This document shows positions 1 through 64,000 of a DNA stretch of 64,000 bases, one piece after another (position 1 is the first letter of the stretch; the number at the start of each line of letters is the position of its first letter). Below the pieces are notes generated by a model. It made no database searches. It saw only the letters and a program-made list of their open reading frames with translations, and was not told the origin of the DNA. Made by a program: the position numbers and the translations under genes. Source of the DNA: a virus (lineage: Duplodnaviria > Caudoviricetes); IMG/VR virus record IMGVR_UViG_3300037400_005963, positions 1 through 64,000 of that record; one strand, given 5' to 3'.

Positions 1-2950
1 AACTACTTCGATAATTTCCTCCATCTCCCCAATTAATATCATTTATATTTTTCGGAACATAAAGTTTATGTTTAAAGTTACTGTTATTTGGAAATTGTAG
101 CGTTAATACAGAATCTTGATTTCCGCCTGATACTTCAACAAAAATTTTATAGATTCCTATCTTAGAAATAACTAATTCATCTAGTAAATCATCCCCATTT
201 TCTTGTTTCTTTAGGATTATATTAGTCGATTTACTGTGATGTCCAAAAATATATCTAGATGGATGTCGATTATATATGAAATATTTCCAATTCTTTTCTC
301 CATTTGTGGAAGATTTATATAAAGAAATTAAATCTGAATTAGAACCATCATTTTTACAAGTAACAAGTAGGTTCTTTAGACTAGAATCGAAAGTTAAAGT
401 TGAATTTATATAATCAGTACTGTTTTCATTCTCATAATCAAAACTAAACTGATTTGTACTATTTTCAAAAACTTCCCAAGAGGAGTAATCACTATCCTCT
501 ATTCCTAAAGAATTATATATATTATATGGAATTCCTGCATATTTTCCAGTCAACTCATCCTTCTGGGGGGAAATGGTAATAGTTTCACCGACTTCGTGTA
601 ATCGATTGGCTCCATCTAGCAACTTCAGTGGTGTGTCTTTTAAAAATGCACAATAGAAAGTTTCCATAAACTCCGAAGTATATTCGCTAGTGGAATCTTT
701 ATAAATGATTTTTAATTGAATAGCCGAATTCAGTGAACCTATTAGATCAATGCCCTTTCTCATGGTATTAGAATCATATGCAGTTTCATCGTCAAAACGA
801 AGACTGATCTCTAAATCTTCTGCATTAACGTCACCGCTCCGTCGAACAATTCTTAATCTACATTTTAAGCCGTAATCGATGGGTGTATCTTCATCATTTG
901 ATTCAGTCCTAGTTACTATTAATGTTTGAGTTCTCTCGTTGAGGTAATTAGATTCTGGAGAATATATTATACTAGAATCTGGCGGATCGTTTACTCCAGT
1001 TCTCCACTCTATTGGATAATCTACCCCATTAATGTGGAAAATCGCACTCCTTATTCTACTCTCAGGATTAATAGTAGATGCAAGTGTTCTTAATGTTTTT
1101 ACTTTGAACCAATTTTCAGAACTGTCGTAGCTAGCATTATCCTGACTCTTACCGAGTTCAAATAAGTACAGTCTATTACCTGTATCGTAGGTATAAATAG
1201 TACTACTGCTGATGGCTCGCTCAAATCCACCTACCCTGAAAGTTTGTGGAGATACTTGAGGAACTATGATACAAGAAGATTGATATATAGCTACTCTCCA
1301 ATTATCGGTTTCTAGAGCTTGAGTTCGAACCGTAAAATCTGGATCAAGGAATTTGTCACTCTCATCTCCTCGTACCTGGGTAAAAAGTACTATATCTTCG
1401 TTAAGAGAGTCACCTGTCAATTTATCAAAAAAGTACTCTCTTAAGTAATTATCAGAATCAGTTTGAATATTTTCTTTAAAATTCTCCGATATTTCCCAGG
1501 CTTCGTCCGGAGCATCTAATGAAGGAATCCTTAAATGAACCCTGGATGATCTAAGCACAGAAGAACCATCATTATCAATATCAATGGGGAGAACATATGC
1601 ACTACTGATGGGAGCGTAGTCCTTTATTACGATATTTTCCTGTTTTTCTAGATCTATTAGGCGATTACTATTATCGTATCTTTGAGGAATTATGTCAAGA
1701 CTGCTGGATCTTTGAATAAGATAAAAATTTAGTTTTCTTATTCTACCATTACCTTCCTCATCCTCTATTACTATTTGACTAGTATTGAGGATTGGTAAGA
1801 TTCGGAAATTATAGGGTCGCCAAGGATTTTCTGTATCATTATTTTCTTTTAATGCAGTAATTCTAATAGATATATAACTACTACCCTTACTTACCTTATA
1901 TTCTGCCTTAAAATATTCCCGATACTCATTACATAAAGTAAACTCTGTCCAATCTTCTACAGTTTTTCCCGAACGAAAACCCAAACTAGCCTCAAAAAAT
2001 ATTGTAGAATCTTTTTGGCTGGGCACAATATACAGTGGATATCCATTTTCATAATAGGTTTTTGTTCCATCTGTCGTGGTTATGATAGCAGTCTCATATT
2101 TTTCCAGAATTACGTAATTAGTAGATATTATAGAATTTATCGTCTCATCTAGATCTATGTAAAACAGTCGAGCATAGATTTTTTCCTTATAGGATGCATC
2201 TTCATCAGCATCGGTATTTGGATTTCGAACTACTAATTCTCCGGGAAGACTTCCACTACACTTTTCAAATTGAAAGTTTCTGGTATAATCTTTTAGACCT
2301 GACTTCACTAAGTTCTTCTCAGAATCATATAAATCATATGTGCACTCTCCATAGAAGTAGTAAGTTTTATTATTGGTACTCGAATTATCTAAGATATGAT
2401 AATTATTACTCGACGAAGAACTTAATACCTTACAATATATTGTCAATCCTGTATAGATCTTGTAATTTTTTTCATAATCTATCTTCAATTGACCGACTTT
2501 GTCTAAATAAGGACCTTCATTTTCATCTCTAATTGAGTTTTCATAGGAGTTTTTTGTTACATAATCTTTTTCTCCGCCACTTAAAATACTCTTTCCTAAA
2601 TGAACAGTCGATTCTTCCGTTGCTCGACGAAACTGTTCTGGAACATGAACATATAAACTCTCATTAGGCATACTAACTCTTACTATAATGGTAGAGCTAA
2701 TAGTGTTATGTATTCCACTTATAGTGAAAGCTTCTCCTCCCGTTCCAGTATCTAGATTTCTATAGAAAACTTTTATTGTTGTGGAAATAGAAGAGGCTAG
2801 TTCAATAGAGAATTCTACTACATTATCATCTTCGTCATATATATAACTATAACTAGTGACGCCATTCTTGATTTCAAAGATTATGTTTCCACCTACTAAT
2901 GATTCAAATCCTGCTGTATAGTTTATAACTATATTATTGTTCTCAATCAT
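1..2950 (-). CDS. Large putative baseplate/tail-fibre protein, 3'-truncated by the window edge (up to ~980 aa; not in the ORF track)
   Basis: ATG at 2950 overlaps the TGA of the upstream gene (ATGA). Manual translation of the first few hundred codons is open (MIENNNIVINYTAGFESLVGGNIIFEIKNG...). Its absence from the ORF track fits a frame that runs off the edge. Beta-rich composition; lies downstream of the baseplate wedge genes. Confidence 0.7.
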   Translation of the reverse strand, partial: MIENNNIVINYTAGFESLVGGNIIFEIKNGVTSYSYIYDEDDNVVEFSIELASSISTTIKVFYRNLDTGTGGEAFTISGIHNTISSTIIVRVSMPNESLYVHVPEQFRRATEESTVHLGKSILSGGEKDYVTKNSYENSIRDENEGPYLDKVGQLKIDYEKNYKIYTGLTIYCKVLSSSSSNNYHILDNSSTNNKTYYFYGECTYDLYDSEKNLVKSGLKDYTRNFQFEKCSGSLPGELVVRNPNTDADEDASYKEKIYARLFYIDLDETINSIISTNYVILEKYETAIITTTDGTKTYYENGYPLYIVPSQKDSTIFFEASLGFRSGKTVEDWTEFTLCNEYREYFKAEYKVSKGSSYISIRITALKENNDTENPWRPYNFRILPILNTSQIVIEDEEGNGRIRKLNFYLIQRSSSLDIIPQRYDNSNRLIDLEKQENIVIKDYAPISSAYVLPIDIDNDGSSVLRSSRVHLRIPSLDAPDEAWEISENFKENIQTDSDNYLREYFFDKLTGDSLNEDIVLFTQVRGDESDKFLDPDFTVRTQALETDNWRVAIYQSSCIIVPQVSPQTFRVGGFERAISSSTIYTYDTGNRLYLFELGKSQDNASYDSSENWFKVKTLRTLASTINPESRIRSAIFHINGVDYPIEWRTGVNDPPDSSIIYSPESNYLNERTQTLIVTRTESNDEDTPIDYGLKCRLRIVRRSGDVNAEDLEISLRFDDETAYDSNTMRKGIDLIGSLNSAIQLKIIYKDSTSEYTSEFMETFYCAFLKDTPLKLLDGANRLHEVGETITISPQKDELTGKYAGIPYNIYNSLGIEDSDYSSWEVFENSTNQFSFDYENENSTDYINSTLTFDSSLKNLLVTCKNDGSNSDLISLYKSSTNGEKNWKYFIYNRHPSRYIFGHHSKSTNIILKKQENGDDLLDELVISKIGIYKIFVEVSGGNQDSVLTLQFPNNSNFKHKLYVPKNINDINWGDGGNYRSS

Positions 2951-4500
2951 AAATAATCAATTGTTATATTATCCTTATCAAGGGTATATTCTACATAAAT
3001 TAATCCATCAATTGATCCAACTATTTTAGAAGTTCGCCCCTCATTTTCAAATTCAAGTGGGTAGCGATTTTTCCTATACAGACGTAAAGGTCCATTAATA
3101 ATTGTTGGAATATCGGATTCATCAATATATACTATTGTGTTATCCGTGAATTTATTTAGTAATCTAGAGTAGGGATATTTCAAGTCTATTTGACTCTTCA
3201 TCCCCGGAGTACAGAAAAATCCTTCCGAATTAATTAAATAAAGTTTTTTGTTATTTTCTCTAATTAAGGCAGTCTTATTATTTACTACATAAATTGAATC
3301 TGTTTTTTCAACTAAGATTGCCGAATGAGAGTTCGTTAGTATATTAATATTAAACTGATCTAAATTAAATAAAAACCAATCTCCAAAACTACAAATAACA
3401 AAAAGCTTTCCTTTAGAGTTTAATAGATTTACTGGAGAAATAAATAAATCTGAAGTCTTAGGCAAGTATTTCTGAAGTTCCGTCGTAGTATTGAAAGTTG
3501 ACTTTAGACAAGCCAACCTTCCTGAAAAGATATTAACTACAGGCCTTTCTTCGTCCGAATCGTCTATTGAACTTCCTTCTCCACTTGAAGTATTTAGATT
3601 AGATCGATAAACTTTATAATCATTCTTTCCTATTGCAAATGACCCTGTTCTAAATAAATCGAAATCATCGTTAGGATTATGACTTGGGTTATTTCCTCGA
3701 TAGTATCTCTTAGGACAATTACTACTTTGACCTAATTGACCATCATTAAGCTTCGAATATAATTCGTTCCCAGATAATCCATCTAAAATTAAAGAGTATA
3801 ATTGTTGTCCTTGATTAGTTATAACCAGTGGCTCATTATTTCTAGAGTATCCAAACCAATATTTATTATCTTCGTTTAATCGCGATTCTATTTTACTTAA
3901 ATTTATTTCCCTTAGTAATCTAAGGCTATAAGGTTCCATCGAATCGTCTTTAATGTAACCACTTCCATCGAGTTGACTTATCTGTTTGAATTTCAATAGA
4001 TATTTTTTAGTAAGATTGGAAATGTCAGTTATAGTAGTTAAATACTCGGTTTCGATGACTGAAGAACTTGATATAATAATTCCAGATAAATCTAAGACTA
4101 TTTCTTCAGGATAAATAGTTTCTGAATCGCTTATTCTCATATTACCCACAATATCACCTAACTTGGAATACCCGATGGGCAATTCCGTATTAAGTAACTC
4201 TGATTCTTGTAAGTACAGTATTACATCAAATCCATCCAAGGGAGCATAACCTAAATTTTCGGAGGGTATTATAGTAGCAAACCTATTTCCTAACTCTTCG
4301 TATCCAGTTCTAGGTGCTAACTTTGATGATTTATACTCTCCTCCAGATGAATTTTGCAAAACCTTTAATTGAAACAGTATATCAAATAGGTTATGTTCAT
4401 TTGGAATTAATTTAGTGAGTTTCGAATTATATGCTAAAATACAAGTACAAGAATCAAAATCCCCAATAAAGATTGTTTTATTAACTGTTCCAGTGTTCAT
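2947..4500 (-). CDS. Hypothetical virion protein (baseplate/fibre module)
   Basis: 517-aa ORF with ATGA overlaps on both sides; function from context only. Confidence 0.6.
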   Translation of the reverse strand: MNTGTVNKTIFIGDFDSCTCILAYNSKLTKLIPNEHNLFDILFQLKVLQNSSGGEYKSSKLAPRTGYEELGNRFATIIPSENLGYAPLDGFDVILYLQESELLNTELPIGYSKLGDIVGNMRISDSETIYPEEIVLDLSGIIISSSSVIETEYLTTITDISNLTKKYLLKFKQISQLDGSGYIKDDSMEPYSLRLLREINLSKIESRLNEDNKYWFGYSRNNEPLVITNQGQQLYSLILDGLSGNELYSKLNDGQLGQSSNCPKRYYRGNNPSHNPNDDFDLFRTGSFAIGKNDYKVYRSNLNTSSGEGSSIDDSDEERPVVNIFSGRLACLKSTFNTTTELQKYLPKTSDLFISPVNLLNSKGKLFVICSFGDWFLFNLDQFNINILTNSHSAILVEKTDSIYVVNNKTALIRENNKKLYLINSEGFFCTPGMKSQIDLKYPYSRLLNKFTDNTIVYIDESDIPTIINGPLRLYRKNRYPLEFENEGRTSKIVGSIDGLIYVEYTLDKDNITIDYL

Positions 4501-5273
4501 GAGATTTCAATTTCTTTTTTATAAATAACGCTGCATTTATATATTCTGCAATCCAATATATTTTTATTAACGGCAAATGTTCTTAATATGCCATTCATAC
4601 ACTCAATTATAATAGAATCTTCGTAATTTTTAACCGAGTTTTGGACTTGCCAGGTGGGGAACTCTATGCTATTCTCGGTATACTTAAAAAGTGTGGGATT
4701 CATGTCTATATTGGTAAAATCAACTCGCTGAATAATAGTGGGAAGATTTTCTTCACTAAACAGTATTTTTACTAATAGTTCATTTATTCTACAGGCATAT
4801 CCAGGTTCCACTATTCTTCTCAGAATATGTTCACAATTATAAGTACTAACATCTCTATCTAGTTCACTTACCAGATTGAATGGAAGATTCTCCGTGGGAA
4901 TTGAATTATACTTTGAAGTTGTATCTATAGTTAGATCATTAACATAGATTCCCTTATCATAGTATTTTAAAGTATTAGCCTCATCATTTCGAGAGATTTC
5001 GTATATTCTGTTTGAATTATAATTATAATAGGTTTTATTTAATGCTAAATTTCCCTCTGCATCAATTAATCTTTTTTCCGGAAACAAGAATTTGCGTTTT
5101 TCCAATTCAAACATCAGTTTTCCAAGAGTTAATGGAGAGTCTATATTACTGGCATCTATCTCTGAAAGAATATCTTCATTAATCGCCAAAATTGAATTGC
5201 CTTCATCATCAGTATCTATTCTAATTTTATCCACCTCTTCTCCCGTGGATCCAGTATTTATAATTGAAATCAT
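4497..5273 (-). CDS. Hypothetical virion protein (baseplate/fibre module)
   Basis: 258-aa ORF tightly packed in the operon. Confidence 0.6.
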   Translation of the reverse strand: MISIINTGSTGEEVDKIRIDTDDEGNSILAINEDILSEIDASNIDSPLTLGKLMFELEKRKFLFPEKRLIDAEGNLALNKTYYNYNSNRIYEISRNDEANTLKYYDKGIYVNDLTIDTTSKYNSIPTENLPFNLVSELDRDVSTYNCEHILRRIVEPGYACRINELLVKILFSEENLPTIIQRVDFTNIDMNPTLFKYTENSIEFPTWQVQNSVKNYEDSIIIECMNGILRTFAVNKNILDCRIYKCSVIYKKEIEIS

Positions 5274-5277
5274 TGTT

Positions 5278-6126
5278 CTATGATTTTAAACGTTCATAAT
5301 ACTCATCTAAGTTTTTTACAATGTTAAGGTATGCGTTACTTGCAGACATTGGTGCATTATTGTCCGGATTTTGTGAGCTACCGAGCACATTAGAGGTACT
5401 ACTGCCCTCATTACCATCCTGAGTACCACTTGAATAAACTTTACATTGACCTCTCCAAGTAGAAGTGCTTAATTTTTCGAAAGTTTCACCGTCGGGACTA
5501 ATTGAATATCTATAAAGAACTAAACCCGAAGATGGCTCTATTAATTCTTGTATTCTTATTAGTATACTCTCTAAACCTGCTGTTGTTGTATCGAGATAAG
5601 TAAGCTGTCTTAGTATTCCATTAATAGGAGGGGTTTCCTTAGTTCCTATGATTTTCTGCATAATAGTCTTATCTATTTTAAAATAAGCGCTATTAAGGTC
5701 TGGATATTCTAATATTACATCTAGCGGGTTGTCTGTATAAATACTCTTGGTATCATTTCCAAAATAATCCGTAAAAGTAATACTATCATTTATCACTCTA
5801 TTTGTTATAATACCTTCAAAATCAAGTCCAGATGATTGTGCATTTAGAATTTTTCTAAGAGTTCCCAAACTGACTGATTTCTGTAAGCTTTCTGAACTTG
5901 CATTTCCATTAACCATATCAACAAAGTCTTCATATGTTGCAAGTTCAGTAGAATTATATAGTTTAAAGTAATCCGGAAATAGAGAGCTTGGATCTAATCC
6001 GGTTACCTCTTTAAGAACTGTATAAATCATGTTATCTGAACCTATAACAAAATCTCCTTTTGTATAGGTTATCTCCGAATCATATTTATATATTCCCTGA
6101 ACAATTTTATCTTCACCTATTTTCAT
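5278..6126 (-). CDS. Putative baseplate/fibre-associated protein with an N-terminal carbohydrate-binding-like motif
   Basis: N-terminus GIYKYDSEITYTKGDFVIGSDNMIYTV resembles the Y-x-x-G-D-x-V (ChtBD3/CBM5-12-like) motif common in phage tail proteins. Confidence 0.5.
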   Translation of the reverse strand: MKIGEDKIVQGIYKYDSEITYTKGDFVIGSDNMIYTVLKEVTGLDPSSLFPDYFKLYNSTELATYEDFVDMVNGNASSESLQKSVSLGTLRKILNAQSSGLDFEGIITNRVINDSITFTDYFGNDTKSIYTDNPLDVILEYPDLNSAYFKIDKTIMQKIIGTKETPPINGILRQLTYLDTTTAGLESILIRIQELIEPSSGLVLYRYSISPDGETFEKLSTSTWRGQCKVYSSGTQDGNEGSSTSNVLGSSQNPDNNAPMSASNAYLNIVKNLDEYYERLKS

Positions 6127-6138
6127 GTAAGTAATATT

Positions 6139-8586
6139 TTAACCGTCATCTGTTGATGTTCTTAATCCAAAATAAATCTTCCTGTTTTCCTCTACAAAAT
6201 CTTTTAATTTAAAAAATCCAATGACTTCTGCAGTTACCTTTCCAAATTTTTTATTTATGTAGACATCGAAAACTGAACCCTCGTCGTTAAACTGTATATC
6301 GGCAATAATGTGCTTACCGGGCGGAATATTTGGGAAATATTTATTAAGATTTAAATCTAAAGAAACATGAGACTCTGTAATACCATCCTCCCAAGTTTCT
6401 TCTCCTAGCTCTCTGTAATTAACTATATCAACCTTCTTTTCAGTATTTCCACAACTCACCAAAACTTTTCCATAATATGTTTCCCAATTATTTGAAAATA
6501 GGGGAAAATCACCAATTATTGGAGTTATAGAGTTACATATAAAATATTTAGTATTAAAAGTGATATAGTATTTTCCATTAAGGTATTCTACAGGATATTT
6601 TCCAGCCTGTTTTAGTCTATTGTTTATATCAGAAAGAGATATCTGATTTTGTTCCCGGGTAGTAATCGTAAAATGATCTAAGTCATATAAATTAGGTATA
6701 TACTTCTCTTCTAAGCATTCGGATATGAATGAATGAAGTAGCATTTCTCCTGAATGGTGATCTTCGCTGTAGAGGGTATGTGTATTACTGTCTTTCATCA
6801 CATAAAATACTCCTTCTCCAACTACTTGTCCTTCTATATATAAAAGATCTATAATATCTTCATCATAATTGTATATAAAAGACCGGAGATTAGATACACT
6901 ATTAAAAGAAACCTGACTATTGTTAGCGTAGTTGATATAAAAATGCCCAAAACTCCATTCTATTGAGACTATTTCGTTGTCCAATGTATGCAAGTATTCT
7001 GAGAATTCCTCAAAGTTATACACCCCGCCATTCTTATCTATTGTCGTAATAAGATATTTATAATCAACAAAATTTATGTCCGCTATATCATAGGGGAGAG
7101 TAGTAATTATGCAATCTATAAACTCCCTTTTAGTATATGTAGTTACAGGGGATCCTTCTCCGAAATAAACATTGAAAGTGTCATTGTCTGGATTATAAGT
7201 TATATTCGTGGCCGTATTATTTGTGGAGCTAAATACATTAGATCTTATTACTAACATTGGAATATAACCCAGATTTCCACTTGAATCTCGATATATAAAA
7301 TATTTGGTATCGGTATCGGCTATATTTTCAATTCTTACCTTAGCGAAAAGTGTATTCCTGTCTGCATTTTCGTAATTATTTATATATCCATTATATCTAA
7401 GGTATTCATTAAAATATCCCTCACCGTACGTCAATACTTGATCAACTTTCTCAGTAAACACTACTTCATTAGAGTTTACTTCTTTTGCAGATATAATAGT
7501 GGTATAGGTTGCTTTTTCAATATAATCAAGAAATTCACTTTCGGAAAAATTTACCGTATTTACTAATTTAACTATATCCCCTTTAGTGTAAGTTTTATTG
7601 GGGCAGTATTCCAAAATTTTTCTTTCGCCCCAACTAGTTAAATCTCGATATTCAGTTTTATTCTGCCGGAGAGGAGTTCTTAAGTCTCCTGAAGATAGTA
7701 TAGTTCCACTAGTTAAATCTTTTGTAAATTTATCTAATGGAAAATATTTATATCTATTTATTCCACTTTCTTCCCTAAGGAGATATTTATCTAAATTTCT
7801 GTAGGGATTTTCTGAAGTTTCATAACCCAGCTGAACAATATTTATATTTTCTACTTCGCCACTTGGTAAAATAGTTAATAAGACTAATCTAAAATAGTCA
7901 CTTTCTTCATTCGAAAATTCTAACTTGACGGCAGCATTCTCCTGGATATATTTTAAGTAAGCTTTATATAATGGGTCCGTAATATTTACGGGAATTTCTG
8001 GCTCACCAATATCTGCATCTATAGTATGCGGTCTAATTGTTGTACTAGAAGACCTAGTCCTGATAATAGTAGGATGATAAATATCGTCATGAATATATGT
8101 CCAATTATTGATAAAACTTGACATAAATGAATGATTTAGTTCAGATATTCCAGCACCATTGAACACGTAGAAACTTTTATATCCTGGAGGTACTAAGTGA
8201 AGAAGTACAGTATTATTTTCCTGCATACAGGTTCCATAATATTTGGGTAAAAACCTTTCAATATCCCACTCATTATCTGACATGGTTGGAAATAAAACTT
8301 TTTCAAAACTAGATAAGATTTCCAACCTATTCCCTAAATATTTTTTATCCTCCGAACTTAGAAATTCTAAATTGGGGATATTATTATATATTTTTTTTGC
8401 AGGAACAAAATCTAAACCATATTCAGCAAGATCTCCAATTATACCTAGAAACTTAGTAGTACTGATTCTAGTAGATATATGAAAATTATCAGCAATATAC
8501 CCCCCAGTTGCTTCACTTATCCTCAACTTTGATAATAATATCGTTCCTGGAGTCGTTAGTTGTACATCTCCTGTTAAATTATTCAT
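6139..8586 (-). CDS. Large baseplate/tail-fibre attachment protein (putative)
   Basis: 815-aa ORF following the gp6/gp7-like wedge genes; internal YCPNKTYTKGDIV motif similar to that of the next gene. Confidence 0.55.
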   Translation of the reverse strand: MNNLTGDVQLTTPGTILLSKLRISEATGGYIADNFHISTRISTTKFLGIIGDLAEYGLDFVPAKKIYNNIPNLEFLSSEDKKYLGNRLEILSSFEKVLFPTMSDNEWDIERFLPKYYGTCMQENNTVLLHLVPPGYKSFYVFNGAGISELNHSFMSSFINNWTYIHDDIYHPTIIRTRSSSTTIRPHTIDADIGEPEIPVNITDPLYKAYLKYIQENAAVKLEFSNEESDYFRLVLLTILPSGEVENINIVQLGYETSENPYRNLDKYLLREESGINRYKYFPLDKFTKDLTSGTILSSGDLRTPLRQNKTEYRDLTSWGERKILEYCPNKTYTKGDIVKLVNTVNFSESEFLDYIEKATYTTIISAKEVNSNEVVFTEKVDQVLTYGEGYFNEYLRYNGYINNYENADRNTLFAKVRIENIADTDTKYFIYRDSSGNLGYIPMLVIRSNVFSSTNNTATNITYNPDNDTFNVYFGEGSPVTTYTKREFIDCIITTLPYDIADINFVDYKYLITTIDKNGGVYNFEEFSEYLHTLDNEIVSIEWSFGHFYINYANNSQVSFNSVSNLRSFIYNYDEDIIDLLYIEGQVVGEGVFYVMKDSNTHTLYSEDHHSGEMLLHSFISECLEEKYIPNLYDLDHFTITTREQNQISLSDINNRLKQAGKYPVEYLNGKYYITFNTKYFICNSITPIIGDFPLFSNNWETYYGKVLVSCGNTEKKVDIVNYRELGEETWEDGITESHVSLDLNLNKYFPNIPPGKHIIADIQFNDEGSVFDVYINKKFGKVTAEVIGFFKLKDFVEENRKIYFGLRTSTDDG

Positions 8587-9247
8587 AGTTGTATTTTATT
8601 TGATAAAACTTGTGTTCCGGTAGTGTTGTTACCTTCTCAGATTCAAAATCAATTTTTACAGTAACAGTAGAAATTTTTATTTCTAGCTTTTCAAAATAGA
8701 GAAGTGCACTAAGAAATTCTCTGAAACAGGATAAGAAAAGTTCCGAACAGTATAGGTCCACTAAGTCTTCATTATCTTTTGCCCACAGTACAATATTTAA
8801 GTTCTTTTTATCATACTTATATGTACAGTCCTTAGTTAGATATCCAAATTTCTTAAGGAGAACTAGAACCATTGGTGTACCTTTCACCATATAGAAATTC
8901 TCAGCAATGTAGTTGATTACACCATCCAAGTCAGTCATATAGGCTCCGAGATTTGGATAAACTGTTGTATCCAGTTCTTCATATTCGTCTTCATCATCTT
9001 CCTCTATATCATCGATTGGTTCTGTCTCTTCTTCCTCCTCAGTCATATCATCTTCATCTAGATCATCATCTAATCCATCTATATTTTTATAAAATAAAGT
9101 GATGAATTTTCTAACTGGGTCTACTTCTGTGTCAATTTCTTCAACTATTCCCCAGTCGGAGTAATCTTCATTAAATTGCTCTAGGAGTAATATTGCAGTA
9201 TCAATGAAGGGTAACTCTCGTATATTGTCTGGTATATAAATGTTCAT
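8579..9247 (-). CDS. Baseplate wedge protein, T4 gp7 / P2 gpI-like (putative)
   Basis: Directly follows the gp6-like gene; IAENFYMVKGT segment resembles the Y-x-x-K-G-T motif of gpI/gp7-type proteins; acidic insert. Confidence 0.55.
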   Translation of the reverse strand: MNIYIPDNIRELPFIDTAILLLEQFNEDYSDWGIVEEIDTEVDPVRKFITLFYKNIDGLDDDLDEDDMTEEEEETEPIDDIEEDDEDEYEELDTTVYPNLGAYMTDLDGVINYIAENFYMVKGTPMVLVLLKKFGYLTKDCTYKYDKKNLNIVLWAKDNEDLVDLYCSELFLSCFREFLSALLYFEKLEIKISTVTVKIDFESEKVTTLPEHKFYQIKYNYE

Positions 9248-10860
9248 GACCTAACGATAGTAGTTATAGTTACATTTATTTTATAATAGACTGATTCTGG
9301 TATATCTACGTCTTCTATATCTGTTATCAAATTTCCATACTCATCATAGTAGGTCAGAGAAAAGTCTGATATTTTTTTTACATTCGATATTTTACTAATA
9401 TTGGACTTGATCTCCTCAATTGTATCCTCATCAAATTTTATATTAAACTTTTTCTCGTATTTATCCTGAATCATGGGTTTTGTTATAAGCTCTGGATAAT
9501 CTTCACTAAGGTTTCTAAATAAATCTAATGTTATCTCAAAGTTTACAGTCCACTGAGCTCCCTTCTTTATGGAGATCGTATCTTTATCGGAATTTACTAC
9601 ATAATAGGCTAATCTCTTTGTCTTGAAATAGTCCATATCATACGGACTCAGCTCTTCACTATTAGGTATATAGAATATATCTAGAAAGTTAATCTCTCCT
9701 TGACTATAGAATTTATAATAAGTTGATCCCGATTTCACTTTTTCTGGAAATGTCTCTTCCAATATATAACCAATGTCAGAATTACTTCTTAGTATTGTAT
9801 TTAAATACCTACTTCTATTTGCCTTGTAGTGGATAGTAGATAATGTGTCCCTAGGTGTTTCTTTAATAAAAATGACACCGTTTTCTGGATATCCGTACTT
9901 TCCGTATAAAAAGTTAGCTTCCATTTCGGTATCAAAAGGAATTAAGTCACCTCCCTTTACAGTTAATCGTTGTAATTCACTAACATTATAAGAATCTAAG
10001 GTTGAGTATGTAAAAAATGTAGTTGATATTGGAGTATTTGTTATAATACCATCATTATCTTCAGAATCCCAACGTAATTGTGGAGTAGTATACATTTCTT
10101 CTTCCGAGTCTGCAAAATAATCAGTATCTCGATCTAAAATATAATCAGCAAAGTAAATTCTAGATCCATAGTCTGTTGTAGTTAGATCAAATACATTTTC
10201 CCTCGGATTTAAGATATGTTCTGAAAAATTCCTAGTTACTTTAGGTGCTTCTAGAGTTTCGCTTATTTTTACACAAACATCATTACTGATATCTCCCTCA
10301 GAACTCTCAATGTAATAGTTTTGATAAGAATTTGTAGTAAGATTTATAGTATGTTTTGAGGGCGATATAAACCCTACAATGAATTTTTCTCCTAAGTTTG
10401 CATTAGACAGGGTTAGGGCTCCTTCCCTATATGTCCAAGTATAAAGAGGTGGATCTTCCATCTCTACTTCGTCTACGTCACCTTCAGACCCCTCAGGATA
10501 AATTTGAGTATTTACTGTTTTTATATATTCTCCAAGGAAATAGACAGAGAAATTAGAAGATTTAACTATCTCATCGAAGGGCTTAAACGTAACTGGTCTT
10601 AGGAAGTTTACTTTAAAGACAACTCTAGGACAGTGACCTCTATATACGGAGTACATATTATCCATACAATGTTGAATCTTAGAATTTCTCAACATTGCTT
10701 TGTCTAAACTAGCCTCTCTAGTATAGGTAATATTTTCTACCTCACTGATATAAGAGGCATTTGCTAACAGTTGTACTAGGATATTTATACTCTCTCCAGT
10801 ATATCCTAACTTTTTTGCTACATTAGAGTAAGCATTTATATAATCGTTTAATGTTTTCAT
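9244..10860 (-). CDS. Baseplate wedge subunit, T4 gp6 / gpJ-like
   Basis: N-terminus GESINILVQLLA...TREASLDKAMLRNSKIQHC matches the gp6-family pattern (E-x-x-L-x-x-A-x-x-R-x-S); follows the gp25-like gene. Confidence 0.75.
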   Translation of the reverse strand: MKTLNDYINAYSNVAKKLGYTGESINILVQLLANASYISEVENITYTREASLDKAMLRNSKIQHCMDNMYSVYRGHCPRVVFKVNFLRPVTFKPFDEIVKSSNFSVYFLGEYIKTVNTQIYPEGSEGDVDEVEMEDPPLYTWTYREGALTLSNANLGEKFIVGFISPSKHTINLTTNSYQNYYIESSEGDISNDVCVKISETLEAPKVTRNFSEHILNPRENVFDLTTTDYGSRIYFADYILDRDTDYFADSEEEMYTTPQLRWDSEDNDGIITNTPISTTFFTYSTLDSYNVSELQRLTVKGGDLIPFDTEMEANFLYGKYGYPENGVIFIKETPRDTLSTIHYKANRSRYLNTILRSNSDIGYILEETFPEKVKSGSTYYKFYSQGEINFLDIFYIPNSEELSPYDMDYFKTKRLAYYVVNSDKDTISIKKGAQWTVNFEITLDLFRNLSEDYPELITKPMIQDKYEKKFNIKFDEDTIEEIKSNISKISNVKKISDFSLTYYDEYGNLITDIEDVDIPESVYYKINVTITTIVRS

Positions 10861-11186
10861 ATTTCTACATCAATTGATTCTTCGATTTCTTCATCTATTC
10901 TAACATTTATTCTAACTTTTGAATAACTGATTATATCAACGCCCGTTAACTCAATGTTTAAATTTACTGGCACTAATTCTCTCACCGAATTAACCAATCT
11001 CTCAGCTTTTTCCTGAATTTTCATAGGAAATTCGTCTTTATGAACTTCCCCCAAATAAAAATCAAAGCCGGTTGATGAATTGGGAACGTCGTTAGGATAA
11101 ACATGAAGCAGTATATTAAATAAATCTAAAACATAGTTTTCAACTCTTTCAGTTACTTTGCCAGTACTTAATACATATTTTGCCAT
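10857..11186 (-). CDS. Baseplate wedge/sheath initiator, gp25-like
   Basis: 109 aa; LLHVYPNDVPNSSTGFDF resembles the gp25 L-x-T-x-x-G-E-x-P-x-x-x-x-G motif; canonical position upstream of gp6. Confidence 0.6.
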   Translation of the reverse strand: MAKYVLSTGKVTERVENYVLDLFNILLHVYPNDVPNSSTGFDFYLGEVHKDEFPMKIQEKAERLVNSVRELVPVNLNIELTGVDIISYSKVRINVRIDEEIEESIDVEI

Positions 11187-11199
11187 ATCTTATTAAAAT

Positions 11200-12942
11200 T
11201 TATATAGGTATAGCTGATATAGCAGATTCAGCCATTGATATGAAATTTTTTATTGTATTAAAGGTGGTTGAAAATCCCGGTATTCTCTCTGCATATTTAG
11301 TAACCGGTAATTTATCTATGGAAGTTCTTAGTTTTGATATAATAGTCTCAATTCGAGTCTTTAGTTCTTTCAAACTACTTAAGAAGGCAGGAACTACACC
11401 AGGTGCAGTACCAGCACCGGAAGGAGTAACTACATTGATTGCAGCATACGCCTCTGAGATTCTAGTTGGAATATCACCACAAGTAGAACTTAACTCTGTT
11501 AAATTTGTTTTTAGATCTGATAATTCAGAGAATCGCTCTTTAAATGGGGTATCAAATCCAGCCTGAGGCAGTGATGCGCGAACTGCTGAAAAACTACTTG
11601 CATTACTGGGAGTTTCGCCTGAGGATTGACTTGCCGCTACGGAACTGCTTGAACTAATGGGCGTCTCTTTTCCAGGTACTGCGTCCTTTACTTCATCGCT
11701 TTCTCCATCTTCTAACTCAACTTCATTATTTTCTTCATCTTCATCCTCGTCCCCATCTACTATATAAATAGGGTCAACTTCTTCCTCTTCTTCATTCTCG
11801 TCATTATCATTATTCTCGGGAGTACCTAAAACTGTTGCTCCCGCTACAGAACTTACCACCTCATTTGCCGAAGAAACCACTTGATCGGCTACTGTTGTTA
11901 CCGAAGATGCATCGATACCAGTTGCTGAGGAAACTTGAGATACTACACTACTGATATCTGTCCCCGCAGGAAGAAGTTTTCCATCGGGTGTTAAAATAGT
12001 ATTATCCCACAGCGTAATTGGCTTACTTAGATCAATAAGACTATATAAATATTCATCGTGGATTTGTTCCGATCTTTTTTCTAATGCTGCCTGAGCTTCT
12101 GGAGATAAATTAACAACCTCCATTACGAATCGATCTTTTTCATCTCTTAGTACATCATCACCGACCCAGCAGTAATTCTTTCCTATAATAGACTTAGCAA
12201 TCAATTTTGAAATAGGATCGTCAGCTATTTGCCAACTAAGTGAAACAGTACCTCCATGGTCTTTATCATTTCTATTGGCATAATATCTAATATTAAGCCA
12301 AGGTTCCATTATGCCGTTATTATAGATATTTTTTATCTCCTCTAAGCTGGTAAATGCTACCTCTGGCCAGGTAACATCTATCTCAGTCTTAACAGCATTT
12401 CCATTCGCGTCTTTATATTTCCTGACGATCTTGTATCTTTCAGTAACATCTTTCAACGCTTTCACTATAAGGGCTCGCTGTCTTCTAGTCCAAGATTCCC
12501 CAGAACAAATCAACGTACCTGGAGTAAGAGCTAAATCACCTTTTTCCTCTTTTTTTATATTTACCCCGTTGATCTGTTGATATATTGTATCTAATTTTAA
12601 AGATTGACCATATTGTTCTATTACAGATACTTCACCTTCACTTACCCCAATTAGTTTTTTTAGGGCGGGAAGAAGAGTTTCACGGTTTTCTTCAGTTATT
12701 ACACCAGCAGTTTGAGATATTGGTATAATAATGTGGGCTTTTTCAATACGCTCTACTAAATTCCCATCTGAATCTTCTATTATATCAACCTGAACGGAAT
12801 GTGTATATCCGTTTATTTGAGGTAGTGTTGGATCAGCTACAGCAGGTGCATTATCCTGTGCCTCTACTTTACACATGAATGCAGCCAATTCCTTCAATTT
12901 ATCTTCAGGAATTAAACTTTCTACTTGAAATAGTTCTGCCAT
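11200..12942 (-). CDS. Hypothetical baseplate-region protein with acidic/Ser-rich linker and helical C-terminus
   Basis: 580-aa ORF between the spike and gp25-like genes. Confidence 0.6.
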   Translation of the reverse strand: MAELFQVESLIPEDKLKELAAFMCKVEAQDNAPAVADPTLPQINGYTHSVQVDIIEDSDGNLVERIEKAHIIIPISQTAGVITEENRETLLPALKKLIGVSEGEVSVIEQYGQSLKLDTIYQQINGVNIKKEEKGDLALTPGTLICSGESWTRRQRALIVKALKDVTERYKIVRKYKDANGNAVKTEIDVTWPEVAFTSLEEIKNIYNNGIMEPWLNIRYYANRNDKDHGGTVSLSWQIADDPISKLIAKSIIGKNYCWVGDDVLRDEKDRFVMEVVNLSPEAQAALEKRSEQIHDEYLYSLIDLSKPITLWDNTILTPDGKLLPAGTDISSVVSQVSSATGIDASSVTTVADQVVSSANEVVSSVAGATVLGTPENNDNDENEEEEEVDPIYIVDGDEDEDEENNEVELEDGESDEVKDAVPGKETPISSSSSVAASQSSGETPSNASSFSAVRASLPQAGFDTPFKERFSELSDLKTNLTELSSTCGDIPTRISEAYAAINVVTPSGAGTAPGVVPAFLSSLKELKTRIETIISKLRTSIDKLPVTKYAERIPGFSTTFNTIKNFISMAESAISAIPI

Positions 12943-12946
12943 AAGA

Positions 12947-13513
12947 TTAACCTAAAGTAATTTTATTACCGGATATTCCGGCCGTTCCGCTTGGTGGTGC
13001 AGCTGCTGGCCCTGACCAAAAAGGTCCACCCTCACCGCTTGGGATTGCCCTTCCACCATTAATAGTGAGCGTACCTGGTCCCATAAATGATATATCTCCT
13101 CCACCTGTAACATTGAAAGTAATCTTCGTGCCTTTTATTTCAATTTCTCCTTCTTTATTAAGCTTAATATAGGCAAAGGATTCCGGAGTACTTTCATTTC
13201 CTCCATTTTCATCATACCACTCATCATTATCGCTGTATACGCCCATTTCTATGGCTTCCTCAGTTATTTTAACCTTTTTTCCCATAGCTCTAAATCCTAT
13301 AAAACTATTCTCCTTAAGTTTTTCATAGAGATAGTAAGATTTATACTCTGGATCAAGTTCCCTGAGAAAGACGACATCCCCAACACGGGGCTCATCTACC
13401 TCCCCTCTTAAAGGAAAAGCTTGTAGCCCCGCATCTTGTTCGGGAATATCAACTTCTACTTGATAAAGATCTTTATCAAGAATTTTTGTTATCACTCCAA
13501 TGTAAGTTTCCAT
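12947..13513 (-). CDS. Baseplate central spike (gpV / gp5 OB-fold-like)
   Basis: N-terminal OB-like segment YIGVITKILDKDLYQVEVDIPE...PRVGDVVF followed by beta-strand repeats and a Gly/Pro tip. Confidence 0.65.
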   Translation of the reverse strand: METYIGVITKILDKDLYQVEVDIPEQDAGLQAFPLRGEVDEPRVGDVVFLRELDPEYKSYYLYEKLKENSFIGFRAMGKKVKITEEAIEMGVYSDNDEWYDENGGNESTPESFAYIKLNKEGEIEIKGTKITFNVTGGGDISFMGPGTLTINGGRAIPSGEGGPFWSGPAAAPPSGTAGISGNKITLG

Positions 13514-13519
13514 AATAAA

Positions 13520-14524
13520 TTAAAATAATATAGACCCTATGGCGGGTAAACCGTTCTCTAAGTGTAATTCAGATAAATCTTGAAAAGAGGAAAATGTATT
13601 GTCATATATTAAAGTTCTTAACGTACTTTCATCATCAACTTCCTCTTCTCCTTCATCTAATAAAATTTCCTCTTCAGTTACGTCATCCTCCTCTTCAGAT
13701 AAAGATGATTCTGTATGTCTCGAACTATTTCCCGAATTACTAGAAGACGATTGTGCATAAGTAAGATTATCGAGGTCTTCTTTTATAACTTTCGTCGCTA
13801 CAACATCGGAGGTTTCTAATTTTTCAACAGCTGGAGCATCTCCTTTCCCCATGACAGGACTTAAATCTATCTCTGTACTAGCACCCGGATATCTCCAAAT
13901 AGTTTTATATGGTCTATTACCTTTAGGACTTGGCATACCTCCTTTTCCATTAGCTGTATAAGGATGTGCACTTCCCCAGGTATAGGATAAGTCTACAAAC
14001 TGACCTTTATCAGTATCATAGTACTTACCACAATAGATTTCAATGTGTGGTACAGAAACAATGATATCAAAGGGCTTAAGACTGCTTGCTGAATATGGTA
14101 TTTCAGAAAATCCGCCCTCGCTCATCATGGTCACTAGTCTTTTTGGTAAATAAGGTGAGACTCCGCCGAATGTTTTTAGATATTGTTTTGCAGTAGGTGG
14201 ACAATTTAAATTTAATTCTCCTCCAACTCCCTGCTTGGGGAGCTGACCTCCATCACCACTACCATTTATACCCTTTCCGTAAACTTTAACTCCAAAATAT
14301 TGTAAACATGCACCTACGAAGCCACTACAATCATGTCTTACCTTTTTTCCAAGTAACTTACATTGAGAAAAAGCACCTTTACCTGATTGTTTATAATCTT
14401 TGATATTATGTTCATACCAGGTTTTCATTTCTATTACTTTCCTCTGCCAAGCATTTGTTCCTTTAAAATTAGAGGAATTTATTTTTTTTACTAATAGAAC
14501 TGTTCGTTTTGTATCGTTTGCCAT
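13520..14524 (-). CDS. NlpC/P60-superfamily peptidoglycan hydrolase with acidic C-terminal tail
   Basis: VRHDCSGFVGACL (catalytic Cys) and PFDIIVSVPHIEIY (His). Confidence 0.7.
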   Translation of the reverse strand: MANDTKRTVLLVKKINSSNFKGTNAWQRKVIEMKTWYEHNIKDYKQSGKGAFSQCKLLGKKVRHDCSGFVGACLQYFGVKVYGKGINGSGDGGQLPKQGVGGELNLNCPPTAKQYLKTFGGVSPYLPKRLVTMMSEGGFSEIPYSASSLKPFDIIVSVPHIEIYCGKYYDTDKGQFVDLSYTWGSAHPYTANGKGGMPSPKGNRPYKTIWRYPGASTEIDLSPVMGKGDAPAVEKLETSDVVATKVIKEDLDNLTYAQSSSSNSGNSSRHTESSLSEEEDDVTEEEILLDEGEEEVDDESTLRTLIYDNTFSSFQDLSELHLENGLPAIGSILF

Positions 14525-14537
14525 GTATTAAAATGTT

Positions 14538-15299
14538 TTAACTTCTAGCTGAACTTGCTGGAAAGGATTTAGGAGTACCGGCATATCTATAAATAGTATC
14601 ATAATTCATATGACTTTCAAACGACATTGGGGCACCTTTGTTAGGAGCAAGGTGATTTTTTGGTTTTAGGTTTCTATACGTTGCTAAGATTTGTTTACGT
14701 GTCCAAGATTTCCCTGGATCGTACGTGTCCCAAGCTCGACCCCAGGTATAAGCCTTTCCCCCATCTACGGGATTTCCTCCCCCAAATATCTCTATATGTT
14801 CATTATTTATAATAATATCAAATGCTTTCCACTGACTTTTATCTATCTTCATTTTCACAAAACCTCCCTTTTTCATCAAACCCTCAACAAAACTCGAAGA
14901 TCTATAATTTGCAGCGACAGGAGGTATATTTATGTGTCCTGCTGATGGAGCATTCTGAGAAACGTTAAACTCTATGTCGTCTCTTCCATAAATAATACAA
15001 CTAACTGATGTTTTAACGTGTCCTAGACATACTCCTTTTGGTGGAGGTACCTTCCATGGATTGTATACGTACACTCCAAAATAGGCTAGACAAGCACTAA
15101 CGAAACCGCTACAGTCTGCTCTAACTTGAGCCGGCACACCGTCAACCTTGCCCAAATAACCACTGCAGGGTACAAAATAACAAGAACTATAGCGTTTAAC
15201 ATTATTACAATACCAATTAGCCATACTTTTTACAGAATCCGGCCAACTACATCTACTAAAAACGGAAGTTCTTATCTTCTCTATTCCTTCGTTTGCCAT
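14538..15299 (-). CDS. NlpC/P60-superfamily peptidoglycan hydrolase (paralogue)
   Basis: VRADCSGFVSACL and AFDIIINNEHIEIFG. Confidence 0.7.
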   Translation of the reverse strand: MANEGIEKIRTSVFSRCSWPDSVKSMANWYCNNVKRYSSCYFVPCSGYLGKVDGVPAQVRADCSGFVSACLAYFGVYVYNPWKVPPPKGVCLGHVKTSVSCIIYGRDDIEFNVSQNAPSAGHINIPPVAANYRSSSFVEGLMKKGGFVKMKIDKSQWKAFDIIINNEHIEIFGGGNPVDGGKAYTWGRAWDTYDPGKSWTRKQILATYRNLKPKNHLAPNKGAPMSFESHMNYDTIYRYAGTPKSFPASSARS

Positions 15300-15313
15300 A
15301 TATTATTAATATT

Positions 15314-16042
15314 TTAACTTCTTGCCGAACTCGCTGGGAAAGAGTTAGGGGTACCTGTAAACCTATAGATAGTATCGTAGGTCATATGACTCTCGAATGC
15401 CATTGAAGATCCTGCAGGGGCGGAGTGATTTTTAGGATCTAATTTACCATATGCCCTTTTAATCTGATCTCTCGTCCAAGGTTTTGTTTTATCGACAGTA
15501 TCCCAAGCTCGACCCCAGGTATAAGCCTTTCCACCTGAACCCGTATTAGATCCACCGCCGAATATTTCTATATGACCAGTATTTATAATAATATCAAATG
15601 CTTTCCATTGACTTCTACTAAGTCCATCCATTTTCACAAAACCTCCCTTTTTCATTAGACTCTGAATAAAGCTTGATCCTTTATATCCAGCAGCTCCAGC
15701 AAGGGGTGGAATACTCAAATGTCCTCCCTTAGGAGGGTTCTGAGATACATTAAACTCAATATCTCCCCTTCCGACAATAGTACAATCAATTGATTTTTGC
15801 ACGTGACCTGTATCACCCCATGGATTATAGGTATATACTCCAAATTTAGCTAGACAAGCACTGACATAACCACTACAATCTGCTCTAACTTGAGCTGGCA
15901 TATCATCAATGTATCCTAATTCAGGACACTTAAAAAATTTCCATTGACAATAAATTCTAACATTATTACAATACCAATTAGCCATTCTCTTCACTGTTTC
16001 TGGCCAACTATATCGTGTAAGATGTGAGGTTGTTATTTTCAT
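15314..16042 (-). CDS. NlpC/P60-superfamily peptidoglycan hydrolase (paralogue)
   Basis: VRADCSGYVSACL and AFDIIINTGHIEIFG; near-duplicate of 14538..15299. Confidence 0.7.
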   Translation of the reverse strand: MKITTSHLTRYSWPETVKRMANWYCNNVRIYCQWKFFKCPELGYIDDMPAQVRADCSGYVSACLAKFGVYTYNPWGDTGHVQKSIDCTIVGRGDIEFNVSQNPPKGGHLSIPPLAGAAGYKGSSFIQSLMKKGGFVKMDGLSRSQWKAFDIIINTGHIEIFGGGSNTGSGGKAYTWGRAWDTVDKTKPWTRDQIKRAYGKLDPKNHSAPAGSSMAFESHMTYDTIYRFTGTPNSFPASSARS

Positions 16043-16080
16043 TTTTTCTATGGACTTATTGTTTAAATAAGTAACAATAA

Positions 16081-17235
16081 TTATCCTAATGCAGGAGGTA
16101 ATGTCGAATTTTCATTTTCAACGTCACCTTCTCTATAGTAGATAGGATCTTTCGATTCATCTTTTTTGCTGGGGTCTTCTCCTTCTTCTTTGTCCAAGGC
16201 AATGCTACCATCCTCTTCTAATCCTACAAAAGTGGATTGAAAACTGAGCGATTTACCATTCTCTCGAATCGAACTATTTCCAGCTATAAAAAATTTCAAT
16301 GAATAAACTAAGTAATATTTGTGCGGCCAAGAAGTGTCTCTATCATTGTCTTCAACACAATTAAATATCACAACTTCCCCTAATGAATAATCAGGCCATT
16401 CTTCTAACTCAAGATCTTGCCTATGAAAGAAATTACTATTTAGGTAAGCATCATTTGTCATTGAATTTTCATATAACTGACCATGAGTAGCAGAAACATA
16501 AGATACTTCTCCTCGCTTTTGAATTGATCTAATGAATCGAGGTTGTTTATCTTTATAGTCTTTGCCTAGTCCATTTTTTTCAGAATCCTCCCATGCATTA
16601 AAAGGTGGAGTATACAACTCTGGATTGTATGTTTTTGAATACCTATTTTTTAACTGTTTTCGCGTACATTTAACTGTTTTTGCATTCTCTAGGTCATCTA
16701 AAGTATATGTTTCCCTTATCATATACTTATCGAAAATAAAACCGTAGATAGCACTTCTTTTATAACCAGAAGCAAGTTTAGCAAATAGTTCAATGTCCGT
16801 CATATTATTCTGATGGAACGTTAATTCTCCCTGAACATCAGTATCACAAGAAATTTCTGTATTCGGATAGATTTGATTTAATACTTCATCTAACGTTCCA
16901 CGATAAGTTTGTTTTTTCTTATCTCTAGCATACTTTGGATCAGATATACATATGTACCTTAATCGTAATACATCTTTTATATATTCACGCTTAATTACAA
17001 AAAATTTAACTTCTAGAGCAGGACGATTATCCTTTTCTATGTAAATAGTGCCATAATCCAAATTTTCCGTCGCTTGATTTGTTTCCTCGGATGTTACAAA
17101 TCCCTCTAAATTTAGTACACCCTCTGATGGTGCTCCTCCTAAACTAGCATTTAAAGAAATACTAGCTAGTTTAAATCCACAGTCCATCCAAGGTAAGACT
17201 TCTACGGATATTCCAGAAGAATGCGTATATTTCAT
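16081..17235 (-). CDS. Baseplate hub protein (T4 gp27 / P2 gpD-like), putative
   Basis: 384 aa; FHQNNMTDIELFAKLA resembles the Q-x-x-x-T-D-x-x-F motif of hub proteins; position between the gp53-like and spike genes. Confidence 0.6.
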   Translation of the reverse strand: MKYTHSSGISVEVLPWMDCGFKLASISLNASLGGAPSEGVLNLEGFVTSEETNQATENLDYGTIYIEKDNRPALEVKFFVIKREYIKDVLRLRYICISDPKYARDKKKQTYRGTLDEVLNQIYPNTEISCDTDVQGELTFHQNNMTDIELFAKLASGYKRSAIYGFIFDKYMIRETYTLDDLENAKTVKCTRKQLKNRYSKTYNPELYTPPFNAWEDSEKNGLGKDYKDKQPRFIRSIQKRGEVSYVSATHGQLYENSMTNDAYLNSNFFHRQDLELEEWPDYSLGEVVIFNCVEDNDRDTSWPHKYYLVYSLKFFIAGNSSIRENGKSLSFQSTFVGLEEDGSIALDKEEGEDPSKKDESKDPIYYREGDVENENSTLPPALG

Positions 17236-17241
17236 TTATTA

Positions 17242-17550
17242 TTACTTTAAAGAGTTTATTAAAACATCCAATGTCTCTTTCGGTAACAACCTTAATGTAT
17301 TTCCTTCATAAAAATCATCAAAAGTTGCACCACAAGTCAACAAAAATAATCCATAATATTTAGATTCCCCATAAAAGTCTAGGGAGATAAGATCAGGTCT
17401 ATATCCATCATTTTTTATGGTATAATCTACCCTATCAAAATCTCCCTGACTAATGAGGTCTAATAGTTTTGAATTATATATATCAGTATCTTCTATATAA
17501 TTAGAAATATCTGATCGATTAACTCGAATTCTATTAGATAATTTAAACAT
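17242..17550 (-). CDS. Baseplate wedge protein, gp53 / LysM-like
   Basis: YRPDLISLDFYGESKYYGLFLL is the typical gp53-like RPD-x-I-S-x-x-x-YG motif. Confidence 0.7.
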   Translation of the reverse strand: MFKLSNRIRVNRSDISNYIEDTDIYNSKLLDLISQGDFDRVDYTIKNDGYRPDLISLDFYGESKYYGLFLLTCGATFDDFYEGNTLRLLPKETLDVLINSLK

Positions 17551-17553
17551 ATC

Positions 17554-19089
17554 TTACTTTTTCTTCTTAGTACCGGTTTTCTTAGTACCTTTTCGCTTAC
17601 TACTTCCTCTTTTTCCTTTTCGTTTGCGCCCTCTCTTTCCACTTCCTTTCTCTGGTTCCTGGGATAAATCCTGACCAATTGTATACGTAGGTTCTTTCTG
17701 CCCTACACCAGCGTCATTCAACCAACTCCTCCATGCTCCAGGAACATAAGCTTGTCTATTCAAGTATTGCTGAGATAAACTTAATCCCTGTAGCATATTC
17801 ATAGAAGTCGTGTTTCTATCTGTAACATTAGCTTTTCCTTTCAGGAATCTGAGAAGACTATTTTTTGAGTATTTAGTTACGGGTTTTAAACTTAAGGTTA
17901 TATCACAATAGGCTGGAGTTACATTAAGAGGACTAACAGGATCCTTAATAAGTTGCTTAGACATGGTAAAATTACAATTAATTATTACCAAATTCTCTAA
18001 TGCAAAAAGAGTTCCTATTCTAAGTTTAAGTGTTCCTTTTTGAACAATATCAACATCCTTTGGATACGCTTCAAATCCACCTGGTGGGAGCTGCCAGGAC
18101 GCAAATTCCGTAGCTATTTTTGATAACTCGTTCGCTGCGTCCTTAGCAACAGCCACTAACTTGGAATCATCGGCTTCTGATTCAAAACCACCAAAGTTAA
18201 CTGGAACAAAATCACCGATTATATAGGGCATTAAGGTGTCTAGCTGATCGTATACACTTAGAAATTCAATTCTATCTCTCTTCAATTCCCAAGTAGGAAA
18301 TATTGTGAAGTCCATGGTAAGATTTTCTGGATTTACCGAGGTACCTGCATAAAAGCTGAACCTAGTTCCTTGAACAACTAAGGCTCTGTTCATTAAGGTA
18401 GTTTGCAATTTACCTGCACCCTCAAATCCCTTAAGAACTTTTGCCATAGTTCCTATCCAACCTGATTCCAATCCTTCCTCTTTTCTTTGCTTTACCATTT
18501 CATCAGTCTTCTTCGTAACTCCCTTTAAGAAGTCACCCATTGCATTAATCAATGGAAGAGAAGATTTCTGTTGATTAAAGAAAGATGATAATGGATCACC
18601 ACCCATCTCAGTGAATTGATTATTAACAGATAATTTAAAATCCTCTTTAAGAATAGAAGTACAGATGGCCTCTTTGGCATATGGATAATTTAAATCCATT
18701 TTTGTTTTACCATCTTCTCCAACACCCTCATAGGTTACTGGATCTCGATCTTCCTCATCTTCGGGGTGAAATATTTTTAAAAATGCTTTAGTATTTCCAT
18801 GTTGAACCGCACGATGTGGTGTACCCTCACTTCTAATTCTTGCCCATCTTGGAACAAATGCGTGAGTCTTATTCTGATCAATATTCTTTACATACTCCAC
18901 TACTGCAGTATTCGGATGTAATGAAACACGCGTTCTTGGATCCTGTAATTGAATATCATAATAAAATCCACTATATTCATGAGAATCTGTTCCTAGACGT
19001 TTATTTTCCAGCTTATATGCTTCTTGTCGTAATAATTGATCCTGTGAAGTAATAACGGAAGAAACTTGCGATTTTTCTCTTTCTGCCAT
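17554..19089 (-). CDS. Baseplate/tail-tube initiator (gp48/gp54-like), putative, with K/R-rich C-terminus
   Basis: Immediately after the tape measure; tube-fold-like C-terminal half (LKLRIGTLFALENLVIINCNFT...PAYCDITLSLKP). Confidence 0.55.
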   Translation of the reverse strand: MAEREKSQVSSVITSQDQLLRQEAYKLENKRLGTDSHEYSGFYYDIQLQDPRTRVSLHPNTAVVEYVKNIDQNKTHAFVPRWARIRSEGTPHRAVQHGNTKAFLKIFHPEDEEDRDPVTYEGVGEDGKTKMDLNYPYAKEAICTSILKEDFKLSVNNQFTEMGGDPLSSFFNQQKSSLPLINAMGDFLKGVTKKTDEMVKQRKEEGLESGWIGTMAKVLKGFEGAGKLQTTLMNRALVVQGTRFSFYAGTSVNPENLTMDFTIFPTWELKRDRIEFLSVYDQLDTLMPYIIGDFVPVNFGGFESEADDSKLVAVAKDAANELSKIATEFASWQLPPGGFEAYPKDVDIVQKGTLKLRIGTLFALENLVIINCNFTMSKQLIKDPVSPLNVTPAYCDITLSLKPVTKYSKNSLLRFLKGKANVTDRNTTSMNMLQGLSLSQQYLNRQAYVPGAWRSWLNDAGVGQKEPTYTIGQDLSQEPEKGSGKRGRKRKGKRGSSKRKGTKKTGTKKKK

Positions 19090-19133
19090 ACACTATTATG
19101 ATTTAGTAAGTTGTGGGGACATTATTGGTAGTA

Positions 19134-22100
19134 TTAAGCACCACTGCCGCCTCCACCTCCTTGATCGCCGCCTTCGCCACCGGATTGCGTAACTTGTGCA
19201 TTACCATTTTCATCAATATTTACATTAATAGCAAGACTCTTCATTCCGCCTTCTATTGACTGTACGGTTGCTTGAATTGCATCCAATGCATTAACAACAG
19301 CACCAATTTCTGTAATTTCCCCGGCTTGGAGTTTATGTTGAGTTTCCATCTGCTGCCAATCAATTCGTTTTTGATTTTCTGCATATCTTTGTGCTGCCTC
19401 AGTATCGAAACCTAACTGTTGAGCTCTCTGTACGTTCTGCTCTTTATACTTAGCAAGTGAATCTTTATCATACATCACTGATTTAAGATGACCGTTTTCA
19501 AATGCAGCTAAAGCAGTAGATCCATCGGGCATTGTCATCTTACCTACAGTAGCTTCACCCTTCTCAGAAGCCTGCTGTTTCATCCAATTTGTTTGCTCCT
19601 TAGTGAAGTTCTCTGCATCTAACCCCATCTTATCAGCAAGCGCTTGGACGAAGTTATTTAGTGCCTCTTCGGTGGTAACGCCTCCAGACATATCAAGTTT
19701 TTCTGTCTGGATATCCATTTCGGTACGTTTCTTTTCCGTGATAGGATTTCCTTGTGCGTCGTGCATAATTTCCCCAGTCTCGGGATCTTTCTTGACTATT
19801 TCATAGTCCTGTCCCATCTTGAAACCACCATATGATTTACCAGTTGCTTGAGCTTCTTCCCACCATGCTTCTGCCTGTCTTTGTCCTAAGCTAGTAGCTA
19901 GGTTTCGATCTGCATATCGACCGAATGCCATTGCTTCTTTGGTAGCAGCTAAGTCAAATTCACCTTGAGCATTAAATTGTCTATAAGGATTACTCTCAGC
20001 ACTTGCTTCTTCATCCGAGATAGCATCTCGGAGATTTTCAAATTCTGCACCTCTTCGCGCATCGCCGGCCGCATTTTGAGTTCCACCTCTTGTTATTCCG
20101 AATTTTCTCTTAAGATCAGTTCCACGTAGCTCTGCAAGTTCACCAGAGTCGTTCATTTCATAGAATTTTCCATCCTTCTGGTAAACATTCTTTCCATTAC
20201 CGACAGGAATTAATTTGTAAGTATCTTCGCCAACCTCTTGATAATCAAATCCACCTGACTTGCCTTTTGTAGCTATCGCACTATATTTCTTTGAGTACTC
20301 TTCATCAGTTAATTTCCTCTTTATTCTTCTGCCGGTATCTGGATCAATGTCTTCGACCTCTATCTCTTTTCCATCGAATCCTACATATTTCCAATTACCG
20401 TCTTTATCTTTTACCCTTCTGAGGAAATTATCTTGTCCGAGTTCTTCATTGAATTTACCGATACCGCCCCTAAGTTGTTGGTCGGTTATAGTATTAGAAT
20501 CAATTCCGTAATAATTTAGTGCTGCCCTTGCTTCTAAAGGAGTAAGTGTTTTATCCGATATACCTCTCGCAAGATTAGTTAACTTATTGCCCATCTCTAT
20601 ATCCGTCTGTTTGCTGATCTCATTAGTCTTTTCTGCTAGATATTTCCGATATGCTTCTTTTCTCTGTTTTTCGCTCATATCTTCCCACTTCTCAGCATCT
20701 TTATTAATTTGATCAGTTTCAAACTGTTGGAAAGTATAACCTTTACCTTTAGTTAAACCATTTACTACGCCCTGTCGGACTGATTCCTTATTACCTTGCA
20801 GTGATCTAATGAGGCTTTGTTTCTTAGAGTCTGTGATAGCGCTATAATCTCCGGTACTGAGGGTATTATAGAGACGGGTCATTTCATCAAGGTCACCTTC
20901 TTTATATCCTTCGAGTAAGAGTTTTTCTCTCATGGACTCCATTAAGTTCATGCCGATATCCTCTTTACTCCGCTGTCCCTTTTCCGTTATGTATCTATGC
21001 ATTGCATTAGCATCATCACCGTATTTATCTAAGAAATAATCACCAAACTCTTTATCCTGTGTTTTCTGAGTTTGAACATATTGTTCGAAATTAGAAAGTT
21101 GGGTTTGATATTTTGCTATCTCCTGATTTAGTTTAACCCTCTGCTTATTTCTTTTCTGTTTAGCACCTATTGTTGTAGCATCATCCCAAGGAGTTATACT
21201 TTCAATATCCTGCGTCGAATTCATGATCTGATTCTGAAGAGTCATATAATCAAATGCATCTGCTGCTTGCGCCTCACTGTCTTGGATATATTCTCGCATC
21301 TGTCTTGTTAGTCGCGTAGCTTTATCTCTTTCCTCTTCATTGTTTGGATCATAATCTCTAATTACTTGATGTGCAAGATCTCCTTCATTTGCCCGACGTC
21401 TACCCCGAGATTGTCTTGGGAGTTCTCTTCCCCATCGATCTTCGGCAGATAAGAGTTTTACTTCTTCAGGTTTACCACTCTCTGTTTCCATTTCGAAAAC
21501 TACATCTCCATCATCATTAACTCTCCACTTTCTCTTCTTTAATCTTACGGGATTAACATTTCCATCTTCGGCACCTATTTGAACTGAATGTCCATTTTCC
21601 GCCGTTTCAAGTGCATATTTGGACTCTAATCTTCCCTTTCTTCCCTGTACTCGATCCAAAATTTTATTCATCTCATCTAAAAGCGGCTGATTTTCTTCTC
21701 CTGCAAACATCATTGCTAGCATCATCCGTTTCATCTGTTCTTTTGGATCACTAAAACCATTACTTGGAAGATTTACACTTATATCTTTCGGCTTATACAT
21801 TTCCGAAGGATTGTTACTATCCATATTATAGAAAGTATCAGGATTATTGAAATCGACTCCCATCCTGGCCCAATATGGATCACTGACGTCAAGATTATAC
21901 ATAGCCAGTTGATTTCCAGAACCAAAATAGTTGGAGTAGTTACCATTCCAGAAGGGATTACTCTGTAAGTTTTCCCCCTCTGCATCTAAGAAGCGTTTTG
22001 CACCTGCGTAGTCACCCATTCGAACATAACCAAAAAGTTCGGCTTGTTTCCTTATTACGTTTGGATCTGCCCTCCTTAGACTGTCTCTCTTCTTACGAAC

Positions 22101-25100
22101 AGCTTCATTATCAGAGAACCAGGGAGAAAAACCATACATATCGGTAAATTGTTTGAGAGAATCATATTGCTTTTGATTCCTACCTACTTGCTCTTTAATT
22201 CCCTCTATTCCTCCGGGGAGTTGTGATAGTGCCCTTTTAGAACCTTCACCCAATTTATTGAAGTACTTTTCATCTCCCGTTCTGACATATTCTTCAAAAT
22301 TTTCACGTTCACTGTTAGTTAAGCTGTGAAAATCAAAGAATGCACCCTTATTGTCTAAAACTGATGCTAAAGCACCAAGCTGTTCTGTATCTGCCCCTAC
22401 TTCAGAAAGATGTTTCGCCCACTCATTCTGCATTTGCATGTGATCGGAGATATCTTTTCTTTGTTCAGGAGTCATCTTCGAATATGCTTCTTTGAATCCG
22501 TTTAAGGTACTCATCCTAGCAAGTTCTTCATCAGAGTACAGCCTAATAGCATTTCCGTTTTCATCTCGAATAACATGACCTTCATCATCTCGTTTCACCG
22601 CCCTACTTAGATAATCATAAATACCTCGATTATATTCATTACCAGTTAAGGCATTCAAACCTTGATCGGTCGCTCCCTGTTTAATATCATTAAAGTTACG
22701 TTCAAGATTAGTCCAATAATCGGCTACACCTTCTACTGGTGTAGAGTAAGCTGGATCATTAGCAAACCAACCAACAGGATTATACCATGCATATGGAGCT
22801 ATTGTAGCAAATGACTGTCTAGGTATCGAGCTTCCGCCGTAAGTATTTGTGCCTGTATAATTCACAAATCCCCAAGGATTTATACCACCTGCGGAGGAGT
22901 ATGTACTATAAGGACTATAAGATTCGGCAGTATTATCAAAGAAATTACTGTAAAGTTGGCCTATATCTGGACTATTGTTTACCCAAGATATTCCAGGAGT
23001 TGGCTGTAAAAACTGGAAAGATGAACCACTATCTAGCTGACGAGGCTGTGACATCTCGAATTCGGCTAATTGTTGATAATAAGATGGAGATAATTTGGTA
23101 CTATAATTAGTTGCATCCCAAATATTTTGTGCTTCTACTTCAGTAATATAGTTAGCACGTTTTCTCTTACTCATTTTTCTCCAGATATTATTATACCAAT
23201 TATCAAATCCACCTACAGTTTCATATTGGGCTTGAAGGGCTGGATTCTGACCATAAAATTGCATCGCTGCCTTTTTATCGCCCATTTTTTGAACTTTCTT
23301 ATATGTACCCTTATCACTCCAAGAGAACATTTCATAACCCTTCGTATTGTTTATCACCGCCTCATTATCTGCAGCTAATTTTTCTAATTTATCGGTTATT
23401 TTTCTTGTTTTAGCTGCTTGTTCTTCTTCTAAGAGAGCCTTTTCTTTTTTGTAAAGAGATTCTTCCTTATCTTCAAGTTTTTTCTCTTTATTTCGAATCT
23501 CATCAGTTTTATTGTCCTCTGAGATTCTCATAGCTTGATTAAGTTTCCAATCTACTTCTCGCTCACGATCGTCAAGTACGGTTTGTCTATCATTCAGTTC
23601 GGCTTCTCTAACAAGAAGTGCCTGTCTCTCTCGCTCATTTCCATCTCTCTCGGCCTCTTCTTTATCCTTCTTTAATTTTTCTAAATCTTTCTCGAGTTTT
23701 TTCTTTTTAGTCTCAAGATCTTTCTTTTCTCTTTCTAACTCCAGTTGTTCTCGAGTAGCATATTCTTTTTTGAGTTTTGCTTTATCTTTCTCAAGCTTCT
23801 TCCTTTCTTTCTCTAGTCGTTTTCTTTCTTTCCTAAATTCTTGTTCCTTAGTTAATTTCCTATTTCTAGGAATACTCGGAACTGCTGTCGAGCTAGATTT
23901 AGAAGAAGTAAAACTAGTCGTAGGGAAATTTTGCTGAGTAAACTGTGGTATAAAAGAAGACTGATCGCCACCACCTCCACCACTAATGTAACTTAATATC
24001 GTTGGATCATTATTTACCCAGTTATTAACATCTGGTAAAAGCTTGTTTAGAATTTTGGGACCATATTTATCTGCGTTACCATAGATCCCATTTCCCCAAC
24101 CTGAAGGGCACCACCACAGTTTAGTTGGACTACCTCCCTGTATATAGTGAATCATTCCTTCCGGAGTTGGCTGTTGAAGTGCTCCAGTATAATTTTTATT
24201 AAGAAGTTTTATTTTGTAGTCAGCATATGCATCGTTATTTGCATAAGTTTGCCAGATGAATCGTTTATTTCTACCAGAACCGTAACTTCTTAATCTAATT
24301 CCGGAAAAATTATTTTGGCGTCTAGCTACAGCGGATGAGCCCCAGATAGATTCTTTTCCTCCATCTTGAGCTATCAAAGTTTTTGCTTGCCAGTCATTCA
24401 ATCCCTTCGATCTCCAAATTAAATAGAAATCGCGTATAAACTCCATCCTTCCTCGATTAGAGTTTTCATATCCGCCAGTATGAGTTCGGGCTTGCTGCAG
24501 TGCTTGCTGTACTCTAGGATCGTTCCAATTGATGTCGCCACCTCCACCTCCACCTTGAGGAACAAATCCCATTGAACCTCCAGGAGCTGGTTGTGCTTGG
24601 GCTTGCATCTGAACCATTTGTCCTCCGCCAGTACCTGATACTATTTTTTGAGCTTCTTTTAAAACGAAGTCTGCATAACCGCTATAATTATTTAAGTGGA
24701 ATTGACCACGCCTAGGTTGATGTTGCTTCATATAATCCAAAATAGGATTAGTATCAATGAAACCCGAACCCGTTGAAAGAGCTGCTTCTTTTAGCCATTC
24801 GTTATATTTATCTCTATTGCCGGTAACAGAGGCGCTTCGGTGATTCATCCAGGGTGCAGCAATGAAAATGACTTTATTACCTTTTGCAGCAGCTGCAGCG
24901 ACTGCTCTTTGAACATCTTCTCTAACTGCTGCCTGTCCTCCCGATTTTGCACGTAATGCTATATCATTACCCCCGGAGTGGACTATAATAACACCATTAG
25001 TATAATTAGCTGCGTTAATTTGATCTGTTACGCTTGGAAGATCTGGTCTGCCTTTTCTTGAGAATAAGCCCGTACTGCCAACAGAAGTATTCTGCTTGAA

Positions 25101-28100
25101 ATACTTTTTCATGCCTACTCCCCAAGAATCACCTACCATCAAGACATTACCTGATGTAAGGTTAAAACCTGGTTTTAGTCCAGGTTGTCCTCCCCCTTGG
25201 GGAACAAACATTATCTGTCCTCCAGGTGCAGGAGTTCCGCCTGTTGCAGTACCGTATCCAAGTTCGTTATTTTGTTTATATAATTTAGCCAGATCTCGAC
25301 CATATTGCATTCTCCTCTGGTGACTTTTGCTATTCCAGTCGTTATATCCACTAAATACCTCATAATCATGTCCCCATATGTAAGATGCTTCTTCGATCGA
25401 TTTGGCGTTCTTTAATTTTTCAATTATATTTCTTTTCTTATAGGAACCCTCTGTTAGTGAGTACCACAGGAAATCAGCTTGAGTTCCTATATCAGTCCAG
25501 GGCTTTCCTCTAGCCTGAGCAAATTCTTTTAATCTGGAGAAATTTCCCTTTCCGTTCCTATCATGCCAAGCTGCAATACCTCCAGAAGGGCCGTTTACAT
25601 CCCAACCAGAATGATAAGGATTATAAGCAGTTTCTCCCATTATACTACCAGCTACTCCAATTGCAGCGTTAACGGGTAAACCCTTTGATCGTAAGAAATT
25701 GATCAAGGTCATTGCATTATGGTTAGTATACTCTTTATCAGCTGAAGTACCTATCCTTGTTTCTTTTGGTCGTTCACTTCTCCAGTTAATTCCTCCACCT
25801 ACTCCAGTTGATGTTGATGTAGGTGCAAAACCCATAGATCCGCCGGGAGCAGCTACATAACTTGATGTTCCCATACCTGCACCAGTATATGGAATAGAAC
25901 CCCCAGTGCTAGAATATGAACCACCGCTTCCTCCAGAGTAAGAACCGCCATAGGAACCACCACTTCCTCCAGAATAAGAGCCGCCACCACCAGAGAAGCT
26001 CATTGAACCTCCAGGTGCTGAAACGCCACCGCCGTCAACACTGCTCAGATCAAAACTACCTGATGATCCGCCTCCTCCGCCTTTCCAACGAAGAATGACA
26101 TCATACTTACTCCAAGAAGTTTTAGCTGGCATGCCCTGATGACCGTTTCTACCATCATGACAAGATCCCCATGACCAGGATTTACCATTACCTGCATAGA
26201 TCTCACCATGAGTTCTACCAGACATAACATCGTACGGCCTTAGATTTGCCTTGTTATATGGTAAAATATCAAAATAACTAAGAATAGCCTTTGATCTAGC
26301 GTGGTTCGGAGAAGTATATACTAAATTAAGTAATCCAAATTGACAACGTGGATTTCCTCCAGTTCCAAAGGGAACTCCAGCCATCTGCATACAAGCCATT
26401 ACGAAACCTGTACAGTCAGGTCTAACTTTTGCTCCTCCAATTAAAGGACATGAGTATCCACCTCCTTGACGATATTCATGTATATTGGCTTCGAACCACT
26501 TACCCATAGAGTTGACACAGTTTGGCCAACTACCACCGGAATAAGAACCGCCTCCACTGCCGCTAGTACTAGAATAGGAAGTTCCGAAATTACCTCCACC
26601 GCTTCCACCACTACTTGCTGGAGCGAATGACGATCCACCACCTGGGGGAGTGATACTATAGGTCTGTCCATTAATGGAATAGGAAACTCCTCCACCAGAG
26701 GAACCGCCACCACTACTAATGGAATATGAACCACCACTACCACCAGAGTAAGAACCACCACCGGAAGAGCTACTGTATGAAGTCCCTCCTCCGCTACCGC
26801 CAGAAGAAGCTGTATAATTACCGCCTCCTCCGCCATAGGAAGTTCCGCCAGAACTTACACTCTGGACCTGTCCCGAGGCAATTCCAAGGTCTGTATCTAT
26901 ATTAGATTTTGCTTTAGGATTAGTACATCTCCAAATAACATAATTAGTTGAGCTGCCAAAACTGGCTGCACTGGGCATACCACCGAACGCAAGATCGTGA
27001 ACTCCACCCCAAGAGTACGCTTTACTACCTCCTGCAAAGATTTCAACATGACCATTGCCTGCTGTTATATCAAAAGGCCTTAGTGCAGATCTTGACCATT
27101 TCAGTTTAGTAAATCCACCGGCTTGAAGTTTACTGGGAACGGAAGATTTCCAAATACATGCAAATTGTCTACTAACTGGAGCATTATGTCCTCCCTGTGC
27201 GTCATATAGATTAATACCATAAGCGTTACAGCAAGCACTAACGAAACCAGAACAATCATCCCAGACCCAACCTACACCGGGGCATTGATATTTTGTTCTA
27301 TGTTTTCTCGGTTTTCTTCTCGTTCCGTGATAAGTATGAATATTTCTTTCATACCAAGATTTCATGGTAAGAACTGTTTTTTCCCATGAATTGGATCCCC
27401 CAGATACTGAACTTAATGGGGTAGTAGATTGAGTAGAAGCATAGTTATTGCCTCCGCCAGACGAACTACTATTATATGTAGTTCCTCCACTACTGCTATT
27501 ATATGTAGTTCCTCCACTACTACTGCCACTTGAAGAACTATCGTAAGAAGTTCCTCCACTGCTGCCATAAGATGTAGGAGTGAATATACTGTTTCCCGTA
27601 ACTAAACCATTTACGGTACTAACGTCCATCTTTTCTCCAAGACTTCCGTCAGAATTTAATCTATATACATTTCCTGTATCATCTTGATAGGCATCATATA
27701 GGCCATCACCATTAAAATCAATTTTTCCCTGTGCTGAAAGGGAAGTTGGTACAAAAGAACCATTTATATTAGTATCTGCTGCAGTATTAGTACTATTTTT
27801 GATATGTCTAAAAACTGTAGCAAATTTATTTTTTCTAAATGCAGGTCCGCCCCAAATATCTCTCTGTTGGAAATCAGAACACCAACATGATCCGCAATTC
27901 AAGCTAGCATGTCCATATGGGTGTCCAGGAATAGGTCCATTAATACAAATATCTCCTTTTTGGGGAGAATATTGTTCCCAAGGAATTGGTTTAAATCCAA
28001 ATTTATGTAAATAATGAACATAATCCTTGGCTGGGCCTGGATGTCCTCTTAGTGTATCTAAACCTAATGCTTTAGCTACTGCTCTTCTAACGTGACCTGA

Positions 28101-30773
28101 ACAGCCACCCGTTGATTGTGTGGCAGGTTTATTTTTCCAGGGTTGGGGATTTTCAACTCCACCCTTTCCCTGTCTTCTATAAATAGCTAAAGTAGATAAA
28201 CGTAGACATTCCTTTGCGGCTACTTCGGTGTTATAAGTAAGGTCAGTCTTTGTAGGAGTCATGGGATTTCCCCACATTCTCGCACCGGAAAAATCAGATT
28301 TACCACCGTTACCCGAAGTATTGTATGTCTCGTTCGTAGTAATAGGTCTATAACTAGAAGATCCACCTGGGGCTGGCGTTGAAGTATAAGTAGTTCCTCC
28401 ACTACTACCACCCGAAGACATTCCCTGAGTAGAGTATCCTGGTTGTGTTCCAAATGAAGTAGTGGGTGATGCATTGGTTTGATACTCATATACATCATTA
28501 GTATATTGTGGTCTATAATTACTGCTACCACCAGGAGCACTAGTAATCTGACCGGTATGGCGATTATATGAAGTTCTCATTTGTCCATATCCACCGCCGG
28601 GCCTTACTAAATCTTCTACCCCTTCGTAAATATTTCTACCTGCTTGATATACACTATTTCCTATACTCCTCGCCTCATTAATACCTCTCTGCTGTCTTAT
28701 GTGGAAATTATCGTTTGCTTCTTCAACTCGTTGTCTTTGTTGAAGTCTTTGATAATTGTTATAAGTATTTCTGCCAATATTATAATTATAGGTCTCATTA
28801 TTGCCGCTTCCTCTCCATCTAGCCTTAGTAGCATTATATCCGCCCGCTTGTCCATAAATTGCAGTTTGCAGTGCTCTAACTAGATTCATATCACTGGCAC
28901 TAAAAGAGTTGGCACCATACTTACGAGCTATTGTTCGGATCGCTTCTGAGTCTATTTCATAAACTTGTGCTGTTCGTATTCCCCGTCTAGGATCATTCAT
29001 AGGTACTAGACGAAGAATATAATCATTTCCTCGTAAAGCATCTATACCATATGATGCAGCACCTACACCGGAACCAACTGCTCCACCAACAACTGCACCA
29101 GGTATTGCTCCAACACCATCAAAAAATGCTCCGGCAGTACCTCCAATAAGTGTTCCTGCAGCACCACCTGCTAAAACTCTTCCTCCTAAACTACCACGTT
29201 CTGCATAAATTTCGGAATTTGTTTTTCTATCAGCTACAAATTTATATTGCTTTGATTGAATATGTCGTCCATTCATAAGACGAGTCATAGTTCCTCTATC
29301 AAAGAAAGCTGCAAGAAATTCTGGATCTACTGCTACAGTTCCCGCCGTTCTTGCTCTTTCCTGTAGACGTTCTAATCCTGTTACCAATCTAGCAACATCA
29401 ACACGACCTGTAGATCTGGCATCCCTAAATACACCCAAGATATCCATTGATTGAGATACTTGACCTGCTTTACTAGATGTCAGTTGACCATCCGCACCTA
29501 GAGCATTAGAGGTTAAACTATATCTTCTAGATCCACCAACTTTATTGAAAGCTTCATAGTCTCCAGCAGATGTATTCCTAGATACCGTAGTAGTTCTGTT
29601 GTTATTTTTATTATCGCGTTCAGTGGCTGCCTTAGAACCCCTATTACCTACCGCACGTACATCATTGGCTACACTATTTCTTAAAGCCTTTTCTGGTGAA
29701 ACTAATGCGGTAAGAATATCTCCTAGGTAGGTAGTTACATTGGTCATTAAGCTTTCTAAGCCTAATCCTTTTAAGACACCGCCCAGAATACCACTGGAAG
29801 GTTTCATTTTTACTTTTTTCATAGCTTCCGCACGAAGTTCGAACATATGATCAATTTTTAATGCAAAATGATCAAATACGGAAGTCATGGTATTCTTAAA
29901 TGCCTGTAGAACGGTCTCTTTTCCGGGATCTCCACCGAACAATCTAATAACTGTAGGAATAAGACCTTTTCCGGATCGTTGCATGGCTTCTCCCTTTTCT
30001 CCGAAGCCCAACCATGCAATAGTTCCTTCAGTTGCTTTTACTATCCAATCAATACCGCCGATAACTTTATCCCAGTATCTAGCTAAGAATCTCATACCAA
30101 AGATCAAAAGGAACATCTTCAATTGACTTCCCACGGTTTGACCCATAGTACTTGGATTCCAAGCTTCGGATACACTCTTTCCAACAGTCTCTATTCGCCT
30201 AAGCATCTTATTGGCTGCGCGAGTGAGACTACTTTCCCTTCTTGCATAATCTCTATCTCGTTTAGCCGATGCTTCCTGCTGTTGGGCATTTACTTTAGAT
30301 AACCAAGTTTTAAATTTAGTTGTATTATCTGAGGATCCGCCACCACCGCTACTTCCACCACCTTCGATTTTATTAGTAGTGTTAGTAGTTGTATTATTAT
30401 TATTTACTATTGTTATTTTCGAGGGGGTTACAGTTACATCCCTGCTTTGCGTATGTCTCCCATTGACAGTCGGTCCGCCTGAATTTTTTAGACCGTATTT
30501 ACCGAGAGTTGACGCAGTTGAATTCGATACACCTAATGCAACAGCTTGATTTAATAACTGATTTGTCTGATCCTGTGCATTAGATTCAGTTTTTTGTGCT
30601 AGGAGATTATTTCGTTTTTCATTTTGAAGAACTTGCCATTGATTCTGAGCCAATTGTTGTTCCTGTAAACCTTCTCCCACAGCATTCTTTTTTCCTCTTA
30701 GTATAATAGGTCTTTTTTCGAGTTCTTTCGTTCGCTTCTCGATTTCTTTTCCATAGGATTCGTTAGCTGGCAT
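19134..30773 (-). CDS. Tape measure protein with multiple cell-wall hydrolase domains (CHAP-like, 2x NlpC/P60, phage tail lysozyme, SGNH hydrolase, GH73-like)
   Basis: 3879 aa, directly after the tail chaperone genes; hydrophobic and Gly-zipper segments, long coiled coil. Motifs GCSGHVRRAV/HPYGH/WCSDFQ, DCSGFV/GHVEI, DCTGFV/THGEI, AGSIMGETAYNP/GIAAW, VGDSW/GGND/FH, KESIWG/NNFSGI. Confidence 0.85.
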   Translation of the reverse strand: MPANESYGKEIEKRTKELEKRPIILRGKKNAVGEGLQEQQLAQNQWQVLQNEKRNNLLAQKTESNAQDQTNQLLNQAVALGVSNSTASTLGKYGLKNSGGPTVNGRHTQSRDVTVTPSKITIVNNNNTTTNTTNKIEGGGSSGGGGSSDNTTKFKTWLSKVNAQQQEASAKRDRDYARRESSLTRAANKMLRRIETVGKSVSEAWNPSTMGQTVGSQLKMFLLIFGMRFLARYWDKVIGGIDWIVKATEGTIAWLGFGEKGEAMQRSGKGLIPTVIRLFGGDPGKETVLQAFKNTMTSVFDHFALKIDHMFELRAEAMKKVKMKPSSGILGGVLKGLGLESLMTNVTTYLGDILTALVSPEKALRNSVANDVRAVGNRGSKAATERDNKNNNRTTTVSRNTSAGDYEAFNKVGGSRRYSLTSNALGADGQLTSSKAGQVSQSMDILGVFRDARSTGRVDVARLVTGLERLQERARTAGTVAVDPEFLAAFFDRGTMTRLMNGRHIQSKQYKFVADRKTNSEIYAERGSLGGRVLAGGAAGTLIGGTAGAFFDGVGAIPGAVVGGAVGSGVGAASYGIDALRGNDYILRLVPMNDPRRGIRTAQVYEIDSEAIRTIARKYGANSFSASDMNLVRALQTAIYGQAGGYNATKARWRGSGNNETYNYNIGRNTYNNYQRLQQRQRVEEANDNFHIRQQRGINEARSIGNSVYQAGRNIYEGVEDLVRPGGGYGQMRTSYNRHTGQITSAPGGSSNYRPQYTNDVYEYQTNASPTTSFGTQPGYSTQGMSSGGSSGGTTYTSTPAPGGSSSYRPITTNETYNTSGNGGKSDFSGARMWGNPMTPTKTDLTYNTEVAAKECLRLSTLAIYRRQGKGGVENPQPWKNKPATQSTGGCSGHVRRAVAKALGLDTLRGHPGPAKDYVHYLHKFGFKPIPWEQYSPQKGDICINGPIPGHPYGHASLNCGSCWCSDFQQRDIWGGPAFRKNKFATVFRHIKNSTNTAADTNINGSFVPTSLSAQGKIDFNGDGLYDAYQDDTGNVYRLNSDGSLGEKMDVSTVNGLVTGNSIFTPTSYGSSGGTSYDSSSSGSSSGGTTYNSSSGGTTYNSSSSGGGNNYASTQSTTPLSSVSGGSNSWEKTVLTMKSWYERNIHTYHGTRRKPRKHRTKYQCPGVGWVWDDCSGFVSACCNAYGINLYDAQGGHNAPVSRQFACIWKSSVPSKLQAGGFTKLKWSRSALRPFDITAGNGHVEIFAGGSKAYSWGGVHDLAFGGMPSAASFGSSTNYVIWRCTNPKAKSNIDTDLGIASGQVQSVSSGGTSYGGGGGNYTASSGGSGGGTSYSSSSGGGSYSGGSGGSYSISSGGGSSGGGVSYSINGQTYSITPPGGGSSFAPASSGGSGGGNFGTSYSSTSGSGGGSYSGGSWPNCVNSMGKWFEANIHEYRQGGGYSCPLIGGAKVRPDCTGFVMACMQMAGVPFGTGGNPRCQFGLLNLVYTSPNHARSKAILSYFDILPYNKANLRPYDVMSGRTHGEIYAGNGKSWSWGSCHDGRNGHQGMPAKTSWSKYDVILRWKGGGGGSSGSFDLSSVDGGGVSAPGGSMSFSGGGGSYSGGSGGSYGGSYSGGSGGSYSSTGGSIPYTGAGMGTSSYVAAPGGSMGFAPTSTSTGVGGGINWRSERPKETRIGTSADKEYTNHNAMTLINFLRSKGLPVNAAIGVAGSIMGETAYNPYHSGWDVNGPSGGIAAWHDRNGKGNFSRLKEFAQARGKPWTDIGTQADFLWYSLTEGSYKKRNIIEKLKNAKSIEEASYIWGHDYEVFSGYNDWNSKSHQRRMQYGRDLAKLYKQNNELGYGTATGGTPAPGGQIMFVPQGGGQPGLKPGFNLTSGNVLMVGDSWGVGMKKYFKQNTSVGSTGLFSRKGRPDLPSVTDQINAANYTNGVIIVHSGGNDIALRAKSGGQAAVREDVQRAVAAAAAKGNKVIFIAAPWMNHRSASVTGNRDKYNEWLKEAALSTGSGFIDTNPILDYMKQHQPRRGQFHLNNYSGYADFVLKEAQKIVSGTGGGQMVQMQAQAQPAPGGSMGFVPQGGGGGGDINWNDPRVQQALQQARTHTGGYENSNRGRMEFIRDFYLIWRSKGLNDWQAKTLIAQDGGKESIWGSSAVARRQNNFSGIRLRSYGSGRNKRFIWQTYANNDAYADYKIKLLNKNYTGALQQPTPEGMIHYIQGGSPTKLWWCPSGWGNGIYGNADKYGPKILNKLLPDVNNWVNNDPTILSYISGGGGGDQSSFIPQFTQQNFPTTSFTSSKSSSTAVPSIPRNRKLTKEQEFRKERKRLEKERKKLEKDKAKLKKEYATREQLELEREKKDLETKKKKLEKDLEKLKKDKEEAERDGNERERQALLVREAELNDRQTVLDDREREVDWKLNQAMRISEDNKTDEIRNKEKKLEDKEESLYKKEKALLEEEQAAKTRKITDKLEKLAADNEAVINNTKGYEMFSWSDKGTYKKVQKMGDKKAAMQFYGQNPALQAQYETVGGFDNWYNNIWRKMSKRKRANYITEVEAQNIWDATNYSTKLSPSYYQQLAEFEMSQPRQLDSGSSFQFLQPTPGISWVNNSPDIGQLYSNFFDNTAESYSPYSTYSSAGGINPWGFVNYTGTNTYGGSSIPRQSFATIAPYAWYNPVGWFANDPAYSTPVEGVADYWTNLERNFNDIKQGATDQGLNALTGNEYNRGIYDYLSRAVKRDDEGHVIRDENGNAIRLYSDEELARMSTLNGFKEAYSKMTPEQRKDISDHMQMQNEWAKHLSEVGADTEQLGALASVLDNKGAFFDFHSLTNSERENFEEYVRTGDEKYFNKLGEGSKRALSQLPGGIEGIKEQVGRNQKQYDSLKQFTDMYGFSPWFSDNEAVRKKRDSLRRADPNVIRKQAELFGYVRMGDYAGAKRFLDAEGENLQSNPFWNGNYSNYFGSGNQLAMYNLDVSDPYWARMGVDFNNPDTFYNMDSNNPSEMYKPKDISVNLPSNGFSDPKEQMKRMMLAMMFAGEENQPLLDEMNKILDRVQGRKGRLESKYALETAENGHSVQIGAEDGNVNPVRLKKRKWRVNDDGDVVFEMETESGKPEEVKLLSAEDRWGRELPRQSRGRRRANEGDLAHQVIRDYDPNNEEERDKATRLTRQMREYIQDSEAQAADAFDYMTLQNQIMNSTQDIESITPWDDATTIGAKQKRNKQRVKLNQEIAKYQTQLSNFEQYVQTQKTQDKEFGDYFLDKYGDDANAMHRYITEKGQRSKEDIGMNLMESMREKLLLEGYKEGDLDEMTRLYNTLSTGDYSAITDSKKQSLIRSLQGNKESVRQGVVNGLTKGKGYTFQQFETDQINKDAEKWEDMSEKQRKEAYRKYLAEKTNEISKQTDIEMGNKLTNLARGISDKTLTPLEARAALNYYGIDSNTITDQQLRGGIGKFNEELGQDNFLRRVKDKDGNWKYVGFDGKEIEVEDIDPDTGRRIKRKLTDEEYSKKYSAIATKGKSGGFDYQEVGEDTYKLIPVGNGKNVYQKDGKFYEMNDSGELAELRGTDLKRKFGITRGGTQNAAGDARRGAEFENLRDAISDEEASAESNPYRQFNAQGEFDLAATKEAMAFGRYADRNLATSLGQRQAEAWWEEAQATGKSYGGFKMGQDYEIVKKDPETGEIMHDAQGNPITEKKRTEMDIQTEKLDMSGGVTTEEALNNFVQALADKMGLDAENFTKEQTNWMKQQASEKGEATVGKMTMPDGSTALAAFENGHLKSVMYDKDSLAKYKEQNVQRAQQLGFDTEAAQRYAENQKRIDWQQMETQHKLQAGEITEIGAVVNALDAIQATVQSIEGGMKSLAINVNIDENGNAQVTQSGGEGGDQGGGGGSGA

Positions 30774-30775
30774 TA

Positions 30776-31072
30776 TTATCTATGTAAGTTTAAAATTTCC
30801 TCTGATTCGTAAGGGATAGAATCTTCCGGGAAATCTTCACCCCCGTTATATTCACTGTATTCCTGTTCCATTTGAAGTTTGTTTCTTCCGGCTATCTTCT
30901 TCTCTCCATTTCTTCCACCTATATTAATATTGGGGAAGTCTGGATCATAGCCACCAGAATTATCTAAGAAAGTATCGTACTCTTTCTTTATGGCCATTAA
31001 ACAGTTCAGCGAATAATTCTCAAGTCCATCAACCTTAACGTACTTATTTAAAAAGAATTTTAGATGCATCAA
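30776..31072 (-). CDS. Tail assembly chaperone, downstream part (possibly expressed as a frameshift extension of 31044..31799)
   Basis: Overlaps the 3' end of the upstream chaperone in the +1 frame and abuts the tape measure start. Confidence 0.6.
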   Translation of the reverse strand: MMHLKFFLNKYVKVDGLENYSLNCLMAIKKEYDTFLDNSGGYDPDFPNINIGGRNGEKKIAGRNKLQMEQEYSEYNGGEDFPEDSIPYESEEILNLHR

Positions 31073-31799
31073 TAGGGGAATTGATAAAGAGGTCTCGAAA
31101 GAAGTCGACTATAAGCGAATCTACACTTACAGTCAAACTCCTCCTTTCCCCCCTATCATCTCTACAGTGAGGACATTCTACAACAACAGGCTCTAGTCGA
31201 TCATAATATAAATCTCGAAGTGCCATTAGGAGAGTGATGTCAGAATGTGTAGCCCCTAATACATCCGTTTCAATTTGATTTGCCTGATAATCAAAATTTT
31301 TCATCAAGGCAATTGTTTTTATCATCTTTAAGTCTGTCACCTTTCTGAATTTAAGATATAGATTAAATACCTTCATGAAATCGTTGACAGTTGGTACGAT
31401 AGTGTCATAATCATGTCCACCTAATTTTATTCTCGCACCCTTCATAATCTTTTCGTCAATTTGTTTAAAATGGATATCTGACTCAAAAGATAGTTTTTTC
31501 GTAACAGTCTTTCCACAGTGAGGACATTTAATCTGAAGTTTGTAAGACAAATCATCCGATACTGTACAAAGTTTTTTATAGAATATTAAGAAATCTACAT
31601 CCATTATATAGCATTCCTTAATATTTGGATCATCTTCCTGTAGAGATCTCAGGTCATATAGGTAAGCTCCTAGGGGATCATCTTTCGGAAAATTATCAAG
31701 ATACTGACATACACCCAAGAAAGTCATGGGTTTAATTCTAACAGTGGGGAATCCATAACCGTATCCCCCACTAGGTAATTGTGCTACATTAATCTCCAT
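31044..31799 (-). CDS. Tail/baseplate assembly chaperone (T4 gp26/gp51-like, CxxC motifs)
   Basis: LPSGG...IKPMT...DVDFLIF...CPHCG...CPHC...DFF pattern; upstream of the tape measure. Confidence 0.7.
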   Translation of the reverse strand: MEINVAQLPSGGYGYGFPTVRIKPMTFLGVCQYLDNFPKDDPLGAYLYDLRSLQEDDPNIKECYIMDVDFLIFYKKLCTVSDDLSYKLQIKCPHCGKTVTKKLSFESDIHFKQIDEKIMKGARIKLGGHDYDTIVPTVNDFMKVFNLYLKFRKVTDLKMIKTIALMKNFDYQANQIETDVLGATHSDITLLMALRDLYYDRLEPVVVECPHCRDDRGERRSLTVSVDSLIVDFFRDLFINSPIDASKILFK

Positions 31800-31810
31800 T
31801 GTAAATAAAA

Positions 31811-32197
31811 TTATTCAGCTAAAAAATCTAATTCCTTTTGGAGGATATTTGCATCCTTCCGTCTATAATTCAGATCATTGAGAATATCTTTCTTAAGAGA
31901 ACCAATATAACCCGTTAGACCTAAAATTATTCCATCATTATTTGCGGGCCAAGACTCGACAGGAGCAGTAAAGTAATATAATTTTTCTCTTAAAAATACT
32001 CCAGTTGCCCTAATTACATTATCCTCTCCCTTATTATACAATAATGCAATCTGTGAGAATCCCCTACCAATATTTCTAAGATACATAACGGGAGAGTCGT
32101 TTAAGAGACCATTCTTTTCTTCAAACGATAAAAAAGAGTGATATACTTGCATATTATCTTCTAAGGTAGAGAATTCTTTTTGTCTAAACTGTATCAA
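31811..32197 (-). CDS. Leader-bearing putative internal head protein
   Basis: TTG start; N-terminus (M)IQFRQKEFS shared with the cargo family. Confidence 0.6.
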   Translation of the reverse strand: MIQFRQKEFSTLEDNMQVYHSFLSFEEKNGLLNDSPVMYLRNIGRGFSQIALLYNKGEDNVIRATGVFLREKLYYFTAPVESWPANNDGIILGLTGYIGSLKKDILNDLNYRRKDANILQKELDFLAE

Positions 32198-32216
32198 TTT
32201 CTTTCTATTTTATTAA

Positions 32217-32248
32217 AGAACTCCCCCACTTTATTACGGAGGAGTTCT
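32217..32248 (-). terminator. Stem-loop, probable intrinsic terminator
   Basis: AGAACTCC...GGAGTTCT inverted repeat in the 32198-32254 gap, flanked by A/T runs. Confidence 0.6.
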
Positions 32249-32254
32249 ATTTTT

Positions 32255-32680
32255 TTACCAACGATAAGAATTATATCCCATAGATTCCATTGCGCGTGTT
32301 TTTCTTTCTTCACGTGCAGCCTTTTCTTCAGCTTCTTTCTTTCTTCTTAAGTAAGCTCGATCTTTTGGGCTAGCTTTCTTATATCTTTTAATTTCATGAT
32401 CAACTCTTTCCTCGGTATTTTTTTTGTGCTTCTTTCCAGCAAAATATCCTGCAGTAGCACCAAGACCTGCACCAATCGTACTACCAATTAAGGCACCTCT
32501 GCTTGGATTTTTGGGGCTTGCTGCAAGACCAATAGACAAACCTGGAAGTGCACCTAATACACCACCACCAATACTTCCAGTGCGTTTAGCATGACGAACA
32601 GATCTTTTCTCCTTCAGTCGATCTTCTAGATAATCTTCATCCTCCATTTTAGAGAAGAGGTTTCTTTTTAGTATAATCAT
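32255..32680 (-). CDS. Leader-bearing glycine-zipper protein (putative internal head/ejection protein)
   Basis: MIILKRNLFS leader; GSIGGGVLGALPGLSIG...GALIGSTIGAGLGATAG. Confidence 0.65.
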   Translation of the reverse strand: MIILKRNLFSKMEDEDYLEDRLKEKRSVRHAKRTGSIGGGVLGALPGLSIGLAASPKNPSRGALIGSTIGAGLGATAGYFAGKKHKKNTEERVDHEIKRYKKASPKDRAYLRRKKEAEEKAAREERKTRAMESMGYNSYRW

Positions 32681-32682
32681 AT

Positions 32683-32949
32683 CTATTTCTCGTTTTGAAA
32701 TTTTTTACAGTATTTTAAATTTTCTCTATACCACTCATCCCTTGTCATCTTATCCTTAAAAATTTCATCATAAGCTCTATCAATGTTACAGATAAGAGGA
32801 CGATCTTCATAAATAGTACAGAGATTTGTATCTGGATCTAGGTATTTACACCAACCAGTTTCTGGATCTACTAATTCAGGTGCAATTAAACCTATTCGCT
32901 TACAACATTCCCCACACTTTGAACAAGGGAATTTTCTAGGTATATTCAT
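32683..32949 (-). CDS. YkgJ / CxxCxxCC family metal-binding (Fe-S/Zn) protein
   Basis: CSKCGECC...GWCKYL...CTIYEDRPLIC signature. Confidence 0.8.
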   Translation of the reverse strand: MNIPRKFPCSKCGECCKRIGLIAPELVDPETGWCKYLDPDTNLCTIYEDRPLICNIDRAYDEIFKDKMTRDEWYRENLKYCKKFQNEK

Positions 32950-32955
32950 ATTACT

Positions 32956-33147
32956 TTATAAATTTTTTTTTCCTATAGATCCAAAAGATTTGCAGTATGA
33001 TTTATTATCTTTATTGATAAAAGTCTCCCCAAAGCTTTTTTCATAGGAACTAGAAGATTCATAGGTTTGGATATCTTCTCCATTATCGCCAATGATATGT
33101 TTATATTTTTTATGGGAAGTTATTTTTGGTTTTCTTTTTATTAACAT
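32956..33147 (-). CDS. Small hypothetical protein (63 aa; start re-assigned to ATG 33147)
   Basis: ATG at 33147 directly follows the stop of 33149..33577; MLIKRK start and two internal KSFG motifs. Confidence 0.45.
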   Translation of the reverse strand: MLIKRKPKITSHKKYKHIIGDNGEDIQTYESSSSYEKSFGETFINKDNKSYCKSFGSIGKKNL

Positions 33148-33148
33148 C

Positions 33149-33577
33149 TTAGAATTCCTCCTTCCTATCACTACATAATCCGAAAAGATAGCGATATTTT
33201 TGAGAATCTTGCATAAAAGTCTCAGTCTCACCACATAATCCTTTAAACTCTGGACCTTGTGGAATTCTTTGATAGAACTTAGTAGTCTCCTCTATGACGT
33301 GATCTATGAATTTCATAAAATCTTCATCGCCACACTCCACACACTGAACATCAGAGGGACCCATTTTTCCTAGGATTCCCATATATCCTTCAGCTATTGC
33401 ATCCTGAAAATCACTCATCAATTTGTGATATTCATCCAAGTATACGTGGATATCTTTTTTAGGTGCGGCCCAGTGAAGATTCTTACATTTATTAAGAAAT
33501 CCTGTTAAACTGCTCAAATAAGACAGAAATACGTGACGATCTTCTTCACTGTATTCCTTCTGCTTAAATTGTATCAT
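33149..33577 (-). CDS. Dps/ferritin-like protein carrying the cargo leader
   Basis: LHWAAP...IHVYLDEYH...QDAIAE matches the Dps H-W / H / D-x-x-x-E ferroxidase pattern; N-terminus MIQFKQKEYS. Confidence 0.7.
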   Translation of the reverse strand: MIQFKQKEYSEEDRHVFLSYLSSLTGFLNKCKNLHWAAPKKDIHVYLDEYHKLMSDFQDAIAEGYMGILGKMGPSDVQCVECGDEDFMKFIDHVIEETTKFYQRIPQGPEFKGLCGETETFMQDSQKYRYLFGLCSDRKEEF

Positions 33578-33599
33578 ATCTAATATATATGTTGGACCT

Positions 33600-33607
33600 C
33601 AAATATA
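33600..33607 (-). promoter_or_regulatory. Possible Bacteroidota-type -7 promoter element (TAnnTTTG) upstream of the Dps-like gene
   Basis: TATATTTG on the minus strand just after the tube terminator and ~23 nt before the ATG; no clear -33 TTTG found. Confidence 0.3.
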
Positions 33608-33660
33608 ATTTTAAATATAATTATAAGTGAGGATAAATTCATAACCTTCTCTATTAAAGA

Positions 33661-33699
33661 GGGGGAGACTTAGTATAACAGAAATGTCACTGCTCCCCC
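33661..33699 (-). terminator. Stem-loop after the tail tube gene, probable terminator
   Basis: GGGGGAG...CTCCCCC inverted repeat followed by TCTTTAAT on the minus strand. Confidence 0.6.
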
Positions 33700-33719
33700 A
33701 ATTAATAGAAATTTTAATT

Positions 33720-34307
33720 TTAGAGGTTATTCTCTTCTCTGTGATAGTGCTCGAAACTCATAGACAGAGAAACATCTGCACGATCAGTCTCACTAGCTTC
33801 CTCACCATTTTCATTAATAGGTGCATCCTGATACAGGAGGTTATAGAAGTAGAGAGTCTTAACAGCGATACGAGATGAGTTGGTGATAGTCAGCTTAGCA
33901 TCCATAACTAAGTCAGCCTTTCTGAACGAATATCTAGTATCGGGGTCAGAGATTTTGTTACGCCAGTCAGTTACCCAATAAGTAATGGCTGTATCCTCAC
34001 GGTCAACGAATTGAAGGGTGAGGGTACCACTAGTATTCTGAGAAGTTCTTTGTGCAATGTTGAAGCCACCACGCATTCTCTTCTCAATACCAGTAGTAGA
34101 GTAGTCAATACCTACTTGAACTGAATTAAGACGTGCATTAATCAGGTCATCGCCCGGATAATAAACAATCTTAGGGGCGTTAGTGACACTGAATTCCCAC
34201 ATATCGCCACGAAGGAATTCCCTATTGTTGTCGCGATAGGTGTTCTCGTAATCAATAAAGTGCATTAAGCCCTTTCCAGAGCGCACTAGATCAGCTACTT
34301 TTGCCAT
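33720..34307 (-). CDS. Tail tube protein (gp19-like)
   Basis: 195 aa; SGTLTLQFVDREDTAITYWVTDW...VSLSMSFEH tube pattern; high-expression codon bias; followed by a hairpin. Confidence 0.8.
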   Translation of the reverse strand: MAKVADLVRSGKGLMHFIDYENTYRDNNREFLRGDMWEFSVTNAPKIVYYPGDDLINARLNSVQVGIDYSTTGIEKRMRGGFNIAQRTSQNTSGTLTLQFVDREDTAITYWVTDWRNKISDPDTRYSFRKADLVMDAKLTITNSSRIAVKTLYFYNLLYQDAPINENGEEASETDRADVSLSMSFEHYHREENNL

Positions 34308-34309
34308 AA

Positions 34310-36523
34310 TTAAGTTTGATTTTTATTATAATTAAGTATTATATCGAAGCTAACATCCTCGGAAATAAGGTCACTCATCTTCGTAAGTATATTAGCTTGT
34401 ATTGTTTGTGTTAGTTTATTTAATTCAAAACTAATCACCTGAATTGATCGTATAATAGTAAAATCTTCTGATATTTTTGTCAGGGTTCTCTCAAAACTTT
34501 TTCGAATAGTGGGATTATTCATTTTTTCTCCAATAATCCTCCACTTCCAACGTTCCAGTTCTCTACTAACTCGACTGATGACAAATCTAACTAGAGGAAA
34601 AGTTTCGGGATCATCACCTGGATAATACATATCATAGAAATAACTATGATCATTAGATTTTAAAACATTTGATTTATACTCTAACTCTAAAATTTTATCA
34701 TTATACTCTTCATTTAGATCTTCTTTTAGTACTGGATAGAGAACTTCACTCGTTTGCGGTAAATAATTATTCTGAAATAATCCTCTTAAAAATAAGTCAT
34801 ATCCGGGTCTCCACTCTAAATCATCTCCGTAGAAAAAATTTCCGAAAAAGTAAATCAATCTATTTTCTGGATCATCTTTTACTAAATTGGTATCTAAATC
34901 ATTTCCCTGATTTACTATTAGTGCTTGACAATTACATTTTTTTGTGGCTTCTAATATTTGGTAGTCAGATAATCCTGTTTTTTCCGGAACTAATATAAAG
35001 TCCGTAAATTCATTATTATCAGTTAATTGATCTAATGAATATTGATAATTCCAATTTTCTGCATTCTCATACATACCGCCACTAAGTGTCCAATCACCCA
35101 ATACCCAACCATTTTCGGGCTCATCTTCTACTAAGATTTCAAATCTTACTAATTTAGATTCCCTTGAAACTAATTCATCCAATCTTTCTTCGCCTACCGC
35201 TGAAGTTAGGGAACCTTCAAAGGTTTCCTCGTAATCAAATCTTAAAACAGTAAGAGTATAAATATCTTTATATAATTCTGATTCTTCGAGAATGACTTCT
35301 ATTTCTCCATCATCACCTCCAGTACCAATTGTCTTTGACTCAAATCTATAAAGCTCACAAGGTTTTACGTAAGTCTCATAAATATCTTTCTGATTTTCAA
35401 GATCATCTGAGTAATAGTTAAATGTCTCTGGCATATTGCAAGGAAAACTTAAATATATCTCATCGCCAAGCTTGAATTTTTTTTGATTTTCATCAGATCT
35501 TAATCCCAGAAGTTGCTTTAGTTGAGCCACACTGTCAAAGTAATATATATTTCCCGTAGGAGTGATCATATCAACTTTAGCAGTAAAGTCGTCATTGGGA
35601 CAACTTAATATCTCTATATCATAAAAATGTTCGGCTGGTCTATAGAAATAATAATCATATTCATATATTTTTCCATCAGCTAAAGTCTCAAGTCCCGAAT
35701 CTCTTGGAATAGCAAAATAATTAGTGAGGAGTATTTTTGTTTCCCAACCTCCTTCTACTAGAATAAAGTCAACACACTTCAAATCTTCATCTTTCAATTC
35801 ACCGAATTCTAGCAATATATTACTACCAACAGTAATATCATAATTTACCTTATCACTAAATTCATCGAACGATGAAAATTTTTCAGTAAGTTCGGAAATA
35901 CTTACTAAGTGTCTGTCTGATTCTTCTACTATAGGATCATCTAAAAGTGGATAAGAACAGTATGCTTCATTTTCTCCAACGGACAGCCTATCCCTATTCC
36001 TATTTGATCTACTAGTTATAGGAATATCTAGTTCCTCTAAAAATGCATCATAAGATTCTTTAAATCTATAATAGGAAAAGAGGCAGTTAGACTCCGCGTC
36101 TCGAAATGGACCAGTCTCAGTTAATACTTTGTAAAGAATGTTCGGATTTTTTTCTTGCCTTACTAAAAGATTTTCATCACTAAGTAAATTTTCTACATTC
36201 CTCAATAAAGAAATACTACTTTCCGTTTGTGGAGAAATATCTTCCAGAAAATAATATCCTTCTGCTATATCTAACCCAATATCACATAAAGTGGGTCGGA
36301 AAAGATATAGAGTAATATTTCCTAAATTTAAAAGAAATTCTAGATATTCATACTCAGTGAAATCTTTTCCAAAACAAGCCTGAAGTTCTCGAAAATCATT
36401 TATAAGTATAGGTTTCTCGTAGGATAAATCGGCATTAACAACCTCTGTTAAAACTAAATTCCTTAGTAGAGTTTCGCTTTGTGTTCCATAATCTATCCAA
36501 GAATTTCCTGCTGTAATTTTCAT
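34310..36523 (-). CDS. Divergent second tail-sheath-like protein
   Basis: N-terminal KPILINDFRELQACFG and C-terminal RFVISRVSRELE...IIGEKMN...IILNY resemble the sheath termini; directly upstream of the tube. Confidence 0.6.
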   Translation of the reverse strand: MKITAGNSWIDYGTQSETLLRNLVLTEVVNADLSYEKPILINDFRELQACFGKDFTEYEYLEFLLNLGNITLYLFRPTLCDIGLDIAEGYYFLEDISPQTESSISLLRNVENLLSDENLLVRQEKNPNILYKVLTETGPFRDAESNCLFSYYRFKESYDAFLEELDIPITSRSNRNRDRLSVGENEAYCSYPLLDDPIVEESDRHLVSISELTEKFSSFDEFSDKVNYDITVGSNILLEFGELKDEDLKCVDFILVEGGWETKILLTNYFAIPRDSGLETLADGKIYEYDYYFYRPAEHFYDIEILSCPNDDFTAKVDMITPTGNIYYFDSVAQLKQLLGLRSDENQKKFKLGDEIYLSFPCNMPETFNYYSDDLENQKDIYETYVKPCELYRFESKTIGTGGDDGEIEVILEESELYKDIYTLTVLRFDYEETFEGSLTSAVGEERLDELVSRESKLVRFEILVEDEPENGWVLGDWTLSGGMYENAENWNYQYSLDQLTDNNEFTDFILVPEKTGLSDYQILEATKKCNCQALIVNQGNDLDTNLVKDDPENRLIYFFGNFFYGDDLEWRPGYDLFLRGLFQNNYLPQTSEVLYPVLKEDLNEEYNDKILELEYKSNVLKSNDHSYFYDMYYPGDDPETFPLVRFVISRVSRELERWKWRIIGEKMNNPTIRKSFERTLTKISEDFTIIRSIQVISFELNKLTQTIQANILTKMSDLISEDVSFDIILNYNKNQT

Positions 36524-36534
36524 AATACCTCTTA

Positions 36535-39500
36535 TTAATCCATTGCAAGACCTCCCTTAGAAGTCTTTCCTCGAGGCGGAGTTCTATAAGTTCCACCATG
36601 TTTCTGTGAAGAATCACGATATCTATTAGTCTCCTTCTTCTTTGGCTTGGTTTGGTTATCTCTCTTACTTGGTTTCTTGGTAGAAGGTTTCTTCTGATCT
36701 TTCTTCTGATCTTTCTTCTGATCTTTCTTCTGACTCTCCTTTTTCTTATCCTTCTTCTGTTTCTCCTCCGGCTTTTTCTCCTCTTTCGGTGGAGAGTTTT
36801 TCCAAGCAGCTTCTTCTTGGGTAAATTTACTTCTATCAAGATCCCACCGTGGATTTGGATTTTCTCCAACTATACTGAAAGATAATTCCAATTCATCTCC
36901 ACTTCCTTCTATTGAACCTTTTCGTTCTTCACTCATATCCTTTAAAACACATAATAAATCATATCGATTTATGGTACTTAACTGTGGAGTAAAGACATAT
37001 ATTTTTATTCTAAATGTGATGTTTTTATATAATGCTAGACAGGGAGATGTTTTATCAACCGCCGTAATCATATTTGGATTAGGTATTCCAATCATCCTTG
37101 CACGGTCAAAAATCTCAGGACTAACTTTATAACTAACATCATTTATACGTTTATTTCCACGAGCATTGAAAATCGTATAAGAGCCATCCTTCCCATCTAT
37201 TTTACAATTCTCTACTGTAAAAAGACCATCTGGAAAAGTTTCTTGAATACCTAAAAACTTTTCAGAATTGTCATAACCATAGTACTGACTTTTATGAATT
37301 TCACTGCTATAGACACTAACATACATACTCTTCTCAAAGAACTGCCTGAAAGATTTATAACTATCGTCTACCAAAGTTAAACGAAGTTCATTGGTAAATT
37401 CAATACCTCCGGGAAAGTTAATCTCTCCATCATAAATACCAAGGGACTTCATATTCATCTTTGCGCGACTTAAATCGAAGTCTACAACTGGGAACCATCT
37501 ATTGTAAGAAGTAATTACATTATGCTGAATCCAGTTTTTAGCATTCATTTCCTCAACTGAAGGAAGATATGAGCAGTATCCATTGTCCCAACCTAAATAC
37601 GGTTCAATTGTTACTTCCCAATACGAATTTGAATCTAATGTCCAAACAGTACCGTCATCCATATCGTCCACTAAAGATCTAAATTTAGTGTATTTACCTG
37701 GATGAGACATCAATGAACTATCTATAATAGCCTGATTGAAAGTACTTGGAGTCATTATAGTTTCTTCAGAGTATCCAGAATCAGTTAACTCTTCCAAAGT
37801 AGTCCACATACCGGTTCCCCGCATGTACTGATCTTTGAAGAAATAATTAATTTCTGAATTTAAATCAGCTTTTACATCCGGATTGAATGCTTCTACGAAA
37901 GAACGCTTTAAGATACTTTTTAAATTAACCGTTCCATCTTTATTAGCTAAATTGGAGGTATCTATTTCCTTTGAGATTCTCATATTAGGATCAGTCCAAC
38001 CTAACGTATTTCTCCAGTCATTTCCTGGCGGGGTTGGTCGTTCTTTCTTTTCAAATCTCTCGTTGATAAAATCAGTTACAGTTTTTGTGTAAATATCCTG
38101 AGCTTTCCAAGGATCTTCTGCATCTCTCTTTTTTGGTCTATTAAAGGGTTTAGATTTATCTGGTTTACTCACATAGCGGCCATCATTAAAGTAGGCATTC
38201 AAATTTATAGTCGCATTCTCTACTGTGGATGCCAGAAGTCCTCTCGCATTATCTAAAATATCCCCTTCGGCAGATTTACTAAATTGAGTAACATTTGAAT
38301 CTGGTAATCGAGATCTATTAATCTTTAAGACCTCGTCTCTCATGTCCCTGGCCTTAATAAGTGCCCATAATATCATATCCACGGAATGTTCCTTCATTCC
38401 TGTGAAATTATCTAGAGTTCTCCAGAATTGTCCCTTAGTATTTAGTGCATTATATCCACGTCTAACCTCATCGGCAATAAATCTAAGATAGTCATTAGCA
38501 TTTAACATGGCAGATAAATCACCTGGCATGTGAGAATAGGTTGTATAAATTTTTCCTTCACCCTTATAATATTCCTTTGCCAAGTTTTTTATATCCTCCT
38601 CTATCCTAGTAACCTGAGTAGCAGATAGGTCTGAACTAGTAAATTTACTTAAAAGACTTTGTAATTTTTGTCCCCAACCGCCGAGATCCTTAGAGCTAGC
38701 ATAATTTAATAGATAGGAACTATATTTTTGTACGTGATGTTCCGCACGGGCCTTAAATGCATTAGTTAGTACCTCCAGATCCTTTTCTGAATCAGGATCA
38801 AAATAGTAATCGTAGTCACGGGTTTTATCACTTCTTTGACCTGCGACTGGACCCTTTACTGAATATTCCGTTCTAGGTGCGAGAGATTTAGGGAGTTTTC
38901 CGCCAGTCTTTATTTGTTCTTCTGCCCGTTTAACTAGTAAATCTTCAAAAACTTCCTTCGCCTGTTCTTCAGTTAGTGGCGTTTTTCCTCTTCTAAGATT
39001 ATCTAGAGTTATTGCAACAGAATCAGCGTCACCGTCAATTATAGGAATACCGGAGATTTCACTATTTGCACGATTTTGGATCCAGTAGTTAAACAGGTTC
39101 TCTAATTCTTCTTCGCTAAAGTTTTCACTATCTCGAATAAAATTGTCTAGAATAATGGCCAAGGGATCTACCCCAGGTTTATCCATTCCCAGGGTTCTTC
39201 CAAGCTCATCTCTCGTTTGTTCTGCTCTAGTAAGAAGTAAATTATTATATAGTTGTTCGGCTTGCTCGTCAGTTAAACTACCATTATCTCTGGCATAATT
39301 ATCTAGAGTTACCGCCAGTGGATCTATTTGAGGTTTATCCGTTCCTATAGTCGGACGAATTTTTCCATCTTCTTCTAAAGGCAAATCGGTTAGGGGGAAG
39401 TCTCTATTCTCCTCATTCCTTAACCTATCCTTAGCATCGGTATTTGGATTTTGATCGGATATAGTTCCCTGATAATCCTGTTGGGCTCTTTTTAATAGAA

Positions 39501-42500
39501 GTTCATTGAAAAGTTCTTTTAAACCGCCTACACTCAGGTCTCCATTCCTAACTAAATCGTCTAATATGACTGCCAGTTGATCTATGCCCGGTTTTTCTGG
39601 ACCTACTGTTCGAACAGTCTTACCATCATCTTCTAAAGTGTGGCGAAGACTCTCTACTTTATCGGGATCATCTAAGACATTTCCGTCCTTATCATAAACC
39701 TCTCCTCTCCTGACTCCTAATACCGCATCGGGTAGGGGTTCGTGATCTGGATCAAACTGCTTACCAATCGTACCATCGACACTATACCTTATTTGATCCT
39801 CCCTGACCCGTTCTTTTGCAGCTTCTCCTCTAAAATCAAGGAAAAAATCATAGAGTGATTTTAACTGTGATTCACTGAGCTCTCCATAGGCTCCCCTAGC
39901 TAAATCATCCAGTATAACCGCAAGTTGATTTATTTGAGGTTTTTCTGGACCGGCCGTTGGAACAGTTTTTCCATCTTCCTCTAGAGAATCCCTTAATATT
40001 CCAGAATTTAAATCATCTTTTATAGCTGAAGTGATGTGATCCACTTCCGTTTTTCCATCTTCCTCCAGAGAATCTCTTAATATTCCAGAATTTAAATCAT
40101 CTTTTATAGATGACGTAGTGTGATCCTGTTCAATAAGTCCACCAGTTTCTAGATAGTCTCTTAATTGATCCCTTTCATATAGATCTTCTTTTATTTTTGT
40201 ATCTGGATTCTGGTCTGACCTGATATACTGTTTTTGTTCCTCAGCTCTTTTGAGTATGAGCTCATCATACAATGATTTAGACGAACCTTCATCTAATGAT
40301 TCACTATCTCTTGCAAGATCGTCAAAAGCTATCGCAACTGCATCACCTTCGGGATTAGTTTGTATAGTTTTTCCATCCTCCTCTAGAGAATCCCTTAATA
40401 TTCCAGAATTTAAATCATCTTTTATTGAAGAGGAAGTATGGTCTCTTTCTATTAAACCATCTGACGCTAACTCATCTCTTAGTATTCCCGAATTAAAATC
40501 ATCTTTTATGGAAGAAGTAGTGTGATCTTCTTCTATTAGACCATCTAGTTCTAATTCATCCCTGAGTTTTCCGGAATTTAAGTCATCTTTTATGGGAGAT
40601 GTGGTATAATCTTCTCCTACTATACCATCGGATTCTAGCTCATCCCTTAGTTTTCCAGAATTTAGGTCATTTTTTATAGAAGAAGGATCACTTTGATCCT
40701 CAAGTACAAGACCGTCCAGTTCTAATTCATTCCTGAGTTTTCCAGAATTTAGATCAGTTTTTATAGAAGAAGGTTGACTTTGATCTTCTAATACAAGACC
40801 ATCAGTTTCTAGATTTTCCCTTAATTTTCCAGAATCTAAATCAGTCTTTATAGGAGAAGGTTGATTTTGATCTTCTAATACGTGGCCATCTAACTCTAGC
40901 TCTGATCTTAAACCATCACGTTCAAAGAAATTTTTTTGATCCGTATTTGAATTTTGATCACTTAATATATAGCCATCAGATTTTAAATTACTTTCAAGGT
41001 GACCATGACGGAGTTGAGATTTCTGTTTTTCATCGGATAACTGATCCTCCGTGATTAATCCGTCTGTTTCCAGTTCAGTTTTTAATCCGGTATTTCTAAG
41101 ATATTTCTTTTCTTCTGTTCCAGAATCCTGATCTTCGATAGATAATTCTTGTGAGGTTAATTCTTTAGCTAATCCTTCTTCTTTCAGCCTCCTTTTTTCT
41201 TGAGTCTCTATTTCCTGATCTTTGAGAGTATAACCATCTTCAGGCAATTTCTTTTTTAATCCTTTATCATGATATCTACCTTCATAGTTAAGAAACTCTT
41301 TCTCAGGGGTATTCGAATCTTGATCAGCAATAATCTTTCCCTCTTTAGATAATTCTTTTCTTAATCCACGCCCATTACCTTCATAATTAAAATACTCTTT
41401 TTCTGGAGTATTTGAATTTTGATCAGATATGGATTTACCAGTAGGATCTAATTCATCCCTTAACCTACCAGACTTTAGATCAATTTTAATGGGAGAATTT
41501 TCTGATTGATCTATAATATAACCATCCCAGGAGATTTCTTGGGTTAACTCATCTCTAGCAAGTTTATTTTTATCTGGTGTATCTAAATTCTGGTCTTTGA
41601 TAGACTTCTCAGTCTCTCTTAATTTTTTTTCTAAACCTTCCTCCCTTAGTATATATTTTTCTCTTGTTTTCGGTTCTTGATCGACCAATACTTTTTCGTC
41701 TTTACTCAACTTTTTTGGTAAACGAGAATTTTTCAGTAACTCTTTTAAATCCGTATGAGAGTTCTGATCTCGTAGAACCAATGCTTCTGGGAGAAATTCT
41801 TTTCTAAATAATCCCTTCTGCAGTTTATGTTTTTCTTTAGTACTGTTTCGATCTCCTGATCTTTTTCCTAATTTAGGTAAAATTTCAGATAAACCATTTA
41901 CTTTATATTTACGTTTTTCTTCAGTTGTCTCATCATCTTCTCTAGGCTTACCGTACTTTTCTAGACTAGACGTTAATCCCTTATCGTTTAAACTGATTTC
42001 ATAATTTAAAATCTTTTTTGGGTCGGTATCAGGTCTTTGATCTGAAATGACCGTTCCATCGCCTGGAATTGAATCGCCTAGTATTTTTTCAGTTTCAAGT
42101 CGATACTTTTCTTCGGTCCTTATTGAATCTTTTTCAATAAAACCATCTTTGTTTAATTTTGTTTTAAAACCTTTTTCCTCAAGATATGATTTTTCAACTG
42201 AATTTATTAAATCTATTAATAATGTTCCACCTTCCGGAAGAACTTTCCTCAAGCCACGGTCATTTAATCCATTATCATCCAGATATAGTTTTTCTTCTGT
42301 ATTCGGATCTTGATCGCTTTGAAGTAAACCATCTTTCTCCAGAGAATCCTCTAACCTATTTTTCTCATTGACTTGATGTTTTTGAGCAGTTAGATAACGG
42401 TCTTCTTCAAGCTCTCCGTCGGGTACCAATGTATCGATTAAACCCTCACGACGAAAATATCTCTTCTCTTCAGTATTAAAATCTTTATCTGAACCGGGCT

Positions 42501-45500
42501 TTCCTTGTAGACTCAAATCCTTTCTTAGTCCACCGTGTTTTTCATCATTAAGAAAATCTTTTTCTTCGGTGAACGGTAATCGATCTTTTCTAATGTAACC
42601 AAGTCGAGTTAATCTCTTCCTAAGTCCTCTATCTCTTCGTAATCTTCCTTCATAGTGAAAGAATAATTTTTCTAGAGTATATGGATCCTGGTCAGATATT
42701 GTTTTCCCATCAGATAGTATAAAATCTCTTAGACCCTCCTCACTGAAATAAATTTTCTCTTCGGTATCAGTTTCTTGATCATAGATTACATAACCATCAT
42801 CTAAGAGTTCATACCTAAGACCTTCTTTGGTATAAAAGAATTTCTCTTCAGTGTTCGAGTCTTGATCTTTTATAGCATGTCCATCTTTTAGGAGAGTATC
42901 ACGTAAACCCTCATCCTTTAGATAGTTTTTTTCCTCAGTATTCGAGTCTTGATCCTTTTTGGGGTATCCATCCTCTGGGAGAGTATCACGTAAACCTTCT
43001 TCCGAGAATAAAACTTTTTCTTCTGTACCTGCGGCTTGATCATAGATAGTATAACCATCTTTTTGAAGTTCATATCTAAGACCTTCCTTGGTATAAAATA
43101 TTTTCTGATCCGCGTTCGGTTCTTGATCGGGAAGAATATATCCATCACGGACTAGTAATTCCTTAAGACCTTTTTCTGCGAATTCATATTTTTCTACAGT
43201 TTCTGAATTTTGATCATAAACAATATACCCATCCTTCTGTATTTCAACAACAAACCCTTCTTTATTAAGATAGATTTTACTGTCACTTTGAGAATATTGA
43301 TCATTTAATACAAAACCACTGTCCTTTAGTGACTGAACTAAACCTTCTTCCGAGAAGAAAATTTTCTCTTCAGTTCCTGCATTTTGATCATAGACAATAT
43401 ATCCATCACTTTGAAGTTCATATAATAATCCTTCTTCGCCAAAATATATTTTTCTAGTGGTATCCGATTTTTGATCATATATTGTATATCCATCTTCCTG
43501 AAGTTCATATTTTAAACCATCCTCATCAAAATATATTTTAGAATCAGTCAATGGATTTTGATCACTGATAAAATGACCGTCCGATTCTAAAGCATTTCTA
43601 AGGTGTTCTGGTTCTTGAACAGAAGATTCTACTGGAGAATCTACGTAACTAGACAAATCTAATGGATTTTCTCCGAGTGATAATTTATCTATCTCATCCG
43701 AGAGTTGATCTTCTCTAGGATTGTTCAGAATTTCATCTTTTGATAAATTAGTTGGTAAGATTGTGGTTTTTTCATCAACATCTATTTTATCTAAAACATT
43801 ATCTAAGTCTAAATCCTCTTCACTATCATCTAATTTATCTAATACGTCGCTTAGACTAACTTCCTCTGAACTTTCTCTCAGCTTATCGAGAGTTAATCCC
43901 AGGGTTAATGAATCATCGTCAACGTTTGTTATTCCATCTAATACAGTCTCTAAACTATTAATACCTGAATCAGGAATATCCAAACTATCAACAGATTTGT
44001 CTAACTTCGACTCAGAATCGTCTATTACATAGCTGATTTTATTTTTGTCTAATTCTATATCAGAATCTACATTATTTAAATCAACCCTCTCGTCTCCAAG
44101 AGATAAATTTAATTTTTTATCTCCTTTTGGGAAATCTGGTGAAGCTGCATCTAATGGTGGATCTATAGTATCCCCAATAGGCTTGTCTACAAAAGAATCT
44201 AAATCTTTAACTCCAGTATCAATTAATTTTCCAGACTTATCTAAAAATTTGTCTAACTCTACCTGTTTACTATTCTCTATAGTTCCTTCTTTAGAAATTT
44301 TATTTTCTAATTCCAGATCTGATTTTTTAGTATTTGGTATTATTTCTTTATTTTCTTCAAGACTAGATCCCTTATCTGCTTTAATTGATTCCCGATATCT
44401 TGAAAGTTCTTCTTCAACTTCGTGTCGAAAGGGGACTTCTTGTCTCTCCTCCCCGAGAGACGCGTCTTTTTTAGGTATATCTATAGTATCGAGGGTATCA
44501 CTAAGATTCACCTCGTCATTTTGTGACATCTCAATTGGACTATCTAAGAACGAATTGAGTTGTGTTTCTTGAATAGTTCCTCGTACTATCTCTTTATCAC
44601 CGTTAAGCTTATCTATTTTTTCAACTCCGCGGATTTTATTAAGAATTCGTTTTCCCAAAGATTGTTCTTTTGGTGGATTTTCAATAAATTCCTTATTTTT
44701 TGGTAACTCATTGAAAGAATTCTCAACATTATCAACTTTTTCTAAATCACTGGATAATTTTTGGGGAGTTTGATCCTCAGACTTAATAATATTATCTAGA
44801 TAAGACGATAAATCTACTTTCCCCGAAGGCTTAAAATCAACTGTTTCTAAAGTTTGACTTAATTTTTCTGGTTTTTTAAAAGGATCGTGGATTCTTTCCA
44901 AACTTTTTCCTAATTCAGTTTCCTTCTCATCCTTCAGAACTTTATCCAATGTATTACTTAACGTGATCTCCTCAAGGGGATTTTTAATTTTATCTACTTC
45001 ACTTGATAAAACTGTTTTTTCTTTTACCCCACCTATTTTATCTAAGTCATTGGTAAGAACGACTTTCTTCTCTTCTCCAGAAAGACGATCCACTTCCTCA
45101 GATAAAACGTTTTCCTCCCCTGATAATTTTAAATTTTCAATCGATTTAGATAAAGAATCACTTTTCTTCTCTCCGCGAATCTTCTCTAAAGAATTAGATA
45201 AGATTTCTGAATCAGTTTTCTTATTTAATTTTTCAACTGAATCGGATAAGGTGGGATTTTTTTCTACGGCGGATATTTTCTCAACCGTACTTGATAACTT
45301 CTGTGATTCTTTAGTATTTCCTCCTATTTTCTCTACGTTGTTGGATAGAGAATTGGATTCCTTATTTCCTCCTATCTTCTCTACGTTGTTGGATAGAGAA
45401 TCGGATTCCTTATTTTCTCCTGAAATCTTAATCAGTTCATTGGTTAAAGATTCTTCTCCACTAAGAAACTGAATCTTATCAATAGAACTACTAAGTGATT

Positions 45501-45816
45501 CCAAGCTATCATTATTTCCTTCGAGCCTTACCCGCATCTGATCCAAGCGACTAAGTTTCTCGACGTCGATGGTTTCTTTCGTACCGGGCAAGTTTAAAAG
45601 GGGATTCTCACCTCCCATAAGTTTTTCCCTACTGGTATCTAGATGAGCTTTTTCTTCCCGATACGAAGGATCCATCATTTGACTCTCAGTTTCAAGCTCA
45701 GTTCTTTCTTCGAGATCTTCTTTTAGTGCACGAAGATATTTCTTTAAAGCACTAATCTCTTCTGGCTTGGTAAACTGATCACAATTCTCAGTATTATTCT
45801 TCTGTTCTTCTGTCAT
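36535..45816 (-). CDS. Giant acidic repeat protein with C-terminal tail-tube-like domain and basic tail
   Basis: 3093 aa; tandem ~16-aa, ~28-29-aa and ~50-aa repeats; C-terminal ELRLTLVDDSYKSFRQFF...LELSFSIVGE resembles the tube fold. Confidence 0.7.
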   Translation of the reverse strand: MTEEQKNNTENCDQFTKPEEISALKKYLRALKEDLEERTELETESQMMDPSYREEKAHLDTSREKLMGGENPLLNLPGTKETIDVEKLSRLDQMRVRLEGNNDSLESLSSSIDKIQFLSGEESLTNELIKISGENKESDSLSNNVEKIGGNKESNSLSNNVEKIGGNTKESQKLSSTVEKISAVEKNPTLSDSVEKLNKKTDSEILSNSLEKIRGEKKSDSLSKSIENLKLSGEENVLSEEVDRLSGEEKKVVLTNDLDKIGGVKEKTVLSSEVDKIKNPLEEITLSNTLDKVLKDEKETELGKSLERIHDPFKKPEKLSQTLETVDFKPSGKVDLSSYLDNIIKSEDQTPQKLSSDLEKVDNVENSFNELPKNKEFIENPPKEQSLGKRILNKIRGVEKIDKLNGDKEIVRGTIQETQLNSFLDSPIEMSQNDEVNLSDTLDTIDIPKKDASLGEERQEVPFRHEVEEELSRYRESIKADKGSSLEENKEIIPNTKKSDLELENKISKEGTIENSKQVELDKFLDKSGKLIDTGVKDLDSFVDKPIGDTIDPPLDAASPDFPKGDKKLNLSLGDERVDLNNVDSDIELDKNKISYVIDDSESKLDKSVDSLDIPDSGINSLETVLDGITNVDDDSLTLGLTLDKLRESSEEVSLSDVLDKLDDSEEDLDLDNVLDKIDVDEKTTILPTNLSKDEILNNPREDQLSDEIDKLSLGENPLDLSSYVDSPVESSVQEPEHLRNALESDGHFISDQNPLTDSKIYFDEDGLKYELQEDGYTIYDQKSDTTRKIYFGEEGLLYELQSDGYIVYDQNAGTEEKIFFSEEGLVQSLKDSGFVLNDQYSQSDSKIYLNKEGFVVEIQKDGYIVYDQNSETVEKYEFAEKGLKELLVRDGYILPDQEPNADQKIFYTKEGLRYELQKDGYTIYDQAAGTEEKVLFSEEGLRDTLPEDGYPKKDQDSNTEEKNYLKDEGLRDTLLKDGHAIKDQDSNTEEKFFYTKEGLRYELLDDGYVIYDQETDTEEKIYFSEEGLRDFILSDGKTISDQDPYTLEKLFFHYEGRLRRDRGLRKRLTRLGYIRKDRLPFTEEKDFLNDEKHGGLRKDLSLQGKPGSDKDFNTEEKRYFRREGLIDTLVPDGELEEDRYLTAQKHQVNEKNRLEDSLEKDGLLQSDQDPNTEEKLYLDDNGLNDRGLRKVLPEGGTLLIDLINSVEKSYLEEKGFKTKLNKDGFIEKDSIRTEEKYRLETEKILGDSIPGDGTVISDQRPDTDPKKILNYEISLNDKGLTSSLEKYGKPREDDETTEEKRKYKVNGLSEILPKLGKRSGDRNSTKEKHKLQKGLFRKEFLPEALVLRDQNSHTDLKELLKNSRLPKKLSKDEKVLVDQEPKTREKYILREEGLEKKLRETEKSIKDQNLDTPDKNKLARDELTQEISWDGYIIDQSENSPIKIDLKSGRLRDELDPTGKSISDQNSNTPEKEYFNYEGNGRGLRKELSKEGKIIADQDSNTPEKEFLNYEGRYHDKGLKKKLPEDGYTLKDQEIETQEKRRLKEEGLAKELTSQELSIEDQDSGTEEKKYLRNTGLKTELETDGLITEDQLSDEKQKSQLRHGHLESNLKSDGYILSDQNSNTDQKNFFERDGLRSELELDGHVLEDQNQPSPIKTDLDSGKLRENLETDGLVLEDQSQPSSIKTDLNSGKLRNELELDGLVLEDQSDPSSIKNDLNSGKLRDELESDGIVGEDYTTSPIKDDLNSGKLRDELELDGLIEEDHTTSSIKDDFNSGILRDELASDGLIERDHTSSSIKDDLNSGILRDSLEEDGKTIQTNPEGDAVAIAFDDLARDSESLDEGSSKSLYDELILKRAEEQKQYIRSDQNPDTKIKEDLYERDQLRDYLETGGLIEQDHTTSSIKDDLNSGILRDSLEEDGKTEVDHITSAIKDDLNSGILRDSLEEDGKTVPTAGPEKPQINQLAVILDDLARGAYGELSESQLKSLYDFFLDFRGEAAKERVREDQIRYSVDGTIGKQFDPDHEPLPDAVLGVRRGEVYDKDGNVLDDPDKVESLRHTLEDDGKTVRTVGPEKPGIDQLAVILDDLVRNGDLSVGGLKELFNELLLKRAQQDYQGTISDQNPNTDAKDRLRNEENRDFPLTDLPLEEDGKIRPTIGTDKPQIDPLAVTLDNYARDNGSLTDEQAEQLYNNLLLTRAEQTRDELGRTLGMDKPGVDPLAIILDNFIRDSENFSEEELENLFNYWIQNRANSEISGIPIIDGDADSVAITLDNLRRGKTPLTEEQAKEVFEDLLVKRAEEQIKTGGKLPKSLAPRTEYSVKGPVAGQRSDKTRDYDYYFDPDSEKDLEVLTNAFKARAEHHVQKYSSYLLNYASSKDLGGWGQKLQSLLSKFTSSDLSATQVTRIEEDIKNLAKEYYKGEGKIYTTYSHMPGDLSAMLNANDYLRFIADEVRRGYNALNTKGQFWRTLDNFTGMKEHSVDMILWALIKARDMRDEVLKINRSRLPDSNVTQFSKSAEGDILDNARGLLASTVENATINLNAYFNDGRYVSKPDKSKPFNRPKKRDAEDPWKAQDIYTKTVTDFINERFEKKERPTPPGNDWRNTLGWTDPNMRISKEIDTSNLANKDGTVNLKSILKRSFVEAFNPDVKADLNSEINYFFKDQYMRGTGMWTTLEELTDSGYSEETIMTPSTFNQAIIDSSLMSHPGKYTKFRSLVDDMDDGTVWTLDSNSYWEVTIEPYLGWDNGYCSYLPSVEEMNAKNWIQHNVITSYNRWFPVVDFDLSRAKMNMKSLGIYDGEINFPGGIEFTNELRLTLVDDSYKSFRQFFEKSMYVSVYSSEIHKSQYYGYDNSEKFLGIQETFPDGLFTVENCKIDGKDGSYTIFNARGNKRINDVSYKVSPEIFDRARMIGIPNPNMITAVDKTSPCLALYKNITFRIKIYVFTPQLSTINRYDLLCVLKDMSEERKGSIEGSGDELELSFSIVGENPNPRWDLDRSKFTQEEAAWKNSPPKEEKKPEEKQKKDKKKESQKKDQKKDQKKDQKKPSTKKPSKRDNQTKPKKKETNRYRDSSQKHGGTYRTPPRGKTSKGGLAMD
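36688..36734. repeat. 12-bp tandem repeat (TTTCTTCTGATC, ~4 copies) encoding (KKDQ)n
   Basis: Read directly from the sequence. Confidence 0.85.
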
Positions 45817-46244
45817 GCAAGTGTTTCTATGATACTCATCAAGGTGTAAGCAAAGATAGTATCCGCAGTTTCACTGTAACCCTGTTTTAGGGATATTTTA
45901 AAACGGAATGTTCTCCCTGCTCTCGTATATTGTAATTCATCACCAACTTCTAATGACCCATCGTCTGTTATCGCCTCCAATGAATCTCTATTTCGATTCC
46001 AAACATCCTTCATGTCATTCATGTTTATTAAGAGAGTCGTAGTTAGTTGGTCATAATCATTCTCTAGCGTACTTTCAGAACTATATGAACCTCCAAAGAC
46101 ATTCTTCCATTTCGAGTTATCTTTAGGTCTAAGAACAACGAAATTTGTCCCTATTAAAGCTAATTGGGCCTTAATAGTTCCTAGAGCAGCCTGATAAAAT
46201 TTCCCAGACTTATCTAAAAGCTGAGAGGCCATATTTTCTGCCAT
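45813..46244 (-). CDS. Head closure / neck protein (putative)
   Basis: 143 aa with LEVGDELQYTRAGRTFRFKI, typical of head-tail joining beta-barrels; near the neck gene. Confidence 0.5.
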   Translation of the reverse strand: MAENMASQLLDKSGKFYQAALGTIKAQLALIGTNFVVLRPKDNSKWKNVFGGSYSSESTLENDYDQLTTTLLINMNDMKDVWNRNRDSLEAITDDGSLEVGDELQYTRAGRTFRFKISLKQGYSETADTIFAYTLMSIIETLA

Positions 46245-46248
46245 ATTT

Positions 46249-46611
46249 TTATTGAATATCTACTATTGCACAAAAATCCGCCTCATCAATAATAAAATCA
46301 ACTAATTTAACATATTGTGAAAGCGTAAGGGTCCCCATTATCTCGATAGTTCTTACTTTCTTTTTATCGCTTGAGACACCCAATCTAGTTCGAAGAAACC
46401 TAGCTTCACGTCTTAAGAAATCATCTATCCTATAAAGTTCGTCATCCATTTCTTCTGGGATATAGATAGTTGCGTTTTTAAGATCTCCAGTTATTCCAAT
46501 TACATCACTAGGTATCTTATCATAAACTTCATAGTCATCAATTCTTTCTCGATCTAGTTTATCTGTTATCTTATCTAACATAGAAAAGAATTTATTTCTT
46601 AGGACTATCAT
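46249..46611 (-). CDS. Leader-bearing putative internal head protein (paralogue-domain family)
   Basis: MIVLRNKFFS leader. Confidence 0.6.
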   Translation of the reverse strand: MIVLRNKFFSMLDKITDKLDRERIDDYEVYDKIPSDVIGITGDLKNATIYIPEEMDDELYRIDDFLRREARFLRTRLGVSSDKKKVRTIEIMGTLTLSQYVKLVDFIIDEADFCAIVDIQ

Positions 46612-47825
46612 ACTTTATCTTCGTAAATGTTTGGTTTTCCTAATTTTAAAATTTTTCCGAGAAGTATTCTAAATTCCTGGTCATTTTGAATAGCATAAGT
46701 ATACATTTCAACTTTTCCAAATTCAGACTTATTAAAGTACTTAGAAAGATCTTTCATTTTAATTTTTCCACCCTTTAACACAGTAACAATAAATAAACCT
46801 TGTGAAATGGAAATATTAAAATCAGACTTTTTCTCTCCTCTTGTATAATGGAATCCCTCAATAAATCTAAGCCGTTGTAGTGTATCTAAGAGATATTGAT
46901 TATTTATGTCACCCCTAGCACCAAGAATTCCCAACTTCTGAAGATCATTCTTATGTAATCTATCTAACCCCTGAACTATAACTCCCATTGCAGAATAAGG
47001 GATTATGTTTCTCAATTTGTCAGGAGTGAATCTTCCGACTCCTTTTAATACATTGATCAAATCTTGTTTTTCTATTCCTAGACTGTAAGTTTTTTCAACT
47101 TCACCTTCATTAGTAGTTTCATTAATTGATTCCCTAATTCTAGAATCTACTATTGCATTATTATCCAGGAGATTTACTTTAGTTGATAATGTATTAGCTA
47201 GTTCGATAATAAAATTACTTAAAACATATACATTCGTAAATGCAATATCTGCAGCATACGAATTCACACCAGAGTTAATAGTTCTGGATGAATACTCCAT
47301 TCCAAAATATTTTTTGCAATAGTAATCAAGAATTTCATTAACTTTATCTAGCTCACCGGAAGTAAGTCCTAACGTATACATAGTAACTTGATCTCGATGA
47401 ATGGCAATATTTATTTTATACTTAGATACATCTCGATCATTGAAACTAAACCTATCACTTAATTTAGTTCTTTTATCGAAAGTATCACCTACGGTTACAC
47501 CTGCCATTCTAAAAATACCAAACTGTCTGCGAATATTTCTATCAACGTCCTGATATTTAACCGAAGTCATGGGCTTATGTATATGATTTAAGAACATTTT
47601 GTGAACAATTCCTCCAATACTTCCCCATTTTGCGCCAGACCAAGCGCCTTCCATCATAGAGATATCATCACTTTTGTTCAATTTTCCATAAGCTCCTCCA
47701 ATAACGGTGCCTACTAAAGTATCTTTTCCAATTACTTCAAGAGCTCCTGGAACTTTATCCATATCTTTTGGTCCAGTATAGTGTCCTTCCTGAAGTGTAT
47801 ATTCTTTCTGTCTAAATTTTATCAT
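46608..47825 (-). CDS. Leader-bearing putative internal head protein (Gly-zipper plus two paralogue domains)
   Basis: MIKFRQKEYT leader; internal EKTYS site. Confidence 0.65.
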   Translation of the reverse strand: MIKFRQKEYTLQEGHYTGPKDMDKVPGALEVIGKDTLVGTVIGGAYGKLNKSDDISMMEGAWSGAKWGSIGGIVHKMFLNHIHKPMTSVKYQDVDRNIRRQFGIFRMAGVTVGDTFDKRTKLSDRFSFNDRDVSKYKINIAIHRDQVTMYTLGLTSGELDKVNEILDYYCKKYFGMEYSSRTINSGVNSYAADIAFTNVYVLSNFIIELANTLSTKVNLLDNNAIVDSRIRESINETTNEGEVEKTYSLGIEKQDLINVLKGVGRFTPDKLRNIIPYSAMGVIVQGLDRLHKNDLQKLGILGARGDINNQYLLDTLQRLRFIEGFHYTRGEKKSDFNISISQGLFIVTVLKGGKIKMKDLSKYFNKSEFGKVEMYTYAIQNDQEFRILLGKILKLGKPNIYEDKV

Positions 47826-47830
47826 AATAT

Positions 47831-48385
47831 TTAATTCACCATTATTGACGATAATACGGGAACACCTGCAGATGCACCCAAAAGCATCTTTCCTGCATCT
47901 TCTATAGCCGAAGGTACATTATATCTCCAAAATCTCTTTCCCCTTGAAACTAAAGGACTAGAATTTTCTACAGTTATTGGTGGAGTTTTTAGAGGTTTTC
48001 TGATAAGACTTCCTGCACCCTTAGTCACATTGCTATAAGCAGGAACACTTTTCTTTAATGCATTTTCAACGGGCTTTGCTACAAGTGCAGTTCCTGGAAG
48101 AGGCACAGCTAATCCAGCAGTTGCAATGGGATTTTCAACGACGGTAGCTATGGTATTTCTAGCTGCCTGTTTAGGATCAGTTATAACTAAATTCTTAGCG
48201 TACTTAATCTTATTTTTCTGTTCAATGGTCTTTCTCATTACCCCTACCCTGCTTAAAGCAGTCTTTTCTTTTGAGGCAGGTAAAAATGCATCCTTAATCT
48301 TGGCTCCCAAGTTTCCAATTTGATTTTTCTTAAATAGTAACTTAGTGCCAAGGGAAGAATATTCTTTTTGTCTAAATTTTATCAT
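47831..48385 (-). CDS. Leader-bearing basic protein
   Basis: MIKFRQKEYS leader; hydrophobic segments. Confidence 0.6.
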   Translation of the reverse strand: MIKFRQKEYSSLGTKLLFKKNQIGNLGAKIKDAFLPASKEKTALSRVGVMRKTIEQKNKIKYAKNLVITDPKQAARNTIATVVENPIATAGLAVPLPGTALVAKPVENALKKSVPAYSNVTKGAGSLIRKPLKTPPITVENSSPLVSRGKRFWRYNVPSAIEDAGKMLLGASAGVPVLSSIMVN

Positions 48386-48400
48386 ACTATAGCAATTAAA

Positions 48401-49201
48401 TTAATATAATAATTCACCGTACCAACCTGATTGAAGTGCATATTGATCACACCTCGCTCTTAATTCTTGGTAAGCTACGTCAACATTCGCTAATACGTCA
48501 ACTGACATATTTGGTAACTGTAACGCAGCCTTAAGTTGTCGAATATAGTCTAGTAGATGAACCATAACTAGATCCATAAAATAATTTCCACGGGCACCAC
48601 CAGTCTCTACATCCATCCAATAAATTGCTCCACGTTCTGAGGCACTATTGAATTTTTTATCTTTTGTAAAATCAGGAACAATGGGACGAGCACAACAACC
48701 TTTAATATAAATATTAGATAACATTGTATTACCTGTTCCCCACATCATACCAAGGTCTCCTACGTAAACATAAGGGGCTTGATAGTCTGTAAAACTGGTA
48801 TATGCATTAGGAAGAGGTGTTGATGCTCCACCATAGTAATTATTTAAATTAGTGGTTACTCCTACATCACCAACTCTCCAAGATGGTAATGATGTTGGGA
48901 GTAAAATAATTTGATGTTCTGAGATAATACAATCAAGGTATAATGTAAAATTGGGTTTAATTTCTGCCCAACCAGGCCTACCATAACAGGTACATAATTG
49001 TGCAGCATTAACCGGCATCTCTAAGATTAGTGGACAGGTTAATTCAAATTCACGAAGCGCTTTTTTGTATATCTCAAGAAGCACCTCATCACCTGTAATT
49101 CCTTCATTTATACTCAAAAAGGAATCTAGTCCGGTAATTCCTAAGAGGGTGCTTCGAATATGGACCTTCTTAGTTAAGTCCGAAAGTGATGTTTTAAGCA
49201 T
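48401..49201 (-). CDS. Neck / head-tail adaptor protein (gp13-like), putative
   Basis: 266 aa; N-terminal helices and C-terminal LLDYIRQLKAALQLPNMSVDV...YQEL pattern typical of adaptors. Confidence 0.6.
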   Translation of the reverse strand: MLKTSLSDLTKKVHIRSTLLGITGLDSFLSINEGITGDEVLLEIYKKALREFELTCPLILEMPVNAAQLCTCYGRPGWAEIKPNFTLYLDCIISEHQIILLPTSLPSWRVGDVGVTTNLNNYYGGASTPLPNAYTSFTDYQAPYVYVGDLGMMWGTGNTMLSNIYIKGCCARPIVPDFTKDKKFNSASERGAIYWMDVETGGARGNYFMDLVMVHLLDYIRQLKAALQLPNMSVDVLANVDVAYQELRARCDQYALQSGWYGELLY

Positions 49202-49212
49202 ATAATTAAAAT

Positions 49213-49251
49213 AGAGTAGTGCCTAAAGATTGACTCAAAAGACACTACTCT
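49213..49251 (-). terminator. Stem-loop after the sheath gene, probable terminator
   Basis: AGAGTAGTG...CACTACTCT inverted repeat followed by ATTTTAAT on the minus strand. Confidence 0.65.
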
Positions 49252-49271
49252 TTAATATTGATTAAAGTTCT

Positions 49272-52157
49272 TTAAATTTCACCGGTAAACTCCATACCCA
49301 TATCGATAGCATCAGAGTACACGATGATATACTTAAGTGAACGAGCAAAGCGGCACTCAACGAGAACATACATCTTGTTCTGACGTCTTGCCTCATCGTC
49401 GTTTTCATCCAAACCTGAGATAGTAATTCTGTAATCATCTACAGTATACTGCATAGGTTGGATAGTTCTCTTGAACCAATATTTCAAGATATCCTCAGCG
49501 TCTGCATAAGTTACATCATTGATCTTTCTACCAATGAGGGGCTTGAGCAGAGTAGGAATAGCTTTATTAATTCTGATAAAGAGACGAGAGTTACCATCCT
49601 CGTTAAGAATATGATTTTCGCTAGTCATTGTATAGCAGTCATTCATATTCCAAGTCTGGCTCTGAGTATTCCACATAGCGGTATTGATTTGCTTGCTAAG
49701 CAAGAGCTGACGCTGTTTCTTGGTGAACTCAGTAACTGGCTTAGTATAAAGAACTTGACCAGTTGAATTGAAACCAAATACCGAAGCAAACTCACGATCC
49801 ATTGAACGGTTCTTTGCAACTGCCTCCCAATAGATTACACTAGGAGAAGCATAGTACTTGAAGCCAACTGTACCGGTATCGATATCCCAAGGAGCGCTAG
49901 TATAGAGCTTATAAGAATCCTGTGCCAATTTAGATCTGAAGTTAGCAATAGCAAGGTAGTTAGTGCTATTAACAGTAGAAATTGGATAGAAGTAATTCTC
50001 ATTCTTAGCCATATTGCAGAGATAACTTTGGAAATCGAGAGATGTGTTACCGAGATCGGTAAGACCTTCTACAGTGTAGATTTCATCCTCAGTAATTGAG
50101 CTAATTGACTTCTTAAGGTCATCATCCGATACGGTGAGAATATAAGACTTATTTTCTCCCTTAGTTGGTAAGGTAAGATTTGCAAAAATCTGAGCAGTTT
50201 CGTCCTCGACTTTATCATACCATACTGCAACGCCTTCGAAACCATCCTCATTGTATTCAGTTGAGGTCAAAGTATTCCTGAGAACATAAGTACCCTCTTC
50301 TCCAATAGTTCCAAAGCTCTCTACAGTTACTTCAGTTAAATTCTCTACCTCAACCTTGTGATCTGCAGCATTATACTCAGTTTCACTAGACTCAACAACG
50401 GCAGCAGCTGTACCAGCAATTTCTGATACTATATAATAAACTGGATTGTCAGTGCCAACCTTAATTACATAACCTACATGTTCCGCATTAGCATAGGTTT
50501 CTGTTAACGATTCGAGAGAAGTTCCAGCTTCAACAGTAATTTGTTGAGCAGTAACAGCAGTTCCAAATGCTCTTTCGTCAGATTCATCTAAACGATAGGT
50601 AGTTTCTACTGCAGGTACATATTTCCAATACTCGTAATCATCCATGTGGATACTAACATTATCAGGTACGAGTAAAACTTTCTCATACTGGCTACCAATA
50701 TTGGCAGCAATACTTGAAGGAAGTGAATGATTAGCGTCATTCTCGGGAGCACCGTTTACAACATAAACTCCTTCAAGACTATCACCTCTAAAGAAAGTAT
50801 CGCCTGTATACTTCCAACTCGATGCAAATCCCCAGTAATTGAGATCCAGTTCATGGAGATCGTCAGGAAGATTGAGATTGATCATCTTAAGAGCCTCATT
50901 AACTTCTTCTACAGTCATATCACCACGACCGGGGATATTACCGATATTGAAGTATAGAGGATCAGAATCAAGACTAGGATCAAGCACGGCTACCTCATAG
51001 AAATCTCTTTCATAATACTTCTGCTTATCAGCTTCCTCGGCACTCTCAATAATTTGTAAAACCTTAGGAAGTACGCGATAAGGAGACTTACCAGATATTT
51101 CAATAGTAGGTTCAGAGTCTCTTGTAACCACGGCATCGTGATTAAATCTTCTAATTCTTACTTTAAGCTCTGTATTAGAGTTGTAAACGTTAGTAGCATA
51201 GTAGTCAACATTTACAAAGCCTGATGTGCCAGAATAAGCACTTCCATTAAGATCTATGGTCTGCTGATCTACGTTACTTTCCTCTGTCCAATCTAATTCA
51301 GCTGCAGTCATATAAGCAAGGCCGTCATATTTACTACCGGCATTAATTTCTTTTGGAACGTTAAGTATCTTTCTAGTATCACCCTTAATATAGGATGCAT
51401 TCTTGAATCCGCCCTTATCTAAGAAGTTCTCAGCAAGATAAACCTCCTCAAATACAACGCAATTAGCAACGTCACCCGATACTGATTTAGCCTCTGGATT
51501 GGGCTCTTCACCGGGAATATCTACGTAAGCATCTTCATAGAATGAATACTTAGGCGAGAAGAACTTAGAGGTATCATTAAGAGCCTCAACAAGCTCACCT
51601 AAAGTACGTACATAGTAATCGTACTCGGGACCCTTGTCTGAAGTAAGATTACCAATAATACCTACTTCATTAACACTGATCGCCCAACCACGTTCGGGAT
51701 GTTGTGACTGATCATCTAATTCGTCAATAACTAACTTGAAAGAGGGAACTCTCTTAAGAAGTTGACCGTCACGAATAATATAGATATCATCTGTACCACC
51801 AACTACAAGTGGCTTAACATAGCTAAGATCGGCACCCTTAGATGCACGAACAATTAACATGTTGGTTGATCCAGCTAGACGATAAGCATTTAACCACATA
51901 GTAGAGGCTAAAGTTTTGTCCTCGCCTAAATACAGATCATTAAGAGAATTTACATAGTTCTTAGAAAGATCACGGCTAGCATAGGTGTTAAGAAAATCCT
52001 TTTGACTAGTGATCAATACTGGAGTAGTGGGACCTGAATCTGAAATAATAGTAGCACCAATAATTAGGTCTTCCCCAGCAGTAGGAACTATAGTAGCAGT
52101 TTTAATACGCTCATAGACTTTAATATAGGGCTCGAGCGTTTCTTTCCATTGTGCCAT
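49272..52157 (-). CDS. Major tail sheath protein with large insertion
   Basis: PYIKVYER...GPTTPVLITSQKDFLNTY N-terminus; C-terminal SRLFIRINKAI...LIGRKIND...RRQNKMYVLVECRFARSLKYI; high-expression codon bias. Confidence 0.85.
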   Translation of the reverse strand: MAQWKETLEPYIKVYERIKTATIVPTAGEDLIIGATIISDSGPTTPVLITSQKDFLNTYASRDLSKNYVNSLNDLYLGEDKTLASTMWLNAYRLAGSTNMLIVRASKGADLSYVKPLVVGGTDDIYIIRDGQLLKRVPSFKLVIDELDDQSQHPERGWAISVNEVGIIGNLTSDKGPEYDYYVRTLGELVEALNDTSKFFSPKYSFYEDAYVDIPGEEPNPEAKSVSGDVANCVVFEEVYLAENFLDKGGFKNASYIKGDTRKILNVPKEINAGSKYDGLAYMTAAELDWTEESNVDQQTIDLNGSAYSGTSGFVNVDYYATNVYNSNTELKVRIRRFNHDAVVTRDSEPTIEISGKSPYRVLPKVLQIIESAEEADKQKYYERDFYEVAVLDPSLDSDPLYFNIGNIPGRGDMTVEEVNEALKMINLNLPDDLHELDLNYWGFASSWKYTGDTFFRGDSLEGVYVVNGAPENDANHSLPSSIAANIGSQYEKVLLVPDNVSIHMDDYEYWKYVPAVETTYRLDESDERAFGTAVTAQQITVEAGTSLESLTETYANAEHVGYVIKVGTDNPVYYIVSEIAGTAAAVVESSETEYNAADHKVEVENLTEVTVESFGTIGEEGTYVLRNTLTSTEYNEDGFEGVAVWYDKVEDETAQIFANLTLPTKGENKSYILTVSDDDLKKSISSITEDEIYTVEGLTDLGNTSLDFQSYLCNMAKNENYFYPISTVNSTNYLAIANFRSKLAQDSYKLYTSAPWDIDTGTVGFKYYASPSVIYWEAVAKNRSMDREFASVFGFNSTGQVLYTKPVTEFTKKQRQLLLSKQINTAMWNTQSQTWNMNDCYTMTSENHILNEDGNSRLFIRINKAIPTLLKPLIGRKINDVTYADAEDILKYWFKRTIQPMQYTVDDYRITISGLDENDDEARRQNKMYVLVECRFARSLKYIIVYSDAIDMGMEFTGEI

Positions 52158-52188
52158 ATTAAAATTTCCTTTATTTAAAAATATTTAT

Positions 52189-52932
52189 TTAACCTACTTC
52201 TACAATGTAAACAGGGTATTTATTCTCAACGAAGGATTTTATAATTGAGCTAACTTGTTTAACATTCTTAGAAGCATTCTTCTCCGTTGTTATAGTAATC
52301 TCGTTAAATCGATTATTCTGTGTACTAGTTTGAATTCTTCCACCGCTTTGTTTTACTATTTTATTAACTAAGTTCTTGAGATTTTTATCATCTATAGAAT
52401 TTATAACGGTTTGTAATTCTCCACTAGCTGAGGATAATACTATACATACCTTAGTAGGTAGTTCGTTTGCTTTCTTAGGATCAAAAGTATAATCTTGTCC
52501 TTCTTTATAACCTAGATACTTAAGCTCTCGTTCAAGGGGCTTGGTTAATCTTTGATTAGTATGTTTTTGACTCCACTTTTCATTTAATGTTTTAACCATA
52601 CCAACTACTGAACCTAAAGCAGCACCAAGTAAAGTAGTGCCGGCTATAAATAAAAACTTCTGATCACTAGATGTTTTCCTGCCAGGTACTTCATTATAGG
52701 TCTTTTTAATATTTCCTTGCTTATCTGGATTAGTAGTTCCGGTATATACCCTTTTAGTGCTATGTTCGTAAAGAGAATTATATTTTTTTGATCCAGGTAC
52801 AAATTTAGGAACCCTTGAGGGAATCAATTTAGAGGAAGATCCCACTAAACCAATGCCGGCACCCATAGTAGCACCCTTTCTCATATCCTCCAGAATATAA
52901 TTACTAAAATCCTTCTGTCGGAATATAATCAT
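52189..52932 (-). CDS. Leader-bearing Gly-zipper plus paralogue-domain protein
   Basis: MIIFRQKDFS leader; GATMGAGIG and LLGAALGSVVG. Confidence 0.65.
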   Translation of the reverse strand: MIIFRQKDFSNYILEDMRKGATMGAGIGLVGSSSKLIPSRVPKFVPGSKKYNSLYEHSTKRVYTGTTNPDKQGNIKKTYNEVPGRKTSSDQKFLFIAGTTLLGAALGSVVGMVKTLNEKWSQKHTNQRLTKPLERELKYLGYKEGQDYTFDPKKANELPTKVCIVLSSASGELQTVINSIDDKNLKNLVNKIVKQSGGRIQTSTQNNRFNEITITTEKNASKNVKQVSSIIKSFVENKYPVYIVEVG

Positions 52933-52946
52933 CGTTTAAAAAATTT

Positions 52947-53486
52947 TTAGAGAGTACTAGTAAAAGTAGCAGTAACAGTTACATTGCTCTCAGGCATTGT
53001 GAACTTATTCTCTGATACAGTAACATCGTTATCACTTGCATCCTTAACTACCCAAGCAGTGAAAGTAAAGTTCTCAGCTGGAGTAGCAGTCAATGTAATT
53101 TCTGTATTCTTAGCTGCACTTTCAGCACTTGCGCTAATAGTACCACCTTCAGCGGGTTGATTTACTGTAATTGTGTAGGTAGTAGGTGTAGTCTCGCCAC
53201 CTTGGTTGCCACCTTCATTACCACCTTCGTTTCCACCTTCAGAAGCATTCTCCTGTGCAGCAGCCTGACCCTTTTGAGTAGTAGTGTCGGGAAGACCTAC
53301 CAAGTCCTCTGCATTGTATGGGAACTTGTCTGGATCCTGTGCATTAAGCATGTCTACAGGAAAATAATCCTCTACAAAAACCTCAGGAGTTGCGAAGAAA
53401 TCGTTAACCTCTACAGTCTCTACTGTAGTCTCTGGAGTAGTGTTCTCTGCTCCACCATTTTCAATGTTATCAATGTTATCAGCCAT
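52947..53486 (-). CDS. Virion decoration protein with C-terminal Ig-like / InlB-B-repeat (Flg_new-type) domain
   Basis: YTITVNQPAEGGTISAS...EITLTATPAENFTFTAW...FTMPESNVTVTATF; acidic N-terminus and GGNE linker; high-expression codons. Confidence 0.75.
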   Translation of the reverse strand: MADNIDNIENGGAENTTPETTVETVEVNDFFATPEVFVEDYFPVDMLNAQDPDKFPYNAEDLVGLPDTTTQKGQAAAQENASEGGNEGGNEGGNQGGETTPTTYTITVNQPAEGGTISASAESAAKNTEITLTATPAENFTFTAWVVKDASDNDVTVSENKFTMPESNVTVTATFTSTL

Positions 53487-53505
53487 TGTAATAAAAATTT
53501 TAAAT

Positions 53506-54204
53506 TTAAATTATTGCGTTTAACTTGAAACCTTCCTCCATTAAGTTTTTGGGAATTTCAAGTTCTGTTCCTATTTTTACTTTTAATTCTACGTGAAATA
53601 TATTGTTCCCCGGTTGAGTAGCAATATATCCAGTTTCATTTTCATACTTATCGCAGTATGAATCAAGTATCTTATCTATTTTTCTAACTTCATTCGATCT
53701 AGGATTAACAAATAATATCTCTAATAATCCTTGATGATAAAGAAGATTTACTACATATTTATGTGGATTCTGACCTCCCGCTATATCTAAATCTTGCAGG
53801 AGATTCGTAGTAGAGTACTCAGAGTCTCCGTGGAAATCGGAGTCTTCTGCTTTTTTAACTAACCACGACTTAACTTCACCTTCATTGCCTAGAATACCTT
53901 CGAGCGAACTTGAAGATTTATTATCTCTTAAAGAAAAAGTTTTCATCTTAGTGAAAATACTCTTAGGTTGAGTTCGTTTAATTGTCTTATTATTTTCCAT
54001 ATTTAAACTACTTAATTCCTCAGTTGCATTTTTTAAACTGCCAGTCAACCTTCTCATCTCTTTAAGTTGCTCTTCTTGATATTTTCTATCACTATTTCGT
54101 CTTTTTGTATTTATAATGAGGTTAGTTCCGGCAATTCCCAAAGAGGCGGCTGGTACTCCATATTTTATCCCCTTATCTATATATCTTTTAGTACGAGTAT
54201 CCAT
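53506..54204 (-). CDS. Putative internal head protein (hydrophobic N-terminal peptide plus paralogue domain)
   Basis: Internal MKTFS site; IDKILDSYCDKY matches VNEILDYYCKKY of 46608..47825. Confidence 0.6.
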   Translation of the reverse strand: MDTRTKRYIDKGIKYGVPAASLGIAGTNLIINTKRRNSDRKYQEEQLKEMRRLTGSLKNATEELSSLNMENNKTIKRTQPKSIFTKMKTFSLRDNKSSSSLEGILGNEGEVKSWLVKKAEDSDFHGDSEYSTTNLLQDLDIAGGQNPHKYVVNLLYHQGLLEILFVNPRSNEVRKIDKILDSYCDKYENETGYIATQPGNNIFHVELKVKIGTELEIPKNLMEEGFKLNAII

Positions 54205-54619
54205 CTCTTTGAGTCATATTTGTTTTCCAATCAGCACGCTCTCTCCTCTTTGCCTGTTTTTGAGCATAAACTAATCGTTTATTATAAAAAGCGTTATCTT
54301 CGGCTTCTTTTTTTCGTTGGGATTGAGTATACAGACCTCCACCTATTGCACCAAGGTACGCTCCGGTTTTTGCTCCACCAGCAAAACCATTAAGACGTTT
54401 ACTAGCCCAGTTTCCAGTACCTCTACCTGCAACAGTTCCTAGAATACTTCCAGCAGCACCAAGAGCAATTGCTCCTGTGGCAGCAGATCTAAGCGTTGGA
54501 CCTACAAATGCAGTTTTTTTCTTCTTCTCAGCTAGGATATCAGAATCTTTCATCCTCTTAAGATTATCAGTATCATCCCAACGAGTGAAGTTTTTTCGTT
54601 TTAATATATAAATTGCCAT
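54188..54619 (-). CDS. Leader-bearing glycine-zipper protein
   Basis: MAIYILKRKNFT leader; AATGAIALGAAGSILG...GAYLGAIGGG. Confidence 0.65.
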   Translation of the reverse strand: MAIYILKRKNFTRWDDTDNLKRMKDSDILAEKKKKTAFVGPTLRSAATGAIALGAAGSILGTVAGRGTGNWASKRLNGFAGGAKTGAYLGAIGGGLYTQSQRKKEAEDNAFYNKRLVYAQKQAKRRERADWKTNMTQRDGYSY

Positions 54620-54624
54620 AGATC

Positions 54625-55971
54625 CTAGTTATTAATTTCATTACCTCCCTGTTTAGGTTGGACTGCCTTTTCTTTAGAGTTCTGATACTTATATGCATCA
54701 GGATCTATTTTTTCCATCCCCTTTCTCATAGTATTCATAGCTTTAGTGTAAAGAACACTTCCTATTCCAATTGCAGGAGCTAATGCAACTATATTTGCCT
54801 TGGTGGGATGATTTTTTATCCAATTTCCAGCCTTGCTCAGAGAACTAATATTAGAATTTCCAAGACTCTTTCCAAAATTTTGTACATTCTTTGTCCCAAA
54901 TGAACCGAAAGAGCCTATTTTCATAGCACCGCCAGAAAGTGTCCTGCCCCTATGAGAGTTGAATGTTTGCCAACCAGATTTAGTTTTCTGTGGAATACTT
55001 TTTATTGTGCTTCCAATACCTGACAAAATACTAAACTGTTTTTGTCCTTGTCCTGGTTTTAAGGGCTTTTTTAATTTAGGACTTGGTTGAGATGTCGCTG
55101 CTATTTGATTCTTCAGCTGCTTTTTCTCGGCTTGATAAGATAAAAGACGTGGTGCTTCGAAACCAAATGTGATCGCAGGACCTAAAGCTTTTCCTAAAAC
55201 ACTATAAGCTCTTTGTTGACTATTCTGTTGAACTAGGTTTCCAGAATTATCTACTCCGAGATTATTCTTTTTCATATCTCGCTGAATAAATTTATTAACT
55301 AAATAACCGGCTGCAGTAATTTTAGCAGCTCCTTTAATAGTTCCTTTTATGGAGGAATTTATACCAGCAGCTTTACATGCTTTTCCCAAATCTCTACCTG
55401 CAACTCTCAGCTTTGCCCAATTCGGATTCAGAGATGCATAATTTCTTTGTGAAAATAGAAATTCGCTTTCTTTTTTCTTCTTCTTTTGTTGCTCTATTGC
55501 TTGTTGATCTGGTGGAAGTAAAACTTCAGCAGCTTTCTGGGCTGTATCAGGACTATTCTTCTCTGCTATTTTATTTAGTAGCTCATTTTGTTTTTGAACC
55601 GCTCTAGTTTGTCGATCCTGTGCAGCAACCTGTTTTCCATTCATTTTCTCCTGTTTCTTCATCTGATTGCTACTTTGTATCATCTGAGCGCCAGTTGTAC
55701 CAACCATAAGAGCTCCACTAGCTAATGCAATAGGAATACCAAAAGACTTTTCATACTGTCTACTTAATTCCCTAGTCTTCGCATTCATGGCCCTGGTTAC
55801 TTTATCCATTTCCTCTATCGTAGCCTTTCCCTGCTTTTCTGCTTCTTTCCCCTCTTTATGAGTTTGAATCATTCCATATGCAGGCAAGCCAACGAGAAGA
55901 CCATTTACGGCTAGATTTCCAGCAGACATTTTAGGGGATGCACTGAATATCTTTTTTCTAAATTTAGTCAT
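54625..55971 (-). CDS. Leader-bearing putative polyprotein of basic amphipathic peptides (448 aa; start re-assigned to ATG 55971)
   Basis: MTKFRKKIFS start after the stop of 55994..56296; internal EKSFG, QRNYA, QRAYS and QKQFS sites. Confidence 0.65.
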   Translation of the reverse strand: MTKFRKKIFSASPKMSAGNLAVNGLLVGLPAYGMIQTHKEGKEAEKQGKATIEEMDKVTRAMNAKTRELSRQYEKSFGIPIALASGALMVGTTGAQMIQSSNQMKKQEKMNGKQVAAQDRQTRAVQKQNELLNKIAEKNSPDTAQKAAEVLLPPDQQAIEQQKKKKKESEFLFSQRNYASLNPNWAKLRVAGRDLGKACKAAGINSSIKGTIKGAAKITAAGYLVNKFIQRDMKKNNLGVDNSGNLVQQNSQQRAYSVLGKALGPAITFGFEAPRLLSYQAEKKQLKNQIAATSQPSPKLKKPLKPGQGQKQFSILSGIGSTIKSIPQKTKSGWQTFNSHRGRTLSGGAMKIGSFGSFGTKNVQNFGKSLGNSNISSLSKAGNWIKNHPTKANIVALAPAIGIGSVLYTKAMNTMRKGMEKIDPDAYKYQNSKEKAVQPKQGGNEINN

Positions 55972-55993
55972 CACCTTTAAATTAAGTAATATT

Positions 55994-56296
55994 TTATTGA
56001 TCTTCGTAGCCTGAAGCTCTCTTAAGACCTTTACCAAGACCTTTTGTAGCGGCTGCACCAATACCGGCACCTATCAGCCAACCAAGGGGACCTCCAATTG
56101 CACTACCGATAACTCCAGTTCCCTGAAGAGCAGTTCCAATTGCACCTCCCAAATAGTGTCCGCCGAGAAGTCCACCACCAATAGCAGCAGGGGTAGAATC
56201 TAGTGCATTACCTACACCACCTGCTACGCCACCTGCAGTATCCTTCACGCCCTCTACAAGACTATAAGTCTTTCTTTTTAAAATATAAGTTGCCAT
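55994..56296 (-). CDS. Leader-bearing glycine-zipper protein
   Basis: MATYILKRKTYS leader; body is almost entirely GxxxG repeats. Confidence 0.7.
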   Translation of the reverse strand: MATYILKRKTYSLVEGVKDTAGGVAGGVGNALDSTPAAIGGGLLGGHYLGGAIGTALQGTGVIGSAIGGPLGWLIGAGIGAAATKGLGKGLKRASGYEDQ

Positions 56297-56302
56297 ATTA
56301 TA

Positions 56303-56515
56303 TTAATCGTCTTTTAAATCACTCCATCTAATTCCCCTGGATACTTCTAAACTCAATTTTCTTTGTTCCTTCCTAAGATCCCCTATTTTTGATAGCTCTC
56401 TATGAGAAGTTTCCATTCTTCCAAGTCTATCGAGATCTGTATCATATTTTCTTCCTCGAATAAAACCAGGAGAATTTGTATTTAGAATTTTTTGAGAGAA
56501 TCTTTTAATTATCAT
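56303..56515 (-). CDS. Small leader-bearing basic protein
   Basis: MIIKRFS start; tight packing. Confidence 0.55.
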   Translation of the reverse strand: MIIKRFSQKILNTNSPGFIRGRKYDTDLDRLGRMETSHRELSKIGDLRKEQRKLSLEVSRGIRWSDLKDD

Positions 56516-57084
56516 GCATCCAGAAGTTTTATACTATAATTTAGTCCAAAGGGTAGATAATTAAGTGCATCTATTGCATCCCTAATAGTCTTAAACTCTA
56601 GAACTAGTGATCGTTTTGTCTTCGAATACTCAATGGCTTCACCTAGAATTTCTTGAACTTTTCTTCTAAATTCTATATTAGTGTAACCATCAGTACTAAA
56701 TGTGGGTGGTGCACCACCCTTTTTATTATTATTATTGCCAAAAGTTTTTTCTCTTTCTGGCATTAAACTACCTTTCAGATTTAAAGATAAATTACCTAAT
56801 TTTTGATCATAAACTTTCAAGCTAGGTAATCTAACCTCGTCAGGTAATTTTGCCTTCGCACCTATTTTCAAATACATTCGATATTTTTCCCTTCCGAACA
56901 TAGAGGTGCTAATCGTAAATTTCTCAACTACGACATTATTTCCTCTTAAAATAGGAATCAATGCACTGCGGTTAATGATCGGAAATTTTTTTTGTCGATC
57001 ACCGCCAGTCAATTTTAGAATTTCCTGATAGAGGGACTTCATTGCGTCGTATTCTGAGAACGTCTTTTCTCTGAAATGTATCAT
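56512..57084 (-). CDS. Leader-bearing putative internal head protein
   Basis: MIHFREKTFS leader; internal REKTFG. Confidence 0.65.
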   Translation of the reverse strand: MIHFREKTFSEYDAMKSLYQEILKLTGGDRQKKFPIINRSALIPILRGNNVVVEKFTISTSMFGREKYRMYLKIGAKAKLPDEVRLPSLKVYDQKLGNLSLNLKGSLMPEREKTFGNNNNKKGGAPPTFSTDGYTNIEFRRKVQEILGEAIEYSKTKRSLVLEFKTIRDAIDALNYLPFGLNYSIKLLDA

Positions 57085-57461
57085 CTTTTCTTATCTACTA
57101 TCGAAAGGTTATATTTTGTTCCTAAAACCGATATAACATCTAGAGCAATCCCAAGATGATCAGTTTCTGCAGTAACCGTTCTTTCTTTTTTATCAGTATT
57201 GGTAATTCTCATGCTACACAAATCACCTAGAAGCTTCTGTGTATAGGAATAAAATTCTTTATCCTTAACCGTAATCTGATAGTATCCATATTCATTTTGA
57301 ACAAACTCCATAAGTACCATAGCTTTAGAGTTTATCCTACTAATCGGTTCTGCTTCTCTAGGAGTTATCGAATTATATGAAACGCCCTCTTTATCGAGAT
57401 AATCTTTAGCGTCCTCAATAAGATTTACCTCTTTTGATTTTTTTGGTCTAAACGTTATCAT
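57081..57461 (-). CDS. Putative internal head protein (paralogue-domain family; partial leader)
   Basis: MITFRPKK start lacks the F/Y-S end; C-terminus similar to 56512..57084. Confidence 0.55.
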   Translation of the reverse strand: MITFRPKKSKEVNLIEDAKDYLDKEGVSYNSITPREAEPISRINSKAMVLMEFVQNEYGYYQITVKDKEFYSYTQKLLGDLCSMRITNTDKKERTVTAETDHLGIALDVISVLGTKYNLSIVDKKR

Positions 57462-57476
57462 TCGTTTCTCCTATTT

Positions 57477-58559
57477 TTAATTTGATTCTAATTTAGATAC
57501 TATTTCTCCTAAGAATTTGTATCTAGTGTCGGGAACTTCATAAAAATAAAGTTCACACCTAAATTGACACTGTTCTGCAAAATTAGAATTATCATCTGCT
57601 TGGTACGTATGATTAAAATCTTCAGTAATTCCTTGCCATTTAACTGCTGCAGACCATCTCTCTCCGTACCTATCTGATGTCTTAAATTCCGTAAAGTTTG
57701 TCAGGAAGGTTACATTTTCATATCTATTTTTAAAGTCATGAAAAAGAACCATATCAGTAGTGTGAAGAGTAAATTCTACTGGTTGCTTATGACTAATTAT
57801 ATCACTGTCGTTTCTTCTAGGGTGACTATAATTAACAGGAGTCTGAATGAATTGATAAGTTATATAAGAAGTCTTACTTAAAGTCTGTTCTTTATTTAAC
57901 CTAACTAATTCTATCCCATACTTCTCCAGCCTTCTTCTCAACTCTAAGATAAATTGATCTTGATAGTCTATTGATCTTATTCTATAATCATCATATCTTC
58001 TTCTCAATGAATAAATTGAAGTATTTTCCGATGTCAAAGTTATAGGTGAATCTTTTATGATGATTTTCGGAAAATTTCTCAATTCCCACTCTTTCCCTAT
58101 CCTTTTTCCAACTGGTTTAAGGTAAAGAAGTTGGCCTGAATAAAAAAGATATTGAATAAATTCAGAATTTTTATAGTCATCCTTAGATATTACGAATACA
58201 GTCGAATCATACGTCTGAACTACCCGAGATTCACTATCATCAACTATTATTATATTAACTATATGTGAATCATGGGTTAATTTCTCCAGTTTTAGCCCAT
58301 TAAGTTCAACGGTAGTTTTCCCCTGAGATATTTTTTTTGTTCCGGAGGTTGGAATCATTTTCATATCTCCCGAACCTACTAAGGGTATTCCTAGAGATAC
58401 AGAAAGAGACTTCGCTGAGCTACCTGGAGAATATTGTATCTCTAAAACAGAAGATCCCGGATTCTCCATCATAGAATCATAAGAACCCTCCTTCACCTGA
58501 AAATAGTTACATTTAGAGGATGATATTCGAAGTCCCCTGTAAATTATCTCATTGAACAT
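57477..58559 (-). CDS. Tail terminator / sheath stabiliser (gp15-like), putative
   Basis: C-terminal half TSYITYQF...PVEFTLHT...QCQFRCELYFY fits the terminator fold pattern; no cargo leader. Confidence 0.45.
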   Translation of the reverse strand: MFNEIIYRGLRISSSKCNYFQVKEGSYDSMMENPGSSVLEIQYSPGSSAKSLSVSLGIPLVGSGDMKMIPTSGTKKISQGKTTVELNGLKLEKLTHDSHIVNIIIVDDSESRVVQTYDSTVFVISKDDYKNSEFIQYLFYSGQLLYLKPVGKRIGKEWELRNFPKIIIKDSPITLTSENTSIYSLRRRYDDYRIRSIDYQDQFILELRRRLEKYGIELVRLNKEQTLSKTSYITYQFIQTPVNYSHPRRNDSDIISHKQPVEFTLHTTDMVLFHDFKNRYENVTFLTNFTEFKTSDRYGERWSAAVKWQGITEDFNHTYQADDNSNFAEQCQFRCELYFYEVPDTRYKFLGEIVSKLESN

Positions 58560-58602
58560 AAATATTTTATTTTTAGAAACTATTAATAATTTCTACAATA
58601 CA

Positions 58603-59157
58603 TTAAGGGGTTGGAGGTGTAGCATTTATCTGCACCATTCGCTGCAACCTATCCTTCATTTTGGTATTTACTGCAGAATTATCTAGCTTAGACACCTTAT
58701 CTCCTACTTCTATGGAAGATTTAGTGAGATCTGCCTTTGCTTTATTAACCTCAGCTGAATTCCTCATGACAGATTGAACATCTTTTCCCCATAAACTTGT
58801 ACCATTTACCTTTTCCAATTGGTTTTTTGCAAAAAGTTGGCCCGATCTTTTCGCTGCCTCGTCTGTTACGGTTTTTCCTGCAGCTGCTGCACTATCTTTT
58901 ATAATGTTTGTTTGAGCATTAGCAAGACCCTTCATTCCGGCATTTTGCATCCCAGCACTATTTAAAGTCTTACCAGCACGCATTAAGAAAGTATTTGAAC
59001 TTTTCTGAAGACCTGAGCCTAACATTCCTTTCTGTGCACCCATAAAACCAAGTGCGGCAGTTCCAGCAAGTGCTCCACCAATGGCAAGTTTTTTACCTAA
59101 TCCCGAATTCTTATCATCACTCGAGAAGGTTCGTCTTTTCAATATATAAATTGCCAT
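58603..59157 (-). CDS. Leader-bearing basic protein with hydrophobic helix
   Basis: MAIYILKRRTFS; GKKLAIGGALAGTAALGFMGAQKGMLG; paralogue of 59173..59598. Confidence 0.65.
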   Translation of the reverse strand: MAIYILKRRTFSSDDKNSGLGKKLAIGGALAGTAALGFMGAQKGMLGSGLQKSSNTFLMRAGKTLNSAGMQNAGMKGLANAQTNIIKDSAAAAGKTVTDEAAKRSGQLFAKNQLEKVNGTSLWGKDVQSVMRNSAEVNKAKADLTKSSIEVGDKVSKLDNSAVNTKMKDRLQRMVQINATPPTP

Positions 59158-59172
59158 AATTACGTAATATTA

Positions 59173-59598
59173 TTAATTAAGCCACCTATTTAATTGTATA
59201 TCACCGGCTCTTTGTCCTATAGCAGTAGCTTTTTTTGTCAATTCTCCTGTGGTTAACTTTTTTGGATTATTAGTCTGTAATCTTTTTAGTGCAAAACTAG
59301 TATTTCCTTTTCCATAGCCTACAGAAGCAGTAGACATAGCATTATCACCAAATTTCTGAAGAGTTTTGTTATTATACTTTTGGCCAAATTTATTTATTGA
59401 AGATCCAATATTACCTAGGGCTTTATTTGTTCCTATCTGAGCTTTTGCACCAAATACTCCTCTCTGTGCACCGTATGCAGCAAGAGCAGTTCCACCGAGT
59501 ACACCAGCACCAACTGCTAATTTCTTTCCAAAACTAGATTTTTTATTCTCTTGTGCAGGTTCAGTATAGACTTTTCTTTTTAAAATATAAGTTGCCAT
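59173..59598 (-). CDS. Leader-bearing basic protein with hydrophobic helix
   Basis: MATYILKRKVYT; GKKLAVGAGVLGGTALAAYGAQRGVFG. Confidence 0.65.
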   Translation of the reverse strand: MATYILKRKVYTEPAQENKKSSFGKKLAVGAGVLGGTALAAYGAQRGVFGAKAQIGTNKALGNIGSSINKFGQKYNNKTLQKFGDNAMSTASVGYGKGNTSFALKRLQTNNPKKLTTGELTKKATAIGQRAGDIQLNRWLN

Positions 59599-59601
59599 AT
59601 A

Positions 59602-59775
59602 TTAATCATCTTCATCTTTTCCTTTTCCTGTAAGGAAATTTCCTAGGCTTTTTCCTGCCTTTTTTATTTTTGTTTGTGTTGGTAGGGGGACAGGACTGAT
59701 ATCGTCAACCATCCCATCAATTCCCTCTCGAAGATCACCAACCATACCAAACTTTTTTGTCCTTTTTACTAACAT
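59602..59775 (-). CDS. 57-aa leader-bearing protein (missing from the ORF track)
   Basis: Manual translation MLVKRTKKFGMVGDLREGIDGMVDDISPVPLPTQTKIKKAGKSLGNFLTGKGKDEDD; fills the gap exactly and shares its leader with 59778..60026. Confidence 0.7.
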   Translation of the reverse strand: MLVKRTKKFGMVGDLREGIDGMVDDISPVPLPTQTKIKKAGKSLGNFLTGKGKDEDD

Positions 59776-59777
59776 GG

Positions 59778-60026
59778 TTAATCCTCTTCTTCTTTATTCC
59801 CCATATTTCCGGTTAAAGCATCTTTCGTAGCACCGGCAACCTTAGCGGTACCAATTCCTGCACCGATAAGAGCAGCTGTGCCCGTTAACGCAGCAGTACC
59901 TTTTGTGCCTGCCCAAATTCTTTGTCCAGTATTCATGGTAGCGCCCTTGCCATAACCCATCGATCGTCCAATGCTTTTAAGACCAAAAGTTGGTATACCG
60001 AAATTCTTTGTTCTTTTTACCAACAT
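59778..60026 (-). CDS. Leader-bearing small Gly/Ala-rich protein
   Basis: MLVKRTKNFG; TAALTGTAALIGAGIG. Confidence 0.65.
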   Translation of the reverse strand: MLVKRTKNFGIPTFGLKSIGRSMGYGKGATMNTGQRIWAGTKGTAALTGTAALIGAGIGTAKVAGATKDALTGNMGNKEEED

Positions 60027-60047
60027 ATTTAAATATTTAAAAATTTA

Positions 60048-60099
60048 GGGAGAGAAATAGAATATTTTGTATAAATTTTAGTATTCTTATTTCTCTCCC
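60048..60099 (-). terminator. Long stem-loop after the major capsid gene, probable terminator
   Basis: GGGAGAGAAATAGAATA / TATTCTTATTTCTCTCCC inverted repeat followed by TAAATTTTT on the minus strand. Confidence 0.7.
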
Positions 60100-60146
60100 A
60101 GATTAGATTAAATCAATCTTATGTAATATTCTTCTTGAGAGAAATA

Positions 60147-61568
60147 TTAAAGACCTAAACCAAAGGTTACTTTCTGAACGAGTTCAGGAGCCATGTAGCG
60201 AACACCTTCCTGATAGTAAATACCACTTGCCATTTGAGTTGGGTTGTTGTAGTTACCAATAGTTGGGGTGTCAGTCAAAGGCATATAGATACCACGAGCC
60301 AGAGGAGCCATTTGGCCGTCCTGAGTCTTGTGAATAGCATAGAATGTACCCTTGCCTTCTTCTTCCTGGATGTCAGTTGAACGAAGTACTGGAATACCAT
60401 TGTACCAGCCAAGGAGGTCATTGATGTAAGTCATCTTAGTGTTCTTCTCCCACTTGCCGATGATACCACCCTTTTGGAACTGATTTGAAGCCTGGTTACC
60501 AGCTACATAAGCAGTAGTGTTAACACCCTTAACGGCCTTAGTTGCCAAAGAAGTTTCAACGTTGATCAGATAAGCATCGAACAAGTCTACTCTTGAACGA
60601 TAATCGTAGAAAGTAGCCTGCATTTCAGCCTTAGTAAGATCAAGGTCAGTCATAACATCGCCACGATAACCATCCTCAAGAGTCTTAACCAACTTGTAGT
60701 TAATAGTCTTGGTGTAGATCTCGCGGAGCTTAGTGAACAAGAAGGTAGCCATGTCAGAACCAGTGGCCTTCTTCATTGCGCCGAGAGCTGCAATGTTATA
60801 CTCAGCAACGAGCATATCAGGAACTGTGTTAAGAGCAATCTGTTGCATCTTAGCAATGAATCTCTTATCGTTTGCATGTGGACTGTCAGCACCCTTAGTG
60901 CAGCTAGGAGTACCAGTTACGTCTTCCTTACCTACGATCTTAATTGAAGTAGGAGCAGCAGCTAAATTGAACTCAACCTTACCGTTGAGGTAATTAACAG
61001 TACCGCTAGTCATAACGCCAGCAACTGCCATGAAAGAACCCTGACCATTATCGATCAATTCAGCCTTGCTACCGTCACCGTTCTCGATCTTAACGCGAAT
61101 AGTACCGGGGATAAGCTTTCTACCAATGATAGAAGTAACCTGCTGAGCAGCATCTACATCGAGTTCAAAGTAACCCATAGTGTTGATGTCCTGATAGTTA
61201 TCTGGACCCAGGTTAGGAATAACCTCACGAAGATCGGTTACACCAAGAACGTCGAACCAGTAGAACAGACCGTTAGGCTGATCAAAGTCGCGCTCAATTG
61301 ACATATAGCCAGCAAAAGAGCTAACATAAGAAGCAACTGAAGCGTTGAAGTACTGAGTGCTCAGAAGTGGAGTCTCTGCATAGCCAGAGAAGGTCTTCTG
61401 GAAAAGGTTACCTTCGCCCATACCGAGCATTTCTCTCATCTCGTCATTACGAGAGAACATCTTTGCGTATTCACGGCCACGAAGATTAGCGTCTTCGTTA
61501 GAAACCGAGCTAGCCCTCAAAGCCGAAGCCATCTGAGGGGTATTCATAAGTTCATTATAGTAATTCAT
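60147..61568 (-). CDS. Major capsid protein (T4 gp23-like HK97 fold)
   Basis: 473 aa; strongest codon bias in the window; ERDFDQPNGLFYW and APLARGIYMPL...NNPTQMASGIYY parallel gp23 motifs; insertion domain IPGTIRV...SGTVNYLNG; downstream of the scaffold. Confidence 0.85.
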   Translation of the reverse strand: MNYYNELMNTPQMASALRASSVSNEDANLRGREYAKMFSRNDEMREMLGMGEGNLFQKTFSGYAETPLLSTQYFNASVASYVSSFAGYMSIERDFDQPNGLFYWFDVLGVTDLREVIPNLGPDNYQDINTMGYFELDVDAAQQVTSIIGRKLIPGTIRVKIENGDGSKAELIDNGQGSFMAVAGVMTSGTVNYLNGKVEFNLAAAPTSIKIVGKEDVTGTPSCTKGADSPHANDKRFIAKMQQIALNTVPDMLVAEYNIAALGAMKKATGSDMATFLFTKLREIYTKTINYKLVKTLEDGYRGDVMTDLDLTKAEMQATFYDYRSRVDLFDAYLINVETSLATKAVKGVNTTAYVAGNQASNQFQKGGIIGKWEKNTKMTYINDLLGWYNGIPVLRSTDIQEEEGKGTFYAIHKTQDGQMAPLARGIYMPLTDTPTIGNYNNPTQMASGIYYQEGVRYMAPELVQKVTFGLGL

Positions 61569-61609
61569 TGTGTAAATTAAGTAATTAATTCGTTTATGTT
61601 TTATATAAT

Positions 61610-61639
61610 GAAGGCTCCTTGATTTCTCTCAGAGCCTTC
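61610..61639 (-). promoter_or_regulatory. Hairpin between the scaffold and capsid genes (mRNA processing/stability or attenuation element)
   Basis: GAAGGCTC...GAGCCTTC inverted repeat without a U-tract. Confidence 0.45.
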
Positions 61640-61648
61640 GGGTTTATA

Positions 61649-64000
61649 TTATTTCTTGAAATTGAGCCAAGTAGCTAATGTGTCTTCTGAGTCTGAGAAA
61701 GATTTCTCAGTAAACTGAGCTTCCTGAAGGTCTGGCTCTGCATCCTCTGCAGGAGCGGCTTTAGCTTCCATAATAGTAGCGGCAGCTTCCTCTGCAGCAG
61801 CCTTAATACTTTGAACAGCGGCAAGAGCTTTATCCTCTACCTCTTCTACAGTATGAGCAGCTGGAGCAACAGGATTACCGTTCTCGTCTACTTCTGCAGG
61901 TGCCTGAGCAGAAACTTCTTCAGCTGGAGCCTGTGGAGCAACAACGGGTTGAGCTACGGGAACAGCAACTGGTTTAACTGGAGCAGCCTGTGAGGCTTGT
62001 ACATCAGCAAAGAACTTATCTAAGGTAGAATAGTGCTTCTCCTCAGATTCATAATTGTTCCACTCCTCTTTTGAAATGAAACCATCATGGTTCTTGTCGA
62101 TTCTATCAAACTCATCAGTGCTCTTACCAGCTTTTCTCCACTCTTCCTTAGAAATTTGACCGTCCTTGTCCTCATCAACCTTGTCAAACTTATCTTCATC
62201 AACGTCTTCCTTATCCTCTACGGCAAGGTCTTCAGTCAACTTGTCAGCTTCCTCCTCAGAGATCTTAGTGAGTTCCATATCCTCTTCATCCTTAAGAACT
62301 GCCTTGGTGAATTCGCCAGTTTCTTTATCTTCTACTACAGCAGTTTCTGAATCTACTGGAGTAATTACTTCAGTATCATTCTCAATCTGCTCACCTTCCT
62401 CGATAGCCTTTTCAATTTCCTCTTGATCAGCTTCCTCAGAGAAGATTCTTTCCATGTAGGCAGTAAATTCCTCACCTTTAGAGAAGAATCTGGTTTCAGC
62501 TTCGTTACAGAAACTGTATTCCTTTTCCTCTTCCTTCTCGTCTTCATCAACGTCTTCCTTATCCTCTACGGCAAGGTCTTCAGTCAACTTGTCAGCCTCT
62601 TTCTCTGATATCTTAGTGAGTTCCATATCGTCCTCATCTTTAAGGACGGCTTTAGTGAATTCACCAGTCTCTTTATCTTCTACTACGGCAGTCTCAGCAT
62701 CTACTGGAGTAATTACTTCAGTGTCATTCTCGATCTGTTCGCCATCCTCAATAGCTTTTTCGATTTCGTCCTGATCGGCTTCCTCAGAGAAGATTCTTTC
62801 CATGTAGGCAGTAAATTCCTCACCTTTAGAGAAGAATCTGGTTTCAGCTTCGTTACAGAAAATACTGTATTCCTTTTCCTCTTCCTTCTCGTCTTCATCA
62901 ACTGCACTATCCTCATCAACTGCAATATCCTGAGTTAAGTTCTCAGCTTCTTCTTCACTAATTGGATGAACATTGATAGTATCTTCGTCAATGATCTTAA
63001 CCTTAGAGAAATCACCGTTCTCTTTATCTTCTACAACTGCAGTCTTAGAGTCAATTGGGGTAATGATTTCAGTGTCAGTCTCAATTTCATCTCCATTTTC
63101 GATTGCATCCTCGATTGCATTTTGTTCAGATTGCTCATTAAAGAGACGTTCCATGTAAGCATTTATTTCCTTACCTCTAGAGAAGAATTTAGTTTCAGTC
63201 TCATCACAGAAAACACTGTATTCTTTTTCTTCCTCATCATCTTTGGGGCACTCACATTCAGCCTTACCACACTCTGGGCAAGTTTCTTCCTCATCATCAT
63301 CTGCGAGAGGCTTAAACTCGTCTGACTCTACCTCCATTACTTTGAGGTCACTGGTAAGATCATCAAACTCTTCTTCATCAATCTGCTCAAGGCGAACATC
63401 ATCACCTGAAATAGTAGCCTTGGTAAACTCATCATTTACTTTATCCTCTACTACTGCAGTCTGAGCATCGACTGGAGTGATTATTAATTCATCTGTTTCA
63501 ATCTCATCTCCCTCACGAACAGCATCCTCAATTTCATCTTGAAGATCAGAAATTGAATTAACTGCGTCAGAGAATAATTTGCACATAACGGCAGTATTAT
63601 TCGAGAAAATTCTAGTTGCAAATACTGGTGCACCTACAAAATCCGAATATTCCTTCTGAAGCTCTGGTTCCTCTTCAGGATCAACATTGGCACCAAGACC
63701 ATCAATTAAACGCATGGCATAATCACGAGCATCTTCTTGATTATCAAAAATCTCAACTGCATCTACACCATCCTCAGTTAACTGATTTTTAAGTTGCTCT
63801 GCGCTATCTTCGTCGTACTCCTGAGCATCAACAATAATGTGATCGTAAGGTTGAACACCAACTACAAAGAGGGGCATGTAACCTTCTGGAGCATCTTCAT
63901 TGCTAAAATTCTTGCTATCTAATTCAGTTACAGTCATATCATCATCATCTAAAACAACCTTTGCCTGATCACCAGTAGTTTCATTGGTAACCACTACAGC
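61649..64000 (-). CDS. Prohead core / scaffolding protein, 5'-truncated; acidic with tandem repeats, EF-hand pair and Cys cluster
   Basis: Frame is open to the window edge (AVVVTNETT...); extremely D/E-rich; directly upstream of the capsid gene; 14 [KR]-x-[FY]-S motifs. Confidence 0.75.
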   Translation of the reverse strand, partial: AVVVTNETTGDQAKVVLDDDDMTVTELDSKNFSNEDAPEGYMPLFVVGVQPYDHIIVDAQEYDEDSAEQLKNQLTEDGVDAVEIFDNQEDARDYAMRLIDGLGANVDPEEEPELQKEYSDFVGAPVFATRIFSNNTAVMCKLFSDAVNSISDLQDEIEDAVREGDEIETDELIITPVDAQTAVVEDKVNDEFTKATISGDDVRLEQIDEEEFDDLTSDLKVMEVESDEFKPLADDDEEETCPECGKAECECPKDDEEEKEYSVFCDETETKFFSRGKEINAYMERLFNEQSEQNAIEDAIENGDEIETDTEIITPIDSKTAVVEDKENGDFSKVKIIDEDTINVHPISEEEAENLTQDIAVDEDSAVDEDEKEEEKEYSIFCNEAETRFFSKGEEFTAYMERIFSEEADQDEIEKAIEDGEQIENDTEVITPVDAETAVVEDKETGEFTKAVLKDEDDMELTKISEKEADKLTEDLAVEDKEDVDEDEKEEEKEYSFCNEAETRFFSKGEEFTAYMERIFSEEADQEEIEKAIEEGEQIENDTEVITPVDSETAVVEDKETGEFTKAVLKDEEDMELTKISEEEADKLTEDLAVEDKEDVDEDKFDKVDEDKDGQISKEEWRKAGKSTDEFDRIDKNHDGFISKEEWNNYESEEKHYSTLDKFFADVQASQAAPVKPVAVPVAQPVVAPQAPAEEVSAQAPAEVDENGNPVAPAAHTVEEVEDKALAAVQSIKAAAEEAAATIMEAKAAPAEDAEPDLQEAQFTEKSFSDSEDTLATWLNFKK
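62193..62902. repeat. Near-identical tandem direct repeat (348 and 351 bp units) inside the scaffold gene
   Basis: TCTTCATCAAC anchor at 62193, 62541 and 62892; more diverged copies continue towards 63550. Confidence 0.9.

Follow-up and report, generated by a model that had tools for sequence, protein, structure and literature searches.

Introduction

In bacteriophage T4, a capsid-targeting sequence (CTS) of about 10 residues lies at the N-terminus of otherwise unrelated, mostly basic proteins (IPI, IPII, IPIII and Alt), and the protease consensus at the end of this tag, Leu/Ile-x-Glu for gp21, also marks the scaffold, the protease and the N-terminus of the capsid protein, from which about 60-65 residues are removed. 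The tag is bipartite, with targeting on its N-terminal and processing on its C-terminal side: in the 10-residue tag of IPIII, targeting resides in residues 4 and 7 and processing in residues 8 and 10 (PMC9026906). Basic proteins with CTS-like tags are also known from T4 relatives, and the prohead proteases of T4 and phiKZ both cut after Glu (PMC9026906). In the jumbo phages phiKZ, 201phi2-1 and SPN3US, which possess a gp21-related protease (gp175, gp245), many head and ejection proteins lose multi-site N-terminal propeptides, but these are mostly long (20-254 residues), are cut after Glu (S/A/G-x-E) and form no uniform short tag; SPN3US gp245 prefers Ser at P1' (PMC10052503). Herpesvirus assemblin (MEROPS S21), a eukaryotic virus enzyme of the same fold class, releases itself from a scaffold-related C-terminal part and cuts in a P3-x-P1|Ser format with Ala at P1 and a hydrophobic P3; no large set of cargo proteins with short N-terminal tags accompanies it. 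For prohead proteases of the gp21/assemblin fold, the P1 residue described so far is Glu in T4 and the phiKZ group and Ala in herpesviruses. In the literature, we found no description of a gp21-type head protease cutting after Phe or Tyr, nor of the tag reported below.

Here we analyse a 64,000-nucleotide stretch (the window) of a 156.5-kb contig from an uncultured jumbo phage, for which a T4-like loading and maturation tag of basic/aromatic chemistry had been proposed. Every part of that original prediction that could be tested in silico held, and we regard it as supported.

Results

A short N-terminal tag on unrelated proteins

An N-terminal tag of 9 to 11 residues is common to about 30 otherwise unrelated small proteins, and the tagged set extends past the window to about 78.6 kb. 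All genes here lie on the minus strand, and the positions first given for the leaders were the low (stop-codon) ends of the ORFs, the leaders themselves being at the high ends. The 16 leaders quoted in the original prediction are present letter for letter, and its three weaker cases are indeed weak: 32956 is a half-leader at an internal Met, 57081 lacks [FY]-S and 53506 is degenerate. The features are as follows.

31811..32197, minus: 128-aa gene, full leader, TTG start; core motif at residues 7-10
32255..32680, minus: 141-aa basic protein, variant leader (N-terminus read, charge); fails the strict core pattern because its basic residues are shifted by one
32956..33147, minus: small ORF starting at an internal Met, with a half-leader and K-S-F-G twice in its interior
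33149..33577, minus: 142-aa gene, full leader (core and strict pattern)
46249..46611, minus: 120-aa gene, full leader (core and strict pattern)
46608..47825, minus: 405-aa gene, full leader with Thr at P1' (core and strict pattern)
47831..48385, minus: 184-aa basic protein, full leader (core pattern, charge)
52189..52932, minus: 247-aa protein, full leader; homologues in 8/8 related loci, 7 with leader-like N-termini
53506..54204, minus: 232-aa protein, degenerate N-terminus; some orthologues fully leadered
54188..54619, minus: 143-aa basic protein, 11-residue M-A-x-Y leader subtype; orthologue bodies carry other subtypes
54625..55971, minus: 448-aa basic protein, leader plus 4 sites in the body (2-5 in orthologues)
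55994..56296, minus: 100-aa Gly/Ala-rich protein, M-A-x-Y leader subtype
56303..56515, minus: 70-aa protein, shortened 7-residue leader
56512..57084, minus: 190-aa core protein, leader; extra cut-type motif in a hypervariable linker (9/9 genomes, alignment)
57081..57461, minus: 126-aa core protein, M-I-x-F-[RK]-x-K only, without [FY]-S in 9/9 genomes
58603..59157, minus: 184-aa basic protein, M-A-x-Y subtype, paralogue of 59173..59598
59173..59598, minus: 141-aa basic protein, M-A-x-Y leader subtype
59602..59775, minus: 57-aa protein, leader ending F-G (core pattern)
59778..60026, minus: 82-aa Gly/Ala-rich protein, leader ending F-G (core pattern)
60147..61568, minus: major capsid protein of 473 aa, putatively a distant member of the gp23 family
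61649..64000 (gene to 64597), minus: 982-aa acidic scaffold-like protein, residues 200-982 in the window
65397-66656, minus: predicted prohead protease, 419 aa, just outside the window (fold model)
70965-71075, minus: uncalled 36-codon ORF with a strict leader (six-frame scan)

Scanning the whole contig showed that the leader is not equally frequent elsewhere: the core motif [KR]-x-[FY]-[STGA] falls within residues 1-14 of 26/48 ORFs in the 31.8-78.7 kb block versus 4/151 outside it (Fisher p = 1.7e-15; about 3.8% per protein expected by chance), CheckV placing the contig at about 42% of the genome, so that scarcity outside the block was tested on less than half of it. The strict full-leader pattern, applied in six frames to each Met with 25 or more codons after it, matched 26 times, 3 outside the block and 23 within it, all 23 on the minus strand and comprising 22 called-gene starts and the uncalled 36-codon ORF. 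As had been stated for tail and baseplate genes, not one of the 17 minus-strand genes called between 2.9 and 31.8 kb, the presumed tail and baseplate side, carries a leader. A small residue (S/T/G/A, Ser being commonest) follows the aromatic in all leaders as a condition of the search pattern.

Leaders apart, the bodies are unrelated with the exception of two pairs, and 22/27 tagged proteins are net basic. Ser in the leaders is encoded by TCT, TCA, TCG, AGT and AGC (both TCN and AGY) and Arg by AGA, AGG and CGA; because codons vary while residues are kept, conservation of the leader is at the protein level.

The tetrapeptide recurs in head-assembly proteins

The leader tetrapeptide was said to riddle the scaffold and to end the N-terminal arm of the capsid protein, and both statements proved correct. 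The 982-aa scaffold-like protein holds 19 internal sites versus 1.2 in shuffles, and its orthologues hold 11-20 each. This protein consists of repeats of about 115 aa with an EF-hand pair at about 62057-62194, and is very acidic (299 Asp+Glu versus 86 Lys+Arg). In the capsid protein, K-M-F-S at residues 36-39 (nt 61452-61463) and K-T-F-S at 58-61 (nt 61386-61397) are invariant in 8 orthologues and close a variable N-terminal piece of about 60 residues, at the border to invariant sequence. The protease linker contains four motif sites invariant across 7 orthologues that are 40-60% identical. Over four head-assembly proteins, Lys or Arg occupies position -2 in 29/33 [FY]-S dipeptides compared with 22/247 outside the block (p = 2e-21).

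The leader has two parts

Only [KR]-x-[FY]-S is common to leaders and internal sites, with Ser following the aromatic in 87% of the latter. Specific to the leaders are Ile at P8, Leu/Phe at P6 and Arg/Lys at P5, while internal sites have acidic residues at P4-P7. The leader aromatic is position 9 in 16/26 cases, and leader subtypes are interchangeable on orthologous bodies. One core family (57081..57461) retains the upstream half alone in all 9 genomes. The tag is thus bipartite, in agreement with the tag of T4 IPIII (PMC9026906), its N-terminal half surviving in one family without a cut site. The 190-aa core protein keeps a cut-type motif in an otherwise unconserved linker in 9/9 genomes. Several orthologues of the 448-aa family have Phe, Trp or Ile after the leader aromatic, so that either P1' is tolerant or those leaders stay uncut.

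These features bear on an explanation in which the leader is a cut site only, a removable propeptide without an address, with the bodies driving incorporation, for example by charge attraction to the scaffold; such a propeptide could keep membrane-active or DNA-binding proteins inert until inside the prohead. In its favour, [KR]-x-[FY]-S is the sole element common to leaders and internal sites, and an extremely acidic scaffold could recruit basic proteins by charge alone. However, Ile2, Phe/Leu4 and Arg/Lys5 are conserved in leaders only, they are kept in 9/9 genomes in the family lacking the cut site, the preference for an aromatic at position 9 is needless for a bare cut site, and the equivalent N-terminal residues of T4 carry targeting (PMC9026906). 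We therefore consider it unlikely, though the best of the rivals.

A predicted gp21-like protease in a T4-ordered head module

The protease gene had been expected upstream of the scaffold and outside the window, and a candidate was found there. An AF2 model of its N-terminal domain (pLDDT 89) gave T4 gp21 (5jbl) as the best PDB match (Foldseek E 2e-4; by VIA, Z 12.1 and rmsd 2.7 A over 129 residues), followed in VIA by herpesvirus proteases (Z 8-10), with unrelated folds at 4.4 or below. Among 23 diverse homologues, His49 is invariant and Ser134 nearly so (at least 90%). The 419-aa protein has no Pfam match, a six-frame search of the contig with PF03420 (Peptidase_S77) found none, and 1/23 homologues matches Peptidase_S77 faintly (E = 0.043); assignment as this enzyme thus rests on the predicted fold together with the conserved His and Ser. 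From the model, the protease is predicted to have the T4 gp21/assemblin fold. Behind the four motif copies lies a conserved C-terminal domain of about 160 aa.

The portal looks gp20-like (Atlas). The capsid protein has no direct Pfam match, including Gp23 (PF07068), but its C-terminal 190 residues align to the capsid protein of E. coli phage IME392 (hhalign probability 96%, E 3e-9), which itself passes the Gp23 cut-off, and the Atlas clusters nearest to it have Gp23 in 22-39% of members. Its own fold model (pLDDT 44) is too poor to place the site on the fold. The head genes run portal, small tagged proteins, protease, scaffold and capsid protein. In T4 the order is 20-67-68-21-22-23, and the head module here shares it.

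When the protease domain was modelled in complex with residues 1-40 of a tagged protein, the score was 0.41 versus 0.02 for the best of 3 controls; runs agreed on 27% or more of contacts, and the pLDDT of the partner was 44 or higher. The mark used is reached by 58/80 solved complexes and 2/110 mismatched pairs, but passes at or below 0.60 include only 7/80 solved complexes and both passing mismatches, making 0.41 weak. Such a score shows at most binding, not cutting, and would suit a docking motif through which scaffold, protease, capsid N-terminus and tagged proteins bind one partner (capsid interior or portal) via [KR]-x-[FY]-S without proteolysis; repeated short motifs are typical of docking in disordered acidic proteins. 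By contrast, the motif sits where T4-type cuts are made, namely in residues 1-14 of small head-module proteins, at the junction of the protease domain and its C-terminal domain, at about residue 60 of the capsid protein and repeatedly along the scaffold. In addition, the predicted gp21-fold protease gene adjoins these genes, and the small residue that follows the aromatic is of the kind typically preferred at P1', a preference shared with SPN3US gp245 (PMC10052503). Docking without cleavage is accordingly improbable, and somewhat more so than a cut site without an address.

The leaders could also mimic an N-terminal extension that a host enzyme removes from a host protein. The extension of ribosomal protein L27 is about 9 residues long, ends in Phe followed by a small residue and is cut after Phe by the protease Prp. 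In length and in the Phe before a small residue, the leaders here resemble it formally. Staphylococcus phage 80alpha offers a published precedent (PMC5744158, PMC9405229): its short N-terminal leader is reportedly removed after Phe and before a small residue, but by a host cysteine protease at a motif copied from L27, and only capsid and scaffold proteins bear leaders. Here, however, the phage encodes a predicted gp21-fold protease of its own, whose linker contains the motif, an L27-type leader lacks the basic P3, and a PF04327 (Prp) search of the contig gave no match. Gene starts are Shine-Dalgarno-poor and A/T-rich (21/165 genes), suggesting a Bacteroidota-type host, and Bacteroidota are not known to use Prp. 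We consider host processing very improbable. A conserved 5' coding sequence that aids late-gene initiation in a host without Shine-Dalgarno sequences is more doubtful still, for although the leaders are A/T-rich and gene starts of the host type lack Shine-Dalgarno sequences, codons vary freely while residues are kept, the capsid protein as the most highly expressed late gene has no leader, and the same tetrapeptide is enriched deep inside proteins.

The tag is widespread among relatives

The motif is present in 8 related loci, and phages whose protease is 25-28% identical have it in the protease linker, scaffold, capsid N-terminus and N-terminal tags. The DNA pattern of one leader subtype retrieved 78 IMG/VR stretches, in which 316/996 ORFs bear the core motif. 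The clade comprises at least 637 capsid-protein relatives, and clustering its proteases at 50% identity gives 180 groups. Many of the tagged proteins are products of conserved core genes that each of the 8 relatives possesses, not members of a variable library, the original prediction having spoken of a diverse protein library. Like T4 gp67/gp68, some of them may belong to the prohead core or to the structure instead of being cargo. Conserved core status fits such roles as well as it fits cargo.

Discussion

Given that the last four residues of the tag are the apparent head-protease signal, capsid loading and trimming of the tagged proteins are most likely, and by analogy with T4 we think it probable that the leader is a T4-type capsid-targeting and processing tag with the cut rule Lys/Arg-x-Phe/Tyr, then Ser. 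The address half, M-[IL]-x-[FLK]-[RK]-x-K, would carry the protein into the assembling prohead core as in T4, probably by docking on the very acidic scaffold. The cut half, [KR]-x-[FY] then S/T/G/A, would be the sequence recognised by the gp21-like serine protease that the phage itself encodes. This protease may cut up both scaffold proteins (982 aa and 266 aa), detach its own C-terminal domain and strip about 60 residues off the capsid protein. The scissile bond is most likely Phe/Tyr-Ser, with P3 basic, P1 aromatic and P1' small. With a cut there, the P3-x-P1 spacing is the same as in T4 (L/I-x-E) and herpesvirus assemblins (V/L-x-A|S). The tagged proteins, most of which are small and strongly basic, would remain with the DNA inside the head, and at infection some of them would probably exit with it.

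The locus thus resembles T4 in its tag, its modelled protease fold and its head-gene order, and departs from it in four respects. As had been predicted, the chemistry differs, the motif here being [KR]-x-[FY]-[STGA] where T4 and phiKZ cut after Glu (PMC9026906), and the hydrophobic-x-Glu consensus of T4 is not followed, the cut rule here being read from sequence. About 30 tagged genes lie on a 42%-complete contig compared with a handful in T4; the protease carries its conserved C-terminal domain behind four motif copies; and the scaffold, 982 aa long, is built of repeats and includes an EF-hand pair.

A further-reaching reading, to which we give slightly less than an even chance, is that the clade has re-tuned a T4/herpes-type protease to a basic P3 and an aromatic P1 and combined it with a portable 9-residue address, bringing at least 30 proteins into each virion, part of them an injected first-wave arsenal. 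The clade in question, large and abundant, consists of uncultured 100-430-kb phages, and the cargo would include glycine-zipper membrane proteins and strongly basic DNA-associated proteins. If this were true, the tag would be a ready-made packaging handle orthogonal to that of T4; and if the 9 residues alone are enough for loading, as with the T4 tag, they would supply a second packaging handle of different chemistry.

If the proposed cleavage is true, a Phe/Tyr-cutting branch with a basic P3 widens the known range of the gp21/assemblin fold and provides a natural series in which to study the re-tuning of the S1 and S3 pockets. From the tag one can also predict which proteins of uncultured jumbo phages are probably internal to the head, about 30 of them here and hundreds in relatives, a prediction that would otherwise be impossible without virions and that points to candidate injected proteins.

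A shared leader marks small genes of the structural region

The window forms the first 64 kb of a single IMG/VR contig of 156,520 bp, the completeness of which was put at 42% by CheckV, so that a genome of roughly 370 kb, that of a jumbo phage, is probable. Every gene from 31.8 to 78.6 kb lies on the minus strand, and the positions by which the leaders were originally listed are the stop-codon ends of ORFs, with the N-termini at the high ends. A crude whole-contig call gave 199 ORFs. Across the contig, a Shine-Dalgarno-like 4-mer was present upstream of only 21 of 165 genes, while upstream regions were A/T-rich with A at −3; gene starts this poor in Shine-Dalgarno sequences suggest a Bacteroidota-type host. 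In a promoter and terminator scan of 52–64 kb, promoter-like sites were not above shuffles.

The 16 leaders quoted in the original prediction were all found with a letter-for-letter match, and leader-type starts were also found beyond the window, at 64600, 66794, 67369, 67918, 68455, 71570, 72085, 72724, 74925, 77928 and 78239. The loose core [KR]-x-[FY]-[STGA] occurred within the first 14 residues of 26/48 ORFs of the structural block (31.8–78.7 kb) compared with 4/151 elsewhere (Fisher p = 1.7e-15; 3.8% expected by chance). A strict full-leader pattern, tried with each Met of the six frames as a start, gave 26 matches, 23 of them inside the block on the coding strand; these comprised the starts of 22 called genes and one uncalled 36-codon ORF. 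As had been claimed, the presumed tail-side genes lack the leader (0 among 17 called minus-strand genes at 2.9–31.8 kb).

Anatomy of the leader

Aligning the leaders on the aromatic residue, taken as P1, gave the following positions.

Conserved positions of the leader
P9: Met
P8: Ile
P6: Leu/Phe
P5: Arg/Lys (92%)
P3: Lys (96%)
P1: Phe (77%) / Tyr
P1': Ser/Thr/Gly/Ala

The aromatic is residue 9 in 16 of the 26 leaders of this contig and, among relatives, in 74 of 161 unique leaders, and a subtype with two additional N-terminal residues has it at position 11. Internal sites match the leaders only at P3 (Lys/Arg), P1 (Phe/Tyr) and P1' (Ser, 87%), and upstream of P3 they are acidic. Because the upstream positions are conserved in leaders only, the tag is, as judged from sequence, bipartite, with a leader-specific N-terminal half (address half) and a cut-type C-terminal half (cut half). 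Three further features support such a division. A 126-aa core protein (57081-57461, minus strand) has only M-I-x-F-[RK]-x-K and never [FY]-S in 9/9 genomes, so it may be targeted without being trimmed. Orthologous bodies bear differing leader subtypes across genomes. Finally, a 190-aa core protein (56512-57084, minus strand) has two conserved domains with a hypervariable linker between them; this linker is otherwise unconserved but keeps a cut-type motif in 9/9 genomes, so that the protein is probably split in two inside the head. A comparable division is known for the T4 IPIII tag, in which residues 4 and 7 serve targeting and residues 8 and 10 serve processing (PMC9026906).

Without their leaders, the tagged bodies are mutually unrelated except for two pairs. 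Many tagged proteins are core genes with orthologues in 8/8 relatives, indicating from sequence comparison that the set is partly a conserved core and more than a variable cargo library; this core is comparable to gp67, gp68 and the internal proteins of T4. Family scans of 30 tagged proteins returned a few glycine-zipper, DUF5856 and zinc-ribbon matches, and most had no match. Net basic charge was found in 22/27 tagged proteins, strong in some of them (for example, 73 Lys+Arg versus 28 Asp+Glu).

Two giant proteins were also noted. A 3093-aa acidic protein (36535-45816, minus strand) without a Pfam match lies among the tagged genes and has 1 cut-type motif versus 6.2 in shuffles (P = 0.019), a modest depletion on which nothing is built; it could enter the head while avoiding the protease. 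A 3879-aa protein (19134-30773, minus strand) has neither leader nor motif enrichment and contains phage tail lysozyme, GDSL lipase/acylhydrolase and, more weakly, glucosaminidase domains at residues 1686-2212; a giant protein of the tail or of ejection, equipped with modules that degrade the cell wall, is its probable identity.

The cut-type motif recurs in head-assembly proteins

Three head-module features enter here; L001 denotes the contig stretch just outside the window.

Features of the head module
61649-64597, minus strand: 982-aa acidic scaffold-like protein of ~115-residue repeats, with 299 Asp+Glu versus 86 Lys+Arg
64600-65400 (L001:600-1400), minus strand, outside the window: 266-aa zinc-ribbon protein, between protease and scaffold
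69187-70875 (L001:5187-6875), minus strand, outside the window: gp20-like portal of 562 aa, adjoining Atlas clusters with Portal_T4 in 85-93% of members

The scaffold was originally described as riddled with the leader's terminal tetrapeptide, and the 982-aa protein indeed holds 19 internal sites compared with 1.2 in composition-preserving shuffles, while its eight orthologues have 11-20 apiece. The 266-aa protein begins with two tandem cut motifs and has five further sites inside (5-8 sites in orthologues); its four-Cys zinc-ribbon gave weak Pfam matches. In a 419-aa protein (65397-66656), four sites fall at residues 191-263, and seven orthologues keep all of them unchanged despite only 40-60% identity elsewhere. 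The 473-aa capsid protein has K-M-F-S (36-39) and K-T-F-S (58-61), both invariant in eight orthologues; the latter ends a variable N-terminal piece beyond which the sequence is almost invariant, bearing out the idea that the motif closes the capsid N-arm. Taken over these four proteins, 29 of 33 [FY]-S pairs have Lys/Arg two residues upstream, versus 22/247 outside the block (p = 2e-21).

Two side observations concern the same module. The 982-aa protein contains a canonical EF-hand loop pair (62057-62194, minus strand) with three Pfam EF-hand models above cut-off; this calcium-binding module is unusual for a phage scaffold and might link its behaviour to divalent cations. In the portal, a conserved [QE]-K-x-F-G at residues 9-13, here and in three relatives, suggests that its N-terminus may be trimmed too.

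A putative gp21-like protease lies beside the scaffold-like genes

A prohead protease had been expected upstream of the scaffold and beyond the window, and the 419-aa protein occupies that place with a gp21-like model. Residues 1-185 had no sequence match in Pfam, PHROG or PDB, while a search of 1.8 billion representatives gave 180 relatives, some free-standing at ~165 aa. Aligning 23 of them left His49, Arg52 and Asp73 invariant and Ser134 nearly so. The AlphaFold model (pLDDT 89) matched T4 prohead protease gp21 best (Foldseek E 2e-4, probability 1.0; by VIA, Z 12.1 and rmsd 2.7 A over 129 residues), followed in VIA by herpesvirus proteases at Z 8-10 and unrelated folds from Z 4.4 down. The C-terminal domain (residues 257-400) is also found alone, or preceded by different N-terminal parts, in many database proteins 200-500 aa long, which suggests a common scaffold- or capsid-binding domain, resembling phages with nested protease and scaffold.

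The capsid protein adjoins Atlas clusters with Gp23 in 22-39% of members, and hhalign links it (96% probability, E 3e-9) to its counterpart in E. coli phage IME392, which clears the Gp23 cut-off in Pfam. Its AF2 model, from a 9-row alignment, had a pLDDT of 44, too low for placing the cut site. Profile searches of PDB sequences with the capsid-protein and protease alignments gave no match, and Pfam and PHROGs gave nothing significant for ten large structural proteins (two faint PHROG matches to families of unknown function and one sub-threshold Pfam match). The genes run portal, five small tagged proteins, protease, two scaffold-like proteins and capsid protein, mirroring the T4 order 20-67-68-21-22-23; in portal, capsid protein and gene order the head module looks T4-like.

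Proposed mechanism and alternatives

The best-supported reading of these sequences is a T4-type targeting-and-processing system with an altered protease rule, in which Lys/Arg-x-Phe/Tyr followed by a small residue would replace the hydrophobic-x-Glu of T4. The scissile bond would lie after the aromatic residue, because the P3-x-P1 spacing is that of T4, the phiKZ group and herpesvirus assemblins and P1' is small; a small P1', often Ser, is also seen in SPN3US gp245 (PMC10052503) and herpesvirus assemblins. With the scaffold at a net charge of about −213 and tagged proteins that are mostly basic, charge may help retain the cargo in the core until scaffold degradation. When the protease domain was modelled in complex with residues 1-40 of one tagged protein, the score was 0.41 (best of three controls 0.02). 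This passes a mark reached by 58/80 solved complexes and 2/110 mismatched pairs, although a pass this low is wrong more often than right where the pairing was not likely beforehand. Runs shared at least 27% of their contacts, partner pLDDT was at least 44, and the model lends the pairing weak support.

That the leader is a cut site only, without any address, is unlikely, since it has conserved positions of its own and one family retains the address half alone. A docking motif without proteolysis is somewhat less probable again, because the sites are placed where T4-type systems cut. Processing by a host enzyme of the Prp type, for which phage 80alpha is the precedent, is very unlikely: the present phage encodes a putative protease whose linker itself contains the motif, the contig yielded no Prp gene, and gene starts resemble the kind used by hosts with few Shine-Dalgarno sequences. 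Least credible, a nucleotide-level signal was rejected because leader codons vary (Ser by TCT, TCA, TCG, AGT and AGC; Arg by AGA, AGG and CGA), a variety indicating conservation at the protein level.

Distribution among relatives

Leaders are also present at syntenic genes of eight IMG/VR loci whose capsid proteins are 70-80% identical. A degenerate DNA pattern built for one leader subtype matched 78 IMG/VR stretches, mostly on contigs of 100-400 kb, and the core motif was present in 316/996 ORFs of these loci. Relatives of the capsid protein number at least 637, on contigs up to 427 kb; relatives' contigs span 200-430 kb. Where protease identity falls to just 25-28%, phages still show the motif at all four places, namely protease linker, scaffold, capsid N-terminus and N-terminal tags, but their address half is less uniform. 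One such contig, L089 (JGI 3300039431, 17.8 kb; protease 28% identical), encodes two scaffold-like proteins (502 and 715 aa), both of which have N-termini resembling the leader and 8-10 cut motifs apiece, and a capsid protein with its first site as early as residues 10-13. Searching GenBank phages by tblastn with the protease and a 596-aa protein gave no match, and hence no close GenBank phage.

The capsid-targeting concept itself is that of T4, known since 1996 (cited in PMC9026906). In the literature searched, no paper was found on the motif or on a Phe/Tyr-specific prohead protease. Relative to that literature, what is new is the proposed Lys/Arg-x-Phe/Tyr rule, with cleavage before Ser, for a protease of gp21 fold, together with the number of tagged genes and how large a clade of uncultured phages uses the rule.
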